Shown here one piece after another: positions 1 to 64,000 of a DNA stretch of 64,000 bases. The stretch is taken from contig JAYWMQ010000006.1 of NCBI GenBank assembly GCA_035873375.1, forward strand, positions 135,706 to 199,705, read 5' to 3'. The notes beneath the pieces were generated by a model. It saw only the letters and a list, made by a program, of their open reading frames with translations. It ran no database searches and was not told where the DNA came from. This DNA is from Nitrospirota bacterium. Its GTDB lineage: Bacteria > Nitrospirota > Thermodesulfovibrionia > Thermodesulfovibrionales > JdFR-85. The translations under genes and the position numbers were made by a program. How positions within the stretch are numbered: position 1 is the stretch's first letter; each line of letters starts with the position of its first letter.

Positions 1-810
1 AATTACATCATAACCAATTGAGTTACCAATCGTCAGAACATGATGCTGCATTTCAGTATGGAGGTCTTCCTCCTCCAACTCACTCGTTACTTCAGTATGG
101 CGTTTTTTTATTTTCTTCTCTATCTTTGCTCGTTCCTCCTCCGAAATATAATCGTCGCTTATTAAAAGTTTTTTTTCACCGACATCAAACAGAAGACCGG
201 CAAAGGCGCCGAGGTCATTGGATAAATCAGACTTCAATTCATTATTTTTATCTACTATTACCTCTCTCATCCTGAGATATTCCGGCCATGACCCGAGCTT
301 GACTTTGTCTTTAAAAAGGGCATTAAAGCCGTTGACTATCGCTGTATTACACGGAGGGATAATTGTAGGGTGTAAAAAATAAAGGATACTTGCAACAGCC
401 GGGCCTAACCCTTTAATTTTACGCTGATCCAGCAAAATGATTTCTTTAATGATCTGCTCTTCTTTAGTAACATTTATACATTTTTCCAGGAACTGCCCGA
501 AAGCAATCTTATTTTCCTCATTCTCATAAATATCAGGTATTCGTAATTTTGGTTTCCAGTAAAATGGATGTGCTGCACCCTTGAAAACCTGTTTTTGTTC
601 TGTGATACAATTTAAAACAAACTCTAAGGAAGACCCTTTAAAATCATTCCCAAAATTCCCGTTTTTTATATCCTGTATTACTTCAAGAACACCCCTTCGG
701 ATAGAACGAAATGCCTTCAGGCGCTCTTCATTATTTACGAACCAGCTGTTGTAAACCGTTTCTTCGTCTTTTTTATAATCATCAATTATCGATTTCAGAT
801 CCTGGCTCAT
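1..810 (-). CDS. Partial ORF (runs off window start), conserved protein resembling families annotated as type II restriction endonuclease-like
   Basis: Not in the ORF track. I translated it by hand: ATG at 810, preceded by GGGTAGGAGT, open for 270 codons to the window edge ([24 protein letters not shown]...[16 protein letters not shown]...[20 protein letters not shown]). Function is from recalled similarity only. Confidence 0.6.
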
Positions 811-926
811 ACTCCTACCCTTTCATTTTGTTTGCGACATAATGCCTGCCTGAGTTGCCGGGACAAGAGCGTGATACAAAAAGCACCTCTTTAATGTTAA
901 CTTATCTACAGTGACACTACTTTCAT

Positions 927-2447
927 CTATGGCGTTATGAACTGGCCGTAGACATCGTCTCCTACGGCGTAGCAACCCTCAGTGCAACCTGACGGAGCTA
1001 CAGAGACGCCGTCAACTATCTCCACAAGATATTTCGCTCCGCCAAAGAATACCATAGCCATCTGGTTACCAGGATCCGTGTTAATGGTAAGCTCAGAGCC
1101 CACAAGGTTTCCTGCTGTGCTTATGTACTGACCATATATATCCCAACAAGTACCCTCGTCAGCATCACAGACAAACCAGTTGCTTATCTCACTGCTCGTA
1201 TCTATCCATGTAACCAGATAGTTTGTCCCGTCGAAGGCGATAGAGGGCTGTAGCCCCTGATGTCCTGGCGCTGTAATTACAGGAATCACATTGCCTATGT
1301 GATTACCCGATTTGTCAACGAGTTGCCCGAAGATATCCCATTCGCCGCTACCTACCTCGTCCATCCAGACCACAAGGTAGTTTGTGCCGTCAAAGGCGAG
1401 GGTAAGAGGATTGTCACTTAAATATGTGCTTGCATTGATGCTGAACTCGGTTCCTACTAATTCTCCTGTGGAACTTATGAACTGGCCTTTGACCTCGTAG
1501 TTGCTGCTGGCGCCGGCCGTTTCCGTCCAGACTACAAGGAAGTTTGTCCCGTCAAAGGCCACATTGTTGTAGCCGAAATAGCCGAATCCAGTGCTTATGC
1601 TAATTTCTGTGTCTACTATGCCAGAAGTGGAAACAATACGGCCATAGACTTTTCTGCTATCTGGAATTGCGGGGTTCTCTACTTTATAGTAGCAAACCAG
1701 ATATTGCCCATTGCCATAAGCTACTGCTGGCCCTATCCTGGCCTCTATGCCTGTGGCAATTAGAAACGGTGTGCCTGGAGACCCTGACGGATCTATAAAC
1801 ATGCCATAGAGGTCGGAAGGGATAGTGGCATCGTCCGCCCAAACCAAAAGGTAGTTTGTCCCGTCAAAGGCAATAAACGGGGCACTTCCCGATCGCCCGG
1901 TGGAAATCAGAGAGCCCACCAGAGTTCCGGTCTGAGAGACAAGCTGTGCTCCAACGCCATTGGCAGAACTGGCATCTCCATTAATGCCGACAAGATAGTT
2001 TGTGCCGTCAAAGGCTATCCCCCCGCTCATTTCATGGTTTACTGTTGTTGCGATTGGGAATTTGCTTCCGACTCCTGCTCCTAATGTCGTGACACACTTC
2101 TCAGTACTTTGCCCTGACTCGTTATCTGCCGCATCGTAGGCGGAGACTGCATAGCAGTACTGAGTGCTGGCATTAAGGTTGGTATCGCTGTAAGATGTCG
2201 TGGCAGAAGTCCCTATCACTGTCCCATCTCGGTATATCTTGTAGCCAGTAACCCCAACATTATCGGTAGAGGCTGTCCAAGCAATGTCTGTCTGACCGGA
2301 GCTGACTACAGTAACAGTGAGATCTGCTGGGGTACTGGGTGATGTGGTATCTGCGGCTCCGTTACTATCACCACATGCAAATAAGTATACCGCGGGCAAA
2401 ACAACTAATATTAACATCCCGATAAATCTTAGACTACTTTTCATCAT
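927..2447 (-). CDS. Lipoprotein with fibronectin type III domain and seven AFDGTNYLVVW-type repeats (probable beta-propeller)
   Basis: GGAGG 7 nt before ATG 2447. Signal peptide ends in lipobox LFAC. FN3 signature (WTASTDNVGVTGYKIYRDG...YSDTNL...Y.YAVSAYDAADNES). Seven repeat cores are visible in protein, and five recur in DNA as tttgt(c/g)ccgtc(a/g)aaggc. Confidence 0.8.
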   Translation of the reverse strand: MMKSSLRFIGMLILVVLPAVYLFACGDSNGAADTTSPSTPADLTVTVVSSGQTDIAWTASTDNVGVTGYKIYRDGTVIGTSATTSYSDTNLNASTQYCYAVSAYDAADNESGQSTEKCVTTLGAGVGSKFPIATTVNHEMSGGIAFDGTNYLVGINGDASSANGVGAQLVSQTGTLVGSLISTGRSGSAPFIAFDGTNYLLVWADDATIPSDLYGMFIDPSGSPGTPFLIATGIEARIGPAVAYGNGQYLVCYYKVENPAIPDSRKVYGRIVSTSGIVDTEISISTGFGYFGYNNVAFDGTNFLVVWTETAGASSNYEVKGQFISSTGELVGTEFSINASTYLSDNPLTLAFDGTNYLVVWMDEVGSGEWDIFGQLVDKSGNHIGNVIPVITAPGHQGLQPSIAFDGTNYLVTWIDTSSEISNWFVCDADEGTCWDIYGQYISTAGNLVGSELTINTDPGNQMAMVFFGGAKYLVEIVDGVSVAPSGCTEGCYAVGDDVYGQFITP

Positions 2448-2483
2448 GTTCATTCCTCCCTTTCTCGGCACACATACCTGAGA

Positions 2484-2536
2484 GCATAACGACTGCTTAA
2501 CCTTACTGGGCCACTGAGTTCAGTGTCAAGTTATCG
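2484..2536 (-). other. attC-like recombination site
   Basis: Minus strand: CGATAAC-ttgac-ACTGAACT-14 nt-GGTTAAG-cagtc-GTTATGC. This matches R''-5-L''(8)-VTS-L'(7)-5-R' spacing, directly upstream of the lipoprotein ORF. Confidence 0.5.
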
Positions 2537-2804
2537 AAAGTATATCATATTTTTGTAGTATTTTTAGTCCCCCTGTCAACAGTTTTGCATAGTATGCAAC
2601 AACGTAACGATAAGGTGCATGGTTTCATTACGGTGAGAGACTTGCCACAAAATTTAAAAAGTCTTTTGAAGACTTGGGAGGAGAGGTGCGTTTGAATCTT
2701 TGTAGGATTCTGCAACTGTCTAATTCTAAAAAATATTTCTTGAAGTGTATTTTTTGCTTGATAGGGGAGTATAGGGTGTCCCCTCCCCGGACATATTTAT
2801 TCAC

Positions 2805-4016
2805 CTATTCTTGATCAATGATTGAAGCAAATGAAGCTTCGGCTTCCCTTGCCATGGATTGGCCGTTATGGAACTCGTTGATTAGCAGCTGGAGGACATT
2901 GACCATTGAACGTTTTGACCGATTCAATGTAGTAGTCATTCGTGGAAGTGAAGCGATCGTATCTTGAAACTCAGTAATCCGGCCTTCGACACTAGTTAAA
3001 GTATCAGAGAATTCACGAACCGCATCAAGGTTCTCTTTGGCCTGCCCAAGGTCGTCGTCTTCAACCTTAAATTCGATAGCCATCGCTGCGGCCTGAACTA
3101 AGGCGTTCATACCCGCGTTAAGATGTTGGCTAAAAAGGGGTAACTCTGCCTCCATCCTTTGAACGTATTGATCCATGTCGGCAGCAGCCCTCGCGATCAA
3201 ACGTTTGGCGACCTTGCGATTAGTACAGTCTGGGCCTGAAGTAAATTCTTCTATTTCAGCTGTACGAGTCTGCATTTTTTCACCGATTTCGTTGGTTGCA
3301 GTTGCAATTCGTTCAGTTATTTCTGTGATAGTTGTGAACTCGTCCTCAAATTGTTCCATCAGGTCTAATAAACCTGGCTCGTCCTCAAAATCAGTCGTCC
3401 CAGAATCCAAGCTCCCCTCTTTTTTGATTGATGATTCGATGCCCAATATATGTTGTGCCTCAATTGAGTGCTTAGAACGCCAAGTTTGTATATGGCGAGT
3501 CAGATGAAGTCGCACCAGCTTTTCGAAGTCTTCTAAAGAGACAAATGACCAATAAAGACCACTTTTGTCTCCGAGATTTGACCTAAATTCCGTTATCTTA
3601 GCAAGCTGAGAATGGTCCAGCTTAGATGGTGGCACTGGGACTGGGGCATCCTTGAAGTAAAACATCAATTGGAGTGAGGATGGGTCCTGATCGAATCGTT
3701 CCTTGGCCCGCTGGAATTCCTCAACTGTCCCGGATCCAGCGCGTCCAGTTGACGTTCCAAAACGATACCACATTAGGCCTATGAATAAGTCGTAATCATC
3801 CGGTATTTGTTCATTTATTACAGCTTGAGGATCTTCACCAAAACTGGGATAGGCGTGAGTTTCCCAACGAATCAATTCAAGACGAATCCCGAGCTCGCGC
3901 GCCCATGCTGTATTAAAATCACGGATGACTTCTTCAAGACAGCTTCTCTCTTCATCGACATCACTCGGTGAGGCGACGAACACACTTAAAATGGTCTCTT
4001 GCCTTGCCAAAAGCAT
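2805..4016 (-). CDS. DUF4062-like N-terminal domain plus long helical/coiled-coil C-terminus
   Basis: VFVASPSDVDEER...LIRWE...DLFIGLMWYRFGT...GTVEEF...LMFYFK pattern. GGAGG abuts the ATG, so TTG at 4010 may be the true start. Confidence 0.7.
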   Translation of the reverse strand: MLLARQETILSVFVASPSDVDEERSCLEEVIRDFNTAWARELGIRLELIRWETHAYPSFGEDPQAVINEQIPDDYDLFIGLMWYRFGTSTGRAGSGTVEEFQRAKERFDQDPSSLQLMFYFKDAPVPVPPSKLDHSQLAKITEFRSNLGDKSGLYWSFVSLEDFEKLVRLHLTRHIQTWRSKHSIEAQHILGIESSIKKEGSLDSGTTDFEDEPGLLDLMEQFEDEFTTITEITERIATATNEIGEKMQTRTAEIEEFTSGPDCTNRKVAKRLIARAAADMDQYVQRMEAELPLFSQHLNAGMNALVQAAAMAIEFKVEDDDLGQAKENLDAVREFSDTLTSVEGRITEFQDTIASLPRMTTTLNRSKRSMVNVLQLLINEFHNGQSMAREAEASFASIIDQE

Positions 4017-4028
4017 CCTCCTACATGC

Positions 4029-4099
4029 ACATAACCAGTTATTAACCGGTTTTTTGATAACTACGGCAAATTTCAGAAAGTTCCAGTTTCAGGTTGAAA
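4029..4099 (-). other. attC-like (or degenerate attI/attC) site
   Basis: Minus strand: TTTCAAC-ctgaa-ACTGGAACT...GGTTAAT-aactg-GTTATGT, immediately before the DUF4062 RBS. Both halves resemble the 2484-2536 site. Confidence 0.4.
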
Positions 4100-4275
4100 T
4101 ATACTGTGCAACAGACTGCATCTCATAATATATTGCTTTTTAGAGATTCTGAAATAAATTCAGAATGACATAGTAAGCATTTATTTACTGGTTTAATAAG
4201 CTATTAAAACGTGGAGTTATCAAAAGATTTGGTATGCTTAATGTAGCAGGTGTCCATGGAAGCTGTCAAGACTGT

Positions 4276-4307
4276 TTCCGGATTCCTGCAAGAACAGGAA
4301 TCCGGAA
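4276..4307 (-). terminator. 13-bp perfect hairpin downstream of the OprI-like gene (terminator or REP-like; no clear U tract)
   Basis: ttccggattcctg-caagaa-caggaatccggaa. Confidence 0.45.
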
Positions 4308-4329
4308 TTCGTATAATTCATGGGTTAAT

Positions 4330-4698
4330 CTATTTCTTCAATCCCTTCTGCAGTGCTGCTTCTGCCCTGCGCATTGCGGATTCGGCCTTTTTCAGGGCCT
4401 CCTCTGCCTTTTTGTAAGCCTCGTCAGCCCTGCCCTCAGCCCTCTGGGCAATTGCCTTTGCCTCCTGAGCCAGTGCCTTTACTTCCTTGATATCCACCTC
4501 CAGCACTGTAACCCTGCTGTCAAGGGAATCGAGCTTCTGAATCATTGAGTCTACCTTCTTGTTAAGGGCAGCAACGCTGTCTTCAACAGTATCAACCTTC
4601 TTCTGTACAGGCTCAACCTGTTTGGCCACATACTCCCTTGTTGCACAGCCTGTTGTAAATAGCCCTAAAAGCATTAATAAAATAATCGTCTTTTTCAT
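4330..4698 (-). CDS. Alanine-zipper (OprI/Lpp-like) outer-membrane lipoprotein
   Basis: Lipobox TTGC. Coiled coil with RADEAYKKAEEAL, similar to OprI RADEAYRKADEAL. C-terminal Lys. Confidence 0.75.
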   Translation of the reverse strand: MKKTIILLMLLGLFTTGCATREYVAKQVEPVQKKVDTVEDSVAALNKKVDSMIQKLDSLDSRVTVLEVDIKEVKALAQEAKAIAQRAEGRADEAYKKAEEALKKAESAMRRAEAALQKGLKK

Positions 4699-4739
4699 TT
4701 TGCACCTCTCCGGTAATCAGGACTTTTAGATTTTCCCGC

Positions 4740-7445
4740 CTACTCCTTTAACGCAGCCTGTGCAGCAGCAAATCTTGCTATAGGCACCCTGAAAGGAGAG
4801 CAGCTTACATAATCGAGTCCAAGCTGATGGCAGAATTCAACAGATTTTGGCTCTCCTCCGTGCTCACCGCATATGCCTAACTTGAGCCCCTTCTTGACCT
4901 TTCTGCCCTTGTCAACAGCTATGCGCATAAGGGCGCCGACTCCATCCGTGTCTATGGATATAAAAGGATCATCCTTGAGTATCCCGTTTTCTATGTAATA
5001 AGGGAGGAACCTGCCTGCGTCGTCCCTTGAAAGACCATAGACCGTCTGTGTGAGGTCGTTTGTGCCAAAGGAATAAAAGTCGGCATGGACTGCTATTTCA
5101 TCAGAGGTTACACATGCACGGGGCAGCTCTATCATGGTTCCCACAGTGTATGCCACCCTTGCCTTGTATTTCTTCTTCACTTCCTCTGCCACACTTACAG
5201 CGAGGTCTCTCATTACTTCAAGCTCTCTGACATGTGCGACAAGGGGTATCATTATCTCCGGGATAACCTTTCCCTTCTCTTTTGAGACCTCACATGCAGC
5301 CTCCATAATGGCCCTGACCTGCATCTCGTATATCTCAGGGAAAGTCACCCCAAGACGGCATCCGCGGTGTCCGAGCATGGGATTGAATTCGTGAAGCGAT
5401 TTATTCTTGGCACTCAGTTGTTTAAATGAAACGCCCATCTCTTTGGCCAGTGCCTTCAGTTCAGCATCGGTATGGGGCAGGAACTCATGAAGCGGCGGGT
5501 CCAGAAGCCTTATGGTTACAGGGAGACCATTCATTGCCTTGAATATTCCTTTAAAATCACCCTTCTGCATGGGGAGAAGCCTGGCAAGTGCGTTCTTTCT
5601 TCCCTCAACAGTCTCGGAGAGTATCATCTCCCTCACGACCATTATTCTGTCAGCCTCAAAAAACATATGCTCTGTCCTGCAAAGACCAATCCCTTCAGCC
5701 CCAAAACCTCTTGCTGTAACAGCATCCTTCGGAGCATCGGCATTTGCCCTGACCTTTAATTTTCTGAACTTGTCCGCCCAGGTCATTAATTCCTTGTACC
5801 ACTTGTTGCGGTCAGGATCAGCTGACAACAGATTCAATTTACCTTCATATACACGGCCCTTTGAGCCGTTCAGGGTTATCCAGTCACCCTCTTTCAGCAC
5901 TCTGCCGTTTACATAAAGTTCCTTCTTTTTCAGGTTTATCTCGAGTTCAGAACAGCCCACAATACAGCATTTACCCCAGCCCCTGGCAACAAGTGCTGCA
6001 TGGCTTGTCATACCGCCCTTGGCAGTAAGAATTGCTGCTGCGGCATGCATTCCGTGTACGTCCTCAGGTGATGTCTCGTTTCTGACAAGTATCACGGGCT
6101 CACCCTTCTTTGCCCACGCCTCTGCATCATCAGCAGTAAATACAATCCTTCCTGTAGCACCGCCCGGACCGGCAGGCAGACCCTTTGCGAGTTCCACGAC
6201 CTTCTTTTCAGCCTCAGGGTCAACACTTGGATGTAAAAGCTCGTCTATCTGATCAGGCTTGACCCGCAGAATAGCGGTTCTTTTGGAGATTAATCTGGAT
6301 TTGGCCATATCAACAGCCATCCTTATGGCAGCCTGACCGTTACGCTTGCCAACCCTTGTCTGGAGCATCCAGAGCCTTCCGTTTTCTATTGTGAATTCGA
6401 TATCCTGCATATCCTTGTAATGTTTTTCAAGCTTCCTCTGTATGGTGTATAACTGCTTGTATACCTTGGGCATCGCCTCTTCAAGAGACGGTAGATGCTT
6501 TGTATCAGCTGTTTTACCGGCATTGTTAACAGGGTTTGGTGTCCTGATACCGGCCACAACGTCCTCTCCCTGTGCATTTGGCAGCCACTCGCCGAAAAAT
6601 ACGTCTTCACCTGTGGCTGGGTTACGCGTAAAGGCAACACCGGTTGCAGAATCATCACCTGTATTACCAAAAACCATTGCCTGGATATTTACTGCAGTTC
6701 CCCAATCCTCGGGTATCTTCTCAATCTTGCGGTACGAAATAGCACGTTTTCCCATCCACGACTGGAAAACAGCGCTTATAGCGCCCCAGAGCTGCTCGTG
6801 CGGGTCGTCAGGAAACTCCTTTTTAAGGGTCTTTTTTATTATTACCTTGAATTCTTTGCAGAGTTTTTTCAGGTCATCCACTGTCAGGTCAGTATCATTC
6901 TTGTAACCCTTTGTCTTCTTTATCCTGTCCATTGCGTGCTCAAGTTTCTCGCGGATACCATCACCGTCTTCTGTCTCTATACCAACAGCCTTTTCCATAA
7001 CAACGTCAGAGTACATCATAAGCAAACGGCGGTATGCATCATATACGAAGCGCTCGTTTTTGGTCTGTTTTATGAGTCCGGGAATGGTCTTCGTGGTAAG
7101 GCCGACGTTCAGGACGGTTTCCATCATGCCGGGCATGGAGGTACGTGCCCCTGAACGGACGGAGACGAGAAGCGGGTTGTCCGGGTCTCCGAATTTCTTC
7201 CCCATAATCTTCTCAATCCTGGCTAATGCCTCCTCTACCTGTTTTTTAAGTTCCCGTGGATACTTGCGATTGTTTTTGTAATAAAGGGTACAAACCTCTG
7301 TGGTTATCGTAAATCCAGGTGGTACCGGAATGCCAAGGTTGGTCATCTCTGCGAGGTTTGCCCCCTTGCCTCCCAGAAGATTCTTCATGTCAGACCTTCC
7401 GTCAGCCTTGCCGTTGCCGAAGAAATAGACATACTTTTTAGCCAT
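4740..7445 (-). CDS. ppdK: Pyruvate, phosphate dikinase
   Basis: LLGGKGANLAEM, SVRSGA, GGMTSHAA (phospho-His), GICGEHGG. Start moved to MAKKYVYFFG (ATG 7445, RBS GGGAGG). Confidence 0.97.
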   Translation of the reverse strand: MAKKYVYFFGNGKADGRSDMKNLLGGKGANLAEMTNLGIPVPPGFTITTEVCTLYYKNNRKYPRELKKQVEEALARIEKIMGKKFGDPDNPLLVSVRSGARTSMPGMMETVLNVGLTTKTIPGLIKQTKNERFVYDAYRRLLMMYSDVVMEKAVGIETEDGDGIREKLEHAMDRIKKTKGYKNDTDLTVDDLKKLCKEFKVIIKKTLKKEFPDDPHEQLWGAISAVFQSWMGKRAISYRKIEKIPEDWGTAVNIQAMVFGNTGDDSATGVAFTRNPATGEDVFFGEWLPNAQGEDVVAGIRTPNPVNNAGKTADTKHLPSLEEAMPKVYKQLYTIQRKLEKHYKDMQDIEFTIENGRLWMLQTRVGKRNGQAAIRMAVDMAKSRLISKRTAILRVKPDQIDELLHPSVDPEAEKKVVELAKGLPAGPGGATGRIVFTADDAEAWAKKGEPVILVRNETSPEDVHGMHAAAAILTAKGGMTSHAALVARGWGKCCIVGCSELEINLKKKELYVNGRVLKEGDWITLNGSKGRVYEGKLNLLSADPDRNKWYKELMTWADKFRKLKVRANADAPKDAVTARGFGAEGIGLCRTEHMFFEADRIMVVREMILSETVEGRKNALARLLPMQKGDFKGIFKAMNGLPVTIRLLDPPLHEFLPHTDAELKALAKEMGVSFKQLSAKNKSLHEFNPMLGHRGCRLGVTFPEIYEMQVRAIMEAACEVSKEKGKVIPEIMIPLVAHVRELEVMRDLAVSVAEEVKKKYKARVAYTVGTMIELPRACVTSDEIAVHADFYSFGTNDLTQTVYGLSRDDAGRFLPYYIENGILKDDPFISIDTDGVGALMRIAVDKGRKVKKGLKLGICGEHGGEPKSVEFCHQLGLDYVSCSPFRVPIARFAAAQAALKE

Positions 7446-7702
7446 ATAGATTGCCTCCCTAAGTAATTTTCTGATTAACCGTATTTTTTTCAAATAATGC
7501 AGACAATGCAAAATACGATAACCCAAAATTGATATTTTTTTCAAGTTTTTCAAGCAGAATTTACTGAAAATGTGGCATTTTATCCCGGAAGCAGCGACAA
7601 AAAGCCTTCATCGAGTAAAAAAAACAAAGCAATCAATCCTGAACGGGTTATTTTTCTCTCTGGTTAGGCTTATTTTAATAACTGTAAGGCGTGCCTTGCT
7701 AT

Positions 7703-7738
7703 GGAGAGACATGATAAACCCTGAAAGGTTTTAAGTAT
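7703..7738 (-). repeat. Terminal fragment of the structured intergenic repeat family
   Basis: ggagagacatgataaaccctgaaaggttttaagtat differs at 2 of 36 nt from 26893-26928. Confidence 0.7.
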
Positions 7739-7748
7739 AATATTTGTT

Positions 7749-9701
7749 ATGCATTTATGCGACATAGTGTTTCCTCAGAATCTACCGCCACTTACGTACC
7801 ATGTACCGGAAAAACTCCGCCCATCCGTAAAAGCCGGTATGATGGTACTGGCACCGTTGAGGGGGAAGATAAAAAAAGGCATGGTTTTAAGGCATTATCC
7901 TTCGGGCAGCGGGACCTTTAAGGGCAGGTTGAATGAAATACTTGAGATTGTTATGCCTGCATATTCTCCTGCAATGACCGAGCTGATTGACTGGAGTACA
8001 GACTACTACATCACAAACCATGGAACAATGCTGAAAAACATACCATTTAAAGAGATTCTCAAGGCAGCAAGAAAACCCCGCCACAGACCCCCTGCTGCAT
8101 TTGAATTTACCCCCCCGTTACCATCTAAAGAGGAGACTGCTTTTATAAATGAGATATCGACTTCAGCCCAAAAAGGAGAGTACAGGACCTTTCTGTACCA
8201 TGCACCGGGAGATGAACACGAGATCGGCTTTGTGCTGGGACTTCTTCAGGGGATGCGCAGCGCCCTCATACTTGCACCAGAGGTCAGGGATGCAGAGCTC
8301 ATTTACTCGCTCCTGCGGGGGCTGCCGGACGGCAGCAGGGTCTGTGCATACCATGGAGAAATGAAGAGAACCGAGAGGTATGATTCCATCGAAGGCATAT
8401 ACGCCGGCAGATACGACATAGTGGTCGGAACAAGGCCTGTTGTGTTTGCCCCCCTATTCTCCCCCTCGGTAATTATCGTAACAAAGGAGCACAACACGGC
8501 ATACAAACAGGAAGAGTCCCCAAAATACCATGGGAGAGACGTTGCCGTAATGAGGGGATTTATTGAAAAGGTACCGGTTGTATTGACCTCTGTCACTCCC
8601 TCTGTGGAATCCTGTTACAACTCCTTTAATAAGAAGTACATCCTTCTTAGCCAGAAAGAAAGGGGCACCGGGCCTGCTGTCTCCCTGATTCAACTAAGGA
8701 AAGCAAAAACGGTTGCCCCTTTTTTATCAGTAAAGCTTCTGAACAGTTTAAAGACTGCCATTAGTAAATCAGAAAGACCTGCAGGTGCCATGGTGGTTAT
8801 ACAGCGCCGTGGGTATTCCATGCTGAAATGCGATGACTGTGAAGAGATAGAGATGTGTGCTGAGTGTCAGACTCCACTTGTTGTGCACAGGGGAGAGGGG
8901 CTTGTCTGCCATATCTGCGGCTACAGCAAAGAGATACCCCACTCCTGCAGCAGGTGCGGCAGCTTTAAACTCAGTCATTTTGGGGCAGGAACGGAAAGGA
9001 TTGAAGAGGAGTTAAAAAAACACCTCGGTATAAACGTAATCAGACAGGACAGCGATATCTCCAGGAAGTCTAAAACAAAAAAACAGGAGCCGGAATCCGT
9101 GAATGCATCATCAGAGGTCTTGATTCCTGATTCCACCGCCCGACACATCGTGGTAGGTACACTGAAGGCAAGGAGGATACCCCAAAAGAGTCTGGACATT
9201 ATTGCATTCCTGAATCCGGACCTGCTGCTGAACCTCCCTGAGGTGAGGGCCCCTGAAAAACTCGTTCAGGAGATATACTCTTTAAGAGGGCTCCTCTCTG
9301 AAAAAGGACGGCTATTGCTCCAGACGGAGATACCATGGCATCCTGTATATAAATACTTAAGGAAATGGGACTATATGGGATTTATAAAAGACGAACTCAA
9401 GGTAAGAAAAGAGAGCTCCATGCCGCCTTATACAAAGCTGGTGACCCTCTGCATCTATACGAATGACGATAAGTTCACCACTGACAGGCTCAGTGATACC
9501 ATCAGGAGAGCATGCGGCAGGATAGAGGCCATAGGCCCCATCAGAATAACACCGAGGATAAAGGGTTACTCCTCCTGTTTTCAGGTTATTTTAAGGGATA
9601 TGAACAGACAGGCACTGAAGGAGTGCGCAAAGTCCATAAAGAAAGTTGTTGAGCATACCGGCATGACATTAAGGATAGACGTTGACCCGGTGCTCTTTTA
9701 G
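7749..9701 (+). CDS. priA: Primosomal protein N' (PriA), helicase motifs degenerate
   Basis: 3'-binding N-terminus (LTYHVP...VLAPLRG), YKQEESPKYHGRDVA, 8-Cys region CDDC/CAEC/CHIC/CSRC, C-terminal IDVDP. Walker A, Walker B and motif VI are not conserved. Confidence 0.9.
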   Translation: MHLCDIVFPQNLPPLTYHVPEKLRPSVKAGMMVLAPLRGKIKKGMVLRHYPSGSGTFKGRLNEILEIVMPAYSPAMTELIDWSTDYYITNHGTMLKNIPFKEILKAARKPRHRPPAAFEFTPPLPSKEETAFINEISTSAQKGEYRTFLYHAPGDEHEIGFVLGLLQGMRSALILAPEVRDAELIYSLLRGLPDGSRVCAYHGEMKRTERYDSIEGIYAGRYDIVVGTRPVVFAPLFSPSVIIVTKEHNTAYKQEESPKYHGRDVAVMRGFIEKVPVVLTSVTPSVESCYNSFNKKYILLSQKERGTGPAVSLIQLRKAKTVAPFLSVKLLNSLKTAISKSERPAGAMVVIQRRGYSMLKCDDCEEIEMCAECQTPLVVHRGEGLVCHICGYSKEIPHSCSRCGSFKLSHFGAGTERIEEELKKHLGINVIRQDSDISRKSKTKKQEPESVNASSEVLIPDSTARHIVVGTLKARRIPQKSLDIIAFLNPDLLLNLPEVRAPEKLVQEIYSLRGLLSEKGRLLLQTEIPWHPVYKYLRKWDYMGFIKDELKVRKESSMPPYTKLVTLCIYTNDDKFTTDRLSDTIRRACGRIEAIGPIRITPRIKGYSSCFQVILRDMNRQALKECAKSIKKVVEHTGMTLRIDVDPVLF

Positions 9702-10613
9702 TATCAATCTTGCTGTCTCTATATCTTTGCCTATCTCTTTTTTGAGTGATTCAGCATCAGGAAAGGTCCTCTCGCCACGGATTCTGTCAATGAAAAAGAG
9801 CCTGATATCCTTGCCTAACAGGTCACCGTTGAAATCAAAGAGATGGGCCTCGTAGCTCAGTGCCTCACCACCAAAGGTGGGGTTTTTACCTATATTTGCC
9901 ACTCCGTCATAGACATTGCCGTTTATCTTCACCTTAACTGCATAGACCCCCTCTCTGGGTGCCAACTCATTCGGGGTCTCAATGTTTGCAGTCGGTATGC
10001 CGAGTATGCTTGCCCCCCTGCCGGCCCCTGTAATCACCCTGCCGTGTATTGAATAGGGCCTTCCAAGCAGAGTGGCTGCCTCACATACCCTTCCCCACAG
10101 CAGAAGCTGCCTAATCCTGCTGCTGCTGACAATATAACCGGAAATCCTCCTGTTTCTCACAACATTAACCTTAAACCCATACTTTCTGCCACGCCTCCTG
10201 AGCAGGTCAGTGGTGCCCTTTTTTCCTTTACCAAATCGATAGTTATGACCTACTATCACATGTTTTACCTTAAGTTTCCCTACCAGCACTTCCCTGACAA
10301 AATCATCGGGTGCCATCTTTGCAAACTCCCTGTCAAAATCAATACATAAAAAGACATCAATGCCGGTCATCTCAATAAGCCTTATTTTCTCATCAAGGGG
10401 GGTAAGGAGTTTCAGTTTCCTGTCAGGGGCTATCACCTTGAGTGGATGGGGATCAAAGGTAATGACTATTGAGGTGCCGCCGCCACGGGCTGCATCCATC
10501 ACTTTACGGAAGATCTTCTGATGACCGAGATGGACTCCGTCAAAATTACCAATCGTTACAACAGGATCCGGGAACTCCTTATCCAATGCCTGGAGACCTT
10601 TGATTACAACCAT
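9669..10613 (-). CDS. ribF: Bifunctional riboflavin kinase/FAD synthetase
   Basis: GNFDGVHLGH, PTAN, EAH motifs. Overlaps the priA 3' end by 33 nt. Confidence 0.95.
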   Translation of the reverse strand: MVVIKGLQALDKEFPDPVVTIGNFDGVHLGHQKIFRKVMDAARGGGTSIVITFDPHPLKVIAPDRKLKLLTPLDEKIRLIEMTGIDVFLCIDFDREFAKMAPDDFVREVLVGKLKVKHVIVGHNYRFGKGKKGTTDLLRRRGRKYGFKVNVVRNRRISGYIVSSSRIRQLLLWGRVCEAATLLGRPYSIHGRVITGAGRGASILGIPTANIETPNELAPREGVYAVKVKINGNVYDGVANIGKNPTFGGEALSYEAHLFDFNGDLLGKDIRLFFIDRIRGERTFPDAESLKKEIGKDIETARLILKEHRVNVYP

Positions 10614-10996
10614 CTGACCTTTTTACAGCATATTATTTTAACGTTAGACATACTTTAAACCCGGGTTCCCTTGTTATTATAAAGTTATATGAAAAAGCCG
10701 ACACATTTTGTGTAATGGATTTCCCTTTATCTAAAAATTATAAAACCTTGCCTTAATTAAAGTAAATATGCAAAATATATGACATTCGACAGAATGCCTC
10801 CGGTATCAACTATTAACTATTATATATGCAAGCTATGTCAACGATGTGTCATCTTGTGTCATCTTAAAACAAGCCGGAGTATACCAGGGGGTTGAATCCA
10901 GGGTAAATGCCTGTATACTGTAAACGGTATATTTTTTGCATTAAATCATGATATTACGATCGCGAAAGTTAAATAATTTCAATAATAAGGAGCTCC

Positions 10997-12046
10997 ATGC
11001 CTGAGGATTTGACGTATAAATCAGCCGGCGTCGATATCGACGAAGGAGAGCGTTTTGTAAGGCTCATCTCGCCAATGGTAAAGGAGACCTTCCGGAAAGA
11101 GGTACTTACCGGCCTCGGACAATTCGGGGCCCTCTTTGAGCTTGCCCCCGGCAAATATAAAAGGCCTGTACTGATAAGCGGAACAGACGGCGTTGGAACA
11201 AAGCTGAAGATTGCTTTTATGTGTGACAGGCATGACACCATCGGTATTGACCTTGTTGCAATGTGTGTAAATGATATTCTGACCTCCGGAGCTGAACCTC
11301 TCTTCTTTCTCGACTACCTGGCAACCGGAAGGCTTATGGCGGAAAAGGCAAGCGAAATCATCAGTGGTATTGTAAGGGGTTGCAAGGAATCCGGATGTTC
11401 ACTTATCGGTGGTGAAACGGCAGAGATGCCAGGATTTTACAGGGAAGATGAATATGACCTTTCAGGTTTTGCCGTTGGTGTTGCAGAGAGGGAAAAGGTA
11501 ATAGATGGAAGCACGGTCTCCCATGGTGACCTCATTGTTGGCATTTCATCAAGCGGACTTCACAGTAACGGATACTCCCTTGTGAGGAAGCTATTTTTCG
11601 ATTTGAAGGCATTTAAACCCGATACCTTCATCGAGGAGTTCGGCAGGACGCTCGGTGAAGAGCTGCTTGAGCCCACAAGGATATATGTAAAAGCCTTTAA
11701 CCTGCTGAAAGATGCAGGGCACAATGTCAAGGCAATGGCCCATATAACAGGCGGTGGAATACCCGGAAATCTCCCAAGGGCACTCCCTGAAGGGATGGAA
11801 GCGGTTATCAGAACGGGGTCATGGCCTGAGCAGCCTGTTTTTCAGGTGATCCGCAAAACCGGAAACATATCAGGGGAAGAGATGAAAAAAGCCTTTAATC
11901 TCGGCATCGGATATATTGTAATATTACCCCCTGATCAGGGAGACAGGGCTGTTTCCCTCTTAAAGTCATCAGGTTACGAGAGTTTTATCATAGGTGAAAT
12001 ACAGAAAGCCACATCAGGGATTAAGGCAGGGATCAGGTATGTATAA
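10997..12046 (+). CDS. purM: Phosphoribosylformylglycinamidine cyclo-ligase
   Basis: YKSAGVDID, TDGVGTK, GGETAEMPG, HSNGYSL, HITGGG. Confidence 0.97.
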   Translation: MPEDLTYKSAGVDIDEGERFVRLISPMVKETFRKEVLTGLGQFGALFELAPGKYKRPVLISGTDGVGTKLKIAFMCDRHDTIGIDLVAMCVNDILTSGAEPLFFLDYLATGRLMAEKASEIISGIVRGCKESGCSLIGGETAEMPGFYREDEYDLSGFAVGVAEREKVIDGSTVSHGDLIVGISSSGLHSNGYSLVRKLFFDLKAFKPDTFIEEFGRTLGEELLEPTRIYVKAFNLLKDAGHNVKAMAHITGGGIPGNLPRALPEGMEAVIRTGSWPEQPVFQVIRKTGNISGEEMKKAFNLGIGYIVILPPDQGDRAVSLLKSSGYESFIIGEIQKATSGIKAGIRYV

Positions 12047-12887
12047 AGTGAAAAAGTTCATCCGCCGTCTCTTCAACCCAGTTACCATAATCCTTGTCTC
12101 CAGTGGCAATAAAAAACCTGTCAGTGCCAAACTCCCCTCTATCGGGATCATCCTGATCCTCGCTTCATGGATTGTTTTTACCGGATATATTATCTCTGTG
12201 GGTGTGACAACTACAAAATACTTTGCCATAAAAGACAAGCTCGACTTCTACTACAGCCAGTTTGTTGAGCTGAGAACCACCATCAATTCCCTTAAAAAGG
12301 CAGAGACAAAGTTTAACAGGCTTTTCTCTCTTAAGAGCAAAGCGGATATCCTTGAGACCCTCGATGTTTCCGATACAGGCTCTCTTGACATGGAACTGCT
12401 GAAAAAGCAGATCGAAAGGAGTATGGAGACTGTTGGAGAGATAAAAGACTATCTGAGACAGCAGAGGGACATCTATTTTGCAACCCCGATCGGCATGCCT
12501 GTTGATAAAGGATATATAAGCTCCAATTTTGGATGGAGAACCCATCCGCTGACAGGCAAAAGAAACTTTCATTCAGGGGTGGACGTGGCTGCCTGGCCAG
12601 GCTCACCTGTCAGGGCAACTGCCGATGGAATTGTCAGCTTTGCCGGATGGAGTGGAGGAAGCGGCAAACTTGTTGTTATAGAGCATGGATTCGGGTTCAC
12701 TACATGTTTTGCCCATAACAGAAAAATCATCGTGAAAGTGGGACAACGGGTCAAGAGGGGTGATGTCATTTCATATGTCGGCTCAACCGGTAATACCACG
12801 GGGCCTCATGTCCATTACGAGGTCTGGATAGACAAGAAACCTGTTAACGCCAAAACCTTTATGGGGGTGAAAAAAAATGTTCAATAA
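12039..12887 (+). CDS. M23 family peptidase with N-terminal TM and coiled coil
   Basis: HSGVD (HxxxD) and GPHVHYEV (HxH). Start set at ATG 12039, overlapping the purM stop. Confidence 0.9.
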   Translation: MYKVKKFIRRLFNPVTIILVSSGNKKPVSAKLPSIGIILILASWIVFTGYIISVGVTTTKYFAIKDKLDFYYSQFVELRTTINSLKKAETKFNRLFSLKSKADILETLDVSDTGSLDMELLKKQIERSMETVGEIKDYLRQQRDIYFATPIGMPVDKGYISSNFGWRTHPLTGKRNFHSGVDVAAWPGSPVRATADGIVSFAGWSGGSGKLVVIEHGFGFTTCFAHNRKIIVKVGQRVKRGDVISYVGSTGNTTGPHVHYEVWIDKKPVNAKTFMGVKKNVQ

Positions 12888-13263
12888 GAAAAACGACAGG
12901 ATTGAAACACTTATCGGCAGCAATACAACCATAAAAGGAGACATCGAGATCAAGGGGACCATACGCATTGACGGAAGATTCGAAGGAACTATCAAGGCGG
13001 ACTGGATAGTGGTTGGCGAAAACGGACATTTGAAGGGTGATGCATTTGCAAATGGTGTAATTGCCGGTGGAACGGTTGAAGGCAATATCTCTACCAGTGA
13101 ATCTGTTGAGATAAATTCCAGCGGCAAGGTATTTGGAGATGTGCAGACCCAGAAACTTGTTATTATAGAGGGCGGCATTTTTGAGGGACGCTCAAGGATG
13201 CAAAAAGAACATAAACAAGAGAAGAAGGTTGTTGAGCTCCAGAAGGGACAGAAGGCTGACTAA
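12877..13263 (+). CDS. Bactofilin (polymer-forming cytoskeletal protein)
   Basis: TLIGSNTTIKGDI...IDGRFEG...GGTVEGNI...GGIFEG beta-helix repeats. Paired with the M23 peptidase, a known cell-shape gene pair. Confidence 0.92.
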   Translation: MFNKKNDRIETLIGSNTTIKGDIEIKGTIRIDGRFEGTIKADWIVVGENGHLKGDAFANGVIAGGTVEGNISTSESVEINSSGKVFGDVQTQKLVIIEGGIFEGRSRMQKEHKQEKKVVELQKGQKAD

Positions 13264-13314
13264 CCTGAGAGCTCGTTATTTTATTAAGATACCTGAAACA
13301 GTGATAAATGGTTG

Positions 13315-13450
13315 AAGGGAGCGATATGACAGATTCTTCACTCATTCTCGATGGACATCGTGTCCATCTGCGAGGTAATTTCGCAATTAACCATCCAGGT
13401 GAATTTACAGCGAAATTAAAACCGTTCAGACTCTATCATACCGCTTCCTT
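13315..13450 (+). repeat. Structured intergenic repeat, copy A
   Basis: Terminal inverted arms 19/23 matched. Core cactcattctcg, hairpin atggac/gtccat, stem taatttcgc/gcgaaatta, ccatccaggtgaa, aaaaccgttcag. Confidence 0.85.
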
Positions 13451-13477
13451 TTCAGGTTTTGTAATCAAAAAACCCGA

Positions 13478-15418
13478 GTGAAGCAATCCCGAAGAATATA
13501 TCAGGATAACACACCCCTTCAGGACGCAATTGAAAAGTGGCTTGCGGTAGTCGAACCGCTTCCGCCAAAGGAAGGGGAGTTCATTCCCGTGCATCAGTCC
13601 GCGGGCAGGATAACCGCCCAGGCAGTACAGGCCATGATATCCTCACCCTTCTTTCACTCCTCTGCAATGGACGGCTACGCAGTACGTTTTCATGAAACCT
13701 TTGGTGCAACAGAGACACATCCCCTGCGCCTAAAACTCAACGAAGAGGCAATCCCCGTAAATACCGGCGAGCCCATGCCCCATGGGTTCAATGCAGTCAT
13801 AATGGTTGAGGATGTCAGCATCGAGGGGTCTTTTATCGAGATAACGGAATCCGTCACCCCGTATCAGCACGTAAGGACCGTGGGTGAAGATATTGTCCAG
13901 ACTGAGTTGATACTGCCGGAAAATCAGAGGATCAGGCCTGTTGATATCGGTGCCATACTTGCGGGCGGTCATACCGGGGTATCTGTCAGGAAAAAACCAC
14001 TCGTAACCCTGATACCAACCGGCAACGAGGTGGTGGAGCCGGGAACTACACCGCTCAGAAAAGGTAATATAATCGATTTCAACAGTTACATGACAGGTGC
14101 CCTCATCAATCAGTGGGGCGGGGAGTTCAGGAGAGAAGGCGTTGTTTCAGACGATAAGGAATTGCTTAAGGAGAGAATTTCAGAGTCATTGAAGGATAGC
14201 GATCTTGTTGTGGTTATCGCAGGTTCTTCTGCAGGGACAAAGGACTTTACACCAAATGCGATAGGAGAGCTCGGCAGGATAATCGTCCACGGCATCAATA
14301 TAAAACCGGGCAAGCCCGTACTCCTTGGCATGGTTAAGGACAAGCCGGTTATCGGACTTCCGGGTTATCCGGTCAGTGCCTATATAACATTTGAGTTGTT
14401 TGCAAAACCGCTTGTTTACCATTTGCTCGGCATTGTGCCGGAGATGCCCGGGATATTAAAGGCCTGGCTCTCCAGACCAATAGCCTCTTCACTCGGACAG
14501 GAGGAGTTTCTGAGGGTAAAGGTTGGAAAAGTAGGTGGCAAATACATAGCAACACCATCAGGCAGGGGGGCCGGTGCCCTGATGACGCTTCAAAGGGCTG
14601 ACGGGATTGTCAGGATTCCGGCAATGAGCGAAGGCCTGGCACAGAAGTCCGAAGTTGAGGTAACCCTTTTGAGATCAAGAGATGAGATTGAGAATACAAT
14701 TGTATGTATCGGAAGTCATGACAACACACTTGACATCCTTGCAAACCTCCTGAAGAAGCGGTCCCACTCCTACAGCCTCTCTTCAGCACATGTGGGCTCA
14801 ATGGGGGGGATAATGGCTATAAAGAAGATGGAGACACATATCGCGGGTACTCACCTTCTTGACGAATCCACAGGAGAGTACAATATCCCGCTCATTAAAC
14901 GGCTTCTCTGTGATATACCTCTCTTAGTGGTAAATCTTGTTCATCGTCAACAGGGACTCATAGTCCGGAAGGGCAATCCAAAAAGGATAAGGGTGATTGA
15001 AGACCTTACCCGTGAGGGAATTGTATTTATTAACCGGCAGCGTGGCTCCGGGACCAGACTCCTGACGGACAAGTGTCTGAAGGACAGGGGGATCCCCCCA
15101 CAGGAGATAGAGGGCTATGACCGGGAAGAGTATACCCATATGGGCGTGACCTCTGCAGTTGCTACAGGTGTGGCAGACGCCGGGATGGGGATTCTTTCGG
15201 CTGCAGTGGCACTTGGGCAGGAGTTTATCCCGGTGGCAAAGGAGAGGTATGACCTGATAATAAGGGGTGAGTATATCGAAACCCCAAAGATACAGTCTCT
15301 CCTTAATATCCTGACATCCGACAGCGAGTTCAGGAATCTGGTAACGACCCTGGGAGGGTATGATGTGAGTGACATGGGGAAAGTTATCTACACAACCGTG
15401 GGCCCTCCGCGCAATTGA
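13478..15418 (+). CDS. moeA: Molybdopterin molybdotransferase MoeA fused to a periplasmic-binding-protein-like domain
   Basis: SAMDGYA, TGEPMP, KPGKP, LPGYPVSA. C-terminal GSHD...GSMGG...INRQRGSGTR domain. GTG start. Confidence 0.9.
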   Translation: MKQSRRIYQDNTPLQDAIEKWLAVVEPLPPKEGEFIPVHQSAGRITAQAVQAMISSPFFHSSAMDGYAVRFHETFGATETHPLRLKLNEEAIPVNTGEPMPHGFNAVIMVEDVSIEGSFIEITESVTPYQHVRTVGEDIVQTELILPENQRIRPVDIGAILAGGHTGVSVRKKPLVTLIPTGNEVVEPGTTPLRKGNIIDFNSYMTGALINQWGGEFRREGVVSDDKELLKERISESLKDSDLVVVIAGSSAGTKDFTPNAIGELGRIIVHGINIKPGKPVLLGMVKDKPVIGLPGYPVSAYITFELFAKPLVYHLLGIVPEMPGILKAWLSRPIASSLGQEEFLRVKVGKVGGKYIATPSGRGAGALMTLQRADGIVRIPAMSEGLAQKSEVEVTLLRSRDEIENTIVCIGSHDNTLDILANLLKKRSHSYSLSSAHVGSMGGIMAIKKMETHIAGTHLLDESTGEYNIPLIKRLLCDIPLLVVNLVHRQQGLIVRKGNPKRIRVIEDLTREGIVFINRQRGSGTRLLTDKCLKDRGIPPQEIEGYDREEYTHMGVTSAVATGVADAGMGILSAAVALGQEFIPVAKERYDLIIRGEYIETPKIQSLLNILTSDSEFRNLVTTLGGYDVSDMGKVIYTTVGPPRN

Positions 15419-15456
15419 TATTTCAATCAGCGAGACAAATCCTGTAATATTATAGG

Positions 15457-16938
15457 ATGAAACCTTTAAGCTTCTCTTTAGACTTAAAACTCCCCCTGCC
15501 CTCCCCTGATGACAAGAGGGCAGATGTGGAGAGACTCAGTGAGACCGCTGCCATAGAGGACATTCATGTTCCCCTTGAGCTGATGAGGGCCCTGCCCACG
15601 GTGCTGAGGGAGAAGAATTTTGCAATAAAGCCTGTTTTCGGCATAACCGGACCCTGCACCAGATTACTGGAAATAGATTCAGAACAGGTCTTCGGCATTG
15701 CCATTGATATCGGCACCACCAACATAGTCGCCTCCCTTTTTGACTTAAAAAGCTCAAAAAAGATTTCAGAGAAGCACATGACGAATCCCCAGACCGTTTA
15801 TGGCGATGACATTCTCAGCAGGATGCATTTTGCCATGAGCCGTGGGGTTGAAGAACTGCAGAGGGCGGTTATTGGTGGCCTGAACAGTATAATCGCATCA
15901 CTCGCGGATGACGCAAAGATAAAGACCCCAAGGGTATTTGCTGTCACTGTGGCTTCAAATACAGCAATGACCCATCTTCTGCTCGGCCTTGATGTGAGCA
16001 ATATTCCGGTTGAACCCTACATCCCTGTTGTACATTCACCTGATTTTCTGAAAGCAGGTGAGCTTGACCTTGCAGCAAATCCCGAAGCAGTAGTCTATGC
16101 ATTTCCGAATGCCGGCAGCTATGTAGGCGGCGACATTATCTCGGGAATACTCTCTATCGGAATTCATAAGGCTGAGGCCCCGACTGTCCTTATTGACGTG
16201 GGAACAAATGCAGAGATTGTGGTCGGCATGAAGGACTGGCTCTTCGTAGGCGCCGGGGCTGCGGGTCCTGCACTTGAGGGGGGGATTTTCAGTGCAGGCA
16301 TTAGGGCTCAGCCAGGGGCCATTTACAGGGTTGACATAGATCCTGTCACTCATGATGTAAGATATAAAACCATTGAAGATACCCCGCCGGCTGGTATCTG
16401 TGGCTCGGGTGTAATTGACCTGATTGCAGAGCTGTTTGAAAAAGGCATTATTGACAGTATGGGGAGATTCAGGGATACAGCAGGGGTAATCAAGACAGAA
16501 AACGGCCCTTCGTTTGTTGTCGTACGCACTGAAAGAGCAACGATAGAGGTTAGTGAACGGGAAATCAACAATTTTCTGAGATCAAAGGCAGCAATGTTTA
16601 CATCCCTTCATGTACTGCTTAAATCCCTTGGTCTTGGGTTCAGAGATATAGACAGGTTTTATATTGCAGGAGCTCTCGGTTCAGGGGTCAGGGTTCGGAA
16701 GGCAATAGGTATCGGGATGCTTCCTGATATACCTGTTGAGAAATATATCCCCGCCAATAACTCCTCGCTCAACGGGGCTGAGTTGTTACTCACAAATGGC
16801 GAACTGTACAGGGAAGTGGAAAAGATACGCTCAATGATTACCTACAGGGAAATGAACACTGACACCGAGTTCATGAAGGAGTTCCCGGATGCCCTCTTTC
16901 TTCCACACCTGAACCCCGACATCCTTACTAATGGATAA
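15457..16938 (+). CDS. ASKHA-family ATP-dependent corrinoid reductive activator (RACo/DUF4445-like), lacking the N-terminal 2Fe-2S domain
   Basis: IDIGTT, NPQTVYGDDILSR, YVGGDI, IDVGTNAE, AGPALEG, GICGSG. No N-terminal ferredoxin Cys motif. Confidence 0.85.
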   Translation: MKPLSFSLDLKLPLPSPDDKRADVERLSETAAIEDIHVPLELMRALPTVLREKNFAIKPVFGITGPCTRLLEIDSEQVFGIAIDIGTTNIVASLFDLKSSKKISEKHMTNPQTVYGDDILSRMHFAMSRGVEELQRAVIGGLNSIIASLADDAKIKTPRVFAVTVASNTAMTHLLLGLDVSNIPVEPYIPVVHSPDFLKAGELDLAANPEAVVYAFPNAGSYVGGDIISGILSIGIHKAEAPTVLIDVGTNAEIVVGMKDWLFVGAGAAGPALEGGIFSAGIRAQPGAIYRVDIDPVTHDVRYKTIEDTPPAGICGSGVIDLIAELFEKGIIDSMGRFRDTAGVIKTENGPSFVVVRTERATIEVSEREINNFLRSKAAMFTSLHVLLKSLGLGFRDIDRFYIAGALGSGVRVRKAIGIGMLPDIPVEKYIPANNSSLNGAELLLTNGELYREVEKIRSMITYREMNTDTEFMKEFPDALFLPHLNPDILTNG

Positions 16939-17011
16939 CAGCGAAACCCAAGCCACAGACTCTTCCGTGATTAATTTGACCCTCCGTTTAATTTTATGAG
17001 ATAATGACAGG

Positions 17012-18742
17012 ATGAAAAAAAGGTTGTTGTTATTACTTATATCACTCACCCTCGTCTCCTGTGTAACTCCTGCGGTAATAAAAAAGCCGGCTACCGGGAC
17101 AGTGGTTGAAACAGTCAGCACCAAAGAGGCCGGGATTCCATCAACAGCCAATGAGGAATCTTCCCTGAACTATATCCTCGGCTATCAGGCCGAGATGGAA
17201 GGCCGATGGGCTGAAGCACTCAAATACTACGAAGAGGCGTCAAAACTTGACCCTGCTTCTCCGTACCTGAAAGTACAGATTGGACGCATCCTGCTCAGAA
17301 CCGGCAAGGTAAAGGCTGCAACAGAAAAGATAGAAGAGGTAATAAAGAGTTATCCTGATTACCTGCCCGCCCTCAGACTCCTTGGACAGCTTTATAATGG
17401 TCAGAAAAAAACCGCCGATGCCATCAGGATATACGAAAGGATAATCAGGATTGATCCAGCTGACACTGAGGCGCATCTCTTCCTGGGTATGCTCTATGCC
17501 GCTGAAAAAAAGTACCCGGAATCCATAAATGTCCTCGAAAAATTTCTTGAAAAGAGGCCGGATAATCTGATGGCCCTTTATTATCTTGGGTCGGTCTATT
17601 TTGATATGAAGGATATTGAAAAGGCAGAGACGTATTTTCAAAAATGCCTTGAGTTGAAGCCCGACTTTGACGCCGCCCTTTACAGGCTCGGCCTCATCAG
17701 TGAGGTCAGGGGTAAAAACGATGAAGCAATAAAATACTACAAAAAGGCATCGGAAATTAATCCGTTTAATTTTCAGGCCAGAGAAAGACTTTCGAGGTTA
17801 TACATAAAAGAGAACAAACTGCAGGAAGCCATAGATGAGCTTGAAAAGATAAGCAGTCAATTTCCCAAAAACACAGAGATACATAAAAGACTCGGGCTTC
17901 TGTACTTTGACAATAAAGAGTATGAAAAGGCTATTGATCAATTCAGGCTCGTGATAGAGGCAAAACCTGATGACCTTGCAGTAAGGTATTACCTCTCCCT
18001 TGCCCTTGGCACACTCAAAAAATACGACATGGCCATAGATGAGCTCAAGGCGATACTCGCCCTGGACCCAAAAAATATCCAGGCATTCCTGAATCTGGCC
18101 TACATCTATTCAGACTCCGGACAATACGAGGATGCAATAAAGACATATGATGAATTAATTGCAATTGACGCCAAACCTGAATATTATATATACAAGTCAT
18201 CAAACCTGCTGAAACTTAACAAGACCAAAGCTGCTGAAAAGACGCTTAAGGAGGCGATTGAAAGGTTTGGAGAAAATGACGAACTCTACTTTAATCTTGC
18301 AGTTGTCTACGAAAAAGAGAAGAGATTCGATGACATGGTCAAATTTCTCAAAAAAACCTTAAGCCTCAATCCAGACCATGCTGATGCACTTAATTTCCTT
18401 GGGTACAGTTATGCTGATAAAGGGATTAAACTCGACGAGGCATTATCAATGATACAGAAAGCCCTCTCTCTTATGCCGGGTAACGGTTACATTATTGACA
18501 GCCTTGGCTGGGTTTATTATAAACTCGGCAGATACGAAGAATCCCTGAAAGAACTCAGACGGGCTGTAAAGACAGTAAAGGATGACCCTTTGGTTTACGA
18601 GCACCTCGGTGATGTGCTTACAGCCATAGGGAATGAAAAAGAGGCCATTGAGGCATACAGGAAGGCCCTTCTTTACTCTGAAAAAGAGGAAGGCCTTAAA
18701 GAGCGGGTCGAGAAAAAGCTGGAAGAATTATCCAGCAAATAA
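17012..18742 (+). CDS. TPR-repeat lipoprotein
   Basis: Lipobox LVSC. Many TPR units; C-terminal LNFLGYSYAD...DSLGWVYYKLG. Confidence 0.88.
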   Translation: MKKRLLLLLISLTLVSCVTPAVIKKPATGTVVETVSTKEAGIPSTANEESSLNYILGYQAEMEGRWAEALKYYEEASKLDPASPYLKVQIGRILLRTGKVKAATEKIEEVIKSYPDYLPALRLLGQLYNGQKKTADAIRIYERIIRIDPADTEAHLFLGMLYAAEKKYPESINVLEKFLEKRPDNLMALYYLGSVYFDMKDIEKAETYFQKCLELKPDFDAALYRLGLISEVRGKNDEAIKYYKKASEINPFNFQARERLSRLYIKENKLQEAIDELEKISSQFPKNTEIHKRLGLLYFDNKEYEKAIDQFRLVIEAKPDDLAVRYYLSLALGTLKKYDMAIDELKAILALDPKNIQAFLNLAYIYSDSGQYEDAIKTYDELIAIDAKPEYYIYKSSNLLKLNKTKAAEKTLKEAIERFGENDELYFNLAVVYEKEKRFDDMVKFLKKTLSLNPDHADALNFLGYSYADKGIKLDEALSMIQKALSLMPGNGYIIDSLGWVYYKLGRYEESLKELRRAVKTVKDDPLVYEHLGDVLTAIGNEKEAIEAYRKALLYSEKEEGLKERVEKKLEELSSK

Positions 18743-18764
18743 CTATTAACCTACAATCCTGCCA

Positions 18765-19607
18765 ATGACATCACTCTATTCACCTGCAAAGATAAACTGG
18801 TTTCTTAAGGTCCTCGGCAAAAGAGCAGACGGTTACCACAACATCTATTCCGTCATGCAGAGGATTGCCCTCAGTGATACACTCTCTTTTGAAGAGACAA
18901 AAGGGGAGATAGTGATAGAGTCGGACCTTGAGATTGCAATGGAAGAGAACCTTGTTTACAAGGCTGCCGCACTTATGAAGAAACATACCTCCTGTTCTTC
19001 AGGAGCCAGGATAAAACTTTTAAAAAAAATACCCCTTCAGGCTGGGCTCGGCGGCGGCAGCAGTAATGCAGCCACTACACTTTTTGGATTAAACAACCTG
19101 TGGAAGACAGGGCTTAACCTCAGGACATTAACAGAGCTGGGCGCAAGTTTGGGCTCGGACGTGCCTTTTTTCCTGAACGGCCCCATTGCCGTTGTTGAAG
19201 GCAGGGGAGAGGTGATTACACCCTTGCAGGCTTCAACGAAGGAGATTACACTGCTCATTGTAAAGCCTGGACACGGTATATCTACTGCCCTTGCCTACAA
19301 AGAAGTAGCAGAATATTCTGAGATGGACAGGTCCCGGCTGGACCTGCTCATTAAGATACTCAAGTACGGTCCGATTGACAGGCTGCCTGAAGTCCTCGGT
19401 AATGACTTTGAAGAGCCGGTATGCAGGCTGTATCCTGAACTCAAAGATATCAGGGACAGGCTATTGAACCAGGGGGCAATTGCTGCCTTGCTGTGCGGCA
19501 GCGGCTCCAGCATCTTCGGGGTATTCACAAACAATGCATATGCAGAAGAGGCGTCAAGGTCATTTGGAGACCTCTGGCACGTGGTAACGGAAACGGTTTC
19601 CCATTAA
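18765..19607 (+). CDS. ispE: 4-diphosphocytidyl-2-C-methyl-D-erythritol kinase
   Basis: PAKIN, GLGGGSSNAA, GSDVPF, GSGSSIF. Confidence 0.95.
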   Translation: MTSLYSPAKINWFLKVLGKRADGYHNIYSVMQRIALSDTLSFEETKGEIVIESDLEIAMEENLVYKAAALMKKHTSCSSGARIKLLKKIPLQAGLGGGSSNAATTLFGLNNLWKTGLNLRTLTELGASLGSDVPFFLNGPIAVVEGRGEVITPLQASTKEITLLIVKPGHGISTALAYKEVAEYSEMDRSRLDLLIKILKYGPIDRLPEVLGNDFEEPVCRLYPELKDIRDRLLNQGAIAALLCGSGSSIFGVFTNNAYAEEASRSFGDLWHVVTETVSH

Positions 19608-20290
19608 TGACAAATACATTTAATATGTTCAGCTTAAAGACCAACGGCCGCAGAACAGGAAGGATGGGAAAGGCCGACTGGGAAATCCTCAGGGAAGTCC
19701 TTCCCCGGCTTGAGATCAAATCCAACGGGTTTATCGACCCTGCTGAAATCTTCGGCAGGCAGGCGCCACTGTATGTTGAAATAGGGTTTGGCAACGGAGA
19801 CTTCCTCTTTGAAAAGACGATAAGCACCCCTGATGCTGATTTTATCGGGATCGAACTCTACATAACAGGTGCTGCCAAATTACTGAAAAAAATCGTCCAG
19901 CACAAAAACACCTCTGACGGCCCTTACCTGAAAAACCTCCGTATATTTATAGATGACTCACGGAAGGTTCTTGAAAAAAATATTCCTGATGAAAGCATAG
20001 ACGGAATTTATATACTCTTTCCCGACCCGTGGCCAAAAAAACGGCACAACAAGAGGAGACTCGTCAAGCCTGAGTTTTCACGGCTTATTTATTCAAAACT
20101 GAAAAATGGTGGATTTATTGTAACAGCTACAGACCACCACGACTATGCCGAAGGGATAGCAGAATCTTTCACTACCGGCTTTCAGCCATCAAAAACAGAG
20201 CTGTCCGATATCAGAACAACAAAATATGCCTCAAGGGCCATAGCTCAAGGGAAAGAACTCCACATCTCTGCATTCAGAAAGATTTTTTAG
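19607..20290 (+). CDS. trmB: tRNA (guanine-N7)-methyltransferase
   Basis: EIGFGNG, FPDPWPKKRH, TD motifs. Start set at the TAATG overlap with the ispE stop. Confidence 0.9.
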   Translation: MTNTFNMFSLKTNGRRTGRMGKADWEILREVLPRLEIKSNGFIDPAEIFGRQAPLYVEIGFGNGDFLFEKTISTPDADFIGIELYITGAAKLLKKIVQHKNTSDGPYLKNLRIFIDDSRKVLEKNIPDESIDGIYILFPDPWPKKRHNKRRLVKPEFSRLIYSKLKNGGFIVTATDHHDYAEGIAESFTTGFQPSKTELSDIRTTKYASRAIAQGKELHISAFRKIF

Positions 20291-20294
20291 CGCC

Positions 20295-21869
20295 TTACTT
20301 TTCGAGTATATATCCGACCACATCTCTCAGGTTGTTAAAAACCCTGTCAGCATAGCCTGAGCTTGAGTCCTTGCCGGTTCTTACAAGTATAGCCTCTGCC
20401 CCGACACTTTTTGCCAACTCCATATCCGTACCCTTATCACCAACAACTATCGAGGAGCGCAGGTCGACATTAAAATCACTCCTTGCCCTGAGTAACATGC
20501 CGGGAGATGGCTTTCTGCAGGCACAGTTGTCATCAGGGTGGTGAGGACAATAATAAAAAGCATCAAACCCGTATCTTTCGAGGAAAATATTATTTACACT
20601 CTCGGTAAACTTTTTTTCAACTATTCCCCTTGCAATCCCTGACTGGTTACTCACTCCAATCAACAAAAAACCTTTATCTTTCAGCTTGGTTAGCATCTTT
20701 ACATCAGGAAACACTTTAAGGTCATCCATCCTGTTGAGGTAATCTGCATCATGGCAGAGGATACCATCTCTGTCAAAAAAGACCGCCTGTTTTGCCGGTA
20801 CAATCTGCAAAAGCGCATCAAAAACCTCTTCAGGTGTAATTTGTCTGAGACAAAGGACATCACCTCTGGGGCATCTCCTCTCAAAACAGGGAGAACACTC
20901 CAGGTCTGTTTTGAGCACAACATCACTCAGGCCAAACTCTATTTCTGAGTCAAAGCCGTTATCTCCGGGACGTACACACGATGGAGGGCCTGTGAGGGTA
21001 GGGTCAGTGGAACCGAATATCGACACAAGCGGGGTACCGACTGCATAACCCAGATGCATGGGGCCAGAATCGTTTGAGACAACCGCGTCTGCCTGCGAGA
21101 GTATGGCAATAAGGTCTCTGAGCGATGTAATCCCGGCAAGGTTCATAACCCGGTCTGCTGCTGTCAGGTCATGGTTTATCATACCCGTTATTTTATCTGC
21201 TATACCTCTTTCAGCCTCAGATCCTGTTAACACTACACTTCCGCCAAGCCTCCTGATTATCATCTCTGAAAGGCCTGCATAGCTCTCCTCCGGCCATCTC
21301 TTTGCCGAACCATAGGTGGCTCCCGGATTTAATACAACAATGGGTCTGCATAATCCTTCCAGCACCTCTGTTGCCTTTAGCCGTTCATGAGTGTCCAGGT
21401 ATATCCAGGGATGTCTGTATACGGCCTTAAGACCAGCCCCCCTCAGGAGGTTCAGATAGTAAAGAACGTGGTGAAGGCGCTTTGTTTCTGCTGTTACAGG
21501 AATGCCCCTGCTTAATAAAAAACCCCTTCCGTCACGGTTATAACCGATTCTTTCCGGTATGCCTGAAAGATAGGCGAGTATGGCGGCATCAAAGGCATTC
21601 TGAAAAAGGAAAGCAGAATCATAGCAGCCCTTTCTTAAATCCCCGGAGGCAGACAGTTTTCCTATAACACCGCTATATTCCGTTTTATACTCAACAAATC
21701 TGTCTATATTCGGGTCCTTTCCAAATACAGGGGCAATCCACCTCTTTCCCATGAGATGAATCTCTGAATCACGATATTCAGACCTCAGAACCCTGAAGGA
21801 TGGCAATGTCATCACAGCATCACCAATCCAGTTTACACCCCTTACAAGTATCTTTTTTCTGTCATTCAT
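20295..21869 (-). CDS. waaF: LPS heptosyltransferase II fused to a GmhB-type heptose-bisphosphate phosphatase (HAD)
   Basis: NWIGDAVM, PGATYGSAKRW, SNDSGPMH. C-terminal FFDRDG, SNQSG, CPH...CRKP, GDK. Confidence 0.88.
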   Translation of the reverse strand: MNDRKKILVRGVNWIGDAVMTLPSFRVLRSEYRDSEIHLMGKRWIAPVFGKDPNIDRFVEYKTEYSGVIGKLSASGDLRKGCYDSAFLFQNAFDAAILAYLSGIPERIGYNRDGRGFLLSRGIPVTAETKRLHHVLYYLNLLRGAGLKAVYRHPWIYLDTHERLKATEVLEGLCRPIVVLNPGATYGSAKRWPEESYAGLSEMIIRRLGGSVVLTGSEAERGIADKITGMINHDLTAADRVMNLAGITSLRDLIAILSQADAVVSNDSGPMHLGYAVGTPLVSIFGSTDPTLTGPPSCVRPGDNGFDSEIEFGLSDVVLKTDLECSPCFERRCPRGDVLCLRQITPEEVFDALLQIVPAKQAVFFDRDGILCHDADYLNRMDDLKVFPDVKMLTKLKDKGFLLIGVSNQSGIARGIVEKKFTESVNNIFLERYGFDAFYYCPHHPDDNCACRKPSPGMLLRARSDFNVDLRSSIVVGDKGTDMELAKSVGAEAILVRTGKDSSSGYADRVFNNLRDVVGYILEK

Positions 21870-21946
21870 TGAAAATCCATAATCCTTTGTTTGGTTCTAC
21901 CGAGTTTATAAACCGAGTCTTTTAATTCCAAATTGAATACAGGCTT

Positions 21947-22122
21947 CTCTGTGCTTTCCCGAAAGCTTTCGGGATGGTTTGTTCTACTATTTGTTGTTTC
22001 TCTCAGTTTCCTGAAGAGTTCCCGAAAATATCTTGTTTTTCTCTGTGCCTTCCCGAAAGCTTTCGGGATGGTTTATTCTGCCTCATTTCAGTATTCCAAT
22101 CAGTTTCCCGAAGAGCCTTCCC
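21947..22122. repeat. About 95-bp imperfect tandem duplication containing the palindrome TCCCGAAAGCTTTCGGGA twice
   Basis: Palindromes at 21957-21974 and 22051-22068. tcagtttcc(t/c)gaagag at 22003 and 22100. Confidence 0.8.
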
Positions 22123-23230
22123 TGTAAATATGAACATCCCTCTGGGGGAATGGAATTCTTATGCCGGTTTCCCTGAATTTCCAGTATATGGAGCTGTTTA
22201 TCTCGTGAATTGTCAGCCCCCGAACAGCGGGTTCCCTGGCCCAGCACAGGAGTTCAAATCTCAGCGATGAATTCCCGAATTCCCTGAACCTTACCCTCGG
22301 GGCAGGAGAATCAAGAACGTTTTTATTCTCAAGGGAAATATCGAGCAGGGTTTTCTCAACAAGGTCAATATCACTTCCGTAGGCCACTGAAATCGGTATC
22401 CTCACCCTGAATCTCGGTACCGGCGCACTTTCATTGATAATCTTTGTATTTGCAACGATTGCATTCGGGATGGCTATCAATATATCATCTCTTGTCTTGA
22501 TCCGCGTGCTTCTCAACCCTATTGCCACAACCTCCCCCCGCTCCCCCCCATCCAGCACAATGTAGTCCCCGATCTTGAAAGGCTTGTCTATAAAGACACT
22601 GACACCCCCGATAAAATTGGCTATCGTATCCTTTGCGGCAAGGGCCACGGCAGCCCCTGCAATACCGGCTGAGGCGATAAGGGGGGTGATGTTTATCTTC
22701 CAGTAAGATAGTATTATTGTCAGGGAGGCAATTATTATGGCAACTTTGGCGATATTTTCAACCAGCGGTACGATATCCCTGCCCAATCCGGTCACATCGG
22801 ATACCTTGTTGATGGTATGTTTAACTATCAGCCTGCTTATTCTTATTATGGTTATAGTCCAGATCAAGGTAATTACCGTATAAAGCAAGCCATTCGAATA
22901 AAATATAATCTTTTGAGGTGGATTCAGGTATAAAACGGCATTAATCAGGCCAATCAGGATTATGGTCAGGAATATCGGATAATGGATAAGGTCTATTATT
23001 ATGTCGTCAATCTCTGTTTTCGTGAAACTTGAAAACCGACGCAGAACCTTGTCCACAAATAAGTCGGCAATCTTTGCCACCACCACAAAGGCCAGAACAG
23101 AGATCGCAGCATTAACATAGGGAGAGGATGATATGTTGAAAGATTCAATAAGTCCTGTCATGTTCTTTATTGTATTATTTTTTATACCAAAAATAAAAAT
23201 GTAGACTACATTTCTCCAAACATTTTTCAC
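22100..23230 (-). CDS. mscS: Small-conductance mechanosensitive channel family protein
   Basis: N-terminal TMs, GAAVALAAKDTIANFIGG, PFKIGD, IPN, IRIPFPQRDVH. Start may be ATG 23161. Confidence 0.92.
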   Translation of the reverse strand: MKNVWRNVVYIFIFGIKNNTIKNMTGLIESFNISSSPYVNAAISVLAFVVVAKIADLFVDKVLRRFSSFTKTEIDDIIIDLIHYPIFLTIILIGLINAVLYLNPPQKIIFYSNGLLYTVITLIWTITIIRISRLIVKHTINKVSDVTGLGRDIVPLVENIAKVAIIIASLTIILSYWKINITPLIASAGIAGAAVALAAKDTIANFIGGVSVFIDKPFKIGDYIVLDGGERGEVVAIGLRSTRIKTRDDILIAIPNAIVANTKIINESAPVPRFRVRIPISVAYGSDIDLVEKTLLDISLENKNVLDSPAPRVRFREFGNSSLRFELLCWAREPAVRGLTIHEINSSIYWKFRETGIRIPFPQRDVHIYREGSSGN

Positions 23231-23313
23231 TTGACTTTAATGCCCTCAACCATGTATAAAAAAGAAACCTGTTGTTATCAGGCGTTAGTATCTTAAAAGG
23301 AGGCTTTTGTCGT

Positions 23314-23520
23314 ATGTCTTTTGAAGGAAAGGTTAAGTGGTTCAATGAGACCAAAGGCTACGGGTTCATCCAGAAGGATGATGGGGAAGATGTCTTTGTT
23401 CATTACTCCTCTATTCAGGGAGATGGATTCAAGACTCTTGCAGAAGGCCAGCGGGTATCCTTTGACGTTGTTGAAGGCGAAAGAGGTCCCAAGGCTACAA
23501 ACGTTGTCAGGTTAGACTGA
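23314..23520 (+). CDS. cspA: Cold-shock protein
   Basis: RNP motifs KGYGFI and VFVHY. RBS AAGGAGG supports a start at 23314. Confidence 0.95.
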
Positions 23521-23529
23521 CCTACTGGA

Positions 23530-23558
23530 GGTGCCTGCAGTTCCTGCAGGCACCCTTT
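23530..23558 (+). terminator. Probable intrinsic terminator after csp
   Basis: ggtgcctgcag-ttc-ctgcaggcacc followed by a short T run. Confidence 0.6.
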
Positions 23559-23649
23559 AAATCCCCTCCTGTTTTAGGTTTATAAACCAACAGATTTATA
23601 TTGCAGTAATGTCTACGCTTTTGTAACCGTAACCATTTAAACCACAAAC

Positions 23650-24528
23650 ATGAGACTGCCTGAATGGATAAAGACCGGAAAAGTTATTGGTGACCACAAA
23701 ACCAAAAAGGTCCTCCGGTCACATGGAGTCTCCACAGTCTGCGAAGAGGCCCGCTGTCCCAACAAGGGACACTGTTTTTCAAAGCCTACGGCCACGTTCA
23801 TGATACTTGGTGACTCCTGCACAAGAAACTGCGGCTTCTGCTCCGTGAACTCCTCCCGCCCTGCCCTGCCGGACCCCCTGGAACCCGAAAAGATCGCACT
23901 TGCCTCAAAGGAGATGGGGCTGAGATATGTGGTTATAACCTCTGTTACACGTGATGACCTGCCTGACGGAGGTGCCGGTCAGTTTGCAGAGACGATAACG
24001 ATGGTGAGAAGGTATCTTCCAAAGGCCAGGATAGAGGTACTTACTCCTGACTTTTTCGGCAACAGGGATGCAGTGAAGACAGTGCTCAAGGCCCGCCCTG
24101 ACGTCTTTAATCACAATATCGAGACAGTACCGCGGCTTTACTCTCAGGTAAGGCCCCAGGCCGTTTACAGGCGGTCCCTTGAAGTGCTGAAGGCAGCACA
24201 GGAGACGGCACCGTCAATACCAACCAAGTCGGGTCTGATGGTTGGACTCGGGGAGTCCTTCGACGAGGTGATCTCTGTAATGAGAGACTTGAGGAGTGTT
24301 GGATGCAGGATACTGACAATCGGACAGTACCTGAGACCGGGGAGGGAGAACTTGCCGGTTACAGAGTATGTGCGTCCAGAGGTATTCGACAGATACAGGG
24401 AGGTTGCCCTGGAACTTGGATTCAGCTTTGTCGCCTCAGCACCGCTCGTTAGAAGCTCAATGAATGCTGAGGAGATGTATTCCGCCCGAGAGGATGGTGC
24501 AGACCCTACTCCAGAATTGCCTTGCTAA
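23650..24528 (+). CDS. lipA: Lipoyl synthase
   Basis: CEEARCPNKGHC, CTRNCGFC, RSS. Confidence 0.96.
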   Translation: MRLPEWIKTGKVIGDHKTKKVLRSHGVSTVCEEARCPNKGHCFSKPTATFMILGDSCTRNCGFCSVNSSRPALPDPLEPEKIALASKEMGLRYVVITSVTRDDLPDGGAGQFAETITMVRRYLPKARIEVLTPDFFGNRDAVKTVLKARPDVFNHNIETVPRLYSQVRPQAVYRRSLEVLKAAQETAPSIPTKSGLMVGLGESFDEVISVMRDLRSVGCRILTIGQYLRPGRENLPVTEYVRPEVFDRYREVALELGFSFVASAPLVRSSMNAEEMYSAREDGADPTPELPC

Positions 24529-24737
24529 TTCAGAACATCCTCAGCAGTAATAAAAGATGCCTTTCCTTTCCTCTCTTTTTCCTCGAACTTTTCAATCACC
24601 TCCATATCCAACAGGTTTTCATATAATTCAAGTATTGATTTCCTTATCAAGGTTGATTTATCAATACCCAGATTGTCGGATAATTCTTTTAAGATTTTTT
24701 CTTCCTCTTTATTTAATCTGACAGATATCACTCCCAT
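24525..24737 (-). CDS. RHH-type antitoxin (DUF6290-like)
   Basis: N-terminal ISVRLNKEEE ribbon-helix-helix and acidic C-terminus. Overlaps the upstream toxin. Confidence 0.7.
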   Translation of the reverse strand: MGVISVRLNKEEEKILKELSDNLGIDKSTLIRKSILELYENLLDMEVIEKFEEKERKGKASFITAEDVLN

Positions 24738-24997
24738 CTTTTATATACCTCCTCTCTTTTAGCAATAGAGATAACATAATAATCTTTATCCTCCATGTAA
24801 AATATTGCTCTATACTTACCTTTCCGCAAACGATAGTATGCTCTTTTTTCTGAAGACTTGAGTTTTTTTATATCAAAAAGTCCCAGATCATTAGTCATAT
24901 CCAATGCAATGAAAATATTATTAAACCTTTTAAAGATTTCTTTTGATAAACTCCCTCTCTTTACAGCCTTTTTAATATCCTTTTCATAGAAGACCAT
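24728..24997 (-). CDS. RelE/ParE-family toxin
   Basis: DIKKLK...YRLRKGKYRAIF...REEVY pattern, 89 aa. Confidence 0.75.
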   Translation of the reverse strand: MVFYEKDIKKAVKRGSLSKEIFKRFNNIFIALDMTNDLGLFDIKKLKSSEKRAYYRLRKGKYRAIFYMEDKDYYVISIAKREEVYKRWE

Positions 24998-25052
24998 TCA
25001 TTTATGTTTACATTGTAATACGTTGTTTGTCAAGTTGATTGTACCTGAACGA

Positions 25053-25442
25053 TTACTCGGCTTTCTCCGCCACCACACTGAAATTCCTGACCCCGGCAAG
25101 CCTCACCTCGTCAATCACCTTCATAAGCAGGCCGACACTTGCATCCCTGTCTGCCTTTATCCTCAGGGAATCCTTTGCCCCCTCCCTCACAACCTCCTGA
25201 AGCCCTGTCAGACTCACCTCCCTGTCCATAAAGAGAATCCTGCCTGAACGTGTGATTGTTATTGTCTTTATTGTTTCCTGCCCTGTGGCAGCGGTCTTTG
25301 ATTCGGGCAGTTTTATCTTTACAACCGGCTCCCGCACCAGGCTGGAGGTGAGCATGAAGAACAGGAGCAGCAGGAAGACCACATCCACCAAAGGTGCAAT
25401 GTTCATGTGTGAATGACTGTACCTTTTCCGCTCAAACTCCAT
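25053..25442 (-). CDS. exbD: Biopolymer transporter ExbD/TolR
   Basis: NIAPLVDVVFLLLLFFM, IKADR. Confidence 0.92.
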   Translation of the reverse strand: MEFERKRYSHSHMNIAPLVDVVFLLLLFFMLTSSLVREPVVKIKLPESKTAATGQETIKTITITRSGRILFMDREVSLTGLQEVVREGAKDSLRIKADRDASVGLLMKVIDEVRLAGVRNFSVVAEKAE

Positions 25443-25974
25443 CCCTGCACCTCATATAAAGGCTTATGGTTATCTCCTTCAGGAGGAATGCTATATCGTC
25501 GGCCTGTTTCTCCAGATAGTGGTGCCCCACACTGATCGGGATGGCCACCAGGAGTCCGGCCGCAGTGGTGATAAGGGCCTCCCAGATTCCACCGGCAAGC
25601 ATGGATGGATTTACGCTTGTACTCGTCGCTATGACCATGAATGCCTTTATCATCCCGATAACCGTACCGGTGAGTCCCAAAAGAGGTGTGATTGTTGCAA
25701 TCAGACCAAGCCAGCTGAGTCCCCGTTCCGTCTCCCTTACCTGCCTTGTGCCGACCACTGACAATTCCTGTTCATCACAGCCCACTTCCAGCCCTTTGAT
25801 GATAGGCATTAAAATCAGGGGCCTTGTCTTCAACACCTCGTTCAGGGGACGTTCGATTGATCTGAAAATTCCCCTGTACTGAATTACCTTGTTTATAATT
25901 ATTGCAAGACCTGCAACAGAGCACAGCAGTATCGGATACATCAGAAAGCCGCCTTTTAAGATAAAATCAATCAT
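25432..25974 (-). CDS. exbB: MotA/TolQ/ExbB proton channel
   Basis: PLLGLTGTVIGM, GIWEALITTAAGL. Confidence 0.92.
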   Translation of the reverse strand: MIDFILKGGFLMYPILLCSVAGLAIIINKVIQYRGIFRSIERPLNEVLKTRPLILMPIIKGLEVGCDEQELSVVGTRQVRETERGLSWLGLIATITPLLGLTGTVIGMIKAFMVIATSTSVNPSMLAGGIWEALITTAAGLLVAIPISVGHHYLEKQADDIAFLLKEITISLYMRCRDGV

Positions 25975-25996
25975 TCAGCACCTCCATAAACAAAAC

Positions 25997-26794
25997 CTAC
26001 TCACGTTCTTCAAACTCAAATTTCACATACAACAACGCCTCGGATTTTACGGGCATTCCATTTCTTACAGCCGGCCGGTACGTTGAGAGCCTGACCGCCC
26101 TGACCGCCTCACGTTCAAAGCCAAAACCTGCCTTCTCCACAACCACCACGTTGAGCAGCCGACCTGTCTCGTCAATGGTGAGCCTCAGCAGCACCCTCCC
26201 CTCTCTTCCCATCTTCCTTGCTATCCATGGATACTCAGGGAGTACCCTTCTGACAAACGCCGGGCTATCTGCCGAGCCGATCTCTGTCAGATAAGGTTTG
26301 CCGGAGAACTCACCCTGCAGTGAATCCTGAGCACTAACAGCAGAGACCGCACCCTGCTCAGAGTCCTCTGCCCGGGCGGATAACATCTCCTGAGCCAACT
26401 GATTCCGATCCTCTTCAGGCTCTGCAACCGTCTGGACTTCAGTCTCCTCTTTTTTTTCAGCAGGCCTGACAACATCTGTTTCTTCTGCCTCCGACGCCGC
26501 GTCAGTCTCACTGCTTATTGCCACGGTCTTTGTTTCCTTTTTCTGCTGAACTCTCTCTTCAGCCTTTTCCTCTACCTTTGGAGGTTTTGGTTCTTTTTTC
26601 TTCTCAACACGTTTTTTTGCCGCTCCGGAAACAGCGACCTTACGGTCACCTGCCGGGCTGACGCTGCCGTCAATTATGGAAATCTTTATATTTCCGAAGC
26701 CCTGCTCTGAAAAGTGAGTGACTGTTGCAGACAACGGGATCGAAAGCAGAAGCATATGAATCAGGACAGATATTATCACACCATAATTTTGCAT
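25997..26794 (-). CDS. tonB: Energy transducer TonB
   Basis: N-terminal TM with S..H, charged linker, C-terminal PEYPWIARKMGREGRV...PAVRNG. Confidence 0.9.
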   Translation of the reverse strand: MQNYGVIISVLIHMLLLSIPLSATVTHFSEQGFGNIKISIIDGSVSPAGDRKVAVSGAAKKRVEKKKEPKPPKVEEKAEERVQQKKETKTVAISSETDAASEAEETDVVRPAEKKEETEVQTVAEPEEDRNQLAQEMLSARAEDSEQGAVSAVSAQDSLQGEFSGKPYLTEIGSADSPAFVRRVLPEYPWIARKMGREGRVLLRLTIDETGRLLNVVVVEKAGFGFEREAVRAVRLSTYRPAVRNGMPVKSEALLYVKFEFEERE

Positions 26795-26890
26795 CTCTAA
26801 CCTTTTGCTCCTTGCAATGACTATAATGGACTATTTACGAGTTCATCATATATACCCGCCTCCAGCGACAAAACAGCGACGGGCACTGTA

Positions 26891-27028
26891 AAGGAGAGAG
26901 ATGATAAACCCTGAACGGTTTTAAGTATCACAATAGCTTCACCTGGATGGTGAAGCGTGATACTTCCCTCGGAGTCCCGACTGGATGTCGGGACGAGAAT
27001 GAGTGAGGGGTTTATCATCTCTCTCCTT
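26891..27028 (-). repeat. Structured intergenic repeat, copy B
   Basis: Perfect 21-bp terminal inverted repeat aaggagagagatgataaaccc. Internal stems aagtatcac/gtgatactt, ttcacc/ggtgaa and tcccgac/gtcggga. Confidence 0.9.
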
Positions 27029-27133
27029 AAAACCTCTTATCTCTGAATCACGGTAAGATAATGATTAAATCCTGAGATTAAAAACCTCCATTCCCCTCAA
27101 ATAACCTTTCATCACAAAATCCATACATATACT

Positions 27134-28303
27134 TCATTCCCCGCCTTGACCCCACTTCTCCCTGAACCCCAGGGCAAAGGCCCTGTAAACAAGGTCCAGA
27201 AAACTCTCTCTTCCGATTCCCCGGGACTCTCCTGACAGGGCGGTTCTGTAGTATTCCAGACGGTGATATTTCCCTGAGAGCGCAGCAGCAATCTGTGCTC
27301 CATAGGTTGAAAGAATTTCGGGCACACAACTCTTCGGCAGTATCTCCCACTGAATCTTGTCCCTGAGGTGAACTATTGCTGCAACTGCCGCTACTGTAAG
27401 CGGATCGTTGTTTATGGAATTAAAATTCCTGCGGTAAAGTTCAGCCTCTTTTTCTGAAAGATAGCCGGTAATACCTGCACACATGGTGTCCATGCTGAGC
27501 CCGAAACGCTCCAGGTGAACACGGGCAAAACATCGGGCCTCCGGAGTGAGCTTGTTTTGCAATGACAGGGTCTTTTTTATTGCCTGAAGGACCGAGCGGC
27601 CGATCAGTTCACCGAGTTTGGAGTGCTTGCCCGCCCCCGTGAGGGGGGCACCGGTGTCCAGCCTGGAGGCAATCCCGATCTGGTCCGTGCCTGTTCCCGT
27701 GGCAAGCCCATCCGAATAGCGCGAAGGCACGGCAAGTTCCTGAAGGGCCGCTGTCTTGGCCTCAGTGGCGGTTATCACTGAACGCACCATTGCCGCAGGA
27801 GTCAGTTCCCTGTTGATGAACAGCATGGTGTTAATGGTGCCGTGAGCTGCCACCGGAGCTGTCCCCAGTTTCTCAAATACACCGTTGCTTTCATATACTG
27901 AAGCCGGATCACCAATCCTGCCTGCATTCGTCTCAACTCCCCCCGTGCATACAGCAACCACCCCCAGGTCACGAAATTTTTCCGACACTATGGCCGCATT
28001 ATTCATGTTTGCTGCAGTACCAAGGGAAGCGCTCTTTTCAGGTGGAAGCCCATACCGCTCACATATAGACCTCCTGTATCCGTCCGGATCAGAGCTCATT
28101 CTCCTGTGTGATTCATGGGAGTGTCCAGCTGGTTCACACGCCTGGTGATTGTAGATATACTCCAGGTCATCCCTGAGTCCGCCGTCCACACGGCAGGTGG
28201 ATATCACCCTGTGGGGAGACAGAAACCTGACATAGATAATCTTCTCCTCCCTGTGAACCTCAATTGCATCATAGAATCTTTCCAAAAGCATATACTCCTC
28301 CAT
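27134..28303 (-). CDS. cbiZ: Adenosylcobinamide amidohydrolase (CbiZ-like)
   Basis: NHQACEP, LGTAANM, GTIN, ATEAKTAAL, TGTGTD, KHSKLGELIG. Confidence 0.85.
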   Translation of the reverse strand: MEEYMLLERFYDAIEVHREEKIIYVRFLSPHRVISTCRVDGGLRDDLEYIYNHQACEPAGHSHESHRRMSSDPDGYRRSICERYGLPPEKSASLGTAANMNNAAIVSEKFRDLGVVAVCTGGVETNAGRIGDPASVYESNGVFEKLGTAPVAAHGTINTMLFINRELTPAAMVRSVITATEAKTAALQELAVPSRYSDGLATGTGTDQIGIASRLDTGAPLTGAGKHSKLGELIGRSVLQAIKKTLSLQNKLTPEARCFARVHLERFGLSMDTMCAGITGYLSEKEAELYRRNFNSINNDPLTVAAVAAIVHLRDKIQWEILPKSCVPEILSTYGAQIAAALSGKYHRLEYYRTALSGESRGIGRESFLDLVYRAFALGFREKWGQGGE

Positions 28304-29199
28304 TACAGATATAATCTGGAGATCTCGTAGATCCCCCGTAACCGTGATACATAAAGAATATCCCAGAGATAAAGACCATAAAGTATCTTCAGCAGCACAA
28401 GGGCTGTTGTGCTCAGAAGGACAACGGAGAGAAGCACCTTTTCTCCCTTTCCAAGCTGTCTGCTTTCGGCAGTTGAGCGGGCAGCCGAAGGCTGAAAAGC
28501 CCTTGACTGAATTGAGAGTGACAGTATATTCGACCTCCTGTAGCAGTTGATAAAGACAGGCCGTATCAGCTTCAGCCAGTTTTTAAGAAGCCTTGCCGGA
28601 TTGAAAGAGAGCACCCTTGCACCCCTCATACGCATGGCAAGAATAACAGTGGCAAACTCGTCCATTATGGCCGGAATAAACCTGATGGCAGTCACTGTCA
28701 TGAATGCAAGCACATAGGGCACCCTCAATTGAAGCATGCCCGAAAGCATCTTCCCTGTATCAGTACTCCAGCAGAAGAGAAAACCAAAGGTCATCATGGA
28801 GGCAAACCTCAATGACTGGATGGCACCATAGCGGAACCCTTCACGGTAGATACTTATATCCCCTGTCCACTTACCTATCAGGGGGGTATCCATATTGACA
28901 AGGTTTATGAGCACGGTCCTTGGTTCTTCAAAGTAGAAGATGGACTGGGAAAACATCGTTCCCCATACCGTCAATACAACAAGAAAAAGGAGCAGACGCA
29001 GCTTTGACCATTCCACCCGCTCAATACCTGCCAGAACCCATGAAACAGAAAAAAGAATGATGAGAGGAACCGTATTTTCAAGCATTACCGCATAGACCGA
29101 GATGCAGAGAAGGCCAATGATCTTGACCCTGGGATCGAGCCTGCCGATAATTCCCTGACGTTCCCTCTGCCGGGTAAGGCTGCTGATACCATAGCTCAT
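28303..29199 (-). CDS. ecfT: ECF transporter transmembrane T component
   Basis: LDPRVK N-terminus, RFIP, and two Arg-containing coupling-helix motifs (AMRMRGA, SIQSRAF). Confidence 0.85.
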   Translation of the reverse strand: MSYGISSLTRQRERQGIIGRLDPRVKIIGLLCISVYAVMLENTVPLIILFSVSWVLAGIERVEWSKLRLLLFLVVLTVWGTMFSQSIFYFEEPRTVLINLVNMDTPLIGKWTGDISIYREGFRYGAIQSLRFASMMTFGFLFCWSTDTGKMLSGMLQLRVPYVLAFMTVTAIRFIPAIMDEFATVILAMRMRGARVLSFNPARLLKNWLKLIRPVFINCYRRSNILSLSIQSRAFQPSAARSTAESRQLGKGEKVLLSVVLLSTTALVLLKILYGLYLWDILYVSRLRGIYEISRLYL

Positions 29200-31122
29200 C
29201 TAACCGTCCTCCCATTTCAACCGATCGCTGAATCGCCAGCCCATAAATGTCGCTGCAAAGGTATAGAGCAGGCTGTTCACTATCAGGGTCATGTATATGT
29301 ACCAGTCAGCAAAGTAGAGTCGGAAGAGCACCATATGCAGGTAGAGCCCGGTCAGGGTTATAAATGCATCGGCAACACACAGATAGAGCGCCAGATAAAA
29401 GACAGACGGTGTATTCCAGCGGAAATTTTCTCCCTTGCGCGTAAGTCCCGACATGTAGAAGGCCGCCTCCTTTGCAACTATGCCCGTACCTGTAAATAGT
29501 ATGTCCGTCAGTTGAAACCCGCCAAACATTATGCCGTTGAGCATATAGCGGACAAGGGTCGCAAATGTGACAGTGCCGGGTCTCGGGATCGACCTGACGA
29601 GCGAGACAAGGAGTGTCCAGTAAAGCAGCTCTGAAAAGAAACCTGTAACAAAGGCGCTGAAGGGACCGAGCAGTGCCGAGACAAGGTTTCCGAATATCCT
29701 GACAGGCAGGTTTGAGACCACAAAGGTCATTGCCCCGTAGAGTGAGATGATAACCAGCCACCTGACCTTCATGCCTGCCACAATATTTTTAAACCTGAGG
29801 ACAAAGACCAGAGTGGCAGTCAGACTCAGAAATACAGCAAAGAGTGTAAATGTCCATGCAGTCAGGTTCATGGATGTGACATAGAGGGGGAACTCATATT
29901 CTGCAACAGGGAGGACCGAGCCCATAGGGATAAGCTTTACCACCCTGCGGTACTCTCCGGGCAGGGGGTCAGAGGTTAAATAAACAGGCATCACCACCCG
30001 TGTCTTTTCTCCGGGCAGAAGCATGGCTGTCACAGTGACGGCCGTCTCCTTTGTCCCGCCGGTCAGCAAGTCCGGCGGTCTGAATGCCTCAGGCGTGATG
30101 TCACGGTCTTTATAATAGATACCGGAGTTGACAAGCAGTGCAATGCTGCCGGTCCCGGTGTTTTCCAGGACAAGGCTCTGATATGTAAAGGGATGATTGT
30201 AGTCAATATACTTTGGCTCAACCCCGAAAAAACGTCCGAGTTTCCGAAATACAGCGGGCTGTATGTATAGCGTGTCTTCTGCATACCGCCTGAGGGCTAT
30301 ACCGCGAATACCTACAGGTATTGATGTCTTTACAAGCCTTATTGTCTCCCCTGCTGATTCCTGTTTAACGACCTTGATGGTCACATCCCTGCTGAAGAAA
30401 GACTCCCTGCCTCCAGCTCCTTTCAAGGTAATGCCTGCATGGAGACGATACTTCCCTTCACCCGGCACCTGTATGCTGAAGGGGAGATAAAACCTCTCAT
30501 AAGCAACGGAGAGGGTTGTTCTGAAGTATATTACGGTCTCTTCTTCCCTGAAGACGACTCTCGTGTCACGGTTTTGCGGAAAAGCCGCAACCTTTACCCC
30601 TGCAGGGATGGTGACACTGCCTGTAATGATGGTCTCATCCTGCTGATATGTGGTAATGATAACGGCAGAGGTCAGTTCATTATTCTCAACTGCCGTGCTT
30701 AAAGCCTGCATCTCATTTTCAAATACCATGCCACCAGCCTGTTCAGCCATTGAGGTGAACGGGGCTGAAAACTGGACAGCAACAGCATAGTCATTATCCG
30801 GAGATTTTTCCTTTATATCCATAGTTCCCTGATTGCTTATGAGCCTGAATCTGTAGGTTGTGTTACTCTTCCAGTCAAAGGCAAGCCAGAGGTTCCCTTT
30901 CTTTATGTTGTTCAGGGACTGAGAGACGATCACACCTTCCGGACCCTGAATCCCGATAGACTTAAGTCTCAGCGGAGAGCTGAAAAACAGCCATGCACCA
31001 TCAGGGACAAACTTCACATCTGCCTCCTGCAAGGCCTCGTGTGGTGCAAGCAGATACCATGCAGTAACGCCGGTGCCTGCAAGTAATATAATAATTATGA
31101 TAGTTTTTTTAACCTTACTCAT
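29200..31122 (-). CDS. Membrane protein: N-terminal anchor, about 390-aa extracytoplasmic domain, extra TM, C-terminal ECF S-component-like domain
   Basis: Hydrophobicity read by eye. The last ~190 aa start LVIISLYGAMTFVV, like S-component helix 1, with ~6 TMs. Lies next to ecfT. Confidence 0.65.
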   Translation of the reverse strand: MSKVKKTIIIIILLAGTGVTAWYLLAPHEALQEADVKFVPDGAWLFFSSPLRLKSIGIQGPEGVIVSQSLNNIKKGNLWLAFDWKSNTTYRFRLISNQGTMDIKEKSPDNDYAVAVQFSAPFTSMAEQAGGMVFENEMQALSTAVENNELTSAVIITTYQQDETIITGSVTIPAGVKVAAFPQNRDTRVVFREEETVIYFRTTLSVAYERFYLPFSIQVPGEGKYRLHAGITLKGAGGRESFFSRDVTIKVVKQESAGETIRLVKTSIPVGIRGIALRRYAEDTLYIQPAVFRKLGRFFGVEPKYIDYNHPFTYQSLVLENTGTGSIALLVNSGIYYKDRDITPEAFRPPDLLTGGTKETAVTVTAMLLPGEKTRVVMPVYLTSDPLPGEYRRVVKLIPMGSVLPVAEYEFPLYVTSMNLTAWTFTLFAVFLSLTATLVFVLRFKNIVAGMKVRWLVIISLYGAMTFVVSNLPVRIFGNLVSALLGPFSAFVTGFFSELLYWTLLVSLVRSIPRPGTVTFATLVRYMLNGIMFGGFQLTDILFTGTGIVAKEAAFYMSGLTRKGENFRWNTPSVFYLALYLCVADAFITLTGLYLHMVLFRLYFADWYIYMTLIVNSLLYTFAATFMGWRFSDRLKWEDG

Positions 31123-32999
31123 CAGTGAATTATATGAACCCGGTACCTTCCCTTATTCGTGCCCTTTGCATCAGTAAACGGCACCTCCACGAGCGCTATA
31201 TACCTGCCGTCTGGTGATATGTCAGCCATGAAAAAGACCGGACCTTCCGTGGGATAAAGATAGATGAGTTTATCCATACCGGATCCCTTCCTTGATGTAT
31301 CAAAGAGAGTGGCCCCAAAAAAGGATGTCATACCGCCCCTGCGGGAGCCTGCCATCCCTGCAACGGCATTAACAGTAAAGAGCCACCTGCCGTTCCTGGA
31401 GAGATAAATGCCCTGCATGGAGCCGTAGGACTTCCATTTCCATCTCAGCCTGCCGTCAAAACCAAAGGCATAAAACTGATTTGCCGCAGGATGGGGCGCG
31501 GGTTTCTGCACCTTGCCTTTTACAGCACCTGAAGGAATGGAGGTTCCGGGCAGAACAAAGTAGACAGCATCAGGCCCGACCCTGGCATAGCTTATGTAGG
31601 ATGAGACTGGAATATCCCCGATCAGGACAGGTGTACCGATCTCCCTTATCCACACGGGACTGTTCTGTTGAAATCTCTTTCCCTCTACCTTTACAGCACT
31701 CTCTGTATCGAAGAACATTCCCCTGCCGTCATTAAGCCCGATTGCCGCATACCTGCCGTCCCTGGAGAGGGCAACCCCCTGCCAGGCACTGGCCGTCTCG
31801 TAATACGGCCTCAGGGGCGGCACCCTGTACTCCCACAGGACCTCTCCTGTCCTGCCGTTGAGGCAATAGAGTGTGCCGTTTCCGTACAGGGAATCAGTGC
31901 GCTCAGGTGGACGCCATGTTGACGTAAGAAGCAGGAGTTTCTCCCCACTGGCTGAGATATCAAACCATGTAAGGCTGTAGGGAAGCGGCCTGTCCACTGG
32001 CCACCGCCATTTTATACTGCCGGTCCTGCCGTTGAACCGGTAGACCATGCACCTGTAAAGCCTCCTGCCCTCCTTGTTCCATCCATGTGTGCCGACCACG
32101 ACCACATCACCACCGGGAAGCACCTTCAACTGGTAGACACCCGGAAACTTGTATATCGCATAACGGTCATTTTCCCTCTCAGGCCTCGATGTCTCAATGT
32201 CGTCAGCCAGGCGGTACTTCCATATTTCCCTGCCTGTCATTGCATCAAGACAGTAAAGATACCCGTCAGGTGACTGCTCTCCCACATACAGCACCCTTTG
32301 TCCGTCTATCTCTCCCCATCCAATACGCTTCACCATACCCTCAGCGATCTTCCGTGAGAAGACGACTTTACCGGTCCTCACCTCAACAACCCTGAGATAG
32401 CCCTGAAAACTGCCGATTGCAAGGTATTTATTGTCTTCTGAAAATTTCACGAATGTATCAGGGGCTGTCCCCTCGTCAATGCTGAATGGAACGACCTTTT
32501 CCAGCTCCACCCGCTGAACAAGCATGGGCGAAGGCTTGAGCGGCGCGGTAACCTCCTTCACAAACCGTGCATCTCTGCTGCGCACCTCCACGCTGTATTC
32601 CTCCCCGGGGCTCCATTTAAGGGGAATGAGCAGTTTTTTGTCTGCAAAAAGCACTGTTTCTTCATCCCCTTCGCCCTTCACCCACCTGAAAACCTTTCTC
32701 CCTTTCGAGCGGAGTGTAACCATCTTAAGCCCGCTCAGCTCCACAGCAAGTCCGTCACGGACAAAATAGACCTGAACCCCTGGCTGCTCCTTTATGCAGC
32801 CCTGCACAAAAACAAGCAGCAAGAGAGAGAAAAAAAGGCTCAACCGTCTGAATGATGAGAGATACCGGGGCGCAGGGTTTGAACGGTTTTTTTCGCTGAA
32901 AGCGAAAACCTCGGAGGCAGGCAGAATGCCTGTCGAGAATGAGTGAAAGCCCTGTGCCCCGGTATCTCTCAGGGGTTCCAACTCCAGTATATCAGGCAT
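31122..32999 (-). CDS. PQQ-like beta-propeller protein, probable lipoprotein
   Basis: Hydrophobic stretch ending VQGC. Repeats such as LYCLDAMTGREIWKY, YRFNGRTGSIKWRW, LYCLNGRTGEVLWEY. Confidence 0.75.
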   Translation of the reverse strand: MPDILELEPLRDTGAQGFHSFSTGILPASEVFAFSEKNRSNPAPRYLSSFRRLSLFFSLLLLVFVQGCIKEQPGVQVYFVRDGLAVELSGLKMVTLRSKGRKVFRWVKGEGDEETVLFADKKLLIPLKWSPGEEYSVEVRSRDARFVKEVTAPLKPSPMLVQRVELEKVVPFSIDEGTAPDTFVKFSEDNKYLAIGSFQGYLRVVEVRTGKVVFSRKIAEGMVKRIGWGEIDGQRVLYVGEQSPDGYLYCLDAMTGREIWKYRLADDIETSRPERENDRYAIYKFPGVYQLKVLPGGDVVVVGTHGWNKEGRRLYRCMVYRFNGRTGSIKWRWPVDRPLPYSLTWFDISASGEKLLLLTSTWRPPERTDSLYGNGTLYCLNGRTGEVLWEYRVPPLRPYYETASAWQGVALSRDGRYAAIGLNDGRGMFFDTESAVKVEGKRFQQNSPVWIREIGTPVLIGDIPVSSYISYARVGPDAVYFVLPGTSIPSGAVKGKVQKPAPHPAANQFYAFGFDGRLRWKWKSYGSMQGIYLSRNGRWLFTVNAVAGMAGSRRGGMTSFFGATLFDTSRKGSGMDKLIYLYPTEGPVFFMADISPDGRYIALVEVPFTDAKGTNKGRYRVHIIH

Positions 33000-35900
33000 C
33001 CGTCCTCTCCTCTATATCCCCCTCCACATCAAGATACACATCCTCAAGCCTCTTTTTCATCTCCTCAGAGGCATTCCACATTCCCCGATTAGCTGCCTCG
33101 AGGAGACGCTCGGCAATATTCTGCAGGGCATAGGGATTAACCTCTTTAAACCACTTCTGCATCTCCTCATCAAGCGCGTACTTTTCAGACAGGGCATCAT
33201 ACATCCAGTCTTCCATAACATCAGAGGTGGCATCCCAGTGGAATGAGATATCCACAGCCCTTGAGAGGTCTCCTGCACCCTTGTACCCGTGGCGCATGAG
33301 ACCCTCCATCCACTTGGGATTGAGTATCCGAGAGCGGAAGATATGTTTTGTCTCCTCCTGAATGCTCCTGTACCTGACACGATCCGGGTCGGATGCATCA
33401 CCTGAATATGCCTTTGGATAATTACCGGACACCGTCTTAACTGCTGCCACAAAGCCTCCAAAGTAGGCATTAAAGTCATCAGAGGAGAGCAGGTCATACT
33501 CCCGTGAATCCTCGTTTTTCACTACAAGGCTGATATCTGAAAGCCTCCTGCGGAACACCTCTCTCCTGTCTTCCCCATAAACCCCTTTGCCGTATGCATA
33601 CCCACCCCATGTAATATAGACCCCCCCCAGGTCCTCGCTCTTCTCCCATGCCTTTGCGTCAATAGCTGCCGGGATTCCCGCACCATAGACACCGGGGGGA
33701 TCGCTGAAGATACGGAATGATGCCTCACGCAAGGCCTCTTCAGGGTCAATACCGCGTTCAACAAGCTCTTCAGCCTCTGCCAGTACGTGTTTTCTCAAAA
33801 AATTCTTTCCATCAGGCTCATTGAGGGCAGTCACCATTGCTACAGCCTCATCCAGGAGTTCCATCAGGTTGGGGAACGAGTCCCTGAAAAAGCCTGACGT
33901 CCTGAAAGTCACATCCACGCGCGGAAACTTCAATTCCCCGACAGGGATAATCTCAAGCCCCTCGATACGCCCGTTCCTGCCGTTCCATATCGGCTTCATA
34001 CCCATAAGGTAGAAAGCCTCTGCAATGTCCTCACCCATTGTACGCATTGTAGGGCTGCCCCAAATGACCATGCCTATGCTTTCAGGAGGCTTGCCTGTCT
34101 CATTCATATGTCTTTCAACAAGTGCGTCTCCGAGTGCCTTGCCGGTGGCCCATGCAGTGAGGGACGGAATCCTGAAGGGATCAACGGAGAAGAAATTCCT
34201 TCCTGTGGGCAGGATGTCCACCATACCGCGGGTAGGAGTACCGCTGCCGCCGGGAAGGACATGCCTGCCTGAAAGGGCGGCAGCCACTGAATCTATCTCC
34301 TCTGTGGTCCGTTCCAGTTTCGGCAGTACGACATCCCTTATAAACTCCACCACTCTGCGCACCTCCGGGCCTTCATCTGCAATCAGGGGCTCGCTACCCT
34401 CTATCACAACTTTCACCATCTCAAGGGCAGTCCTGTGGATCTCTGTTATTGCAACGGCATTTGTGGGGAACCGGCCTGTCGGGTCTGCTTGTCCCCTGTA
34501 TTGAAGGAGATTGTCATAATCGTATCCCCACTGCCTTGCAATCGCCTCCCTCAGGGATGGTACATCCCCGTTTTTGATCCGCACCAGTTGAGTAACAAGC
34601 TCTGCAAGTCCTTCATCCTCGGGCACAATGCCCATTACGTGAAGGCCGTCATTGATGGCAGTATCAGCAACCTCGGAAAGATAGGAATGCAGCCTCTCCA
34701 CAAAAGCGTCAAAGTCTAAAAATGCTTCATCCTCAGAGACCTCTATATCCGAGTGAAGATTGTCTTTTGTGGCCAGTTGCCAAATCTCCTTCTGGAGTAC
34801 AGGCAGTCTTGCAGGGTTCATGGACTTTGTCTGGATGTACTCAAGGATTTTTGTATCCACCTCTGCCAGCCCCTCATACCTGTCGGCATTGGTCATAACA
34901 GGGATAAGGTGGTCAACCACACAGGCATAGGAGCGGCGCTTTGCCTGTGTGCCCTCTCCGGGGTCATTGATGATATAGGGATAGATATTCGGCAGGTCCA
35001 TTATGGAAATGTCGGGATAACACTCCTCAGAAAGCGCCAGAGACTTGCCGGGCAGCCACTCAAGGGAGCCGTGCTTGCCGATGTGGAGCACTGCATCCGC
35101 CTTAAAAACATCCCTTATCCACCTGTAATGAAATATGTAATGATGGCTTGGCGCAAGATGCGGGTCGTGAATCTTTTCAGGCTGCTCAACAAAGCCCCTT
35201 GGCGGCTGAATGCCTATGTATACATTGCCGTTGATAATCCCGTTGACCATAACCTCGTCTTCATGGACAAAGAGCTCACCCGGAATGTCTCCCCAGTCCT
35301 TAAGCATGTGTCTTTGGTTCTTCTCCGGGAGACCTTCGTGCCATACACTGTATTGAGCAGACCCAATACGGTCAGCCGCCTTCTGCGCCATACCCTCAGG
35401 GGTAAGCCACCTCCTGTCAGCAGTAACCCCGTCAAGTATCTCATGCGCAAGGGCATCACCTGATTCATACTCCCTTTCAATTGAATACCCCTCCTGCTTC
35501 AGCCTGTCGAGAATATTTTTAACACTTTTAAAGGAGTCAAGCCCTGCGGCACATCCGATGCGGTCATTGCGCGGCGGATAGTTATGAAAGATTACAGCTA
35601 CCCTCTTTTCAGCATTCGGCTTTATTCTGAGCATTGCCCATTTCCCTGCAAGGCTCACGATCTTCTCTATCCGCTCCTCAACAGGCATATTCCTCAGCAG
35701 CGTTGCACCTGTAAGCAGATCCTGTTCCGCCACATCCCTTGTTGAGACAGGCACGGTAATAAGGATGCCGTCAAACTCCGGCTGTGCTGCGCTTATGCAG
35801 ACATCCAGGGGAGTAGCCCCCTGTTCGGTCTCTTTCCAGTCCCTGTGGGTCGTAAAGAGGGTAATCGCCTGCAGAACCGGCACTCCGATCTTTTCATAAA

Positions 35901-36729
35901 CTCTGGCAAACTTGGGGAGGGTGAGCCTCATTGAAAAGACCATGCAACTCAGGAGCACATGGATAATGGTCTTTCCATCCACCTGAAAAAAATTCTCCGC
36001 AACCCACTCCGGGTCCCTGTTATTCAAAATCCTGTCAGGAAACCGGTTATAAAAGCATGCAATGGGAAAGCCCCCCTGCCTCTCTATCTCGTTGACAAGG
36101 CTGTCGACAAACGCCAGGTTGCCGTCCACGTAATAACCCTGATAAAACCACATGCCTATTATGGGAGTCTTTTTATCTTCAAGCTCTTTCAGGGATGTGC
36201 CCTGTGAGTCTATGTACTCGTTAAGTGTCAGGGACACCCCTGTGCGCGGGTGATAGATGCCCTCGCAGGGCATCTTCTGCGGCGGGTCACAGGGAATATC
36301 CTCTCCCGAGAACTTTTTTATCAGACTCCTGAAGAGATTTGTCCAGTTATCCCTGCCACCGAACTTGATAAAGCGCACCATCTCATCAAAAAAATCACTG
36401 CCGTATTCTGTGGAGTACTGTGCAGAGAGCGACATCTCGTCCTCATCACCGGGCTGAATGAAGACAAAGGCATTCCGGGATTCTTCAATCAGCCGGTCAA
36501 AAAACCTGAATGATTTTCTGCCTCCATGGAGTATCACGATTACACAGTCTGCTGTCTGAAGGTGATGAGTAAAACGATCCATCATCTTTGAGTCAAAAAG
36601 GTCGTCACTGGTCCGTGCCTGCACCTCCATACGTCCGGGATACTCCTCTTCTATCCGGCGAAATGCGCTGGTCATGCTTATCATTCCGGTGCCTGTGGCA
36701 TTAAATACAACTGTCTTTATCTTTTTCAT
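32992..36729 (-). CDS. cobN: Cobaltochelatase large subunit CobN (CobN/ChlH family)
   Basis: HIGKHGSLEWLPGK, NDPGEGTQAKRR, PTGRNF, NPKWMEG; 1245 aa. Confidence 0.92.
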   Translation of the reverse strand: MKKIKTVVFNATGTGMISMTSAFRRIEEEYPGRMEVQARTSDDLFDSKMMDRFTHHLQTADCVIVILHGGRKSFRFFDRLIEESRNAFVFIQPGDEDEMSLSAQYSTEYGSDFFDEMVRFIKFGGRDNWTNLFRSLIKKFSGEDIPCDPPQKMPCEGIYHPRTGVSLTLNEYIDSQGTSLKELEDKKTPIIGMWFYQGYYVDGNLAFVDSLVNEIERQGGFPIACFYNRFPDRILNNRDPEWVAENFFQVDGKTIIHVLLSCMVFSMRLTLPKFARVYEKIGVPVLQAITLFTTHRDWKETEQGATPLDVCISAAQPEFDGILITVPVSTRDVAEQDLLTGATLLRNMPVEERIEKIVSLAGKWAMLRIKPNAEKRVAVIFHNYPPRNDRIGCAAGLDSFKSVKNILDRLKQEGYSIEREYESGDALAHEILDGVTADRRWLTPEGMAQKAADRIGSAQYSVWHEGLPEKNQRHMLKDWGDIPGELFVHEDEVMVNGIINGNVYIGIQPPRGFVEQPEKIHDPHLAPSHHYIFHYRWIRDVFKADAVLHIGKHGSLEWLPGKSLALSEECYPDISIMDLPNIYPYIINDPGEGTQAKRRSYACVVDHLIPVMTNADRYEGLAEVDTKILEYIQTKSMNPARLPVLQKEIWQLATKDNLHSDIEVSEDEAFLDFDAFVERLHSYLSEVADTAINDGLHVMGIVPEDEGLAELVTQLVRIKNGDVPSLREAIARQWGYDYDNLLQYRGQADPTGRFPTNAVAITEIHRTALEMVKVVIEGSEPLIADEGPEVRRVVEFIRDVVLPKLERTTEEIDSVAAALSGRHVLPGGSGTPTRGMVDILPTGRNFFSVDPFRIPSLTAWATGKALGDALVERHMNETGKPPESIGMVIWGSPTMRTMGEDIAEAFYLMGMKPIWNGRNGRIEGLEIIPVGELKFPRVDVTFRTSGFFRDSFPNLMELLDEAVAMVTALNEPDGKNFLRKHVLAEAEELVERGIDPEEALREASFRIFSDPPGVYGAGIPAAIDAKAWEKSEDLGGVYITWGGYAYGKGVYGEDRREVFRRRLSDISLVVKNEDSREYDLLSSDDFNAYFGGFVAAVKTVSGNYPKAYSGDASDPDRVRYRSIQEETKHIFRSRILNPKWMEGLMRHGYKGAGDLSRAVDISFHWDATSDVMEDWMYDALSEKYALDEEMQKWFKEVNPYALQNIAERLLEAANRGMWNASEEMKKRLEDVYLDVEGDIEERTDA

Positions 36730-36774
36730 TCCTCAATCCTCCTGCTGATTTCCTTACGCATATGGCACTCGATA

Positions 36775-37809
36775 TCAGACCCCTGTCTTCATACCTCTTC
36801 GGCCCTTCCCGATCTCCTCAAACGGCTGCCTGCGCATACGATGTGGCAGGGCAAGCCCTGCAGCAACCTCAATATCCTCATCCGTGACATGGGTGCGTCC
36901 ATGCCAGGCTGCCAATGTCTTTGCTGTCTTGAGGGTGATTATATCCCCCCTGTGACCATCAACTCCCGCCTCCATACAGCGCGTTGCAATAGTGAAGAGT
37001 TTTTCCCTCTCGATCTTCACTTCCGGATACAGCTTTATCGCTGACTCAATCCGCTCAGCTGTCCTCGCAGACTCCTCCTTCCACTTCAGGCAGAAGACCT
37101 CCGGCTCGTCTTCAAAGGCGATCCGCCTCTCCATTACCTCCACCCTCTCTGCATGGTTCCGGCTGCCTTCAATGCTGACGCAGAGACCGAACCTGTCGAG
37201 GAGCTGCGGTCTCAATTCCCCCTCTTCGGGGTTCATGGTGCCTACCAGCGTAAACCGGGCAGGATGACTGAAGGAAACTCCCTCACGCTCCACGGTATTT
37301 ACTCCCATGGCAGCAGCATCCAGGAGCACGTCCACTACATGGTCGTCAAGCAGGTTAATCTCATCCACATAGAGGATTCCCCTGTGGGCTGCTGCAAGGA
37401 TGCCTGGCTCAAACCTCTTTTTCCCCTTGCTCAGGGCATGCTCGATATCCATGGTCCCGACAACCCGGTCCTCTGTAGCTGAAACAGGCAGCTCCACCAC
37501 CCTCACCTTCCGCCTTACAACATCAACGCCGTTTCCATTAAAAATCTCTTCAGCACAGCCCCTGTTGTCACAATCCCGGCAGACCCTTGAGTCTCCATTC
37601 CCGGGCATCTGGTAAGGACAACCCTTTACCACATCAATCAGCGGAAGTATGTCTGCCAGTGCCCTGACCGCCGTTGATTTTGCCGTGCCCTTCTCTCCCC
37701 TGACAAGTGCTCCGGCAATATGGGGATTGATGATATTAAGGATAAGGGCCAGTTTCATCTCATCCTGCCCCACAATTGCATTAAACGGATACATGGTTCT
37801 TCCGGTCAT
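36775..37809 (-). CDS. chlI: Chelatase AAA+ subunit (ChlI/BchI-like)
   Basis: [43 protein letters not shown]. Confidence 0.9.
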
Positions 37810-39890
37810 CAGATATTCCTCCTGACTATATTTACAATGTCGCCTGCCATAAGGTCATTAAAGCTGAAATGCTCTGCCCCCAGTGCTGAGGCAAGCCTTG
37901 CAGCAAGTCCGAACCTCACCACTGACTTTTCTTCCGTATCTATCACGATAAATTTTATCCGCTTCTCCCTTGACATCTCTCCGGCTATCCGCAGCACTTC
38001 GTCCTGCGGAGAAAGACGGTTGTCAATGGATACATTGGCCCTGCCGTCCGTAACGATTATTGCTATGGGGCGTGAAGAGGTCTCTTTCACAAGATGCACG
38101 CCGAGCAGATTAAAACCCTTGAGAAGCCCCTCTGACATGGGAGTGCGTCCTCCCACAGGCATCTCGCTGAGGTGTCTTACGGCAAGTTCAACAGACGAGG
38201 TGGGCGGCAGGTTGACCACGGCCTTTCGCTGTCTGAAGGTCACCATTGCCACCTTGTCTCTTTTCTGATAGGCATCGAGCAGGAGGGAGAGGATTGCCCC
38301 CTTGGTTGCAATCATGCGTGCCTTTGCCCCCATTGAGCCGCTGGCATCAACCATAAAGACAAGGAAATTCCCTACCCTCTTCTCCCTTATCTTTCTTCGT
38401 ATATCATCCCTGCGTATGGATATGGCCATTCCTCTCTCTTTTTCCCTGCTCCCCTGGTGCGGAGCAGCAGCCCTGATGGTCGCATCAATGGCTATATCAG
38501 GATATTTATCACTCTGAATACTTTTCACAAACCTGCCGCTCTTCTGCGTTGTTCTTGTCCTCGTACGTCTGCCCGAACCACGGCGCACAAGGCGATCCTT
38601 CTCCTGCGTAATACTCTGCACCCTGAATGTGCGGCCTGGCTCAAATACCTGTTCAGTACCCCCTGACGGCTCATCCTCTTCAGAGGACGATTCAGGATCA
38701 GGAAGTCCCCTCTGATAATCCTCCTCCACACCATCCATTTCACCGTCCCTGTCCTCTCCATTTTCATGGGGCTGATTCTTTATGTCATTGTTGTCAACAG
38801 ACCTGTTTTGCCCTTGCTCCTTCTGATCATCCCCGTCACCGGAATCATCACGGTTATCAGGATCATCATGCCCGGGTGGCGGCGGGGGCGGGGGCAGGGC
38901 ATCCCTTCTGCGGTGCAGTATTGCCATACCGGCCACACGGTTTATGTCACTGACCGTTACAGCGGAGCGGCCCTCATAGGCGGCAAGGGCCCTGGCTGCA
39001 TATTTTATAGCCATGTCCGCCCTGTGACCTGCAACGTTGTTTTGCAGGCATATTTCAGAGATAAGGCCAAGGAGTCGCTGAGGAAAGACCACCCCTTCAA
39101 GTCTTTCCCCCGCACTCCTGATCCGATCTGCAATCCCTCTGTTCTCGTTGAGGTAACGGGCTGCAAACTCCACGGGATTGTTGTCATAGCTGTCCCTCAT
39201 CTCCATGAGCCGTACCCTGTTGTCAGGATCGCCCTCCCCTCTAATCTCAACACAGAGGCCGAAGCGGTCGAGCAACTGAGGACGGAGCGCCCCTTCTTCA
39301 GGATTCATGGTGCCTGCAAGAATAAATCGTGAGGGATGAAGATATGAAAGTCCTTCACGCTCCACAATATTTATACCGCTTGAGACAGCATCGAGGATTA
39401 TATCCACTAAATGGTCATCCAGAAGATTAACCTCATCTATGTAGAGGATTCCCCTGTTTACCCTGGCAAGGAGCCCCGGCTGAAAACGCCTTTGCCCTTT
39501 CCTCATGGCAAATTCAATATCCAGGCTGCCGGTGACCATCTCCTCTGTTGCATTCAGCGGAAGGGTGACAAGGGGAACCTTGATATATCCGCTTTCAGGA
39601 TAATTTCCAGTCTTGATCTTCCCTGCACATTCAGGACAGAGGAGCACCCTGTTGTCAGGATCACAGAGACACGAACATCCCCTGACCACTTTTATATCAG
39701 GTAAAAGACTCCTTAATGCCCTGACTGCCGTTGATTTTGCAGTACCTTTCTCCCCCCTGATGAGTACACCGCCGATGCGGGGCTCTATTGCATTGAGGAT
39801 AAGTGCAAGCTTCATCTCCTCCTGTCCCATGATTGCGGAGAAGGGATAAAGATAATCCTCTGTCAGTGTCCTGTTGTTATTAAACTCCAT
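37809..39890 (-). CDS. chlD: Chelatase subunit D (AAA + Pro/acidic linker + vWA)
   Basis: [16 protein letters not shown] followed by a D/E-rich linker, MIDAS VDASGSM. Confidence 0.9.
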
Positions 39891-41556
39891 TCACCACTCC
39901 TATAAATTCCTCAACTGTAAGTGCAGGCGGGGAGATTCCGCTTTTCCTTGAAAGCATGAAGGACAACGAAGGCAGAAGGCCTGCATCTTTGAGGGCCTCT
40001 TCACTGCCAAGCACCTCCCTGGCCGGACCGTCAGCAACCACACAGCCATCCTTCATAAGCAATACCCTGTTTGAAAAACGCACTGCTGTCTCAAAATCAT
40101 GCGTGCAGAAAACCACCGCCTCTATCCCGGCTTCATTTCTGATTATTCGGATCAGGTTGCATATATTCTCCTCGTTCTGCCCTGTCGTCGGCTCATCCAG
40201 CAGCAGCAGCCGCGGGTCCATGGCAAGCACCGCCCCTATCACCACCCTGAGACGCTGTCCTTTTGATAGGGCATGCGGGGGTATCCTTTCCAGTCCTTCA
40301 AGCCGAAGCATAGCGACAAGGGACCTGTTTCTTGCCATGCGCACCACTTTATCAACACCAAGATTCTTCTGGCTGAACTCCAGTTCAACCCACACACTGT
40401 CTTCAAATAACTGGAGGTCAGGATTCTGAAAGACCATTCCCACCCTGCCCGAATTTCCATGCCTGCGTCCCTTGAGACTGCTCAGTCCGTTCATTTCGGC
40501 ACTGCCTGCAACCGGCTGGTTCAGGCCTGACAGTATACTCAGGAGCGTTGATTTGCCTGAACCGTTCTGCCCCATGATCGCAATTATGTCACCACTGTAA
40601 ATCTCAAGAGAGACTCCTTTTAAGGACGGCTCCCCTGCCCCCCGGTAGGCAAAGGAGATATCCCTGAGAGAGGCAACACGTCTTTTTTTAGTGCCATTGT
40701 TTCCTGCAGGACTCTCATACCTGAAGCCCTGCTTTGATGGTTTGAGTTTAATGACTTCATCAATCAGATTCCCGGTCCACTCACTTGCCCATTCGTGGCA
40801 AACAGCCCCTGCAATCTGAACGGCATCAGGCACCTTGAGGCCAAGGGTTTTAAAAATTCCGGTATGTGCCGGCAGGTCCTTCCTGTCAATATCAAGGACG
40901 ACCCTTCCCTGGTCCATCACCATTATACGGTCGACAATCCCTATCACGTCATCCACCCTGTGCTCCACCAGGACGATGGTTATGCCCCTCTGCTTAAGGT
41001 CATCGAGACACCTGACTATCTCGGCAGTACCGGCAGGGTCGAGCTGGCTCACCGGCTCATCAAGCGCCAGCACCACCGGTCCCATGGCGAGTTGCGAGGC
41101 AATGGCAACACGCTGTTTCTGACCACCGGAGAGTCTTGCGGTCTGCCGTTCTTCAAATCCCTCAAGACCGACCTGGGCCAAGGCCTCCCCCACTCTCTTC
41201 GTGATCTCTGCAGGGGGAAGGCCGAGATTTTCAGGGCCGAATGATATCTCATCCCTCACTGTATTACAGAAGAGCTGATCATCAGGACTCTGAAATACCA
41301 TCCCCACATATTGCGAGATGTAGGGCAGGGACGAAGTGCGGGTCTCTATTCCGTTGACAACCACCAGACCCCGCATCCCACCTGCGCTCTCATGAGGGAT
41401 TATCCCACCCAGCATCTTCAGAAGCGTGCTCTTGCCGCAGCCTGTACGGCCTGTGACAAGCACGCACTGTCCCCTGGGCACGGAAAAGGAGACCTCCTGC
41501 ACTGACAGATCGCTGCGTCCTGCATATTTAAAGGAGACGTTTTTAAAGGTTATCAT
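39880..41556 (-). CDS. Duplicated ABC ATPase (ECF A-A' fusion)
   Basis: GRTGCGKST/LSGGQ/DEP and GQNGSGKST/LSKGQ/DEPT. FQSPDDQ and FQNPDLQ Q-loops are typical of EcfA. Confidence 0.9.
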   Translation of the reverse strand: MITFKNVSFKYAGRSDLSVQEVSFSVPRGQCVLVTGRTGCGKSTLLKMLGGIIPHESAGGMRGLVVVNGIETRTSSLPYISQYVGMVFQSPDDQLFCNTVRDEISFGPENLGLPPAEITKRVGEALAQVGLEGFEERQTARLSGGQKQRVAIASQLAMGPVVLALDEPVSQLDPAGTAEIVRCLDDLKQRGITIVLVEHRVDDVIGIVDRIMVMDQGRVVLDIDRKDLPAHTGIFKTLGLKVPDAVQIAGAVCHEWASEWTGNLIDEVIKLKPSKQGFRYESPAGNNGTKKRRVASLRDISFAYRGAGEPSLKGVSLEIYSGDIIAIMGQNGSGKSTLLSILSGLNQPVAGSAEMNGLSSLKGRRHGNSGRVGMVFQNPDLQLFEDSVWVELEFSQKNLGVDKVVRMARNRSLVAMLRLEGLERIPPHALSKGQRLRVVIGAVLAMDPRLLLLDEPTTGQNEENICNLIRIIRNEAGIEAVVFCTHDFETAVRFSNRVLLMKDGCVVADGPAREVLGSEEALKDAGLLPSLSFMLSRKSGISPPALTVEEFIGVVNGV

Positions 41557-41577
41557 CTGTTGTTGCCCATCCTCGTC

Positions 41578-43635
41578 CTAAAGTGAAACCCTGTAGCTTA
41601 GATACCAGGCCCGTCCGGATAATGGAAACTCCGGTTTTTCATAATAATACTCGTCAAAGATATTGTTGACCTTAAGGGTTAGCTCCTGCTGCTTTTTGAA
41701 TTTAATACCGGCAACAAGGTCAACAACAGTAAAGCCTTTATAGGTAATTTCGGGATATCCAGGTGTATACCAGTCATAATCCTTGCGGCTGCCAACGTAG
41801 CGGGCCAGCAGCCTTGTGTTGACCCGGCCGTCATCATAGCTGAGGCCGTAGTTCACCTTCCAGCGGGCAACGTTATGAATATTGTCCTCTTCTTCCCCGG
41901 GTATCTTCTCTGTTGCTTCAAAGAGCCTGGTGGCATTGGTAAAGAAACTGACAGAGCGGTCCCATTTAAAGAAGACTCCGGCATCCCATTTGAGTTCAAC
42001 CTCCATCCCTTCCATTCTGGCCTCAGCCGCATTCTCAAAAGTGGTAATATTGCCGTCCTTCTTCCGCGTGATCTTGTCGTCCACCCTTGTCAGGAAATAG
42101 GTTGTATCCAGGCTAAGCCCCCAGTCATTGCGGTCAAGGCCAACCCCTATATCCCAGGTCCAGCTCTTCTCAGGTCCGAGGTCAGGGTTTCCCTGTGTTA
42201 TCATTGTGGTGCCACCAACGATCCGCTCGGAATATCCGGCCATCTGGTAGGCATTAGGAGGCACAAAGGCCTTGCCCAGCGTGCTGTGAAGGTTCAGGAT
42301 GGAAGAGATAAAGTACTTGATTCCAAACCTTGGATTTATGGTATCAAAGTTTTCGCTGGCTGGATAAAAATCCGTCTTGTACGGGGTCTCCTTGGTCTCC
42401 ACATTGAAGTAATCATAACGAAGCCCTGCATTCAGTATGAGTCTGTTATCAAGAAACTTCCATAATGTGTCGCCAAAGACTGCCCAGTTCTCCCTTTCAT
42501 CATCAGGAGAATAAGGGGCCTTGCGGGTTCCGTCCTGTTTGTAGCTCTTACGTTCCTCCTCAATATCCTGGTAATCGGCTCCAACAGTAAACTGATGAGT
42601 CCTCCAGTGCGTTGCATTTTGAATCTGCACACCCTGCCACCTGGTGGCACTTTCGTAATTCTTGTAGGGCTCTGCAAGGACATAGGAGCCAACGCTGTAA
42701 TCATAGACATACTTCTTGTAATACTCACTGCTTTCATTGGAGGCAAAGACTGTAACCCTGCTCTCGTTTTGACCCCAAACCCTTCTTAACTGCATGTCGC
42801 CTCCGTAGCGCACAATATCCTTCCGGCTCTGCTGAAGATCACCGTAAAAGAGTGCTCCAGGCGTTTCAATATCAATTCCCTTATACAGATCACCCTTGAT
42901 ATCCAGCCTCCAGCCGGGGCTGAGGTCACTGCCGAGACGCAGCGAGCCATACCTTGTCTTGTACGAGGTTCCGGGGCGGATACCTTCTCCGTCACCCAGT
43001 TTCATGTCACTCACCTGTGTGTAGTTGCGAAGTGTCAGGTCGAAATCGAGCCAATCGGCAAGACGGCCTCCGGCAGCCAGCTTTTCAAAGTTGGTATCAA
43101 AACTGCCTCCACCCAATTCAGCAGAACCTGTGAGGGGGCCTATGGTCTTCTTTGTGATTATATTGATCACACCACCCATTGCTTCAGCACCGTAAAGGGA
43201 AGAGGCCGGCCCCTTCAGCACCTCTATGCGCTCTACATTGTCCATCAGGATAGTGGCAAGGTTGGTGGCACCGGCCGGCCGGCCGTCGATAAGGAGTAAC
43301 GAGTGCTTTGTAATCCCTGAAAACTCAGGTCTGAAGCCCCGTATGCTGATCCCTGAAAGTGCACCCGGGTACTCGATAACGTCAACATTGCTGTTCTTCT
43401 TGAGCTGTTCGGAAAGTGTATCTCCAGCAGTCGCCTTAATCTCTTCAGAGGTTATTACATCCACAACCTGGGGAACCTCTTTTTTCGGCATCTCCGTACG
43501 GGTTGCAGTAACAACAATCTCTTCCATAGCGTTAACGTCATTGCCTGTCGTGTCATCACCTGCAGACGCAGTTGTGACTATGAATAAAATACAGAGGGTA
43601 ATCAAAACAGGATACAAAAGATGCGTTGCTTTCAT
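41578..43635 (-). CDS. TonB-dependent outer-membrane receptor (B12-regulated)
   Basis: Signal peptide, TonB box EEIVVTA, plug ERIEVLKGPASSLYG, C-terminal NIFD.YY...GR.W. Confidence 0.92.
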   Translation of the reverse strand: MKATHLLYPVLITLCILFIVTTASAGDDTTGNDVNAMEEIVVTATRTEMPKKEVPQVVDVITSEEIKATAGDTLSEQLKKNSNVDVIEYPGALSGISIRGFRPEFSGITKHSLLLIDGRPAGATNLATILMDNVERIEVLKGPASSLYGAEAMGGVINIITKKTIGPLTGSAELGGGSFDTNFEKLAAGGRLADWLDFDLTLRNYTQVSDMKLGDGEGIRPGTSYKTRYGSLRLGSDLSPGWRLDIKGDLYKGIDIETPGALFYGDLQQSRKDIVRYGGDMQLRRVWGQNESRVTVFASNESSEYYKKYVYDYSVGSYVLAEPYKNYESATRWQGVQIQNATHWRTHQFTVGADYQDIEEERKSYKQDGTRKAPYSPDDERENWAVFGDTLWKFLDNRLILNAGLRYDYFNVETKETPYKTDFYPASENFDTINPRFGIKYFISSILNLHSTLGKAFVPPNAYQMAGYSERIVGGTTMITQGNPDLGPEKSWTWDIGVGLDRNDWGLSLDTTYFLTRVDDKITRKKDGNITTFENAAEARMEGMEVELKWDAGVFFKWDRSVSFFTNATRLFEATEKIPGEEEDNIHNVARWKVNYGLSYDDGRVNTRLLARYVGSRKDYDWYTPGYPEITYKGFTVVDLVAGIKFKKQQELTLKVNNIFDEYYYEKPEFPLSGRAWYLSYRVSL

Positions 43636-43671
43636 TTTTTTCTTCCTCCCGCGAGAAATTTTTAGTTTTTT

Positions 43672-43882
43672 TCCGGTCTGGACAGGTCTTCCGGCTCAGG
43701 GCGATAAGACAGTTGCGAGTTGCGGGTTCCGGGTTGCGAGTCAAACCGCGTCTCTTTCCTACTCACCCGCCTTCCCGTCATGGTGTTATCCATGACAGTG
43801 GCTTCTTTCGGGCTTTCGTTCCCTTCACGGCTGCGGGGCAGCGGGGGATTTTCACCCCTCTTCCCTGACATCCAGCCTTGTG
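43672..43882 (-). ncRNA. Cobalamin riboswitch 1
   Basis: Minus strand: AGGGAA-GGTGAAAATCC-GCTGCCCCGCAGCCGTGA...GCCACTG...GGGAAGG...GAGCCGGAAGACCTG, directly upstream of the receptor RBS. Confidence 0.93.
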
Positions 43883-44029
43883 GTCAAAATGCGTGTTTAT
43901 AAATTACTGCCTCTGTTCTCACCTCCCTTACTGTCAGATCCCTACTGTCATACTGAACTTGTTTCAGCATCTGCGTGTTACCTCTCCAAGATTTTCATAA
44001 CTTACGGTTTTTTCAGTCATGAACCGACC

Positions 44030-44806
44030 TTATCCGCAGAGATAGGCATCGCAGTATATGCCTCCGGCACACAGGAGCTTTACGGTCTTTGCCGTCTCCA
44101 TAACGAACCTGTCAAGCGGATTCATAATTGCGGCATCAAGACCTGCACCTGCCAGCACTCCAAGTGCGGAACTGTTCATGATGGACCTGTTTTCCCCTTT
44201 CAGCCCCTGTGAGATATTGCTCAACCCCACCAGGGTCTTTACCTCCGGAAAGGTCTCCTTAAAAAGACGGCCAGCAACAGCTGCCTCGGTCAGTGCGTCA
44301 GGATTCATCGAAAACGAAGCAAGTACAGGGTCAAGGTAGACGTCAGACTGCATAATGTCATACCGGACAGCCTCCTCAATGATATCCATTGCAATGCTGC
44401 ACCTCTCGTTTATACTGCCTGCATAACCCCTTTCCGGAAGGGTCATGCCTATGATACCGGCATTGAACTCAGATGCAAGGGAAAGCAGTCTCCCCATCCT
44501 CTCCCTGTCACCGGTAACCCCGTTTATTATTGCCCTTCCCCTGTGAACACCAAGCCCTGCCTCTATCATTTCAGGCGTTCCATTAAGACAGAGGGGCACA
44601 TCCACACTCTGCTGGATAACCTCAACCACATCCCTCATAAGCCGCTCTCCACCGGCAATATCAGGCCCGATATTCACATCCAGCATATCTGCACCTGATT
44701 CAGCCTGCAAAATGGCAAGGCTGACAACCCGGGAAAGGTCTCCGGATACAAGACTCTCATATACAGCAGGGGCCAGCACATTTATCTTTTCACCTATAAC
44801 CAGCAT
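44030..44806 (-). CDS. Pterin-binding methyltransferase (AcsE/methyltetrahydrofolate:corrinoid methyltransferase-like)
   Basis: IGEKIN, GADMLDVN, YLDPV, GLSNIS, GLDAAI. Confidence 0.8.
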   Translation of the reverse strand: MLVIGEKINVLAPAVYESLVSGDLSRVVSLAILQAESGADMLDVNIGPDIAGGERLMRDVVEVIQQSVDVPLCLNGTPEMIEAGLGVHRGRAIINGVTGDRERMGRLLSLASEFNAGIIGMTLPERGYAGSINERCSIAMDIIEEAVRYDIMQSDVYLDPVLASFSMNPDALTEAAVAGRLFKETFPEVKTLVGLSNISQGLKGENRSIMNSSALGVLAGAGLDAAIMNPLDRFVMETAKTVKLLCAGGIYCDAYLCG

Positions 44807-44862
44807 ATTTGTACGCCTCCTTTTTATCCTGAATCCGTTAATAAAAAGGTTCCGTCAACGTA

Positions 44863-45000
44863 AGGAAGTGATATGATAGAGTCTGAACGGTTTTAAGTAT
44901 CACAAAGGCTTCACCTGGATGGTGAACCGTGATACTTCCCTCGGAGTGCCGGCTGGATGCCGGGACGAGAATGAGTTCAGACTCTATCATATCGCTTCCT
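44863..45000 (-). repeat. Structured intergenic repeat, copy C (overlaps the nrdG stop)
   Basis: Terminal arms 25/26 complementary. The 94-nt core differs from copy B at 6 positions, including one compensatory pair. Confidence 0.9.
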
Positions 45001-45720
45001 AAAACCTTTTATTCCTGATTCCAGGTTTATATTTCTGATTCCGCATCTCTTCCAAAAGTATCCGGAACCTGCAAGATTTTCATGCAGGCACTCAATATCC
45101 GGATATTCCGGAGAGAGGTCTTCCCTGCATCCTGGAAAAGACCGGAAGACCTGAAGAAAATAACTCTCCACATTCATGAACTGTAACTCCGTCATCATAT
45201 CAAGGAGATCACTCATGCCCAGCCCACTGAAGACGGTTGTTCTTATCTCGTAGGAAAGTCCGCTTCCTGTTATTACTTCAATTGACCGGCGTATCTTCTC
45301 TTTATTGCTCTCCACTCCGGTGACCCCTGCGTATCTGCTGAGTGGAGCCTTATAGTCCATTGCCATATAATCAACAAGCCCCGCTCTCACCAACTCCTCA
45401 AGCCTGTCAGGCCTTGAGCCGTTGGTGTCCAGTTTTATCTGATACCCCATATCCCTCACCTCCCGGAGGAAATCCTCAAGATCGGACTGAAGGAGAGGCT
45501 CTCCGCCTGTCACGACCACTCCATCGAGCAGCCCCTTTCTACTGTCAAGAAAGGAGAGGATTTCATTTTCCGGTATCGGTTCCTTAAACAAATGCGGGTA
45601 AACAAGCTCCTGGTTATAACAGTAGACACATCTGAAATTACAGCCCTGCATAAAGACAATGGCACTGATTTGTCCGGGATAATCTATTAAAGAGAATTTC
45701 TGAAGACCTCCAATCGTCAT
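44977..45720 (-). CDS. nrdG: Anaerobic ribonucleotide reductase activating enzyme (radical SAM)
   Basis: GCNFRCVYC, VTGGEP, KLDTNG; adjacent to nrdD. Confidence 0.93.
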   Translation of the reverse strand: MTIGGLQKFSLIDYPGQISAIVFMQGCNFRCVYCYNQELVYPHLFKEPIPENEILSFLDSRKGLLDGVVVTGGEPLLQSDLEDFLREVRDMGYQIKLDTNGSRPDRLEELVRAGLVDYMAMDYKAPLSRYAGVTGVESNKEKIRRSIEVITGSGLSYEIRTTVFSGLGMSDLLDMMTELQFMNVESYFLQVFRSFPGCREDLSPEYPDIECLHENLAGSGYFWKRCGIRNINLESGIKGFRKRYDRV

Positions 45721-47810
45721 GCCAGCTCAAACTCCTTCCGGGTCCTGAACTCCTCCTTCTTTCCCTTGTTCCACTGTCTCACAGGCCGGAGATAGCCGAC
45801 TATGCGGGAATAAATCTCCGTCTCCTCATGACAGCGGGGACACTCTGCAAACTCCCCGGCAATGTATCCGTCCACAGGGCAGACACTGAACGTTGGGGTA
45901 ACGGTAAAGTAGGGGAGGTGATATTGTTCACAGACCGTCTTTACAAGTCTCTTCAGTGCCCCGGTATCCTCTATCTTCTCACCGATAAAGAAATGCAGCA
46001 CTGTTCCGCCGGTGTATCGCTGCTGTACCGTGGCCTGATGATCAAGCACCTCAAATATATCGTCCGTAAAATCCACGGGCAACTGTGTGGAATTTGTATA
46101 AAAAGGCTCTGCATTAAATGTACGGTACTGAACCTCATTGGCACAGACAATCCCGGGAAACCTGTCCTTGTCAATCCTTGCCAGCCGGTAAGAAGTCCCC
46201 TCTGCCGGGGTTGCCTCAAGGTTATAGCTATTCCCGGTCTCTTCCTGGAACCCCACCAGCTTTTCCCTCATAAAATCCATCACCCTGAGCGTAAAGGCAT
46301 GCCCTTCCGGAGATGCAATCCCCTTGTTGATGAGATTCAGACACGCCTCGTTCATCCCTATAAGACCGATGGTGGAGAAGTGATTCTTCCAGTACTCATC
46401 AAAGCGTTCCTTGACACTCCTGAGGTAGTACTTTGCATAGGGATAAAGGTTGCCTTCAGTAAACTTCTCCAGAACCTTTCTTTTTATCTCAAGGCTCTCT
46501 TTGGCCATGACCATCAGCCTGTCCAGGAGGGCAATAAACTCATCCGCATCCTTAGCTGAATATCCGAGCCTCGGCATGTTGATGGTGACCACACCGATTG
46601 AACCGGTCAGGGGGTTTGCACCAAAGAGCCCGCCTCCCCGCTTCTGAAGCTCGCGGTTGTCGAGCCTAAGTCTGCAGCACATGGAACGGGCATCCTCCGG
46701 CTTCATATCCGAGTTGATGAAGTTCGAGAAATAGGGAATACCATATCTGGCAGTCACCTCCCACAGGATATCAAGGTTAGGGTTATCCCAATCGAAATCC
46801 TTCGTGATATTGTAGGTGGGGATGGGAAAGGTAAAGACCCTGCCCTTGGCATCGCCCTCAAGCATCACCTCTAAAAAAGCCCTGTTGAAGAGGTCCATCT
46901 CTTTCTGGAACTCCCCGTAGGTCTCATCCCGCATTCTGCCGCCTGCAACAACAGGCTGGTCTGTAAAGTTTTTCGGAACCGTAAGGTCAAGGGTGATGTT
47001 GGTAAAGGGTGTCTGAAACCCCACCCTTGTCGGAACGTTTATATTGAAGACAAACTCCTGAAGGGCCTGCTTGACCTCCCTGAAGCCCAGGCCGTCGTAT
47101 CTTATAAAGGGACTGAGAAGGGTGTCAAAATTGGAAAATGCCTGCGCACCAGCTGCCTCTCCCTGAAGGGTGTAGAAGAAGTTGACCACCTGGCCCAGCG
47201 CGCTCCTGAAATGCCTTGCCGGACTGCTCTCTATCTTGCCTGAGGCACCTTTAAAACCCTGAAACAAAAGGTCATGAAGGTCCCACCCGACGCAGTACAC
47301 AGAAAGGATGTTTAGATCGTGGATATGAAAATCTCCGTCAAGATGGGCCTTCCTGACCTCAGGAGGGTATATCTTGTTCAGCCAGTAAATCATGCTGATC
47401 TCTGAAGAGATGTAGTTATTCAGCCCCTGGAGAGAAAAGCCCATATTGCTGTTTTCATTAACCTTCCAGTCAAGCTGCTTCAGGTAATGGTCAACAAGGT
47501 CGATGTCCGCCTTCGTAGTAATCTTCCTGATCCTGGCATGTTGCTCCCTGTAAAGTATATACGCCTTGGCGGTTCTGCGGTAAACAGAAGACAGAAGCAC
47601 CTCTTCAACGATATCCTGAATCTCCTCTACAGCAGGAACCCTGTTGCCCATAACCTGTGCTGCCAGATTCAGCACCCTGAGCATCAGCCGTCCGGCAACT
47701 TCGCCATCAAACTCTCCGGTTGCAGCACCGGCTTTTGCAATTGCATTAGTAATCTTCTCTGCATTGAATTTTACTGTCTTGCCGTCCCGTTTCCGTATCT
47801 CCTTAAACAT
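45717..47810 (-). CDS. nrdD: Class III anaerobic ribonucleoside-triphosphate reductase with ATP cone
   Basis: KRDG ATP cone, SMCCRL, EATPAEG, CPVDG...CPRC, glycyl-radical loop YSRIVGYLRP. Start at ATG 47810 (RBS GGAGG). Confidence 0.96.
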   Translation of the reverse strand: MFKEIRKRDGKTVKFNAEKITNAIAKAGAATGEFDGEVAGRLMLRVLNLAAQVMGNRVPAVEEIQDIVEEVLLSSVYRRTAKAYILYREQHARIRKITTKADIDLVDHYLKQLDWKVNENSNMGFSLQGLNNYISSEISMIYWLNKIYPPEVRKAHLDGDFHIHDLNILSVYCVGWDLHDLLFQGFKGASGKIESSPARHFRSALGQVVNFFYTLQGEAAGAQAFSNFDTLLSPFIRYDGLGFREVKQALQEFVFNINVPTRVGFQTPFTNITLDLTVPKNFTDQPVVAGGRMRDETYGEFQKEMDLFNRAFLEVMLEGDAKGRVFTFPIPTYNITKDFDWDNPNLDILWEVTARYGIPYFSNFINSDMKPEDARSMCCRLRLDNRELQKRGGGLFGANPLTGSIGVVTINMPRLGYSAKDADEFIALLDRLMVMAKESLEIKRKVLEKFTEGNLYPYAKYYLRSVKERFDEYWKNHFSTIGLIGMNEACLNLINKGIASPEGHAFTLRVMDFMREKLVGFQEETGNSYNLEATPAEGTSYRLARIDKDRFPGIVCANEVQYRTFNAEPFYTNSTQLPVDFTDDIFEVLDHQATVQQRYTGGTVLHFFIGEKIEDTGALKRLVKTVCEQYHLPYFTVTPTFSVCPVDGYIAGEFAECPRCHEETEIYSRIVGYLRPVRQWNKGKKEEFRTRKEFELA

Positions 47811-47831
47811 TCCGCCTCCCTGGCAGTTCAT

Positions 47832-48044
47832 CTACCCGCACTGTATTTTGTTGTATTTACGGCACTTGTCCGCGTGCATCTCCTGTATGGCAAGTGAATC
47901 GACCATTCCGGGACGCACTGATATTTCAGCTCGCAACTCGCTTAAGTAGATATGGGGGGAAACAATCGCAATGGTAGCAGTCCGTGTATGTGTGGGGCTA
48001 TGAAGAAAAGACACTGTACAATAAGGCAGACGTATGAAGTCCAT
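47832..48044 (-). CDS. 70-aa ORF of unknown nature directly under riboswitch 2 (leader or gene remnant)
   Basis: Strong RBS GGGAGG at the position equivalent to the receptor start under riboswitch 1. No recognisable motif. Confidence 0.35.
   Translation of the reverse strand: MDFIRLPYCTVSFLHSPTHTRTATIAIVSPHIYLSELRAEISVRPGMVDSLAIQEMHADKCRKYNKIQCG
47838..47853. promoter_or_regulatory. Possible NrdR box
   Basis: gcaCTgtATtTTGttg resembles the consensus acaCwAtATaTwGtgt, about 28 nt upstream of the nrdD start. No second box seen. Confidence 0.3.
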
Positions 48045-48083
48045 CTCTTTTCCTCCCGCGAGAAAAGATTTTAGATTTATATC

Positions 48084-48290
48084 CGGTCTGGACAGGTCTT
48101 CCGGCTCAGGGCGATAAGACAGTTGCGAGTTGCGGGTTATGAAGTTACGAGTTAAACCGCTTCTCTTTCCTACTCACCCGCCTTCCCGCCATGGTGTTAC
48201 CCATGACAGTGGCTTCTTTCGGGCTTTCGTTCCCTTCACGGCTGCGGGGCAGCGGGGGACTTTCACCCCTCTTCCCTGGCATCCAGCCAG
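48084..48290 (-). ncRNA. Cobalamin riboswitch 2
   Basis: Near-identical to riboswitch 1, including all conserved B12-box segments. Confidence 0.93.
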
Positions 48291-48426
48291 ATGTTTAAAT
48301 TGTCATACTACAGTAGCACAGGGTTTTGATTTTTTTCAATAACCGGATTTTTCCAAAACCGGGTTCTTATCGTTATGCGTTTATTAAGTTTTCAGTACCC
48401 CATAGTCTCTGTGGCGGAAAGGTTCA

Positions 48427-48651
48427 TCAGGAGGCCTTCTCAAGGCGTTCAGCAATCCAGACCTTGATAATGGATTGCCGGGGCACACCTAAACGTCTTG
48501 CTTCCTTATCCAGTAACTGAATCATCCATAAAGGAAAATCCACATTTACTCTTCTCTGTTCCTGCTCAGGTCTTCTCGCTTTTGAAAGATCAAGGTATTT
48601 GGAAATATCCCTGCCTTCATCAAAGTTCTTGTCAAACTCCTTAGCTTTCAT
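48427..48651 (-). CDS. brnA: BrnA-like (CopG) antitoxin
   Basis: EFDKNFDEGRDIS...RVNVDFP...RQSIIKVWIAERL; follows brnT. Confidence 0.8.
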   Translation of the reverse strand: MKAKEFDKNFDEGRDISKYLDLSKARRPEQEQRRVNVDFPLWMIQLLDKEARRLGVPRQSIIKVWIAERLEKAS

Positions 48652-48901
48652 ATATATAAACCTCCTCTTTTCGTGATCGTCTTACTGAAATGATCCTTAC
48701 CTTTTCTCCTCGATAAGTAATTACTCCAGACCAATGTTTCCCCGATATCTTTCCAATAACAACAAATCTCGGCTCGTCACTGCATTTTACAGGTATCTCG
48801 ATTAAGTCAGGATCTTCCCACAGCGACTGTGCTTCGCTGAAGTCAATCCCGTGTTTTTTCCTGTTGCTGTTGCTCTTTTCCGGATCAAATTCAAATTGCA
48901 T
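48641..48901 (-). CDS. brnT: BrnT-family toxin
   Basis: FEFDPEKSNSNRKKHGIDF...RIISVRRSRKEE. Confidence 0.88.
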   Translation of the reverse strand: MQFEFDPEKSNSNRKKHGIDFSEAQSLWEDPDLIEIPVKCSDEPRFVVIGKISGKHWSGVITYRGEKVRIISVRRSRKEEVYIYES

Positions 48902-49026
48902 AATATATAATAATTATACTTTAATTATACCAATTATTGCATATCGGATTCTGAAGTCTGCCAGCTGATGGGTAATCCATCTCTTGCCAATGCAAGGGAA
49001 TTATCTTTTTTGTTATATTATCTGGT

Positions 49027-49491
49027 ATGAAATCAGTTGATCGTCTTGAATACATAAACGATGCCCTTTATTTTGTGGTCATCCCCGAAAATAAAAGGCT
49101 TATCTACTGCTCAGGGATAAATTTCAAACGTTTTCTTCCCATCACAAAGGGCAGACACAAGGCAATGTCAAACCCTGTAATCAGGGGGCTTCAGATTGTA
49201 AACCATGAAATCCGTTCCATGGCAATAGAGGCCGGAGCGACCCCTAAAACAATAATCCTCACAGAGTGTAAGGGAATCGCACCGACTGATGACAGCTGGA
49301 ACACCGAAAGCCTCCTCATAGAAAACCCGCCTGAGGGTTTTGGAGAGAAAATAATCACACATGGAGTGATAAATCTCCTTAAAAAGATAGACAAGGCGAT
49401 CATGCTTGACACCAAAATGCCTGAAAACCTGCTGCCACCGGAGGAACTGGAAAAGTTCATTGAAGAACTCTGCAGAAAGTTTGCTTCCTGA
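49027..49491 (+). CDS. Hypothetical protein
   Basis: 154-aa ORF with protein-like composition. Extended -10 (TGtTATATT) 7 nt before the ATG. Confidence 0.75.
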   Translation: MKSVDRLEYINDALYFVVIPENKRLIYCSGINFKRFLPITKGRHKAMSNPVIRGLQIVNHEIRSMAIEAGATPKTIILTECKGIAPTDDSWNTESLLIENPPEGFGEKIITHGVINLLKKIDKAIMLDTKMPENLLPPEELEKFIEELCRKFAS

Positions 49492-49584
49492 TGTTACACT
49501 TTTTGTTTCTTGTCATTCCAGGTGGGAAAGAAAATGGCTTGGTGGGTCTGCCAAACCCGGCATTTTACCTATATTTGCCTATTT

Positions 49585-49734
49585 ACACACCCCCTACCCC
49601 CTCTTTTTAGAGGGGACTTACACTCTGCCTGTTTTAAATAACTGATTTTACTATTCTGCTCTCTGCCCTTACTTCTGGTGAGACCTGAAATTATCATAGA
49701 TTTTCCCTTATATCAAGGGAATTAAGGGGTGTGT
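49585..49734. repeat. Inverted doublet of REP-like hairpin units
   Basis: acacaccccctac-cccctct-tttt-agagggg at 49585-49617, and an inverted unit ttccctt-atatc-aagggaa-ttaaggggtgtgt at 49703-49734. Confidence 0.65.
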
Positions 49735-49776
49735 TCTTTTATCCGGTTAATAAATCTGTTTTTATTTGCCGGTTTA

Positions 49777-50040
49777 TTATTTACGATAAATATCTTTTCT
49801 GTGACGAACATGATAAATAACAATTAATTTCTTTTCAGTATCAACCTGATATATTACACGATAATCTCCAACGCGAATACGGTAGCTTGACTCAGCACCC
49901 TGAAGCTTACGATATTGAGATGTAAATGGATTGTCAAAAAGGGATTCAATAGCTTCAAGAATGCGAGGGATATATTGCTTGTCAATGCTTCTCAAGTCTT
50001 TTTCAGCAGAATGCTTCCACTGAACTTCATAAGAGCCCAT
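49777..50040 (-). CDS. relE: RelE-family toxin
   Basis: AEKDLRSI...KLQG...YRIRVGDYRVIY...HRKDIY. Confidence 0.9.
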   Translation of the reverse strand: MGSYEVQWKHSAEKDLRSIDKQYIPRILEAIESLFDNPFTSQYRKLQGAESSYRIRVGDYRVIYQVDTEKKLIVIYHVRHRKDIYRK

Positions 50041-50212
50041 TTGCTTCCAAATGTTTTTTTAACTCATTAAAGCTAATAGTTGATTCATCTTTTCGTTCTG
50101 CAATAACAGCAAGGTCATGTATGTCTTCGAGGAGTTCTTCATATTCTTCTACCGGCAAAACAACGGCTGTCTTTTTACCGCTCTCGTCAACTAAATACTG
50201 TGCTTTACCCAT
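50027..50212 (-). CDS. Antitoxin of the RelE pair
   Basis: DESGKKTAVVLPVEEYEELLEDIHD; 61 aa, overlaps the toxin start. Confidence 0.85.
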   Translation of the reverse strand: MGKAQYLVDESGKKTAVVLPVEEYEELLEDIHDLAVIAERKDESTISFNELKKHLEANGLL

Positions 50213-50323
50213 AATATCTCTCCTTCATTAACTCTTTATAAATTATAACAAATCGGCACAAATTATTCTTTTTTATTGCGGATTATCTTTATTCCGTTAC
50301 AAGCGGAAAAGGCCCTGTATTAT

Positions 50324-50356
50324 AAAAAGGGACAAGGATCTGCATCCTTGTCCCTT
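50324..50356 (-). terminator. Intrinsic terminator after the aldolase gene
   Basis: 13-bp stem aagggacaaggat/atccttgtccctt with a T run on the minus strand. Confidence 0.8.
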
Positions 50357-50387
50357 CCCACAGCTCTGTTACTGTTTCAAAATATCT

Positions 50388-51734
50388 CTAACTACCGGAC
50401 AGTTCCTTCCCTACAATCACGGGCTTTACCGTCCTGTTAACTATCTCCGAGGAATTTCCTACTTTCAGCTTATCAAATAGAAGCTCAAACTTCGCTTCCA
50501 GCTCCTTCATGATAGGCTCCTTTACATTTGAAGGCAGGTCCCACCATTTCTTCTTCAATGGTCCAAACCCCTTCTTTCTTGTGCTGTATATAAACTGCTC
50601 CTCGGTCTGTCCCTCTTTTTTATCCTTGGCATACTCCTGTTTTATAAAATTGTACACCTCTGCCCTGAACTCCTCTGGAAGGTGTTTGCTGTCATATATC
50701 ATGTTCTGAAATCCCGTGGCCAGATGGACCTCTGAAGTCCCGGTCTCAGGGAACATATGGAAGGCGGTATCAGGCAGTGTTGAAGCACCGTGCTGGACAC
50801 AGCCTGAAAGGCCGTATTCCTTTCTTGCAATCTCGGAAAGGCTCCTTAATGTCTCAAAATCTATCTTGACCTCGGCAAGACTGCCATCCGGCAGGACAAC
50901 ACCGCCATGGCTGGTGCCTGTCTGGACACTCAGTTTACTCAACCCTTTTTCACCCTTAAAAGTCTCTTTAAACCCGTCAAGATAAGCCCTCAATTCCTCG
51001 GGGTTACTGTTCTTTTTGCCGATTTCTCCTATTTCCCCACCGATTGAGACGTCCAGACCAGAGGGCTGAATCCCTCTTATGTATTCCGACAGTTCTGCGG
51101 TCTTCTCAAAATTCGGCCGCTGCTGCTCTTTTACAGTGGGTTTGTCGAGATCAACAAGGGTGGATGAATCGATATCAATGTTGTAGAACTCTGCCTCCAC
51201 AGCCTCTGCTATTAGCCCTTTTATGTAGTCTGTCTCTGCACCCGGGTTATCAAGAAAATACCGTCTGACCAGCTGAAAATGGTCTCCCTGAACAAAAACC
51301 GGGCCTTCAAACCCCTCCCGGACCGCAGCAGCCAGGACCACGGTGGAGTACTCCAGAGGCCTCTGCTTTGTATATCCAATCTCTGACCGCGCAATCTCAA
51401 ATATGAGGGCTCCCACATTCATCTGAAGCGCCTTCCTGAAGATTGCCCTTGCCACATCATAGGTAAGCCCTCTTATGTTTATCGCCGGGACAGTAAAGCC
51501 CGGGTATTCCCTTCCCATCTCCTCATATAGTCCCTGGATGGAGGAAGGCACAGCACCGCAAGCCTTTGCAACTTCCTTGATAAAGATAAGCTTTGCTCTC
51601 TTTTTCTCATCGTCAGCCTCGAAAACTGCATCATAAATAGCCGTATCCATGAGATTCTTGATTCCCTGCTTGTCCTTTACAAGGACAGTGTCATTCTTAA
51701 GCTCAACAAGATCCTTAAATATTTCTGTAGCCAT
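50388..51734 (-). CDS. Class II ketose-bisphosphate aldolase-like protein
   Basis: PAINIR, QGDH, GGEIGEIG, TGTSHGG, VQHGAST metal-binding motifs. Confidence 0.85.
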   Translation of the reverse strand: MATEIFKDLVELKNDTVLVKDKQGIKNLMDTAIYDAVFEADDEKKRAKLIFIKEVAKACGAVPSSIQGLYEEMGREYPGFTVPAINIRGLTYDVARAIFRKALQMNVGALIFEIARSEIGYTKQRPLEYSTVVLAAAVREGFEGPVFVQGDHFQLVRRYFLDNPGAETDYIKGLIAEAVEAEFYNIDIDSSTLVDLDKPTVKEQQRPNFEKTAELSEYIRGIQPSGLDVSIGGEIGEIGKKNSNPEELRAYLDGFKETFKGEKGLSKLSVQTGTSHGGVVLPDGSLAEVKIDFETLRSLSEIARKEYGLSGCVQHGASTLPDTAFHMFPETGTSEVHLATGFQNMIYDSKHLPEEFRAEVYNFIKQEYAKDKKEGQTEEQFIYSTRKKGFGPLKKKWWDLPSNVKEPIMKELEAKFELLFDKLKVGNSSEIVNRTVKPVIVGKELSGS

Positions 51735-51855
51735 TGCCCCTCCTTAAAATAGTTTTAGGATTATTAGGATTATAATGACTTCAATTACGATAAAAATTAT
51801 ACCATAAATGTTTTATTTTTACAGGCCCTTCTGCCCACCTGTCAGCCTGAGTGAA

Positions 51856-51894
51856 AGATGTTTCTTTTTGCGGTATTTTGCTAAACTATTACTC
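51856..51894 (+). promoter_or_regulatory. Promoter of gnd (extended -10, apparently leaderless); motif shared with 55513-55551
   Basis: AGATGTTTCTTT-N7-ATTTTGCTAAA-N9-ATGAAAA. Confidence 0.6.
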
Positions 51895-52800
51895 ATGAAA
51901 ACATTAGGATATATCGGGTTGGGAAAGATGGGGGGAAACATGGTTTTCAGGCTGCTTGAGCACGGCTGGAACATTGCCGCTTATGACTCCGTCACAGAAA
52001 ATGTAAGGGAAGTGGAAAAAAAGGGCGCCAAAGGGGCAGGTTCCCTGGAGGATCTGGTTGAAAAAGCCGGGACTCCCCGTCTCCTGTGGCTCATGGTGCC
52101 CCATCAGAGGGTTGATAATGTGCTTACGGCACTGACTCCACTCCTGAATAAAGGCGATACGATAATTGACGGGGGAAATTCAAATTACAAGGAATCCATA
52201 AGGCGGAGCCGGGAACTCAATGAAAAAGGGATTAACTTCCTGGACGTTGGTGTGAGCGGCGGGCCCCGGGGCGCAAGGGAAGGAGCCTGCGTAATGGTTG
52301 GGGGAGAGAAAGGGCTTTTTGAAAAGCACGAAGTCCTGTTTAAAGATATCGCTGCCCAGGACGCATATGGATACATGGGAAAGTCCGGAGCAGGTCACTT
52401 TGTAAAGATGGTTCACAATGGAATTGAATACGGTATGATGCAGGCGATTGCCGAGGGTTTTGCGGTAATAAAGGCATCTGATTTTGATATAGACCTCAGG
52501 GAGGTCTGCCGCGTATACAACCACAGGAGCGTTATTGAATCCCGTTTGACCGGGTGGCTGCAGAAGGCATTTGAAGAATACGGTGAAGACCTTGATGAGA
52601 TTTCCGGCAGTGTCTCTCATAGCGGAGAGGGTCTCTGGACAGTAGAAACTGCAAAAGAATTAGGGGTTTCCGTACCCGTTATTGAAGAATCACTTAAATT
52701 CCGTGAGGAATCACAAAAAACCCCTTCCTACACAGGCCAGATACTCTCAGCCCTCCGAAACCAGTTCGGAGGGCATGAAGTTAAGAAAAAGCAGAACTGA
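51895..52800 (+). CDS. gnd: 6-phosphogluconate dehydrogenase, decarboxylating (short type)
   Basis: IGLGKMG, IDGGNS, GVSGG, GHFVKMVHNGIEY, SGEG, ALRNQFGGH. Start moved to 51895. Confidence 0.95.
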   Translation: MKTLGYIGLGKMGGNMVFRLLEHGWNIAAYDSVTENVREVEKKGAKGAGSLEDLVEKAGTPRLLWLMVPHQRVDNVLTALTPLLNKGDTIIDGGNSNYKESIRRSRELNEKGINFLDVGVSGGPRGAREGACVMVGGEKGLFEKHEVLFKDIAAQDAYGYMGKSGAGHFVKMVHNGIEYGMMQAIAEGFAVIKASDFDIDLREVCRVYNHRSVIESRLTGWLQKAFEEYGEDLDEISGSVSHSGEGLWTVETAKELGVSVPVIEESLKFREESQKTPSYTGQILSALRNQFGGHEVKKKQN

Positions 52801-52934
52801 CCCTAATGGTGTCACCATAGAAGATGGATGATGGCCTTTTCCTGATTCCAGCCTTTGCATGGCAAAAACATCATACCGCCTTGTTTTTGTATAGTAGTCT
52901 TCAGCTTACAAAAATCCAAACCGGGCTAACAAAG

Positions 52935-55151
52935 TTAATGCCTGCATTTACGCTTGTGCGGGTGAGTGCTTTCTTTCCCAAAAGTAAACTTTGACACAAA
53001 GGCATGAAAATAATAACCAACATCAAGAAATGTATCATAGGCACCAGCGGTTGTCGGAAAATCCGACGACTTGGTCCTGCCGGTCACAAACACATCTCCG
53101 TTACCGTCAATGGTTAATGAATTAGCGTTGTCCCGGTCAATCCCGCCGAGATAAGTCGATGACAACAGTGTCTCCAAATTACTGTCGAACTTTGATATAA
53201 AGGCATCACTGTCACCATTGTAGGTTGTATCATAAGCGTCGGGAGTTGTTGGAAAGTTTGCTGACACTGTCCAGCCGGTCACGTATAAATCACCGCTGCT
53301 GCCCACCATAACAAAACTGGCTTTATCATTGTCATCTCCACCCAGAAAAGTGGAGGCAAGGAGGTTTTCAAGGTCATTGTCGAACTTTGATACAAAAATG
53401 TCACCACCGCCATTGTAGGTCTCATCGTAAGCACCGGGTGTTACCGGGAAATCCGGCGACCAAGTCAAGCCGGTCACATAGATGTTTCCACTGTCATCTG
53501 TGAAGACTGAATCGGAAGATTCTCCTGCCTCGCCTCCAAGAAATGTAGCAGCGAGAATCCCTTCCAGGTTCCCGTCGAACTTTGATACAAAAACATCACC
53601 ACCACCATTGTAGGTCTCATCGTAAGCACCAGGAGTTGTGATATTGCCTGAACCAACCACATAAACATTTCCGCTGCTGTCAACAGAAATAGCGTTGGCA
53701 CTTGAACCACGGGAAAGTAATATAGAGGCAAGTTGATTTTCAAGCCTTGCATCAAATTTGGCTATGAAGGCACAGTAAATCTCATTGTATACATAGCCAC
53801 AACGAAATGGACTGGCCATATAAATATTTCCGTCATTGTCTAACGTTATTTCAATAGGCCCACTGAAGTCATAATCAGTCAGGAGTCCCAGAAACGTGGA
53901 GGCAAGAAGATTTTCAAGGTCACCGTCAAACTTTGAAATAAAACCATCGAAAAAAGAAGAATCCCATGGCTGAGGATCACCTAAGCCGATAGTCCTGTCG
54001 TAGGCACCGGGAGTTGTCGGGAAGTCTGGGGAAGGAGTTACACCCGCCACATAAATGTTGCCATTACGGTCTATGGCCATGGAATTAGAATAAAAAGCCG
54101 GACCAATAAATGTAGAAGCAAGCAGTTCTTCAAGATCACCGTCGAACTTTGATACAAACGCCTCCACATACGAGAAGATTGTATCAAAAGCCCCTGTAGT
54201 TGTCGGAAAGTCTGATGAGTAAGTTCCGCCAGACACATATATATTGCCGCTGTTGTCCACAATTATGGATATAGCGTTATCTGAACTGCTCCCGCCCAAA
54301 AACGTAGAAGCCAAAAGCGGGTCTATTATGAGAGGCTTTGTCTTATCGTATTCTCCAACCTGAAAACCGTAGGTTAAACCTTGGCTTTGACTTGAAACTA
54401 TATAGTTCGCGGCAATTTCAACCCGCTTGCCGTCAATCTCCTGATAGGCAACCGGCCTTGTCATCTTCACGGTCCCAAAGGCTGTCTCTATCTCGAGTTC
54501 ACCTTCACTGTTCACTCTGAGCCTCTTTGCACCTTCTATCTTCAGGCGTATCTTCTCAACCGAGCCCACCGGTTGGACAGTAAAGAGTTTTTCCACATTC
54601 TTCCCGTATGCCTTCAGCTTAAGCTCTATGCCCTTATATACCTCTCCAAGGTTCACCTCCTGCCACGTCGGGATTCCTGTCCTCCAATTCTCTTTCTTGC
54701 CGATAAAGTAATTGACCCTGGTAACTGATTTATTGATGCCTACCGGATGCAAGGAAATTGATTCCCCTTTCTTGCCGGTCTTCTTCAAGCCAGTAAGGCT
54801 CTCCCTTAATGCCAAGGCCTTTGAAATTGAGCTTTTGGGCCGGAGTGCGGGATTAATATCTCTGTCTTTCGTGTTTTCTGCTGCTGGTTCCGTCTTGACA
54901 AGGCTGTAAACAATCTCGCCCTTGTCTGTTACATATACTGTGCCTGCGAAAGTGTTGGCATAAAACCTGACTGATGCATCCTTGACCTGCCCCTGATTCT
55001 CGATAAAAGGCATCTGAAGCCCTGAGACCTTCTTCATCACAGCACCCCTGTCCACATCTGCTGATGCAACTGTTGGGAAAAGCATTACCAGAAATAAAAA
55101 TCCTGTCAAACTTATCAGACTTACTCGTTTTTTCATGAATATCCTTCCCAT
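52935..55151 (-). CDS. Secreted SBBP (beta-propeller) repeat protein
   Basis: RBS GGAGGAGG before 55151. Signal peptide ...PTVASA, N-terminal FIENQGQ...LIIDP domain, repeated ASTFLGG / GNIYVTG.T.S.DFP.TPGAYD units. Confidence 0.85.
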   Translation of the reverse strand: MGRIFMKKRVSLISLTGFLFLVMLFPTVASADVDRGAVMKKVSGLQMPFIENQGQVKDASVRFYANTFAGTVYVTDKGEIVYSLVKTEPAAENTKDRDINPALRPKSSISKALALRESLTGLKKTGKKGESISLHPVGINKSVTRVNYFIGKKENWRTGIPTWQEVNLGEVYKGIELKLKAYGKNVEKLFTVQPVGSVEKIRLKIEGAKRLRVNSEGELEIETAFGTVKMTRPVAYQEIDGKRVEIAANYIVSSQSQGLTYGFQVGEYDKTKPLIIDPLLASTFLGGSSSDNAISIIVDNSGNIYVSGGTYSSDFPTTTGAFDTIFSYVEAFVSKFDGDLEELLASTFIGPAFYSNSMAIDRNGNIYVAGVTPSPDFPTTPGAYDRTIGLGDPQPWDSSFFDGFISKFDGDLENLLASTFLGLLTDYDFSGPIEITLDNDGNIYMASPFRCGYVYNEIYCAFIAKFDARLENQLASILLSRGSSANAISVDSSGNVYVVGSGNITTPGAYDETYNGGGDVFVSKFDGNLEGILAATFLGGEAGESSDSVFTDDSGNIYVTGLTWSPDFPVTPGAYDETYNGGGDIFVSKFDNDLENLLASTFLGGDDNDKASFVMVGSSGDLYVTGWTVSANFPTTPDAYDTTYNGDSDAFISKFDSNLETLLSSTYLGGIDRDNANSLTIDGNGDVFVTGRTKSSDFPTTAGAYDTFLDVGYYFHAFVSKFTFGKESTHPHKRKCRH

Positions 55152-55512
55152 TTTTGCACCTCCTCCTTTTTGTGCTTCCTGTTTTTTATGTTTTCTGTCC
55201 CGGCCAGAAACGGAATAACCGGACAAAAGGTAAAAATCCGGAGCTCCACTTCCACCACATTCCCTATGTAACACCAGCCACAGAGATGAAAACACTGAGC
55301 AAGGATTAAGGGATTAAAGGTAGCGAGTTTTGATAAGGAAATAAAATATCGGAGGATAGTCTCCCCCTTCGTATTTCAGGCATTCATGTTCATCTTTATT
55401 TTTTTAACTTACACCTCACATATAGCACACTTTACCTCAAACTTCAACATCCTAATAGGTTTATTGATTTATTTAATAACTAAAAGGCTAACCCAACCCA
55501 TACAGAGGTTAC

Positions 55513-55596
55513 AGATGTTTCTTTCTTCAGCATTTTGCTAAAATGTTTAACATGAAAAAAAGTGTAATCACCGACCCTTCTGGTACAGAAGAATGA
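55513..55596 (+). promoter_or_regulatory. Promoter motif duplicating the gnd promoter, plus a 14-aa uORF (55552-55596) whose stop overlaps the pgl start
   Basis: Same motif and spacing as 51856-51901. uORF MKKSVITDPSGTEE ends in an ATGA overlap. Confidence 0.55.
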
Positions 55597-56342
55597 ACAG
55601 GACAATCGGGAACCTCAGGATAAGTATTTTTGAGGACAAGGCTGCGGCAGCAAGGCAGGTTGCTGATGATATTTCCCACTACCTGTCGGATGCAAAGAAA
55701 GGGGGCAGGAAAGTCCTGTTTCTAAGTTCCGGAGGGTCTTCACTTGCAATACTCGATTTCTTTTCAGATGACATATTGGGAGACTATCTGACCATTGGCG
55801 TCCTGGATGAACGATACGACAGGGAAGGCAAAAACAATAATTTTTCCCAGTTATCCAGGACGGACTTTTACAGGAAGGCTCTGAAATCCGGATGTGCCTT
55901 TATTGACACAGGCGTCCGACCGGGACAGACACAGAAGGCCCTTGCCGATTATTTTGAAGGGAAATTGAGGGAGTGGAGAAAAAACAATCCAGCTGGCGGG
56001 ATTATTGCTACCATTGGTATCGGCCCTGATGGGCACACCTCGGGCATATTGCCCTTTCCGGAGGATAAAGACAGGTTTAACACCCTGTTTAACGGTGAGA
56101 GATGGGTTGTGGCCTATGATGCAGCAGGCAAAACACCCTATCCCGAGAGGGTAACAACAACAAACACATTCCTGAAACTGATTAACCGGGCCTTTGTTTT
56201 TGCTACCGGCAGGGACAAGGCTGAGGCACTCCGCCGCATGCAGGAAGACAGACCGGTTTCAGAAGTGCCTGCAGCCATTTTGAAGGAACTCAGGGGGGAT
56301 ATGTATATTGACAGGGAACTTTCTGAAGTTGTTCCAGGATAG
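55593..56342 (+). CDS. pgl: 6-phosphogluconolactonase (glucosamine-6-P isomerase superfamily)
   Basis: SGGSS, DERY, GIGPDGHTSGILP, ATGRDK. Confidence 0.8.
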   Translation: MNRTIGNLRISIFEDKAAAARQVADDISHYLSDAKKGGRKVLFLSSGGSSLAILDFFSDDILGDYLTIGVLDERYDREGKNNNFSQLSRTDFYRKALKSGCAFIDTGVRPGQTQKALADYFEGKLREWRKNNPAGGIIATIGIGPDGHTSGILPFPEDKDRFNTLFNGERWVVAYDAAGKTPYPERVTTTNTFLKLINRAFVFATGRDKAEALRRMQEDRPVSEVPAAILKELRGDMYIDRELSEVVPG

Positions 56343-56354
56343 TGGTTGTGAAAA

Positions 56355-56467
56355 GGGGATAGACAAGGATACAGAGTTTTCACTCATTCTCGATCCCGAA
56401 GTATTTCGGGAGTGAAATAAAAGTGATAATTTGAAACCGTTCAAACTCCATATCCATGTCTATCCCC
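56355..56467 (+). repeat. Structured intergenic repeat, short copy E
   Basis: Terminal arms 22/25 complementary. Core cactcattctcg, hairpin tcccgaa/ttcggga, aaaccgttca. Confidence 0.8.
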
Positions 56468-56544
56468 AAAAATTAACCTGTTTTATACAGACAACCTTGA
56501 GAGTTGCAAAACTACCGTCAAGATAAGGTAAAATAATAACCACC

Positions 56545-57384
56545 ATGTACATACTTTTTGATATAGGAGCGACAAACATGCGCCTTGCTGCCTCAGCAGA
56601 CGGCAGGGCACTTGGGGAGATCAGAAATCTTGCTACCCCGAAAGAGTTTGAAGAAGGAATAGAGGTTTTTAAGGGTGCAGCCCTTGAGCTTGCCAAGGGT
56701 GAAAGGATTGAGGCTGTTGTGGGCGGGATAGCAGGACCTCTGAACAAGGACAAGACAATGGCCGTCGGCGGCCCCAATATTCCCGGCTGGTGGAATAAGC
56801 CACTCAAGGATGCTTTGGAGAAGGCATTAACAACGGTTGCATATATTGAAAATGACGCAGCAATGGGCACACTCGGAGAGGCAATTTACGGAGCAGGCAG
56901 GGGCTATCCCATAGTCGTATATATTACCGTAAGCACGGGCGTTGGCGGGGCAAGGGTAGTCAACGGTAAAATTGATGAATGCGCGATGGGCTTTGAACCC
57001 GGAGCGCAGATAATTGATGCAGGTAACGCCCTCTGTCCCGGGTGGAGTGAAAGGGGATACCTGATAAATTACATCTCAGGCGCAGACATAGAGAGACAGT
57101 GCGGGAAAAAGCCATATGAGATTACTGATGAAAAATTCTGGGATGACAGGGCAAGGTTTCTTGCATACGGCCTCAATAATATAACTGTTATCTGGTCTCC
57201 TGACATCATCATACTTGGGGGCTCCATGATGAACGAGATCGGCATCCCTGTCGAAAGGGTCCGTTATTATTTAAAAGAAGCGTTAAACATATTCCCCACC
57301 CCTCCAGTTGTAGAAAAGGCAAAGCTTGGAGATGAACTGAGCCTCTATGGTGCACTCGCCTATATCAATCAAAACCTGGAATAA
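56545..57384 (+). CDS. ROK-family sugar kinase (non-canonical: no E-x-G-H or Cys-rich Zn motif)
   Basis: DIGAT, ENDA, STGVGG. Confidence 0.85.
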   Translation: MYILFDIGATNMRLAASADGRALGEIRNLATPKEFEEGIEVFKGAALELAKGERIEAVVGGIAGPLNKDKTMAVGGPNIPGWWNKPLKDALEKALTTVAYIENDAAMGTLGEAIYGAGRGYPIVVYITVSTGVGGARVVNGKIDECAMGFEPGAQIIDAGNALCPGWSERGYLINYISGADIERQCGKKPYEITDEKFWDDRARFLAYGLNNITVIWSPDIIILGGSMMNEIGIPVERVRYYLKEALNIFPTPPVVEKAKLGDELSLYGALAYINQNLE

Positions 57385-57434
57385 ACAACTCTTTCAAACC
57401 TTATCTTATAACCTTAAATGCACTGATGATTAAA

Positions 57435-57501
57435 GAGTGACATGATAAACCCTTCACTCATTCTCGTCGGGCATCCGGCCCTCCTCCGAGGTAAGTATCA
57501 C
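57435..57501 (+). repeat. Structured intergenic repeat, truncated left half (copy D)
   Basis: gacatgataaaccctt-cactcattctcg-hairpin-tccgagg-taagtatcac. Confidence 0.75.
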
Positions 57502-57633
57502 TCTTTTACATCACCCAACGCTGTTTAATCGCGGTATCCGGAATTAAAGTTAAATATCCGTTTATCTCTGAAGTACAGCATTTTGTGATCCTGTAAACAC
57601 CTTGTTGTATTAAAATAAAATCCTGCTGAAATA

Positions 57634-57666
57634 ATACTTGACAGATATGGTTAAGTATTTTATAAT
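57634..57666 (+). promoter_or_regulatory. Consensus sigma70 promoter overlapped by an IscR type-1-like operator
   Basis: TTGACA 57638-57643, 17 nt, TATAAT 57661-57666. ATACTTGACAGATATGGTTAAGTAT (57634-57658) matches 22/25 of ATASYYGACTRwwwYAGTCRRSTAT. Confidence 0.85.
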
Positions 57667-57671
57667 TATTT

Positions 57672-58130
57672 ATGCTCAGGTTATCGACAAAGGGTCAGTA
57701 CGGCGTGAGGGCCATGTTTGAGATAGCGCGGGGGTATCCTGATGAACCCGTTAATATCAAGGTAATCTCGGAAAGGCAGGATGTCTCCCCTCATTACCTT
57801 GAGCAGATACTCAACAGGCTGCGACGTTCAGGCCTTATACGGAGTGTTAAAGGCCCCGGCGGCGGGTATCTCCTTACAAACAGACCTGAGGAGATAAGCA
57901 TCTCGGAGATACTGAGGGAACTTGAAGGCCCGGTTGCCATAACCTCGTGTCTCAATCCTGCGGAGGGGTGCGTGAGGGTTGATAGCTGTGTTACCCACCT
58001 CCTGTGGAAGGCGTTGGGAAGACAGATTGAGGAATTTTTAAACACCATAACCCTTGCTGACCTCCTGAGCGGTAAGTCATATGACGATTTTACGCTTATA
58101 GCCGGAAAGGGCAAGGGTGCAGTGGCATGA
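57672..58130 (+). CDS. iscR: Rrf2-family regulator, IscR-type
   Basis: SVKGPGGGY wing, and Cys-Cys-Cys-His ligands in SCLNPAEGCVRVDSCVTH. Confidence 0.88.
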   Translation: MLRLSTKGQYGVRAMFEIARGYPDEPVNIKVISERQDVSPHYLEQILNRLRRSGLIRSVKGPGGGYLLTNRPEEISISEILRELEGPVAITSCLNPAEGCVRVDSCVTHLLWKALGRQIEEFLNTITLADLLSGKSYDDFTLIAGKGKGAVA

Positions 58131-58387
58131 AAAAGGTCAGGTTTGTAGACCATATAACACCTGATGTAACCACTGATATAGTCTACATGATGTGTCCGAT
58201 GCACTTGCTCAAGCTTGATGAGATGATGGGAAAACTGAAGAGCGGGCAGATACTTGAGCTCCTCACTGACTATGACGGCGCCCTTGAAGACATACCCGAT
58301 TGGTGTGAAAATACGGGGAATGAATTTATTGGTGTTGATGAGACTGATGATTACTTCAAGTTTTATATCAGAAAAACGGGCTCATAA
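58127..58387 (+). CDS. tusA: TusA-family sulfur carrier (CPMH instead of CPxP)
   Basis: MMCPMHLLK...LELLTDYDGALEDIPDWC...FYIRK. Confidence 0.8.
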   Translation: MKKVRFVDHITPDVTTDIVYMMCPMHLLKLDEMMGKLKSGQILELLTDYDGALEDIPDWCENTGNEFIGVDETDDYFKFYIRKTGS

Positions 58388-58416
58388 CTAAATGGCCCTG
58401 ACAGAAGGAGACCATC

Positions 58417-59613
58417 ATGGAGTGTTATTTTGATCATGTAGCAACAACCCCCTTAAGACCAGAGGTGCTGGATGCAATGATGCCCTATTTCAGGGAGGAA
58501 TTTGGAAACCCGCTGAGCATTTACCCGCTTGGGACTAAAGCCAGAGAAGCGGTTGAAAATGCAAGGGAGCAGGTTGCAGGACTTATAAATGCCAAAAATA
58601 CCGAGATAATATTTACATCAAACGGCGCAGAGGCCAATAATTTTGCACTCAGGGGCATTGCCTTTGCCCGCCAGCATGAGGGCAAGCATATCATAGTCAC
58701 AAGGATGGAACACCACTCGATACTTAATTCCGCAAGGTTCCTTGAAAAGATGGGTTTTACGGCAACTTATCTGCCCCCTGATAAATACGGCCTGATAGAC
58801 CCCGAGGCTGTCAGAAAGGCAATCATTGATGAGACAATAGTAATCTCCGTAATACATGCCAGCCCAGAGGTCGGTACGATCGAACCAATAAGTGAAATAG
58901 CCTCCATTGCAAGGGAGAGAAACATTACTCTTCACACCGATGCCGTTGCCTCAATAGGCAACATCCCCGTTGATGTAAAGGAACTCGGCGTAGACCTCCT
59001 CAGCATGTCGGCCCATCAGTTCAATGGTCCTAAAGGTGCAGGGGCCCTGTATCTCAGGGAAGGCCAGAGGATTATACCCCTTATCTTCGGCGGCATCCAG
59101 GAAGGCGGACGAAGGGCGGGAACTGAAAACGTTCCGGCAATAGCTGGTATGGGCAGGGCTGCAGAGATTTCAAAGGCTGAGTTACCCATGAGGGTTGAAA
59201 ATATCAGGCAACTGAGGGACAGGCTCATCAAGGGCATCATGAAGCTTGAAGACGTCCATTTTACGGGCCATCCTGAAAGGAGGCTGCCCGGACATGCCAG
59301 TTTCTGTGTGGAGTATATAGAAGGGGAAGGAATGCTACTCATGCTTGCAGCAAAAGGGATATACGTTGCAAGCGGCTCGGCATGTACGTCAAAGGCTCTA
59401 AAATCCTCACCGGTGCTGCTCTCAATGGGAGTCCCTACACATGTAGCACATGGCTCTGTAGTCTTCACGCTCGGAGCAGACAATACGGAAGAACAGATTG
59501 AGTATGCCCTTGAGGAGTTTCCTCAGATAATCAAGAGACTACGAGAACTCTCACCCTTTTCCAAGGGGTGGGGAGAGATTGAGGAGGGTGGAACATGTAT
59601 TCCAAAGAAGTGA
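58417..59613 (+). CDS. iscS: IscS/NifS-family protein lacking the PLP-binding lysine
   Basis: Fold motifs ATTP, EHHS, HTDA, GTEN and SGSACTS are present. SAHQFNGPKG replaces SxHKxxGPKG. Confidence 0.9.
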   Translation: MECYFDHVATTPLRPEVLDAMMPYFREEFGNPLSIYPLGTKAREAVENAREQVAGLINAKNTEIIFTSNGAEANNFALRGIAFARQHEGKHIIVTRMEHHSILNSARFLEKMGFTATYLPPDKYGLIDPEAVRKAIIDETIVISVIHASPEVGTIEPISEIASIARERNITLHTDAVASIGNIPVDVKELGVDLLSMSAHQFNGPKGAGALYLREGQRIIPLIFGGIQEGGRRAGTENVPAIAGMGRAAEISKAELPMRVENIRQLRDRLIKGIMKLEDVHFTGHPERRLPGHASFCVEYIEGEGMLLMLAAKGIYVASGSACTSKALKSSPVLLSMGVPTHVAHGSVVFTLGADNTEEQIEYALEEFPQIIKRLRELSPFSKGWGEIEEGGTCIPKK

Positions 59614-59990
59614 TGGATCATTTCATGAATCCAAGAAATGTGGGCGAGATGCCTGATGCAGACGGAGTGGGCTCAGAGGGCAACCCTGTCTGCGGGGACA
59701 TGATGAAGCTCTTTATCAAGGTGAAAGACAACAGGATCGTGGAAGCAAAATTCCAGACATTTGGCTGCGGTGCCGCCATAGCAGTAAGCAGTATGATAAC
59801 GGAGATGATAAAGGGCAAGACCCTTGAGGAAGCCATGTCTATATCAAAGGAACAGGTTGCAAGTGCCCTCGGCGGATTACCCCCGCAGAAGATGCACTGC
59901 TCCAACCTCGGCGCTGATGCGCTGAGAAAGGCGATAGATGATTACAGACAGAAACAGGGAAAAGGCGAGGAAACCTCGCCACTACCTTAA
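59595..59990 (+). CDS. iscU: Fe-S scaffold IscU/NifU-N
   Basis: GNPVCGD, FGCGAAIA, KMHCS. Confidence 0.95.
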   Translation: MYSKEVMDHFMNPRNVGEMPDADGVGSEGNPVCGDMMKLFIKVKDNRIVEAKFQTFGCGAAIAVSSMITEMIKGKTLEEAMSISKEQVASALGGLPPQKMHCSNLGADALRKAIDDYRQKQGKGEETSPLP

Positions 59991-60015
59991 GAAGGCGGGG
60001 AAACCCCGCCACTAC
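59964..60015 (-). repeat. Two tandem GTAG-type REP-like palindromes (30-nt period)
   Basis: Minus strand GTAGT-GGCGAGG-TTT-CCTCGCC and GTAGT-GGCGGGG-TTT-CCCCGCC, related by a compensatory change. Confidence 0.8.
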
Positions 60016-60148
60016 CAATAACCTCGTCAGTGAATCAGAAATCATTATAGAAAGCCAGGCAAAGCAATTATTCTTTGCATGACCTGCTGTTTTTCTGTTA
60101 GAATATCCGTTAATTATCAATCGTCAATCGTAGATTGTCAATCAATAT

Positions 60149-60241
<93 letters not shown>

Positions 60242-60259
60242 AATATGCGAGAAAAGAAG

Positions 60260-60281
60260 GGCGAGGTAACCTCGCCACTAC
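60260..60281 (-). repeat. Third GTAG-type REP-like palindrome
   Basis: ggcgagg-taa-cctcgcc-actac. Confidence 0.8.
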
Positions 60282-60309
60282 AACAACCTGTTGAAAAAAA
60301 ACTGTATCA

Positions 60310-61086
60310 TTAACGGGTCAACGCATGACTGATTATGTTTGCAAGCCCTTCAAGAAGAAATATAAGTGACTCCACATCCAGAAACCTGTCCGCCGAGCTG
60401 TCAAAGAGTATTTTGCACGTTGAAGAACCCATAACATCAAGGTCATTATCCTCCTTCCAGTAAAGGATAAGTACCGGAATTTTCGGCAGTGCCTGAAGTC
60501 TCCACGCATGGTCTGCTGACTCGGAAGCCGTTTCTTCTGCACCAAGCCGGGACAGCATGGCTCCAGTCCGCACAATATCACGGTCCAGCAACTCTCTCAG
60601 GGGTTCCTCACAATCGCGGTGAAAGGATGACGCCTTTACCAGACCGGCTTTGAGCTCTGAAAACGAGACCCATCTGCCTGCAGGCTCACCCCTGCCGCCG
60701 GTCCTTATATAGTGCAGCAGGAGTATTTTTATCCAGGGATTTATGTATCCACGAGTGGTTATATCTCCACCCGGGCTGACCAGAAAATCCATTCCAAGGC
60801 AGCTTATCTTCATTGACCCGTCAACAAGTTCTGCACCTATCCCGCCGGCACAAAGGGGAAAATCAAGTCTGCTCACCTCTTCCCTGAGACTCGCTATCAG
60901 GCTTTCACGCCAGTCAGCCCCTTTTGCACCCCTTAACTCCTCTGCAACGGCAGCCTCAAGGTAAGGACAATTCTCTACATCCGTTCCGCCTTTAACTAAT
61001 GAGAGTGCAAAGGCCATGCAGGTCTTCTCAGGACATTGGCCGCAATTCTTTCCCGGCAGCTTTTTATATACATCAATAGTATTCAT
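60310..61086 (-). CDS. Fe-S domain plus DUF3786-like protein
   Basis: N-terminal LPGKNCGQCPEKTCMAFA...CPYL, then WVSFSELKAG...ALPKIPV...LFD. Confidence 0.8.
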   Translation of the reverse strand: MNTIDVYKKLPGKNCGQCPEKTCMAFALSLVKGGTDVENCPYLEAAVAEELRGAKGADWRESLIASLREEVSRLDFPLCAGGIGAELVDGSMKISCLGMDFLVSPGGDITTRGYINPWIKILLLHYIRTGGRGEPAGRWVSFSELKAGLVKASSFHRDCEEPLRELLDRDIVRTGAMLSRLGAEETASESADHAWRLQALPKIPVLILYWKEDNDLDVMGSSTCKILFDSSADRFLDVESLIFLLEGLANIISHALTR

Positions 61087-61099
61087 CTTTATTTCCTCC

Positions 61100-62548
61100 T
61101 TATTTTTTCCAGAAATGGGGAATAAACAGTATAATCACCGTATAAACCTCAAGCCTTCCCACAAGCATACAAAATATAAGTACCCATTTTGCCATATACG
61201 GTAACCCGGCATAGTTCTCTGCAGGACCGGCCCCGCCAAGGGCAGGCCCTACATTGCAGAGTGCGGAAACAACAGTTGAAGCGGCTGTAATAATATCTAT
61301 CCCCTGTAATGTCATCACAAGCGTTGCACTGACCCATATTATCAGAAAGAGAAATAGAAATCCCCAGATGCTGCCCAATATCTCTTTTGGAACGAATTTG
61401 TCCTCCAGTTTCAGCACGGTCACTGCCCTGGGATGGATGAGCTGGTAGAGCTCCCTGTATGCCTGCTTGAACATCAGCAATATCCTTACCTGCTTCATGC
61501 CACCACCGGTCGAACCAATCATCCCCCCAAAAAACATCAGGATAACGAGGAGCAACTGGGCAAAGTAGGTCCATTTTTCATAATCAGCAGTGACATAGCC
61601 TGTTGTTGTCATTATTGAAACCACCTGAAACGATGCATACCTGACAGACTCCAGGAGAGTGCTGTAATCCCTCCCCCAAAGGTCTATGGTCAACAGTGCT
61701 ATGGCAATAACAGTGACCCTCAGATAAAACCTGAACTCGTCACTCCTTGCAAACTTTGAAAGGTCGCCCTTGAAGGCATAAAAATAGAGAGTATAATTTA
61801 TCCCTGCAAGAAACATAAATACAGTTGTGACTGCATCTATATAAGGACTGTTATAATATCCGATACTCGTATTCTTTGTAGAAAACCCCCCCGTTGCAAG
61901 GGTGGTAAACGAGTGACTGATGCCATCATATACGGTCATGCCGCCAAGTATGAAAAGGATCGCAGCCAGTGCCGTAAGAGATGCATATATATACCACAAT
62001 GCCTTTGCCGTATCCACAATCCTTGGCCTTAATTTATCAACGGTAATCTCGGGCACTTCGGCCTTAAACAACTGCATGCCTCCGCCGCCAAGCATGGGCA
62101 GCACGGCAAGGGAGAAGAGCACTATGCCCATTCCACCCAACCACTGGGTCAGGCTTCTCCAGAAAAGAACCCCTTTTTGAGCTCCTTCAATATTTCCGAG
62201 CACTGATGCCCCGGTTGTAGTAAAGCCGGCCATGGCCTCAAAATATGCATCTGTAAAGGATGCAAAGGTCTGGGAAAACAGAAAGGGCAGTGAACTGAAA
62301 AACGTAACGACTACCCAGCTGGCTGTAACAGCAAGAAAGCCGTCCCTGTGTCTCAGGTCCTCCTTTCTCGACTTCCTGGTAAGGAAAAAAAGCGCCATAC
62401 CCGAAAAAAAAGTTACCGCAAAAGAATAAATCAGTGCTATCAGGTCACTTCCGTTAAAATAAAGAGATACACCTATGGGAAAGAGCATAAAGAATGAGAC
62501 AATAAGGACAACTATTCCGGTGAGGTTTACAATGGTCTTCCAGTTCAT
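61100..62548 (-). CDS. trkH: Trk potassium uptake membrane protein
   Basis: Pore motifs FTTTGAS, LATGGFS, MTTTGY, GGSTGGG-like and LCNVGPA; GRLE. Confidence 0.95.
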   Translation of the reverse strand: MNWKTIVNLTGIVVLIVSFFMLFPIGVSLYFNGSDLIALIYSFAVTFFSGMALFFLTRKSRKEDLRHRDGFLAVTASWVVVTFFSSLPFLFSQTFASFTDAYFEAMAGFTTTGASVLGNIEGAQKGVLFWRSLTQWLGGMGIVLFSLAVLPMLGGGGMQLFKAEVPEITVDKLRPRIVDTAKALWYIYASLTALAAILFILGGMTVYDGISHSFTTLATGGFSTKNTSIGYYNSPYIDAVTTVFMFLAGINYTLYFYAFKGDLSKFARSDEFRFYLRVTVIAIALLTIDLWGRDYSTLLESVRYASFQVVSIMTTTGYVTADYEKWTYFAQLLLVILMFFGGMIGSTGGGMKQVRILLMFKQAYRELYQLIHPRAVTVLKLEDKFVPKEILGSIWGFLFLFLIIWVSATLVMTLQGIDIITAASTVVSALCNVGPALGGAGPAENYAGLPYMAKWVLIFCMLVGRLEVYTVIILFIPHFWKK

Positions 62549-63891
62549 AGCAACAGGTTTTCTATCTGTCTTATGGACTCTCTGAGGGCAAAAATAATCA
62601 GCCTGTCGCCTTTTCTTATTATATCGTCACCACCGGGTATGATTACTTCACCATTACGGATAATTGCACCAATCAGGGCAGAGACCGGTATTTTTGCATC
62701 CTTCAGTCTCTTGCCGATAAAGTTTGATTTTTCACCAACCCCGGCCTCGATAATCTCGGCCATGTCTTCTGCAATTGCGGTAAGACTCAGAATCTCTCCA
62801 CGTCTGATGTATCTCAGAATGGAACTTGCCGTAATAAGCCTTGGACTTATTACCACCTCAATCCCGAGACTGTGGGCAAGGGGCAGATAGTCTGTCCGGT
62901 TAACCACGGTTATTACTTTCCTCACCCCGAGCCTTTTTGCAAGCAGGGAAGACATGATGTTAAGTTCTTCATTATTGGAGATGGCTGCAAAGACATCCAT
63001 TGAACTTATGTTCTCCTCATCAAGCAGTCCCCTGTCGGCACCGTCACCAATCAGCACTACAGTACGCCGCAGGTTCTTTATGAGGAACTTGCATCTCTCC
63101 GGATTCTTCTCGATTATCTTGACGGTCACGTCCTTCTTTTCCATCTCCCTTGCTACATGAAACCCTATCCTGCCACCCCCCACTATAATCATATTCCTTA
63201 CAGGTTTCAGGGCACCACTGATTAAGGCCGCCGTCCTGTGGACGTGGTCACTGTGAACAGGCAGATAGACGATATCGTTCTCCTCAATCCTGTCCTTTCC
63301 AGTGGGGATTATCGCGCTGTTCTCACGCTGAATAATGCCTATCAGCACTTTTTCCCTTATTCTTTCCCTGAACTCCTGTAAAGTCTTTCCGGCAAGCAGG
63401 GAGTCTTTCTGAACCCTGAAACCGATAACCTTTATCATGCCCCCCTCAAACTCTTCAACATCAGTGGCAAACGGGGCATCGATAATCCTGAGAATCGCGC
63501 TTGCAGATTCAAGTTCAGGGTTAATAACAGGGGCTATATCAAGGTTATCCCTTGCAAGGAGAAGCCTGTTGGCATAATACTCATCGTTTCTTATCCTTGC
63601 AATCTTCCGCGGTATATTAAAGAGGGCCTTGGCCACGAGGCAGGAGATCATATTGGTCTCGTCACTATTGGTTACTGCAAGCAGAATGGATGCCTTCTCA
63701 GCGCCGGCCTCCTTCAGAACCGCAGGGGATCCACCCTCCCCCTCCACTACGGCAATATCAAGCTCCTCACTTATTCTACTGAGCTGCTCCTTATTTGTAT
63801 CAACAACAACAACCTCCACCTCTTCTTCCCTGGATAGGAATTTTGATATATGGTATCCTACCTCACCGGCACCTATAATGATAATTCTCAT
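62545..63891 (-). CDS. trkA: Trk potassium uptake RCK protein
   Basis: Two Rossmann motifs GAGEVG and GGGRIG. Start moved to ATG 63891, which has TGtTATAAT 7 nt upstream. Confidence 0.95.
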   Translation of the reverse strand: MRIIIIGAGEVGYHISKFLSREEEVEVVVVDTNKEQLSRISEELDIAVVEGEGGSPAVLKEAGAEKASILLAVTNSDETNMISCLVAKALFNIPRKIARIRNDEYYANRLLLARDNLDIAPVINPELESASAILRIIDAPFATDVEEFEGGMIKVIGFRVQKDSLLAGKTLQEFRERIREKVLIGIIQRENSAIIPTGKDRIEENDIVYLPVHSDHVHRTAALISGALKPVRNMIIVGGGRIGFHVAREMEKKDVTVKIIEKNPERCKFLIKNLRRTVVLIGDGADRGLLDEENISSMDVFAAISNNEELNIMSSLLAKRLGVRKVITVVNRTDYLPLAHSLGIEVVISPRLITASSILRYIRRGEILSLTAIAEDMAEIIEAGVGEKSNFIGKRLKDAKIPVSALIGAIIRNGEVIIPGGDDIIRKGDRLIIFALRESIRQIENLLL

Positions 63892-64000
63892 AACGAAGAT
63901 TATAACATAACAAAAAAGAAGGGTTACATCACCCGGAACAAGGCTGTTTGGAGAAACTCTGGAACCGATTAAACTCAAATATGGAAAAAACCTTTAAATT

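Follow-up and report, generated by a model that had tools for sequence, protein, structure and literature searches.

The 64,000-nt stretch of Nitrospirota DNA analyzed here (the window) contains seven copies or fragments of one repeat family. Copy A (13264–13463, + strand; covariance model core 13314–13451, 133 bits) is a full inserted unit located directly 3′ of the TAA stop codon of a bactofilin gene and upstream of a MoeA-PBP gene. Copy B (26855–27050, − strand; core 26889–27030, 152 bits; unit ends approximate) lies between the CbiZ and TonB genes and has a closing stem of subfamily III. Copy E (32857–32970, − strand; 100.6 bits), in which the third helix is minimal, is a short form found between a CobN gene and a beta-propeller gene, and its outer arms reach ca. 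40 nt beyond these limits on each side. Copy C (44823–45024, − strand; core 44861–45002, 147.6 bits) is an inserted unit of 202 nt between radical-SAM and pterin-binding genes, with its 3′ end adjoining the downstream ribosome-binding site. Copy D (56346–56492, + strand; core 56356–56466, 55 bits), another short form, is inserted ca. 3 nt past the stop codon of a 6-phosphogluconolactonase-like gene. Copy F (57430–57501, + strand; 33.5 bits, model positions 24–119) is a 5′ half downstream of a ROK kinase gene and consists of the outer arm, the 5′ strand of the closing stem, the junction, the first hairpin, and the start of the third helix. Finally, a 5′-truncated copy (7575–7738, − strand; repeat family D9), whose arm motif at C42:143289 corresponds to window position ca. 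7584, retains the third-helix 3′ strand, the AAACC junction, the closing-stem 3′ strand, and a remnant of the 3′ outer arm. The unit limits of A, C, and D were set by comparison with empty sites.

The initial annotation of this DNA had listed six copies and fragments, all of which were found at the positions and with the motifs that it gave; copy E had been overlooked. Its "full copies" of 136 nt are present, but they are only the inner part of longer units, in which outer arms prolong the hairpin to ca. 200 nt. Likewise, its end fragment at 7703–7738 exists but belongs to the 5′-truncated copy of ca. 7575–7738 on the − strand.

The repeat unit is ca. 150–215 bp long and forms a long imperfect inverted repeat, whose outer arms and closing stem of 20–24 bp enclose a strongly conserved three-way junction; the whole element folds as a rod. 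One branch of the junction consists of the fixed helix UCUCG/CGAGG, a CUC bulge, and a variable hairpin, and the other is a long variable hairpin. In the Nitrospirota copies, a C-AUCCR-G loop caps each of the two hairpins. There is almost no variation in the junction strands (UUCACUCAUUCUCG, CUCCGAGG, UUCACUCAUU, and AAWCCGUUCAR), whereas all stems vary freely provided that Watson–Crick pairing is kept. Hairpin modules have been shuffled between subfamilies. The interior is conserved while the termini differ between subfamilies and phyla; as possible terminal inverted repeats, the family has long imperfect arms. A coding role for the AUG in the closing stem was rejected because the length differences among hairpin variants are not divisible by three and third-position variation is lacking in the core.

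In the stem alignment, 96.4% of the cells were paired, and double changes occurred in 35 of the 40 pairs. The number of double-change cells was 459, compared with 117 in shuffles, and the covariation score was 0.62, compared with 0.19 in shuffles (none of 500 reached 0.62) and 0.08–0.10 for slid partners. The repeat pattern is far beyond chance. A similarly strong pattern of pairing and double changes was seen in the cross-phylum comparison, and folding z-scores (copy C among those computed) were ca. −10. The covarying structured family proposed in the initial annotation was thus borne out both within Nitrospirota and across phyla.

Among the sampled genomes of the phylum, 39 of 301 contain the element, and 28 of 41 relatives carry it, with 0–111 copies per genome. 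Elsewhere, the core is found in CPR bacteria, Planctomycetota, Desulfobacterota, Nitrospinota, Latescibacterota, and Auribacterota; at least eight bacterial phyla are represented overall. The single-stranded motifs stay the same all the way from CPR bacteria to Planctomycetota, while the stems follow the GC content of the host (0.38–0.69). The earlier remark that the repeats were not recognized as a known Rfam family also held: with Rfam 15, no match was obtained for the window at the gathering threshold, for copies A and C at E ≤ 10, or for eight loci from other phyla at E ≤ 0.1, and the families without a covariance-model match included self-cleaving ribozymes, HEARO, and riboswitches. No exact-core match was found in IMG/VR, no blastn match in phage or plasmid records, and no description of the element in the literature on Nitrospirota or CPR bacteria. 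The family is an undescribed mobile DNA element, absent from Rfam 15 and from the phage records, plasmid records, and literature searched.

The 2.67-Mb genome to which the window belongs (G000) holds 33 full copies (covariance model, E 1e-15 to 1e-31) and many deletion derivatives. The mobility that had been inferred from the window is evident from sister genomes, comparison with which shows that A, C, and D were cleanly inserted: A is present in G000 and G006 and cleanly absent from G001, G003, G005, and G007, the site of C is cleanly empty in G001 and G004, and that of D is cleanly empty in G007. The region of copy B is missing from G001 and G005. At another locus (C24:36016), G005 has a clean empty site and the outgroup G007 retains a decayed copy; precise loss or internal deletion was seen at other sites. 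Most of the 18 loci tested were polymorphic within the genus, 16 copies of G001, G005, or G006 were absent at the corresponding site of G000, and copies were dispensable between near-identical strains. Internal deletion decays copies to solitary arms, and more than 20 such core-less remnants are present in G000. Clean junctions were available for A, C, D, and C24:36016, and none of these four pairs showed a target-site duplication beyond 0–2 ambiguous bases. The family is thus small, non-coding, multi-copy, and insertion-polymorphic between strains, as are classical MITEs.

All window copies, copy E included, follow a gene and read in its sense, as had been noted for the copies known earlier. 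Using crude ORF calls made for this analysis, we counted 24 sense and 3 antisense copies in G000 (two-sided binomial p ca. 5e-5), 21 and 4 in other genomes, and ca. 8 and 2 in other phyla. Random orientation genome-wide, the outcome that would have spoken against the initial annotation, was therefore not seen. Within the 64 kb, copy orientation flips with the gene strand; together with the genome-wide sense bias, this supports the earlier view that orientation is set by transcription, not replication. Local GC skew gave weak support for this distinction, since skew is confounded by gene strand. Copies usually begin at the upstream stop codon (median distance from stop to model start, 24 nt, a gap filled by the 5′ arm), and this start is kept even when the downstream spacer is 270–450 nt. 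The search for a fixed flanking base was informative at the 5′ end, where the preceding nucleotide varies between copies; the pattern applied to the 3′ end was too loose to be of value. The adjoining genes, in the G000 window and in other phyla, are unrelated to one another and share no common function. Since insertion is almost always behind a stop codon in the sense of the gene, the element is expected to be transcribed within host mRNAs as a ca. 200-nt rod. When the locus was sought in sequencing runs, matches came from vent and sediment DNA runs and none from RNA runs. In copies A, B, and C, a scan for a GC-rich hairpin followed by a T run found no terminator-like site on either strand, and a scan for sigma-70 promoters gave one weak match, at the level of shuffled sequences.

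Every test run supported the core of the initial annotation, namely that the family is mobile, structured, and covarying, is not in Rfam, and takes its orientation from transcription. We consider it probable that these repeats are non-autonomous MITE-like mobile DNA elements, transcribed together with host genes and recognized when folded as a single strand. A trans-acting factor would recognize the folded sense (top) strand, with the conserved unpaired nucleotides of that strand as the putative recognition surface. The sense bias could arise from strand-specific insertion coupled to transcription. Another possibility is that antisense copies are lost by selection because these would expose G-rich loops containing Shine–Dalgarno and AUG sequences in mRNAs. 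Effects on mRNA processing or stability would then be a by-product, not dedicated regulation of particular genes. Several findings count against this explanation: variable ends with a conserved interior are the opposite of what ordinary MITEs show, searches of metagenome-assembled genomes (MAGs) linked no transposase or other enzyme to the element, and neither a target-site duplication nor a fixed target sequence was found, which makes the classical DDE-type MITE mechanism unlikely.

One of the known repeats that come close is bcr1 (group A bcr repeats) of the Bacillus cereus group, an interspersed non-coding repeat of ca. 155 bp that behaves as a mobile element, is transcribed with neighboring genes, and has a predicted branched, cruciform-like fold maintained by compensatory base changes (PMC3184786). 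The present family resembles it in size, mobility, and compensated branched fold, and no sequence relationship between the two was seen. However, bcr1 has a 5-bp direct repeat at insertion sites and is confined to one species group, whereas the present family shows no such repeat, spans at least eight phyla, and has an invariant junction sequence with variable terminal repeats; its documented strong sense bias and stop-codon-adjacent position also go beyond what is given for bcr1. MITEs of the ERIC, Correia (NEMIS), and BOX types are small and non-autonomous, with long inverted repeats and co-transcribed hairpins that can have orientation-dependent effects on mRNA, and BOX-like elements are modular (PMC3049150, PMC2229807). 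The present repeats share the small size, non-autonomy, and long inverted repeats. In contrast, ERIC, Correia, and BOX elements have conserved termini, mostly with target duplications (TA for Correia), whereas here the terminal sequences vary and no target duplication was seen; they conserve their ends or protein-binding sites (e.g., for IHF) instead of an internal three-way junction, and each is confined to a genus or family.

It is possible, although we think it unlikely, that the repeat is primarily a functional cis-acting RNA module that spread secondarily. In that case, selection at the RNA level would account both for the copies lying in sense and for the lack of variation in the unpaired nucleotides. 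Such a module might be a 3′-UTR or intercistronic element for protein binding, RNase processing, protection of mRNA 3′ ends, or Rho loading, or else a ribozyme. The strong sense bias, the start at the stop codon even before long spacers, and the invariance of the single-stranded motifs while stems adapt to host GC content all fit this reading, as does an invariant U-G pair at the base of the fixed helix that can form on the sense strand only. There are also precedents, since bcr1, ERIC, and Correia act on co-transcribed mRNA (PMC3184786, PMC3049150). On the other hand, G-U pairs are nearly absent, at ca. 14 of 2021 cells compared with ca. 72 other mismatches. The initial annotation had included mRNA processing or stability among its options, and this RNA-level option, retained as a rival, loses weight given that nearly all of the covariation is Watson–Crick. 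A wobble-pair strand test did not identify the folded strand: the A-C to G-U ratio was 82:28 in the closing stem and 101:231 in the outer arms, opposite excesses that are both dominated by a few inherited positions. The similar folding energies of the sense and antisense strands, the lack of a function common to neighboring genes, the dispensability of copies between near-identical strains, and the lack of any match to an Rfam ribozyme or other family or to a terminator consensus also argue against a cis-acting module.

A further reading, speculative and rather unlikely, is that the element moves as a folded single strand of mRNA sense, either non-template DNA or the transcript, by an enzyme that has so far been linked to no repeat. 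Insertion would then be coupled to transcription past the stop codon, where ribosome-free RNA would favor R-loops and the non-template strand would be exposed. If true, such a mechanism would explain at once the strand-specific insertion next to stop codons, the lack of target duplication, and precise loss; it would also account for Watson–Crick-only stems with invariant unpaired bases and for a spread that takes in at least eight phyla, among them CPR bacteria, whose genomes are minimal.

For a mobilizing enzyme, we searched between element ends and found no transposase or autonomous partner: housekeeping genes alone lie within the arm pairs of G000 (spacing 0.3–6 kb) and within the element pairs of G017 and G021. 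As these genomes are MAGs, from which autonomous copies could be missing, this absence is no proof. The initial annotation had pointed to RAYT or IS200/IS605 (HUH) transposases, and a REPIN- or PATE-like substrate of a Y1 HUH transposase (RAYT or IS200/IS605 TnpA), cut and pasted as a folded single strand, would agree with insertion without target duplication, with at least one precise loss, with Watson–Crick-only stems and conserved loops, and with the six Y1-domain ORFs of G000. This link failed in the comparison of 41 genomes, in which counts of PF01797 (Y1) and of the element did not correspond: G010, G016, and G019 have 19–33 copies and no Y1 match, whereas G014, G023, and G039 have Y1 genes and no element. 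No Y1 gene was flanked by copies. REPINs, mobilized by RAYTs, are likewise dispersed non-autonomous hairpin repeats with no target duplication and putative recognition of a folded single strand, but they are doublets of 20–40-nt REP palindromes with a conserved 5′ tetranucleotide, not found here, and flank a single-copy RAYT gene. PATE elements derived from IS200/IS605 have subterminal hairpins and no terminal inverted repeats, insert 3′ of a fixed tetra- or pentanucleotide, and have an orientation linked to replication; in the present family, the two ends pair together in a closing stem leading to a three-way junction, the preceding base is not conserved, and orientation tracks the gene strand instead of a single replication direction. 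A Y1 HUH substrate is therefore improbable.

Integron attC sites act as folded single-stranded DNA. They share with the present repeats a structure-defined, sequence-variable hairpin with few conserved unpaired bases, Watson–Crick-only covariation, no target duplication, and a fixed sense orientation at the 3′ end of genes, and on a Giovannonibacteria contig a XerC/D-like gene lies between two inverted copies, with copies abutting Xer-like genes at three other loci. A general link to Xer-type recombinases was nevertheless rejected, as no copy was found at 30 XerD loci in Nitrospirota relatives or, in metagenomes, at 80 loci carrying the CPR Xer homologue. An attC-like or dif-like site of an integron-integrase-like or Xer-like tyrosine recombinase acting on a folded strand is very improbable, because attC conservation lies at the stem base (R and L boxes; R″/R′ core RYYYAAC ... 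GTTRRRY) and not at an internal junction, no GTTRRRY-type core occurs at the present termini, and, in place of cassette arrays next to intI, copies are solitary and dispersed and the 150–200-nt element is gained alone, with no gene cassette.

In some Thermodesulfovibrionia-like MAGs, up to ca. 1% of the sequence consists of these elements (111 hits in 2.0 Mb). They give rise to spurious ORFs, alter the ends of genes, and are a probable cause of breaks in assemblies. They are set apart from ordinary bacterial MITEs by inverted conservation, in which the three-way-junction core is fixed and the stems and ends are free to vary, by the strong sense bias at stop codons, and by a range from CPR bacteria to Planctomycetota. 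Together, these features point to a novel structure-reading mobilization system or to a conserved RNA-level activity.

The repeat copies in the window belong to a family of mobile, non-coding and structure-constrained elements that are inserted behind genes in the sense of the gene. Each copy listed in the initial annotation was found with the motifs described: A (13264-13463), D (56346-56492) and F (57430-57501) on the + strand, and B (26855-27050) and C (44823-45024) on the − strand. A repeat search of the window revealed one further copy, E (32857-32970, − strand). The copies were real; the extent given for the full ones was not, because alignment with their flanks showed these 136–138 nt to lie inside a longer unit. 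The hairpin is lengthened to ~200 nt by conserved outer arms, which read, in the commonest subfamily, 5′ CCYGAATCCRGnGATAAAnGGTTGTTGG and 3′ CCAATGATTGAGGCTTTTTATCnCTGGATYCGGG.

The element is a three-way junction enclosed by the outer arms (P0) and a closing stem of 20–24 bp (P1). Its 5′ and 3′ junction strands are UUCACUCAUU and AAWCCGUUCAR, respectively. In the first branch, the fixed helix UCUCG/CGAGG, whose basal pair is an invariant U-G, carries a CUC bulge and a variable hairpin; the second branch, a long helix capped in most cases by a UCACC-AUCCR-GGUGA hairpin, is partly or wholly missing in short forms (D, E, and the copy at C36:82390). Three closing-stem subfamilies, at least six first-hairpin variants, and at least five long-helix variants are differently combined among the copies, indicating that modules have been exchanged between them. 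The orientation of the core relative to the arms was constant in 40 of 41 copies. In the remaining copy (L005, contig C55:257-398 of the relative G006), the junction core is flipped between otherwise normal outer arms, which shows that recombination between closing-stem arms can flip the core.

The covarying stems noticed in the initial annotation were borne out. In 51 copies from many genomes, standard pairs occupied 96.4% of cells, and 35 of 40 pairs showed both-sided changes. Such double changes filled 459 cells, against 117 in shuffles (0 of 500 reached the observed value) and 43–59 for slid partners; several of the alignments are model-fitted, and kinship by descent among copies inflates the cell counts. 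In a model-fitted alignment of 35 copies from other phyla, all four Watson-Crick types occurred at every pair of the closing stem, first hairpin, and long helix. The members of this alignment were retrieved with an exact pattern that spans CACTCATTCTCG and CTCCGAGG, which makes the invariance of these 20 bases in other phyla circular; neither the AAWCCGUUCAR strand nor the pairing depends on that pattern.

Comparison of filled and empty sites confirmed mobility. Copy A was present in the source genome (G000, a Nitrospirota MAG) and its closest relative, G006, and its site was cleanly empty in G001, G003, G005, and G007. Clean empty sites were likewise found for copy C in G001 and G004 and for copy D in G007. 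No target duplication was observed at the insertion junctions of these three copies compared with the empty sites. At C24:36016, the element is gone without a scar in G005, while the more distant G007 retains a decayed copy, indicating precise loss. When flanks of 18 loci were compared among four same-genus genomes, the state varied at most sites. Sixteen copies of G001, G005, or G006 were missing at the matching G000 site, and arm fragments remaining at several of these sites mark them as deletions, not as sites that were never occupied.

A covariance model based on 28 copies detected 33 full copies in G000 (2.67 Mb), one that runs off the end of a contig, and partial copies. Motif scans of this genome revealed over 20 additional loci with nothing but both arms or a single arm left, which represent internal-deletion derivatives. 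In G000, recQ lies between a 5′ arm fragment and an arm pair that lacks the core (C29:10373-12937). A short-chain dehydrogenase gene at C46:8203-9868 of G000 looks split, with a 5′ fragment of the element giving the downstream piece a GGAAG-N4-ATG start; this gene may have been disrupted or re-started by insertion.

The model was positive in 28 of 41 relatives (0–75 copies per genome), and laxer filters gave 111 copies in one 2.0-Mb MAG. Across the phylum, 39 of 301 sampled genomes were positive by the model, mainly in the same order, and whole genera were without the element. An exact core search of one genome per species returned at least 120 stretches, where ~1 chance match is expected. Among the matches listed were Giovannoni-, Niyogi-, Terry-, Jorgensen-, and Saccharibacteria, Planctomycetota, Desulfobacteraceae, Desulfarculaceae, Nitrospinota, Latescibacterota, and Auribacterota. 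These loci of other phyla show the full architecture (35–150 bits), and their stem GC tracks the host (0.38–0.69), so that they do not represent mis-binned Nitrospirota contigs. The window locus was also found in DNA runs from hydrothermal vents and sediments.

With genes called by a crude ORF-based heuristic in genomes that are all MAGs, 24 copies between co-directional genes of G000 were sense and 3 antisense (two-sided binomial p ~5e-5); full copies alone gave 20:2. The ratio was 21:4 at loci of other genomes and, by reading, about 8:2 at CPR, Nitrospinota, Desulfobacterota, and Auribacterota loci, some loci being orthologous and the counts thus not fully independent. Within the window, orientation switches with gene strand, ruling out a single replication direction; together with the 24:3 bias, this agrees with the earlier proposal that orientation tracks transcription rather than replication. 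For the 24 copies preceded by a gene in the same sense, the model start lay a median of 24 nt after the stop codon, which places the stop codon at or inside the 5′ arm even with downstream spacers of 270–450 nt. The genes next to the copies are unrelated to one another (bactofilin, MoeA, CbiZ, TonB, CobN, radical SAM, ROK kinase, SecD, GatB, GlmS, and others).

The window also holds two − strand cobalamin riboswitches (43664-43890, 75 bits; 48074-48301, 74 bits) within a duplicated ~250-nt leader (blocks 92% and 85% identical) that heads two paralogous operons in a region rich in cobalamin/TonB/CobN genes. A 41-nt hairpin-containing repeat unrelated to the element, TTCTCTGTGCYTTCCCGAAAGCTTTCGGGATGGTTTRTTCT, occurs twice, 94 nt apart (21945-21985 and 22039-22079), upstream of the gene at 22100-23230. 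Two large − strand ORFs with tandem in-frame repeats (53140-54160, period ~195 nt; 1009-2015, ~160 nt) are predicted to encode repeat-domain proteins.

A reading of the element as an RNA module still carries appreciable weight in view of the position of the copies at stop codons, the U-G pair possible on the sense strand only, and the constancy of sequence across phyla. In RNA families, G-U pairs are common intermediates. Here, excluding the invariant U-G, they occupied ~14 of 2021 cells, and other mismatches were ~5 times commoner. In unbiased arm alignments, A-C mismatches outnumbered G-U in the closing stem (82 vs 28), with the opposite relation in the outer arms. This pattern looks more like DNA-level complementarity or whole-hairpin replacement than stepwise RNA compensation. 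As RNA and as DNA alike, the sense strand folds as well as the antisense strand.

Rfam searches gave no match, as the initial annotation had anticipated, no terminator or promoter consensus was found in the element, and phage and plasmid records contained no match to it. The described element most alike in behaviour is bcr1 from the Bacillus cereus group (PMC3184786), and ERIC, Correia, and BOX elements show a looser resemblance (PMC3049150, PMC2229807). No transposase was found between arm pairs or element pairs, and the suggested RAYT/IS200-605 link was not supported, as the occurrence of Y1/HUH genes does not follow that of the element. In a Giovannonibacteria contig (L158, JACOXN010000004.1, 1993-3229), a gene for a 311-aa XerC/D-like tyrosine recombinase lies between two inverted copies, and three more copies (L146, L180, and L053) adjoin Xer-like genes. 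A general Xer link was rejected, since all 30 XerD loci examined in relatives and all 80 loci of the CPR homologue lacked the element; the four Xer-adjacent loci are a local pattern.

For these mobile structured repeats, the invariant unpaired nucleotides would be read in the folded single strand by a putative factor. Their sense bias may be due to insertion that is strand-specific and linked to transcription, or to selection acting against antisense copies, which would expose the G-rich loops UGGAUG, GGAG, and GAGAAUGAG in mRNA.

Follow-up and report, generated by a model that had tools for sequence, protein, structure and literature searches.

The 64,000-nt stretch of DNA analyzed here (the window) contains 12 tightly packed, co-oriented minus-strand genes downstream of a cobalamin riboswitch. 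In order, they encode a TonB-dependent receptor, a fused ECF ATPase, ChlD, ChlI, CobN, a propeller lipoprotein, a 640-aa membrane protein (referred to as the S-fusion), EcfT, a long CbiZ, and TonB-ExbB-ExbD. Matches in Rfam, Pfam, and NCBIfam bear out the original prediction of this riboswitch and minus-strand gene set. The genes mostly abut or overlap, as it had stated: neighbors overlap by up to 11 nt or lie at most 45 nt apart, except for 339 nt between cbiZ and tonB. Its claims of riboswitch control and of a gene set spanning both membranes are also supported. The features are as follows.

43664..43890, minus strand: full-length cobalamin riboswitch aptamer (Rfam RF00174, 75.3 bits, E 9.5e-17, model positions 1-189)
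41578..43635, minus strand: TonB-dependent receptor with signal peptide (Pfam Plug and TonB_dep_Rec_b-barrel)
39880..41556, minus strand: fused ECF-type double ATPase, EcfA-A' (two ABC_tran domains; TIGR04520 ECF_ATPase)
37809..39890, minus strand: ChlD-type medium chelatase subunit, AAA+ plus VWA (Pfam AAA_lid_2, Mg_chelatase, VWA)
36775..37809, minus strand: ChlI-type small AAA+ chelatase subunit (Pfam Mg_chelatase, AAA_lid_2)
36730..36774, minus strand: 45-nt chlI/cobN interval, the site of a SPASM radical-SAM gene in relatives
32992..36729, minus strand: CobN, large tetrapyrrole-binding subunit of class I chelatase (PF02514, 1283 bits)
32856..32971, no strand assigned: inverted repeat with 25-nt arms, 92% complementary, between cobN and the propeller signal peptide
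31122..32999, minus strand: β-propeller lipoprotein (in Pfam, PQQ_2 and WD40-like propeller matches only; lipobox VQGC)
29200..31122, minus strand: 640-aa S-fusion membrane protein, candidate S subunit of the ECF importer
28303..29199, minus strand: EcfT, CbiQ-family transmembrane coupling subunit (PF02361, 97 bits)
27134..28303, minus strand: long CbiZ, amidohydrolase domain (PF01955, 214 bits, residues 26-242)
26871..27054, no strand assigned: dispersed palindromic repeat ("repeat B") between cbiZ and tonB, 80% identical to 44843-45026
25997..26794, minus strand: TonB (PF03544 TonB_C)
25432..25974, minus strand: ExbB (PF01618)
25053..25442, minus strand: ExbD (PF02472)

The aptamer exceeds the RF00174 gathering score of 31.5, and a 28-nt leader with the ribosome-binding site GGGAGGA separates it from the ATG of the first gene at 43635. 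A repeat search of the window located a second riboswitch copy at 48074-48301, with 92% identity to the operon's aptamer, and the riboswitch is retained upstream of the cluster both in a relative (locus L019) and in Dethiosulfatarculus sandiegensis (locus L041). Repeat B, initially listed as a cluster component, is instead one copy of a genome-dispersed palindromic repeat (unit of ~150 nt, at least 30 copies over many contigs); it is absent from the cbiZ/tonB site in relatives, where the spacing is 37 to 75 nt, and is not part of the uptake/chelatase system. The 339-nt gap that carries it could uncouple tonB-exbBD from the riboswitch.

The receptor and TonB of this operon are the only ones detected in the genome by tblastn. 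The top NCBIfam model for the receptor is TonB-hemin (261 bits, under the cut-off), and TonB-B12 scores 146 bits; its PDB matches (CirA, BtuB, and PhuR) are limited to the plug domain, so the cargo is not readable from sequence.

Within the inner-membrane importer, EcfA-A' scores 398 bits against TIGR04520 (cut-off, 315) and has two Walker A motifs, while EcfT carries two X-R-X motifs (residues 191 and 232) and has as its sole NCBIfam match TIGR02454 (CbiQ), at 76 bits under a cut-off of 112. A fused or paired A-A' ATPase with a CbiQ-family T subunit is shared with YkoEDC (YkoE, PDB 5edl), CbiMNQO, and ECF-CbrT, an ECF transporter for B12 (PMC5997447). The S-fusion consists of an N-terminal membrane anchor, about four periplasmic β-sandwich domains, one TM helix, and a six-helix membrane domain; it has no family match in Pfam or NCBIfam and does not resemble CbrT, CbiM, or BtuM in sequence. 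Its AF2 model (pLDDT 74) gave, as a whole, structural matches to Ig-like repeats only. For a model of the TM domain, the top PDB match in Foldseek was the S component YkoE (5edl; E 0.13, TM 0.46/0.52), with NikM and CbiM next. In this low-confidence model (pLDDT 57) the six-helix domain weakly resembles ECF S components, which makes the S-fusion a candidate S component by predicted fold, not by sequence. The known S components of ECF transporters are small (~20 kDa), stand alone, and have no periplasmic domains; the S-fusion, by contrast, bears ~400 aa of periplasmic Ig-like domains, and its gene is accompanied by one for a propeller lipoprotein. The S-fusion family comprises 457 representative clusters, nearly all of 550-700 aa, and is without a Pfam model; the D. 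sandiegensis homolog shares 39% identity.

The propeller gene always adjoins the S-fusion gene, in the relatives as in D. sandiegensis. Its lipobox occupies ORF residues 65-68, after a stretch of ~52 initial codons that overlaps the inverted repeat and is probably non-coding; in the homologs from loci L041 and L016 the lipoprotein signal is clean. Contig C24 also carries a stretch similar to the inverted repeat. A β-propeller lipoprotein gene beside a B12-regulated TonB-dependent receptor recalls BtuB and its partner BtuG of Bacteroides, a surface β-propeller lipoprotein that binds B12. The propeller described here, however, has no BtuG/DUF4465 match in Pfam, and BtuG is absent among its PDB sequence matches.

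The operon's CobN, the only one in the genome, passes the equivalog model TIGR02257 cobalto_cobN (985 bits; cut-off, 822). Its PDB matches are Mycobacterium tuberculosis CobN (7c6o, E 1.7e-229), ChlH (3.7e-149), and HmuS (1e-100), which places it, judging by sequence, closest to characterized cobaltochelatases. ChlD scores 768 bits against TIGR02442 "putative cobaltochelatase" (cut-off, 779) and ChlI scores 428 bits against TIGR02030, each with intact Walker A and B motifs. None of CobN, ChlI, ChlD, and CbiZ has a TM segment, and all four are read as cytoplasmic. CbiZ carries a conserved C-terminal extension of ~140 aa; this long-CbiZ subfamily is 51-61% identical across phyla, extension included, and is found beside CobN in every cluster examined. 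A tblastn survey of loci L005, L006, L011-L016, L019, L020, L028, and L037-L040 found a SPASM-type radical-SAM gene (~338 aa) between chlI and cobN in every relative; elsewhere in the present genome, tblastn returned no close copy of it (best match, 33% identity).

The original prediction had suggested a neighborhood survey and a genome search for cbiK/cbiX, cobU/cobS, and btuFCD. The survey found the cluster conserved in about nine related Nitrospirota vent MAGs, with synteny also in two distant contigs, so the arrangement is not due to chance. The transport unit (riboswitch, TonB-dependent receptor, CobN, EcfAA', propeller, S-fusion, EcfT) recurs in cultured D. sandiegensis. The processing core of CbiZ, CobN, ChlD, and ChlI usually occurs with the SPASM radical-SAM enzyme and an ABC-2 exporter; as ChlD-ChlI-rSAM-CobN-CbiZ it adjoins BtuFCD-type importers in Desulfobacterota, Chloroflexi, and a JGI contig. 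Because such importers carry chelates, not free ions, this favors a corrinoid or tetrapyrrole cargo.

The closest described system is operon-2 of Dehalobacter restrictus PER-K23 (Dehre_0281-0292), syntenic with Acetobacterium woodii, in which an upstream cobalamin riboswitch accompanies an importer, CbiZ, CobN, ChlD, ChlI, radical SAM, and ABC-2 (PMC4285132). Corrinoid starvation raised the RNA of the operon's first gene 346-fold and the levels of its proteins by factors of 17 to 83; at low B12, CobN rose 31-fold, the ChlD-like protein 46-fold, and the two CbiZ proteins 58- and 80-fold (PMC4285132). The two loci have in common a cobalamin riboswitch upstream of genes for an importer, CbiZ, CobN, a ChlD-like protein, and ChlI. 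D. restrictus is Gram-positive; its operon lacks both receptor and Ton motor, and its importer is of the BtuFCD/Fep type with two binding proteins. In the present cluster, an ECF-type importer is joined by a propeller lipoprotein and contains a large fused membrane subunit. The D. restrictus operon also has the SPASM radical-SAM enzyme and ABC-2 exporter, both missing from the present cluster (the exporter is in another operon of this genome). The earlier statement that this combination was without characterization therefore fails for the CbiZ-CobN-ChlD-ChlI core. As cited in PMC9227772 and PMC6460266, B12-regulated cobN with chlID dates to Rodionov et al. 2003, and riboswitch control of cobN is common to those genes and ours.

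The genome search returned a CbiK homolog, CobU and CobS among the nucleotide-loop assembly genes, and BtuCDF. The cluster itself lacks BtuF/BtuCD and ring-synthesis genes, as originally noted, but the genome has both, including an anaerobic ring pathway (CbiL, D, E, GJ, F, H, and C). A second riboswitch operon encodes a porin-like protein, an exported CbiK, an ABC-2 exporter, and BtuCDF; in relatives, it sits immediately after exbD. Given these genes and the loss of the SPASM radical-SAM gene, calling the cluster self-contained was an overstatement, and in a genome with the full anaerobic de novo pathway plus BtuCDF in a different operon, the need for this import route is not obvious.

The ring pathway is one argument for cobalt acquisition and de novo chelation. 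Here the receptor and ECF transporter would import cobalt, as Co2+ or in a small complex; CobN-ChlID would serve the cell's own pathway as its ATP-driven, cytoplasmic cobaltochelatase, and CbiZ would be a passenger. The genome's only CbiK/CbiX homolog has an N-terminal signal-like segment and sits among envelope genes, the one NCBIfam match of EcfT is the cobalt CbiQ model, and riboswitch-linked TonB receptors were earlier proposed as cobalt transporters (PMC7689651). We nevertheless consider this explanation unlikely. A short CbiK that appears to be cytosolic is present as well in G069 and G055, relatives that bear the cluster (its gene is immediately upstream of the cluster in G069), a CbiM-type Ni/Co ECF system is already encoded elsewhere in this genome, long CbiZ accompanies CobN in all clusters examined across phyla, and in other phyla the core is paired with chelate importers. 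CobN-type enzymes act on the ring-contracted a,c-diamide, and the CbiD/CbiG pathway here has no cobalt-free form of this compound. In CobNST, whose large subunit shares the CobN model and whose CobS/CobT are replaced here by ChlI/ChlD, insertion is late and belongs to an oxygen-requiring pathway; the pathway of this organism is early-insertion CbiD/CbiG, so the canonical CobNST substrate is not made in the cell. D. restrictus, moreover, induces its module despite a broken ring pathway (PMC4285132).

CobN-ChlID could alternatively extract cobalt for the cell's own pathway from imported corrinoids trimmed by CbiZ (and, in relatives, other amidases), with the empty ring exported. A precedent is HmuS (PDB 9d26), a CobN homolog that works as a heme de-chelatase in hmuYRSTUV of Bacteroidota (PMC12583661), an operon in which, likewise, a CobN-superfamily protein acting on an imported tetrapyrrole is encoded together with a TonB-dependent receptor and an ExbB/ExbD-type motor. 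Related clusters encode soluble CN_hydrolase amidases, and an ABC-2 exporter is kept in the module of D. restrictus, D. sandiegensis, and D. toluolica as well as in this genome's other riboswitch operon. However, HmuS and the BtuS proteins of B. fragilis (PMC6460266) are exported, membrane anchored, and without AAA+ partners, and the hmu locus is described as iron induced; the present CobN is cytoplasmic, retains both ChlI and ChlD behind a B12 riboswitch, and is far nearer real cobaltochelatases than HmuS. With B12 in short supply and CbiZ-based remodeling at hand, it would also be wasteful to break down a corrin ring that could still be used, and we regard this use of the chelatase as improbable.

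Least probable is that a non-corrin tetrapyrrole (of siroheme, sirohydrochlorin, or F430 type) scavenged from neighbors is converted into a B12 precursor. The radical-SAM gene beside CobN in all relatives is of the SPASM kind, which includes the tetrapyrrole-modifying NirJ and AhbC families; Chloroflexi and JGI versions of the module carry a NifH/NifDK-like trio, a class that reduces tetrapyrrole rings; and the receptor scores closest to heme receptors. Yet both the radical-SAM and the Nif-like genes are absent from the window, CbiZ belongs to a family of corrinoid enzymes, and we know of no enzyme chemistry for such a route.

We therefore lean, somewhat beyond even chances, toward a B12-repressed operon for uptake and processing of an exogenous corrinoid-type tetrapyrrole, a Gram-negative, ECF-based variant of the CbiZ-CobN-ChlD-ChlI "corrinoid starvation" module. 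The receptor, which scores closer to heme receptors than to BtuB, and the propeller, not BtuG-like by sequence, count against a corrinoid cargo. Within the corrinoid reading, cobalt insertion is the leading role for the chelatase, at a little under an even chance, followed by some other role at roughly one chance in three; cobalt removal is the least likely, and (re)metallation of the cargo by CobN-ChlID is what we infer.

When adenosylcobalamin is scarce, the leader would open and the operon would be expressed. The receptor, energized by TonB-ExbBD, would move cargo into the periplasm, where the propeller lipoprotein and the Ig-like domains of the S-fusion may catch it and pass it to the six-helix S-like domain, with EcfT and EcfA-A' powering transfer over the inner membrane. 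In the cytoplasm, CbiZ would strip the aminopropanol-linked tail from incomplete or foreign cobamides, and the resulting cobyric acid would be rebuilt by the genome's CbiB, CobU, and CobS. In the least certain step, CobN-ChlI-ChlD and ATP might insert cobalt into cobalt-free corrinoids imported by the same route; to our knowledge, a natural supply of these is undocumented for the organism's habitat. The processing core of this system is already known; the system's new part is the importer, whose family, that of the S-fusion, is hitherto undescribed.

The gene cluster between 25053 and 43890 begins with a cobalamin riboswitch (RF00174, 75.3 bits against a gathering score of 31.5, E 9.5e-17) whose aptamer is complete, covering model positions 1-189. 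The gene for a TonB-dependent receptor starts 28 nt past the riboswitch, behind the ribosome-binding site GGGAGGA, and is the first of 12 genes on the minus strand.

Features of the cluster and its surroundings (window coordinates)
43664-43890, minus strand: cobalamin riboswitch aptamer (Rfam)
41578-43635, minus strand: TonB-dependent receptor (Pfam, NCBIfam)
39880-41556, minus strand: EcfAA', a fused double ECF ATPase (TIGR04520, 398 bits, cut-off 315)
37809-39890, minus strand: ChlD (Pfam, NCBIfam; Walker A/B, VWA)
36775-37809, minus strand: ChlI (Pfam, NCBIfam; Walker A/B)
32992-36729, minus strand: CobN (TIGR02257, 985 bits, cut-off 822)
31122-32999, minus strand: beta-propeller protein (generic PQQ/WD40 matches)
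29200-31122, minus strand: S-fusion, a 640-aa membrane protein and candidate S subunit of an ECF importer (no family match)
28303-29199, minus strand: EcfT, CbiQ family (PF02361, 97 bits)
27134-28303, minus strand: CbiZ (PF01955, 214 bits, residues 26-242)
26871-27054, in the cbiZ-tonB gap: "repeat B", a copy of a dispersed palindromic repeat of ~150 nt
25053-26794, minus strand: TonB, ExbB, and ExbD (TonB_C, MotA_ExbB, and ExbD domains in adjoining genes)
48074-48301, minus strand, upstream of the cluster: second cobalamin riboswitch (73.7 bits), heading nrdD, nrdG, and a pterin-binding methyltransferase gene (operon 44030-48301)

The riboswitch-headed cluster and the gene labels of the original prediction are borne out by Rfam, Pfam, and NCBIfam. 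Neighboring genes overlap by at most 11 nt or are separated by at most 45 nt, with the sole exception of the 339 nt between cbiZ and tonB, and consensus scans for terminators and promoters within the cluster returned no more sites than shuffled sequence. The full order (riboswitch, receptor, EcfAA', ChlD, ChlI, radical SAM, CobN, propeller, S-fusion, EcfT, CbiZ, TonB, ExbB, ExbD) recurs in ~9 Nitrospirota metagenome-assembled genomes with S-fusion proteins 69 to 92% identical, and the riboswitch before the cluster is kept in one of these loci (L019). The cluster is real, conserved, and headed by a riboswitch, and it is a predicted operon.

Repeat B had been counted among the components of the cluster, a view that the comparison with relatives does not sustain: the palindromic repeat is present in at least 30 copies in the genome (another lies at 44843-45026), and because the cbiZ-tonB gap of relatives measures only 37 to 75 nt, we consider the copy an insertion that stands outside the system. 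Repeats of this kind (MITE/REP-like) are intergenic and are found within both riboswitch operons of the window and between cbi genes on another contig, C61. A different inverted repeat (32856-32971, with 25-nt arms), resembling a stretch on contig C24, coincides with the first ~52 codons of the propeller open reading frame. Because these codons overlap the repeat, a lipobox (VQGC) follows downstream, and the lipoprotein signals of homologs are short and clean, the propeller protein is a lipoprotein whose true start is probably later than that of the open reading frame.

The window also departs from its relatives at the chlI-cobN junction. A SPASM-type radical-SAM gene occupies this position in every one of the ~9 Nitrospirota relatives; here the slot is a 45-nt gap (36730-36774), and no close copy of the gene occurs elsewhere in the genome. 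The gene has been cleanly lost from this genome, and the remaining cluster genes are intact. One relative that carries it has a CobN 96% identical to that of the window.

All three subunits of a class I chelatase are encoded: the large subunit CobN, an AAA+ small subunit (ChlI), and a VWA-containing medium subunit (ChlD). CobN, the only one in the genome, passes its NCBI equivalog model, and its closest match in the PDB is CobN of M. tuberculosis (7c6o, E 1.7e-229), ahead of ChlH (3.7e-149) and HmuS (1e-100). The Walker A/B motifs are intact in both ATPase subunits, although ChlD scores just under the cut-off of TIGR02442 (768 against 779 bits). None of CobN, ChlI, ChlD, and CbiZ contains a hydrophobic segment. 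Judged by these sequence features, the chelatase is a cytoplasmic, ATP-dependent, CobN-type enzyme. The genome around it is probably not that of the late-insertion (aerobic) pathway, which makes hydrogenobyrinic acid a,c-diamide; the markers it carries (CbiD, CbiG, and CbiK) are those of early insertion. In both ChlI and ChlD (36775-39890), the Walker A region is followed by a Cys-rich insert (17 residues in ChlD; CPYQ...CRDCDNRGC in ChlI), which may be a metal-binding finger.

We also compared this enzyme with HmuS and BtuS, the CobN-like proteins of Bacteroidota; HmuS is a CobN homolog able to remove a metal (PMC12583661). Whereas those proteins are exported, membrane anchored, and without AAA+ partners, the CobN of the window is predicted to be cytoplasmic and is adjoined by ChlI and ChlD. 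With no transmembrane or signal segment, AAA+ partners present, and a far better match to CobN than to HmuS, it is not of the HmuS/BtuS type.

The CbiZ of the cluster, a predicted adenosylcobinamide amidohydrolase, has an extra conserved C-terminal region that defines a subfamily; these long CbiZ proteins are 51 to 61% identical across phyla, the C-terminal ~140 residues included.

An importer is indicated by an ECF T subunit and two ECF-type ATPase domains, both of which match their families (PF02361 and TIGR04520). For S-fusion, neither the whole protein nor either half has a Pfam or NCBIfam match at E values up to 10. An AlphaFold model built with 11 homologs (pLDDT 74) predicts two membrane helices, one at the N terminus and one after some four beta-sandwich domains (residues 34-417), and then six more helices, so laid out that the membrane domain is joined to ~400 periplasmic residues. 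For the whole model, Foldseek matches were confined to generic Ig-like repeat proteins, and the last 228 residues modeled alone gave a poor model (pLDDT 57). At that pLDDT, the six-helix domain matches YkoE, an ECF S component, best among PDB folds (5edl; E 0.13, TM 0.46/0.52), and NikM (4m5b, 4m58) and CbiM (5x3x), which are metal S components, come next; a profile of the membrane domain found no match among PDB sequences. Glu552, Asp585, and His596 of the membrane domain are conserved. On the basis of these models, S-fusion is likely an ECF S component. Searched in full with HMMER, a set of 1.84 billion representatives yielded 457 clusters of this family at E values of 0.001 or below and 284 at 1e-30 or below, nearly all with matches that span approximately position 245 to the end. 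Because members are nearly all 550 to 700 aa, fusion of the periplasmic and membrane parts is the normal state of the family; no short stand-alone form occurs among the best 150 of the 457 clusters.

PDB and NCBIfam matches of the receptor do not reveal a cargo. By sequence comparison, the propeller protein has generic PQQ/WD40 matches only and no BtuG family or PDB sequence match, and we rejected its assignment as BtuG on that comparison. The N-terminal module that the propeller and S-fusion had been proposed to share is invisible to BLAST; when the two profiles are compared with each other, a weak match (probability 25%, E 8e-4) falls where such a module would lie.

The enzymatic part of the cluster has a known counterpart in the corrinoid-starvation operon of Dehalobacter restrictus PER-K23 (operon-2), in which a cobalamin riboswitch is followed by fepB, cbiZ, Dehre_0283, fepC, cbiZ, fepB, cobN, a ChlD-like gene, chlI, a SPASM radical-SAM gene, and an ABC-2 pair (PMC4285132). 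Under corrinoid starvation, the RNA of its first gene rises 346-fold and its proteins rise 17- to 83-fold (CobN 31-fold); the authors named it an augmented salvage operon and reported a syntenic one in Acetobacterium woodii (PMC4285132). The cluster of the window has the riboswitch, an importer, CbiZ, CobN, ChlD, and ChlI in common with operon-2 but neither its SPASM radical-SAM gene nor its ABC-2 exporter; the ABC-2 pair of this genome sits in a riboswitch operon on contig C25. Both B12-regulated cobN working with chlID and a distinct BtuS type linked to receptors trace back to Rodionov 2003 (cited in PMC9227772 and PMC6460266). Which reaction the salvage module's cytoplasmic chelatase carries out is not stated in any of PMC4285132, PMC9227772, PMC6460266, and PMC12583661. 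The enzyme core is thus a known module that is functionally unexplained, and the claim that the combination is uncharacterised holds for one part of the cluster only: the literature searched contains no account of an ECF module that has a fused subunit of this kind, and the importer made of ECF, propeller, and S-fusion proteins is undescribed.

Outside the phylum, CobN homologs 48 to 66% identical to that of the window are common in strictly anaerobic Desulfobacterota and Chloroflexi. In four of four such neighborhoods, the core of ChlD, ChlI, radical SAM, and CobN is adjoined by a long CbiZ (388 to 401 aa), and the importer is of the BtuFCD type. Frequent extras are an ABC-2 exporter and a soluble CN_hydrolase; the latter lacks transmembrane segments and is therefore not the lipoprotein acyltransferase Lnt. 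Two of the neighborhoods, one in a Chloroflexi genome (L039:6305-9773) and one on a JGI contig (L040:2660-6102), have a NifH-like gene and two NifD/K-like genes (tetrapyrrole-reductase class) beside the core and CbiZ.

In the cultured Dethiosulfatarculus sandiegensis, the ChlD-ChlI-radical SAM-CobN-CbiZ core adjoins a second, transport unit consisting of a riboswitch (114 bits), a receptor, a second cytoplasmic CobN, EcfAA', a propeller lipoprotein, a 643-aa protein, and EcfT. The 643-aa protein is 39% identical to S-fusion over its full length (E 4e-148), and the cluster of the window looks like the two units fused into one. The two CobN proteins of D. sandiegensis are 59% and 30% identical to that of the window and are not recent duplicates. 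A glycerophosphodiester phosphodiesterase gene adjoins the S-fusion, EcfT, and CbiZ genes here (L041:21506-22342) and at another locus (L004:3013-3873); a possible substrate of its product is the phosphodiester in the nucleotide loop of cobamides.

A CobN-family gene of one type or another is present in 27 of the 151 genomes sampled from the class. Of 301 genomes sampled across the phylum, only the present one yielded S-fusion, and a search of four further genomes from its family did not find the protein. The trait is patchy and probably mobile; the G+C content of the cluster (51.2% for 25053-43890, against 46.2% for the genome) and the failure to find S-fusion in those four genomes both fit horizontal acquisition. 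Other Thermodesulfovibrionia carry a "type B" cluster in the order receptor, BtuF, BtuC, BtuD, CobN, ChlI, ChlD (L017, L018, L021-L023, L025-L027, and L034). We do not count it as the same system: its CobN is ~32% identical to that of the window, and no riboswitch precedes the receptor in any of five scanned loci (L017, L021, L023, L025, and L026). In one genus with this cluster, CobN is split into open reading frames of ~800 and ~500 aa. Two further loci (L024 and L032), with long CobN-like genes (1290 to 1420 aa, ~29% identical to that of the window), a receptor, and a short CbiZ-like gene, resemble BtuS/HmuS-type corrinoid loci.

The genome (2.67 Mb, 99% complete) contains three cobalamin riboswitches. 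The one at 48074-48301 has an aptamer 92% identical and a leader, down to the ribosome-binding site, 85% identical to those of the cluster; these identities suggest that the regulatory element was duplicated recently and in its entirety. Control by B12 of a B12-independent reductase is a known pattern. The third riboswitch (C25:347-7820) heads genes for a porin-like protein, CbiK, a PepSY-like membrane protein, the ABC-2 exporter pair, and BtuC-BtuD-BtuF. Contig C25 ends in 496 nt that overlap the beginning of C61 with only 91% identity, and cbiL, cbiD, cbiE, cbiGJ, cbiF, and cbiH follow on C61 (C61:1-6050). The C25 operon probably continues into these genes, and two variants of the junction may be present in the assembly. 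In two relatives (L016 and L019), exbD is followed by a second riboswitch and this porin-CbiK-ABC-2-BtuCDF operon.

The genome also encodes CbiC, CbiB, CobS, CobU, three CobQ/CbiA-type amidotransferases, two B12-binding proteins, and, on contig C12, a CbiM-type Ni/Co ECF system without a riboswitch. From this gene content, the organism is predicted to have an anaerobic de novo B12 pathway, loop assembly, and BtuCDF. The original prediction had described a self-contained machine; because all of these functions are encoded elsewhere, with CbiK, CobU, CobS, and BtuCDF each present outside the cluster, the cluster is not the organism's sole means of meeting its need for B12. Its receptor and TonB are the only ones found in the genome by tblastn.

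This inventory bears on whether CobN-ChlID serves de novo B12 synthesis. Within the class, as represented by this genome and four relatives (G069, G055, G064, and G012), CbiK occurs in two forms: a long one with an N-terminal hydrophobic segment and envelope neighbors and a short one that is apparently cytosolic. Only the long form is present here (C25, 5100-6071, with a signal-like segment at the N terminus), and the absence of an obviously cytosolic CbiK or CbiX from this genome would suit a CobN that acts as the only cytoplasmic cobalt chelatase. However, relatives with the same cluster do have the short, cytosolic-looking CbiK, which weakens a de novo role; we therefore dropped it as a general explanation.

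We instead favor corrinoid salvage. When adenosylcobalamin is low, the operon would be expressed, by analogy with the B12 response of the D. restrictus module. The receptor, driven by its own TonB-ExbBD, would bring a corrinoid-type tetrapyrrole into the periplasm, where the propeller lipoprotein and S-fusion, the latter through its Ig-like domains, would capture it; the S-like domain, EcfT, and EcfAA' would then carry it to the cytoplasm. We infer a tetrapyrrole cargo by analogy, because the core elsewhere has chelate-type BtuFCD importers and CbiZ adjoins it in every neighborhood examined. CbiZ would trim incomplete or foreign cobamides to cobyric acid, to be rebuilt by CbiB, CobU, and CobS, and CobN-ChlID would act at the metal site of the ring. 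Because this is an orthodox CobN with both ATPase partners, we rank insertion of cobalt into cobalt-free corrinoids first among its possible reactions; removal of cobalt from imported corrinoids ranks second, because HmuS offers a precedent and the exporter is conserved. We suggest tentatively, as a proposal more apt to fail than to hold, that S-fusion and the propeller define a new class of ECF importer, in which a periplasmic receptor domain fused to the S component takes a tetrapyrrole from the TonB-dependent receptor and the chelatase works on the imported rings, metallating cobalt-free corrinoids or stripping cobalt.

Microbial communities trade B12 and its precursors, and for many bacteria the uptake proteins are unidentified (PMC6072759). 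The cluster bears on why strict anaerobes with early cobalt insertion keep a B12-regulated, ATP-driven CobN beside corrinoid importers and on the role of a large unannotated family (457 representative clusters, no Pfam model) that would replace the normal ECF S component. Both questions are now testable, as the whole transport unit and its riboswitch are present in a cultured sulfate reducer, D. sandiegensis. If the chelatase does act on imported rings, it would add a step to corrinoid salvage, a role suspected for CobN since 2003 and never shown; if it strips cobalt, it would be the cobalt counterpart of the heme de-chelatase HmuS.

Follow-up and report, generated by a model that had tools for sequence, protein, structure and literature searches.

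Textbooks define ECF transporters by two traits: they have no extracytoplasmic binding protein, and their small S subunit can turn freely in the membrane. A locus on contig JAYWMQ010000006.1 of a Nitrospirota bacterium raises the question whether an S subunit can also be permanently tied to large external domains. In the window, i.e., the whole stretch of 64,000 nucleotides that was analyzed, one open frame of 640 amino acids (29200..31122, minus strand) directly abuts a gene for EcfT, in an operon that additionally encodes a fused EcfA-A′ ATPase. These three proteins probably make up a dedicated ECF importer of the group I type, in which the 640-residue product is the S subunit and a corrinoid the most likely substrate.

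Architecture of the fusion protein and fold of its C-terminal domain

The protein is built from the following parts.

29200..31122, minus strand: putative S subunit with extracytoplasmic extension, the complete fusion protein (ORF, homologue search, AlphaFold2 model, profile search)
31039..31107, minus strand: TM1, a signal-anchor, residues 6–28, preceded by the basic stretch MSKVKK (hydropathy; model helix 2–25)
30766..31032, minus strand: D1, a β-sandwich, residues 31–119, proximal to the membrane anchor and common to the propeller protein (model strands 34–119; hhalign 97%)
30367..30708, minus strand: D2, a variable β-sandwich, residues 139–252 (model strands 139–252)
29872..30342, minus strand: D3, a conserved β-sandwich, residues 261–417, continuous into H0 (model, profile search)
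29776..29865, minus strand: H0 (TM2), residues 420–449, predicted return helix from periplasm to cytoplasm (hydropathy, models)
29203..29766, minus strand: six-helix domain with S-component fold, residues 453–640 (C-terminal model, PDB match, hhalign)

Besides TM1, hydropathy indicates a hydrophobic block from residue 420 to the C-terminus. The full-length AlphaFold2 model contains only strands between residues 34 and 417, and its C-terminal helices span residues 420–449, 453–511, 517–533, 538–558, 571–600, and 606–634. The first-pass annotation had described TM1, a β-rich soluble region of about 390 residues, TM2, a basic loop and a multi-TM C-terminal domain, an order that hydropathy and AlphaFold2 confirm; the ~390 residues between TM1 and H0 form the three sandwich domains. 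The basic loop RFKNIVAGMKVRW comprises residues 443–455 and the C-terminal domain 188 amino acids. Basic residues are found in MSKVKK, RFKNIVAGMKVR, LTRKGENFR, and the C-terminal RFSDRLK. If only the number of helices and the positive-inside rule are considered, both termini of the six-helix core would be cytoplasmic. H0, which had been noted as an extra helix, is then needed to bring the chain back across the membrane and give the S domain a cytoplasmic start. D3 contains the conserved motifs HPFTYQ, FRPPD, and PGEYRR, and many family members align to the profile only from approximately position 245 onward. The junction between D3 and H0 is rigid, the linker between H0 and H1 counts about 3 residues, and the protein ends 6 residues past H6, without a cytoplasmic output or signaling domain.

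When the full-length model was used in Foldseek, generic tandem Ig-like matches (alpha-2-macroglobulin, integrins) dominated, so that a separate model of the C-terminal domain was needed. This model (pLDDT 89.5, pTM 0.85) finds its best PDB match in the S component YkoE (5EDL), with a probability of 1.00 and a TM-score of 0.56/0.63 over 193 columns, at an E-value of only 0.017. The next best-fitting matches are the S components NikM, CbiM, and ThiT, those to CbiM and NikM having TM-scores of 0.38–0.47 with an rmsd above 10. Nearly all other listed structural matches have a TM-score below 0.3; the unrelated chain 9c7u_C reaches 0.40/0.43. BtuM and CbrT, the comparators that the annotation had named, are not among the 50 best structural matches.

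The relation to YkoE extends to the sequence, where YkoE belongs to PF09819. No PF09819 protein was found in the phylum to which the window belongs (201 genomes), and stand-alone representatives were taken from the phylum of a Firmicutes MAG. The profile of 16 such proteins, which matches the YkoE of 5EDL with an E-value of 7e-23, was aligned by hhalign to the C-terminal alignment of the family with a probability of 93.4% (E 2.6e-7), helix 1 falling on helix 1 and the alignment beginning after H0, at H1; the controls (reversed, EcfT) stayed below 1%. The protein itself does not match PF09819 even at E ≤ 10, and weak matches occur in 5 of 41 family members (best E 0.0011). Being below the PF09819 threshold but aligned in the profile–profile comparison, it is a remote relative rather than a formal member of PF09819. 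A 376-aa Firmicutes homologue, L085, does pass the gathering threshold (26.7 versus 25.2 bits). It has the same sandwich–H0–S layout with D3 retained and aligns to the family at 98.5–99.1%, and to residues 310–639 of the protein at 99.1%. Longer PF09819 frames in the phylum of the Firmicutes MAG (345–464 aa) carry C-terminal extensions and are not N-terminal fusions. Pfam and NCBIfam searches on the whole protein gave no match for the window protein or for 42 diverse family members. Among PDB sequences, the C-terminal profile found nothing and the full-length profile a single chance match, factor IXa (E 1.3).

S components dock on EcfT by a small-xxx-small motif in helix 1, of the AxxxA or small-xxx-A type (PMC5037267, PMC11109136). 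In the family, position 460 is S, A, T, or G and position 464 A, T, S, or G in all 41 sequences, and G463 is kept in 38 of 41. By sequence, positions 460 and 464 match the small-xxx-A motif, with a presumed register relative to known complexes. Altogether, the model and the profile homology support an S-component fold for the C-terminal domain, as had been proposed, and a remote homology to YkoE-type S components.

The operon and the distribution of the family

The fusion gene lies between the propeller and EcfT genes in an operon with the following order.

43664..43890, minus strand: cobalamin riboswitch aptamer at the operon head (Rfam RF00174, 75.3 bits versus a gathering score of 31.5)
41578..43635, minus strand: TonB-dependent outer-membrane receptor (Pfam Plug and TonB_dep_Rec_b-barrel)
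39880..41556, minus strand: fused EcfA-A′ ATPase with two nucleotide-binding domains (two ABC_tran; ECF_ATPase_1 398 bits and ECF_ATPase_2 387 bits, above cut-off)
37809..39890, minus strand: ChlD-like chelatase subunit, AAA+ and VWA (Pfam AAA_lid_2, Mg_chelatase, VWA_2)
36775..37809, minus strand: ChlI-like chelatase AAA+ subunit (Pfam Mg_chelatase, AAA_lid_2, AAA_5)
32992..36729, minus strand: CobN-type large chelatase subunit (Pfam CobN-Mg_chel 1282 bits; TIGR02257 985 bits, above cut-off)
31122..32999, minus strand: β-propeller protein with a lipoprotein-like signal (…LLLLVFVQGC) and an N-terminal sandwich, residues ~72–157 (PQQ_2 43.9 bits; hhalign)
28303..29199, minus strand: EcfT, CbiQ family, abutting the fusion gene (Pfam CbiQ 97.3 bits)
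27134..28303, minus strand: CbiZ, adenosylcobinamide amidohydrolase (Pfam CbiZ 213.6 bits)
25997-26794, minus strand: TonB (Pfam TonB_C)
25432-25974, minus strand: ExbB (Pfam MotA_ExbB)
25053-25442, minus strand: ExbD (Pfam ExbD)

The riboswitch is located 29 nt upstream of the receptor gene and is, according to Rfam, of the cobalamin type instead of the TPP type. Of the ECF module that had been called adjacent, EcfT indeed abuts the fusion gene, but the fused EcfA-A′ is encoded five genes upstream in the same operon. That the protein is the only S candidate for this module stands: no other was found in the operon, where neighboring genes touch or overlap and leave a single gap (26795-27133), too short for another. 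PF12822 was not found in the rest of the genome, and the single CbiM of this genome is encoded on another contig, next to its own CbiQ.

A word-indexed homologue search returned 12 close relatives only; it was an exhaustive profile search that uncovered the family, which counts 457 clusters at 50% identity (E ≤ 1e-3), 284 of these at E ≤ 1e-30, and 366 loci in reference genomes. The family has no Pfam model and no name other than “hypothetical protein,” and literature searches yielded no description of it. Its most constant partner is the propeller gene, present within 6 kb in 56 of 59 loci. At the level of sequence profiles, the N-terminal domain of the propeller protein is homologous to D1 (hhalign 97%, E 1.1e-10; controls below 1%), a relation seen only in this type of comparison, as BLASTP is not significant (E 0.66). 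The propeller had been left out of the model in the first-pass annotation.

EcfT is encoded within 6 kb, and often directly abuts, in all 19 loci with full flanks outside the Poribacteria type, and the fused EcfA-A′ lies within the same distance in 16 of these 19; the 40 loci of the Poribacteria type have no adjacent ECF module. The coupling-helix motifs of EcfT (here AIRFIP and AMRMRG) are conserved in 23–24 of the 24 linked EcfTs, all of which form one clade (support 96/95), apart from other EcfT/CbiQ genes of the same genomes. This clade includes the only EcfT of one Poribacterial genome that was examined, where a fused EcfA-A′ is present and no S gene adjoins. A 669-aa gene beside that module encodes a B12-binding radical SAM enzyme and not a family member. 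These data support a dedicated EcfT subfamily that tracks the fusion family across phyla.

In addition to the one in the window, cobalamin riboswitches were detected upstream in 10 of the 21 further loci that were scanned, the riboswitch-bearing loci belonging to Nitrospirota, Thermodesulfobacteriota, Planctomycetota, a Sandaracinaceae MAG, and Poribacteria. A cultured isolate, Dethiosulfatarculus sandiegensis SPR, also has the locus downstream of a riboswitch. CbiZ, CobN, the TonB-dependent receptor, and TonB–ExbBD also recur near family genes. An Actinomycetes MAG and a Firmicutes MAG have the same gene set without the receptor; the family is thus not specific to diderms, the setting in which a hybrid of ABC and ECF logic had been suggested.

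Substrate, mechanism and alternative explanations

Cobalamin switches the operon off. We infer the substrate, the hand-off, the contact with EcfT and any toppling along the following lines. A corrinoid, or a related tetrapyrrole other than the finished vitamin, would cross the outer membrane via the receptor and be taken up in the periplasm by the propeller and/or the sandwich domains of the fusion protein, two proteins that may pair via their common N-terminal domain. The N-terminal anchor helix holds the far end of the three sandwiches, and H0 ties them to the S domain. The ligand would then reach the S domain beneath D3 and be moved inward by the ECF module, after which CbiZ and the chelatase would process the imported compound in the cytoplasm. 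Small S components are known to topple roughly 90 degrees in the membrane; in the model, the rigid D3–H0 junction and the short H0–H1 linker may hinder such a movement. As a different contig of the genome carries a BtuC/BtuD/BtuF operon that is itself riboswitch-controlled, B12 uptake as such can be explained without this system.

Possibly, though this is the more doubtful proposal, the system is a true binding-protein-dependent ECF transporter that imports a metal-free or incomplete corrinoid. The propeller lipoprotein would in that case capture the corrinoid released by the receptor and dock with its N-terminal sandwich on the homologous D1, whereupon the ligand would pass through D3 into a lid-less pocket of the YkoE type. 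Because of the rigid connection of D3 and H0 to the S core, the movement in translocation may be restricted or unlike the free toppling of small S components. CobN–ChlID and CbiZ would turn the imported compound into a usable B12 precursor; if this holds, strict anaerobes and sponge symbionts would have a way to salvage such compounds.

Cobalt transporters, too, are commonly under the control of cobalamin riboswitches, and the substrate could therefore be a metal. According to this explanation, which we consider improbable, the ECF system and the receptor import cobalt (or nickel) for insertion into a corrin precursor by CobN–ChlI–ChlD, and the periplasmic domains would take the role of accessories such as CbiN, NikK, and NikL. 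CobN-type chelatases do use Co2+, chelatase genes are frequent neighbors of the family, the structural matches include NikM and CbiM, and TM1, the periplasmic segment and TM2 are topologically a greatly enlarged CbiN. However, the domain is closest in fold to vitamin S components of the YkoE type, which are also its only relatives at the level of sequence, and not to CbiM or NikM. Moreover, the latter bind the metal with a free N-terminus, whereas this end of the S domain is fused to H0. A CbiM with a CbiQ of its own nearby is already encoded in the genome, and the operon encodes the corrinoid-salvage enzyme CbiZ. Lastly, a CbiK elsewhere in the genome points to the early-cobalt pathway, which would leave CobN without an endogenous substrate.

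Import of heme or another metalloporphyrin, with CobN as a de-chelatase freeing the metal like HmuS and BtuS in Bacteroidota, is less probable still. The best NCBIfam matches of the receptor are the heme/hemoglobin (261 bits) and B12 receptor subfamilies, all below cut-off, with heme-receptor models scoring higher than BtuB models. There are precedents too, as the CobN-like HmuS takes iron out of heme (PMC12583661), BtuS1 and BtuS2 are required for the use of heme iron (PMC6460266) and ECF heme importers are known (PMC7299338), and about half of the scanned loci have no cobalamin riboswitch within their flanks. Nevertheless, the riboswitch heads the operon here and occurs in four further phylum-level groups, CbiZ is co-encoded, and the full ChlI and ChlD motor suits an insertion driven by ATP; the operon showed no element for heme degradation or iron regulation.

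Very unlikely, finally, is a non-transport scaffold or receptor module that anchors the periplasmic domains, like MreD or the 5TMR-LYT kinases: the S-component fold does occur in non-transport proteins, 5TMR-LYT domains even having an extra N-terminal H0 in the same topology (PMC11109136), and Poribacteria-type loci have no adjacent ECF module, but a cytoplasmic output domain is absent here, helix 1 retains small residues at positions that are bulky in MreD and the kinases (PMC11109136), the gene strictly neighbors a co-evolving EcfT clade and a fused EcfA-A′ without another S gene, and the sole EcfT of the Poribacterial genome examined belongs to this clade without an S gene of its own.

The family would be an exception to both parts of the textbook definition. 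This exception rests on a large family in many phyla with an S domain bound permanently to three external domains, and on a near-constant propeller lipoprotein that shares one of them. A widespread, unnamed family of S fusions, often under control of a B12 riboswitch, suggests that some ECF importers carry an external domain and have an external partner. With this family, one can ask directly how ECF importers of diderms get their substrate from TonB-dependent receptors. It may also provide the inner-membrane step of corrinoid salvage, in connection with the CobN-type chelatases of anaerobes, which are unexplained, and would give a role to hundreds of “hypothetical proteins,” among them those of the B12 regulon in Poribacteria, which are sponge symbionts.

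Comparison with known systems

Compared to ECF S components in general, which are small stand-alone membrane proteins of ~20–25 kDa and lack an extracytoplasmic domain, the fusion protein has 640 amino acids, of which ~390 are extracytoplasmic, and two extra helices. YkoE, from YkoEDC of Bacillus subtilis (PDB 5EDL, PF09819), is the best structural match and represents the only family with detectable profile homology. YkoEDC, too, is a dedicated module: it has its own T subunit and a fused double ATPase (YkoD, comparable to EcfA-A′), and its operon is under riboswitch control. YkoE has long helices H1 and H2 without a lid loop (PMC5037267), which would leave room for an external lid such as D3. 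It is, however, a stand-alone protein of ~200 aa without H0 or an external domain, and binds thiamine in Gram-positive bacteria under a THI-box riboswitch, whereas here the riboswitch is of the cobalamin type and the module is accompanied by a receptor, a propeller, and a chelatase, among other partners.

CbrT (in ECF-CbrT) and BtuM are similar in being membrane proteins with the S fold for uptake of cobalamin or cobinamide, and BtuM is found in Gram-negative bacteria (PMC6072759). Both are small and stand-alone, BtuM functioning without an ECF module, and no PDB chain matched the C-terminal profile of the fusion family by sequence at E ≤ 10. The 5TMR-LYT sensor kinases (PF07694) share H0, running from outside to inside, and the six-helix S fold (PMC11109136), but differ by their cytoplasmic signaling domains, the lack of the small-residue motif in helix 1 and the lack of an ECF link.

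CbiMNQO and NikMNQO are group I ECF systems with an S unit of seven helices that need extra membrane-anchored extracytoplasmic components (CbiN, NikN, NikK, NikL). Natural fusions of S and accessory parts exist among them, and cbiMNQO is commonly found under cobalamin riboswitches. Yet the extra helix of CbiM and NikM belongs to the metal site and needs a free N-terminus, while the corresponding end here is continuous with H0. CbiN is tiny and follows CbiM, and CbiM and NikM have no sequence relation to the fusion protein and match it less well in structure. Lastly, BtuB and the type II ABC importer BtuCD-F, together with BtuG of Bacteroides, form a functional analogy only, in which a receptor passes its ligand to a capture protein and on to an ABC-type motor in the inner membrane. 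BtuG is a B12-binding propeller lipoprotein, by analogy with which the propeller encoded here may bind a corrinoid, although it matches models of the PQQ_2/WD40 type and the membrane machinery that it would serve is ECF instead of BtuCD.

Layout of the fusion protein and its operon

The fusion protein under study (the target) is a 640-aa product of a single open frame. Hydropathy and a full-length AlphaFold2 model (pLDDT 74) are concordant, and uphold the succession of anchor, beta-rich soluble region, second transmembrane helix, basic loop and multi-helix membrane domain proposed in the first-pass annotation.

Segments of the target protein
about 2-28: N-terminal anchor helix after basic MSKVKK (hydropathy and AlphaFold2 model)
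31-119: sandwich domain D1
139-252: sandwich domain D2
261-417: sandwich domain D3
420-449: return helix H0
after H0: turn of about three residues, within basic stretch RFKNIVAGMKVRW
453-634: helical bundle (S domain)

Residues 34-417 are modelled as strands only, divisible into the three sandwich domains, and D3 passes into H0 without a linker. The number of helices and the positive-inside rule predict a cytoplasmic N-terminus and periplasmic D1-D3; H0 would bring the chain back to the cytoplasm, and the final six helices would start and finish inside. The operon is encoded entirely on the minus strand, its genes abutting or overlapping one another.

Operon around the target
43664-43890 (-): cobalamin riboswitch
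41578-43635 (-): TonB-dependent receptor
39880-41556 (-): fused EcfA-A'
37809-39890 (-): ChlD
36775-37809 (-): ChlI
32992-36729 (-): CobN
31122-32999 (-): beta-propeller with lipoprotein-like signal
29200-31122 (-): target
28303-29199 (-): EcfT
27134-28303 (-): CbiZ
25053-26794 (-): TonB, ExbB, ExbD

Both EcfT and EcfA-A' had been described as adjacent to the target; this holds for EcfT, while EcfA-A' lies five genes upstream in the same operon. The target is indeed their only S candidate, as the operon has no space for a further S gene. PF12822 was not found in the remaining genome (99% complete), and the sole CbiM is encoded on another contig, with its own CbiQ. The third CbiQ-like gene (217 aa; contig C17, 1492-2145 of locus L003) stands as an orphan without a neighbouring ATPase or S gene, and has a very long branch in the EcfT tree.

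In the propeller frame, about 47 residues precede the signal-like segment RRLSLFFSLLLLVFVQGC from the annotated start; the true start may be further downstream. Its lipobox is unusual in having Gln at position -2. Pairwise BLASTP did not detect a relation between the N-terminal domains of propeller and target. In a profile comparison, target residues 31-113 matched propeller residues 72-157 with 97% probability (E 1.1e-10). Because this match is significant and each control (reversed profile, D2, D3) stayed below 1%, the two proteins are, as judged from their profiles, paralogous in the domain directly after the membrane anchor. A physical pairing of propeller and target would fit this relationship.

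Identity of the C-terminal domain

Direct searches with the target and 42 diverse family members (Pfam) and against PDB sequences were blank for the C-terminal domain; the 42 members gave no Pfam domain at all. The full-length model retrieved only tandem Ig-like proteins in Foldseek. The C-terminal part was therefore aligned (last 226 residues, 41 loci) and modelled separately (pLDDT 89.5, pTM 0.85). In a Foldseek search of the PDB with this model, the best match was YkoE (5EDL, entered as "S-component of ECF transporter"), with a probability of 1.00 (E-value 0.017, TM-score 0.56 for the query and 0.63 for the matched entry, rmsd 4.6 Å, 193 alignment columns, identity 18%). Next came NikM (4M5B, 4M58), CbiM (5X3X) and ThiT (3RLB, 4MUU). 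Almost all other listed matches, mainly GPCRs and TolQ, had TM-scores <0.3, the exception being the unrelated entry 9c7u_C (0.40/0.43).

Sequence evidence, obtained separately, points in the same direction. Pfam PF09819 weakly matches 5 of the 41 family members. When aligned, 16 stand-alone PF09819 proteins retrieve 5EDL YkoE (E 7e-23) and match the family C-terminal profile (probability 93.4%, E 2.6e-7, 143 columns), pairing helix 1 with helix 1; with reversed profiles, or with the profile of an unrelated membrane protein, the probability was <1%. Moreover, a 376-aa protein from a Firmicutes MAG (G201, locus L085), consisting of a signal, one sandwich domain, H0 and an S domain, exceeds Pfam's own PF09819 threshold and matches the family at 98.5-99.1%, spanning target residues 310-639 (D3, H0, S domain). 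Because these lines converge, the C-terminal domain is, on model and profile evidence, distantly related to YkoE-type S components, with H0 extra to the six-helix core; the earlier S-component reading is thus well supported.

The S-fold domains of 5TMR-LYT kinases have the same H0 topology, with bulky helix 1 residues at the S-component small-xxx-A docking motif (PMC11109136). In contrast, family helix 1 has S/A/T/G at position 460 and A/T/S/G at 464 in all 41 sequences, and G463 in 38.

Distribution and ECF partners

An exhaustive profile search yielded 457 clusters at 50% identity, of which 284 reached E<=1e-30; the conserved core begins near residue 245 and extends to the C-terminal end. 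Scanning reference genomes gave 366 loci, with hosts including Nitrospirota, Planctomycetota, Poribacteria, Fibrobacter, Verrucomicrobiota, Thermodesulfobacteriota (e.g. the isolate Dethiosulfatarculus sandiegensis), Bacillota, one Sandaracinaceae MAG and one Actinomycetes MAG. The family is not confined to diderms, as the Actinomycetes and Firmicutes MAG loci carry the same genes without the receptor. Every named member is called "hypothetical protein", and literature searches found no description of this family. Widespread but without a name, this variant of ECF transporters departs from the usual definition of the class in its extracytoplasmic extension and partner protein. At L085 (1321-3248), the gene upstream encodes a C-terminally anchored DUF3344 protein and the one downstream a fused EcfA-A', an arrangement that may be a simpler ancestral form.

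For 59 family genes, 4 kb or more of flanking sequence was available on each side; a propeller gene lies within 6 kb of 56 of these. EcfT occurs within 6 kb at every one of the 19 loci outside the Poribacteria type, accompanied by fused EcfA-A' in 16. At many loci of this type the ECF genes and family gene directly abut, and CobN, ChlI, ChlD, CbiZ, receptor and TonB-ExbBD are often nearby. At the Poribacteria-type loci (40) no ECF module is adjacent; in the one Poribacterial genome examined (G205), the sole EcfT lies beside a fused EcfA-A' without an S gene. In a maximum-likelihood tree all family-linked EcfTs, including that of G205, form one clade (support 96/95), with the remaining EcfT/CbiQ genes of the same genomes outside. 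The family-linked EcfTs retain the two motifs of the coupling helices (AxRFxP; Ax(R/K)x(R/K)G). This pattern is as expected for a dedicated group I ECF transporter with the fusion protein as S subunit.

Some loci have further peculiarities. The G205 pair lies immediately downstream of a B12-binding radical SAM/DUF4070 gene (L128, 8606-13208). A Selenomonadales MAG (L079, 495-14396) has two complete paralogous sets of family gene, EcfA-A', EcfT and propeller in tandem, with ExbB-ExbD-TonB between them and CobN, receptor and ChlD after. In Poribacteria (L021, 8109-13683; also L019, L038, L053, L078), the genes behind the riboswitch are, in order, one of ~426 aa that resembles dockerin only faintly, the family gene and the propeller. 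On the flanks of this locus are an ECF sigma/anti-sigma pair, an HtrA protease and several PD40 propeller paralogues in a row.

Substrate and putative mechanism

Cobalamin riboswitches precede, in the same orientation, the window operon and 10 of 21 other family loci scanned; among these 10 are 5/5 Poribacteria-type loci tested, two loci from Thermodesulfobacteriota and one each from Planctomycetota and Sandaracinaceae. From these riboswitches it is concluded that the family belongs to the B12 regulon of at least five phylum-level groups. CbiZ is a corrinoid-salvage enzyme; together with the TonB-dependent receptor and its own TonB-ExbBD, it favours a corrinoid as substrate, and the CobN-ChlID chelatase suggests a tetrapyrrole cargo requiring metal chemistry. 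A corrinoid is, with some reserve, the probable substrate. Caution is due because cobalt transporters are also controlled by cobalamin riboswitches and because finished B12 already has a conventional route in this genome. Cobalt or nickel seems an unlikely cargo. Heme, with CobN as a de-chelatase like HmuS, which acts on heme (PMC12583661), is more improbable still.

Elsewhere in the genome (contig C25, 1-9500; L134), a third cobalamin riboswitch (7543-7820) heads an operon encoding a 438-aa protein without Pfam match, CbiK, a PepSY_TM protein, an ABC-2 exporter-like pair, BtuC (FecCD), BtuD and BtuF; because of these last three, a conventional route for finished B12 is present. The second riboswitch, in the window (48074-48301 (-)), precedes the gene for the anaerobic ribonucleotide reductase NrdD (45717-47831 (-)); next come a radical SAM activase-like gene (44977-45720) and one for a pterin-binding protein (44030-44806). 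B12 apparently represses this B12-independent reductase.

YkoE, the nearest relative of the S domain, has no lid loop (PMC5037267). In the putative route, the receptor would pass the ligand to the propeller, to D1-D3 or to both. D3, continuous with H0, would cover the S-domain pocket; inward movement would then be driven by the ECF module. Such a hand-off of substrate from external domains is plausible. H0 and the six-helix S domain of the target, together a seven-helix unit that also carries D3, might topple as a free S component does; CbiM, with seven helices, is reportedly toppled within its complex (entry 5X3X).
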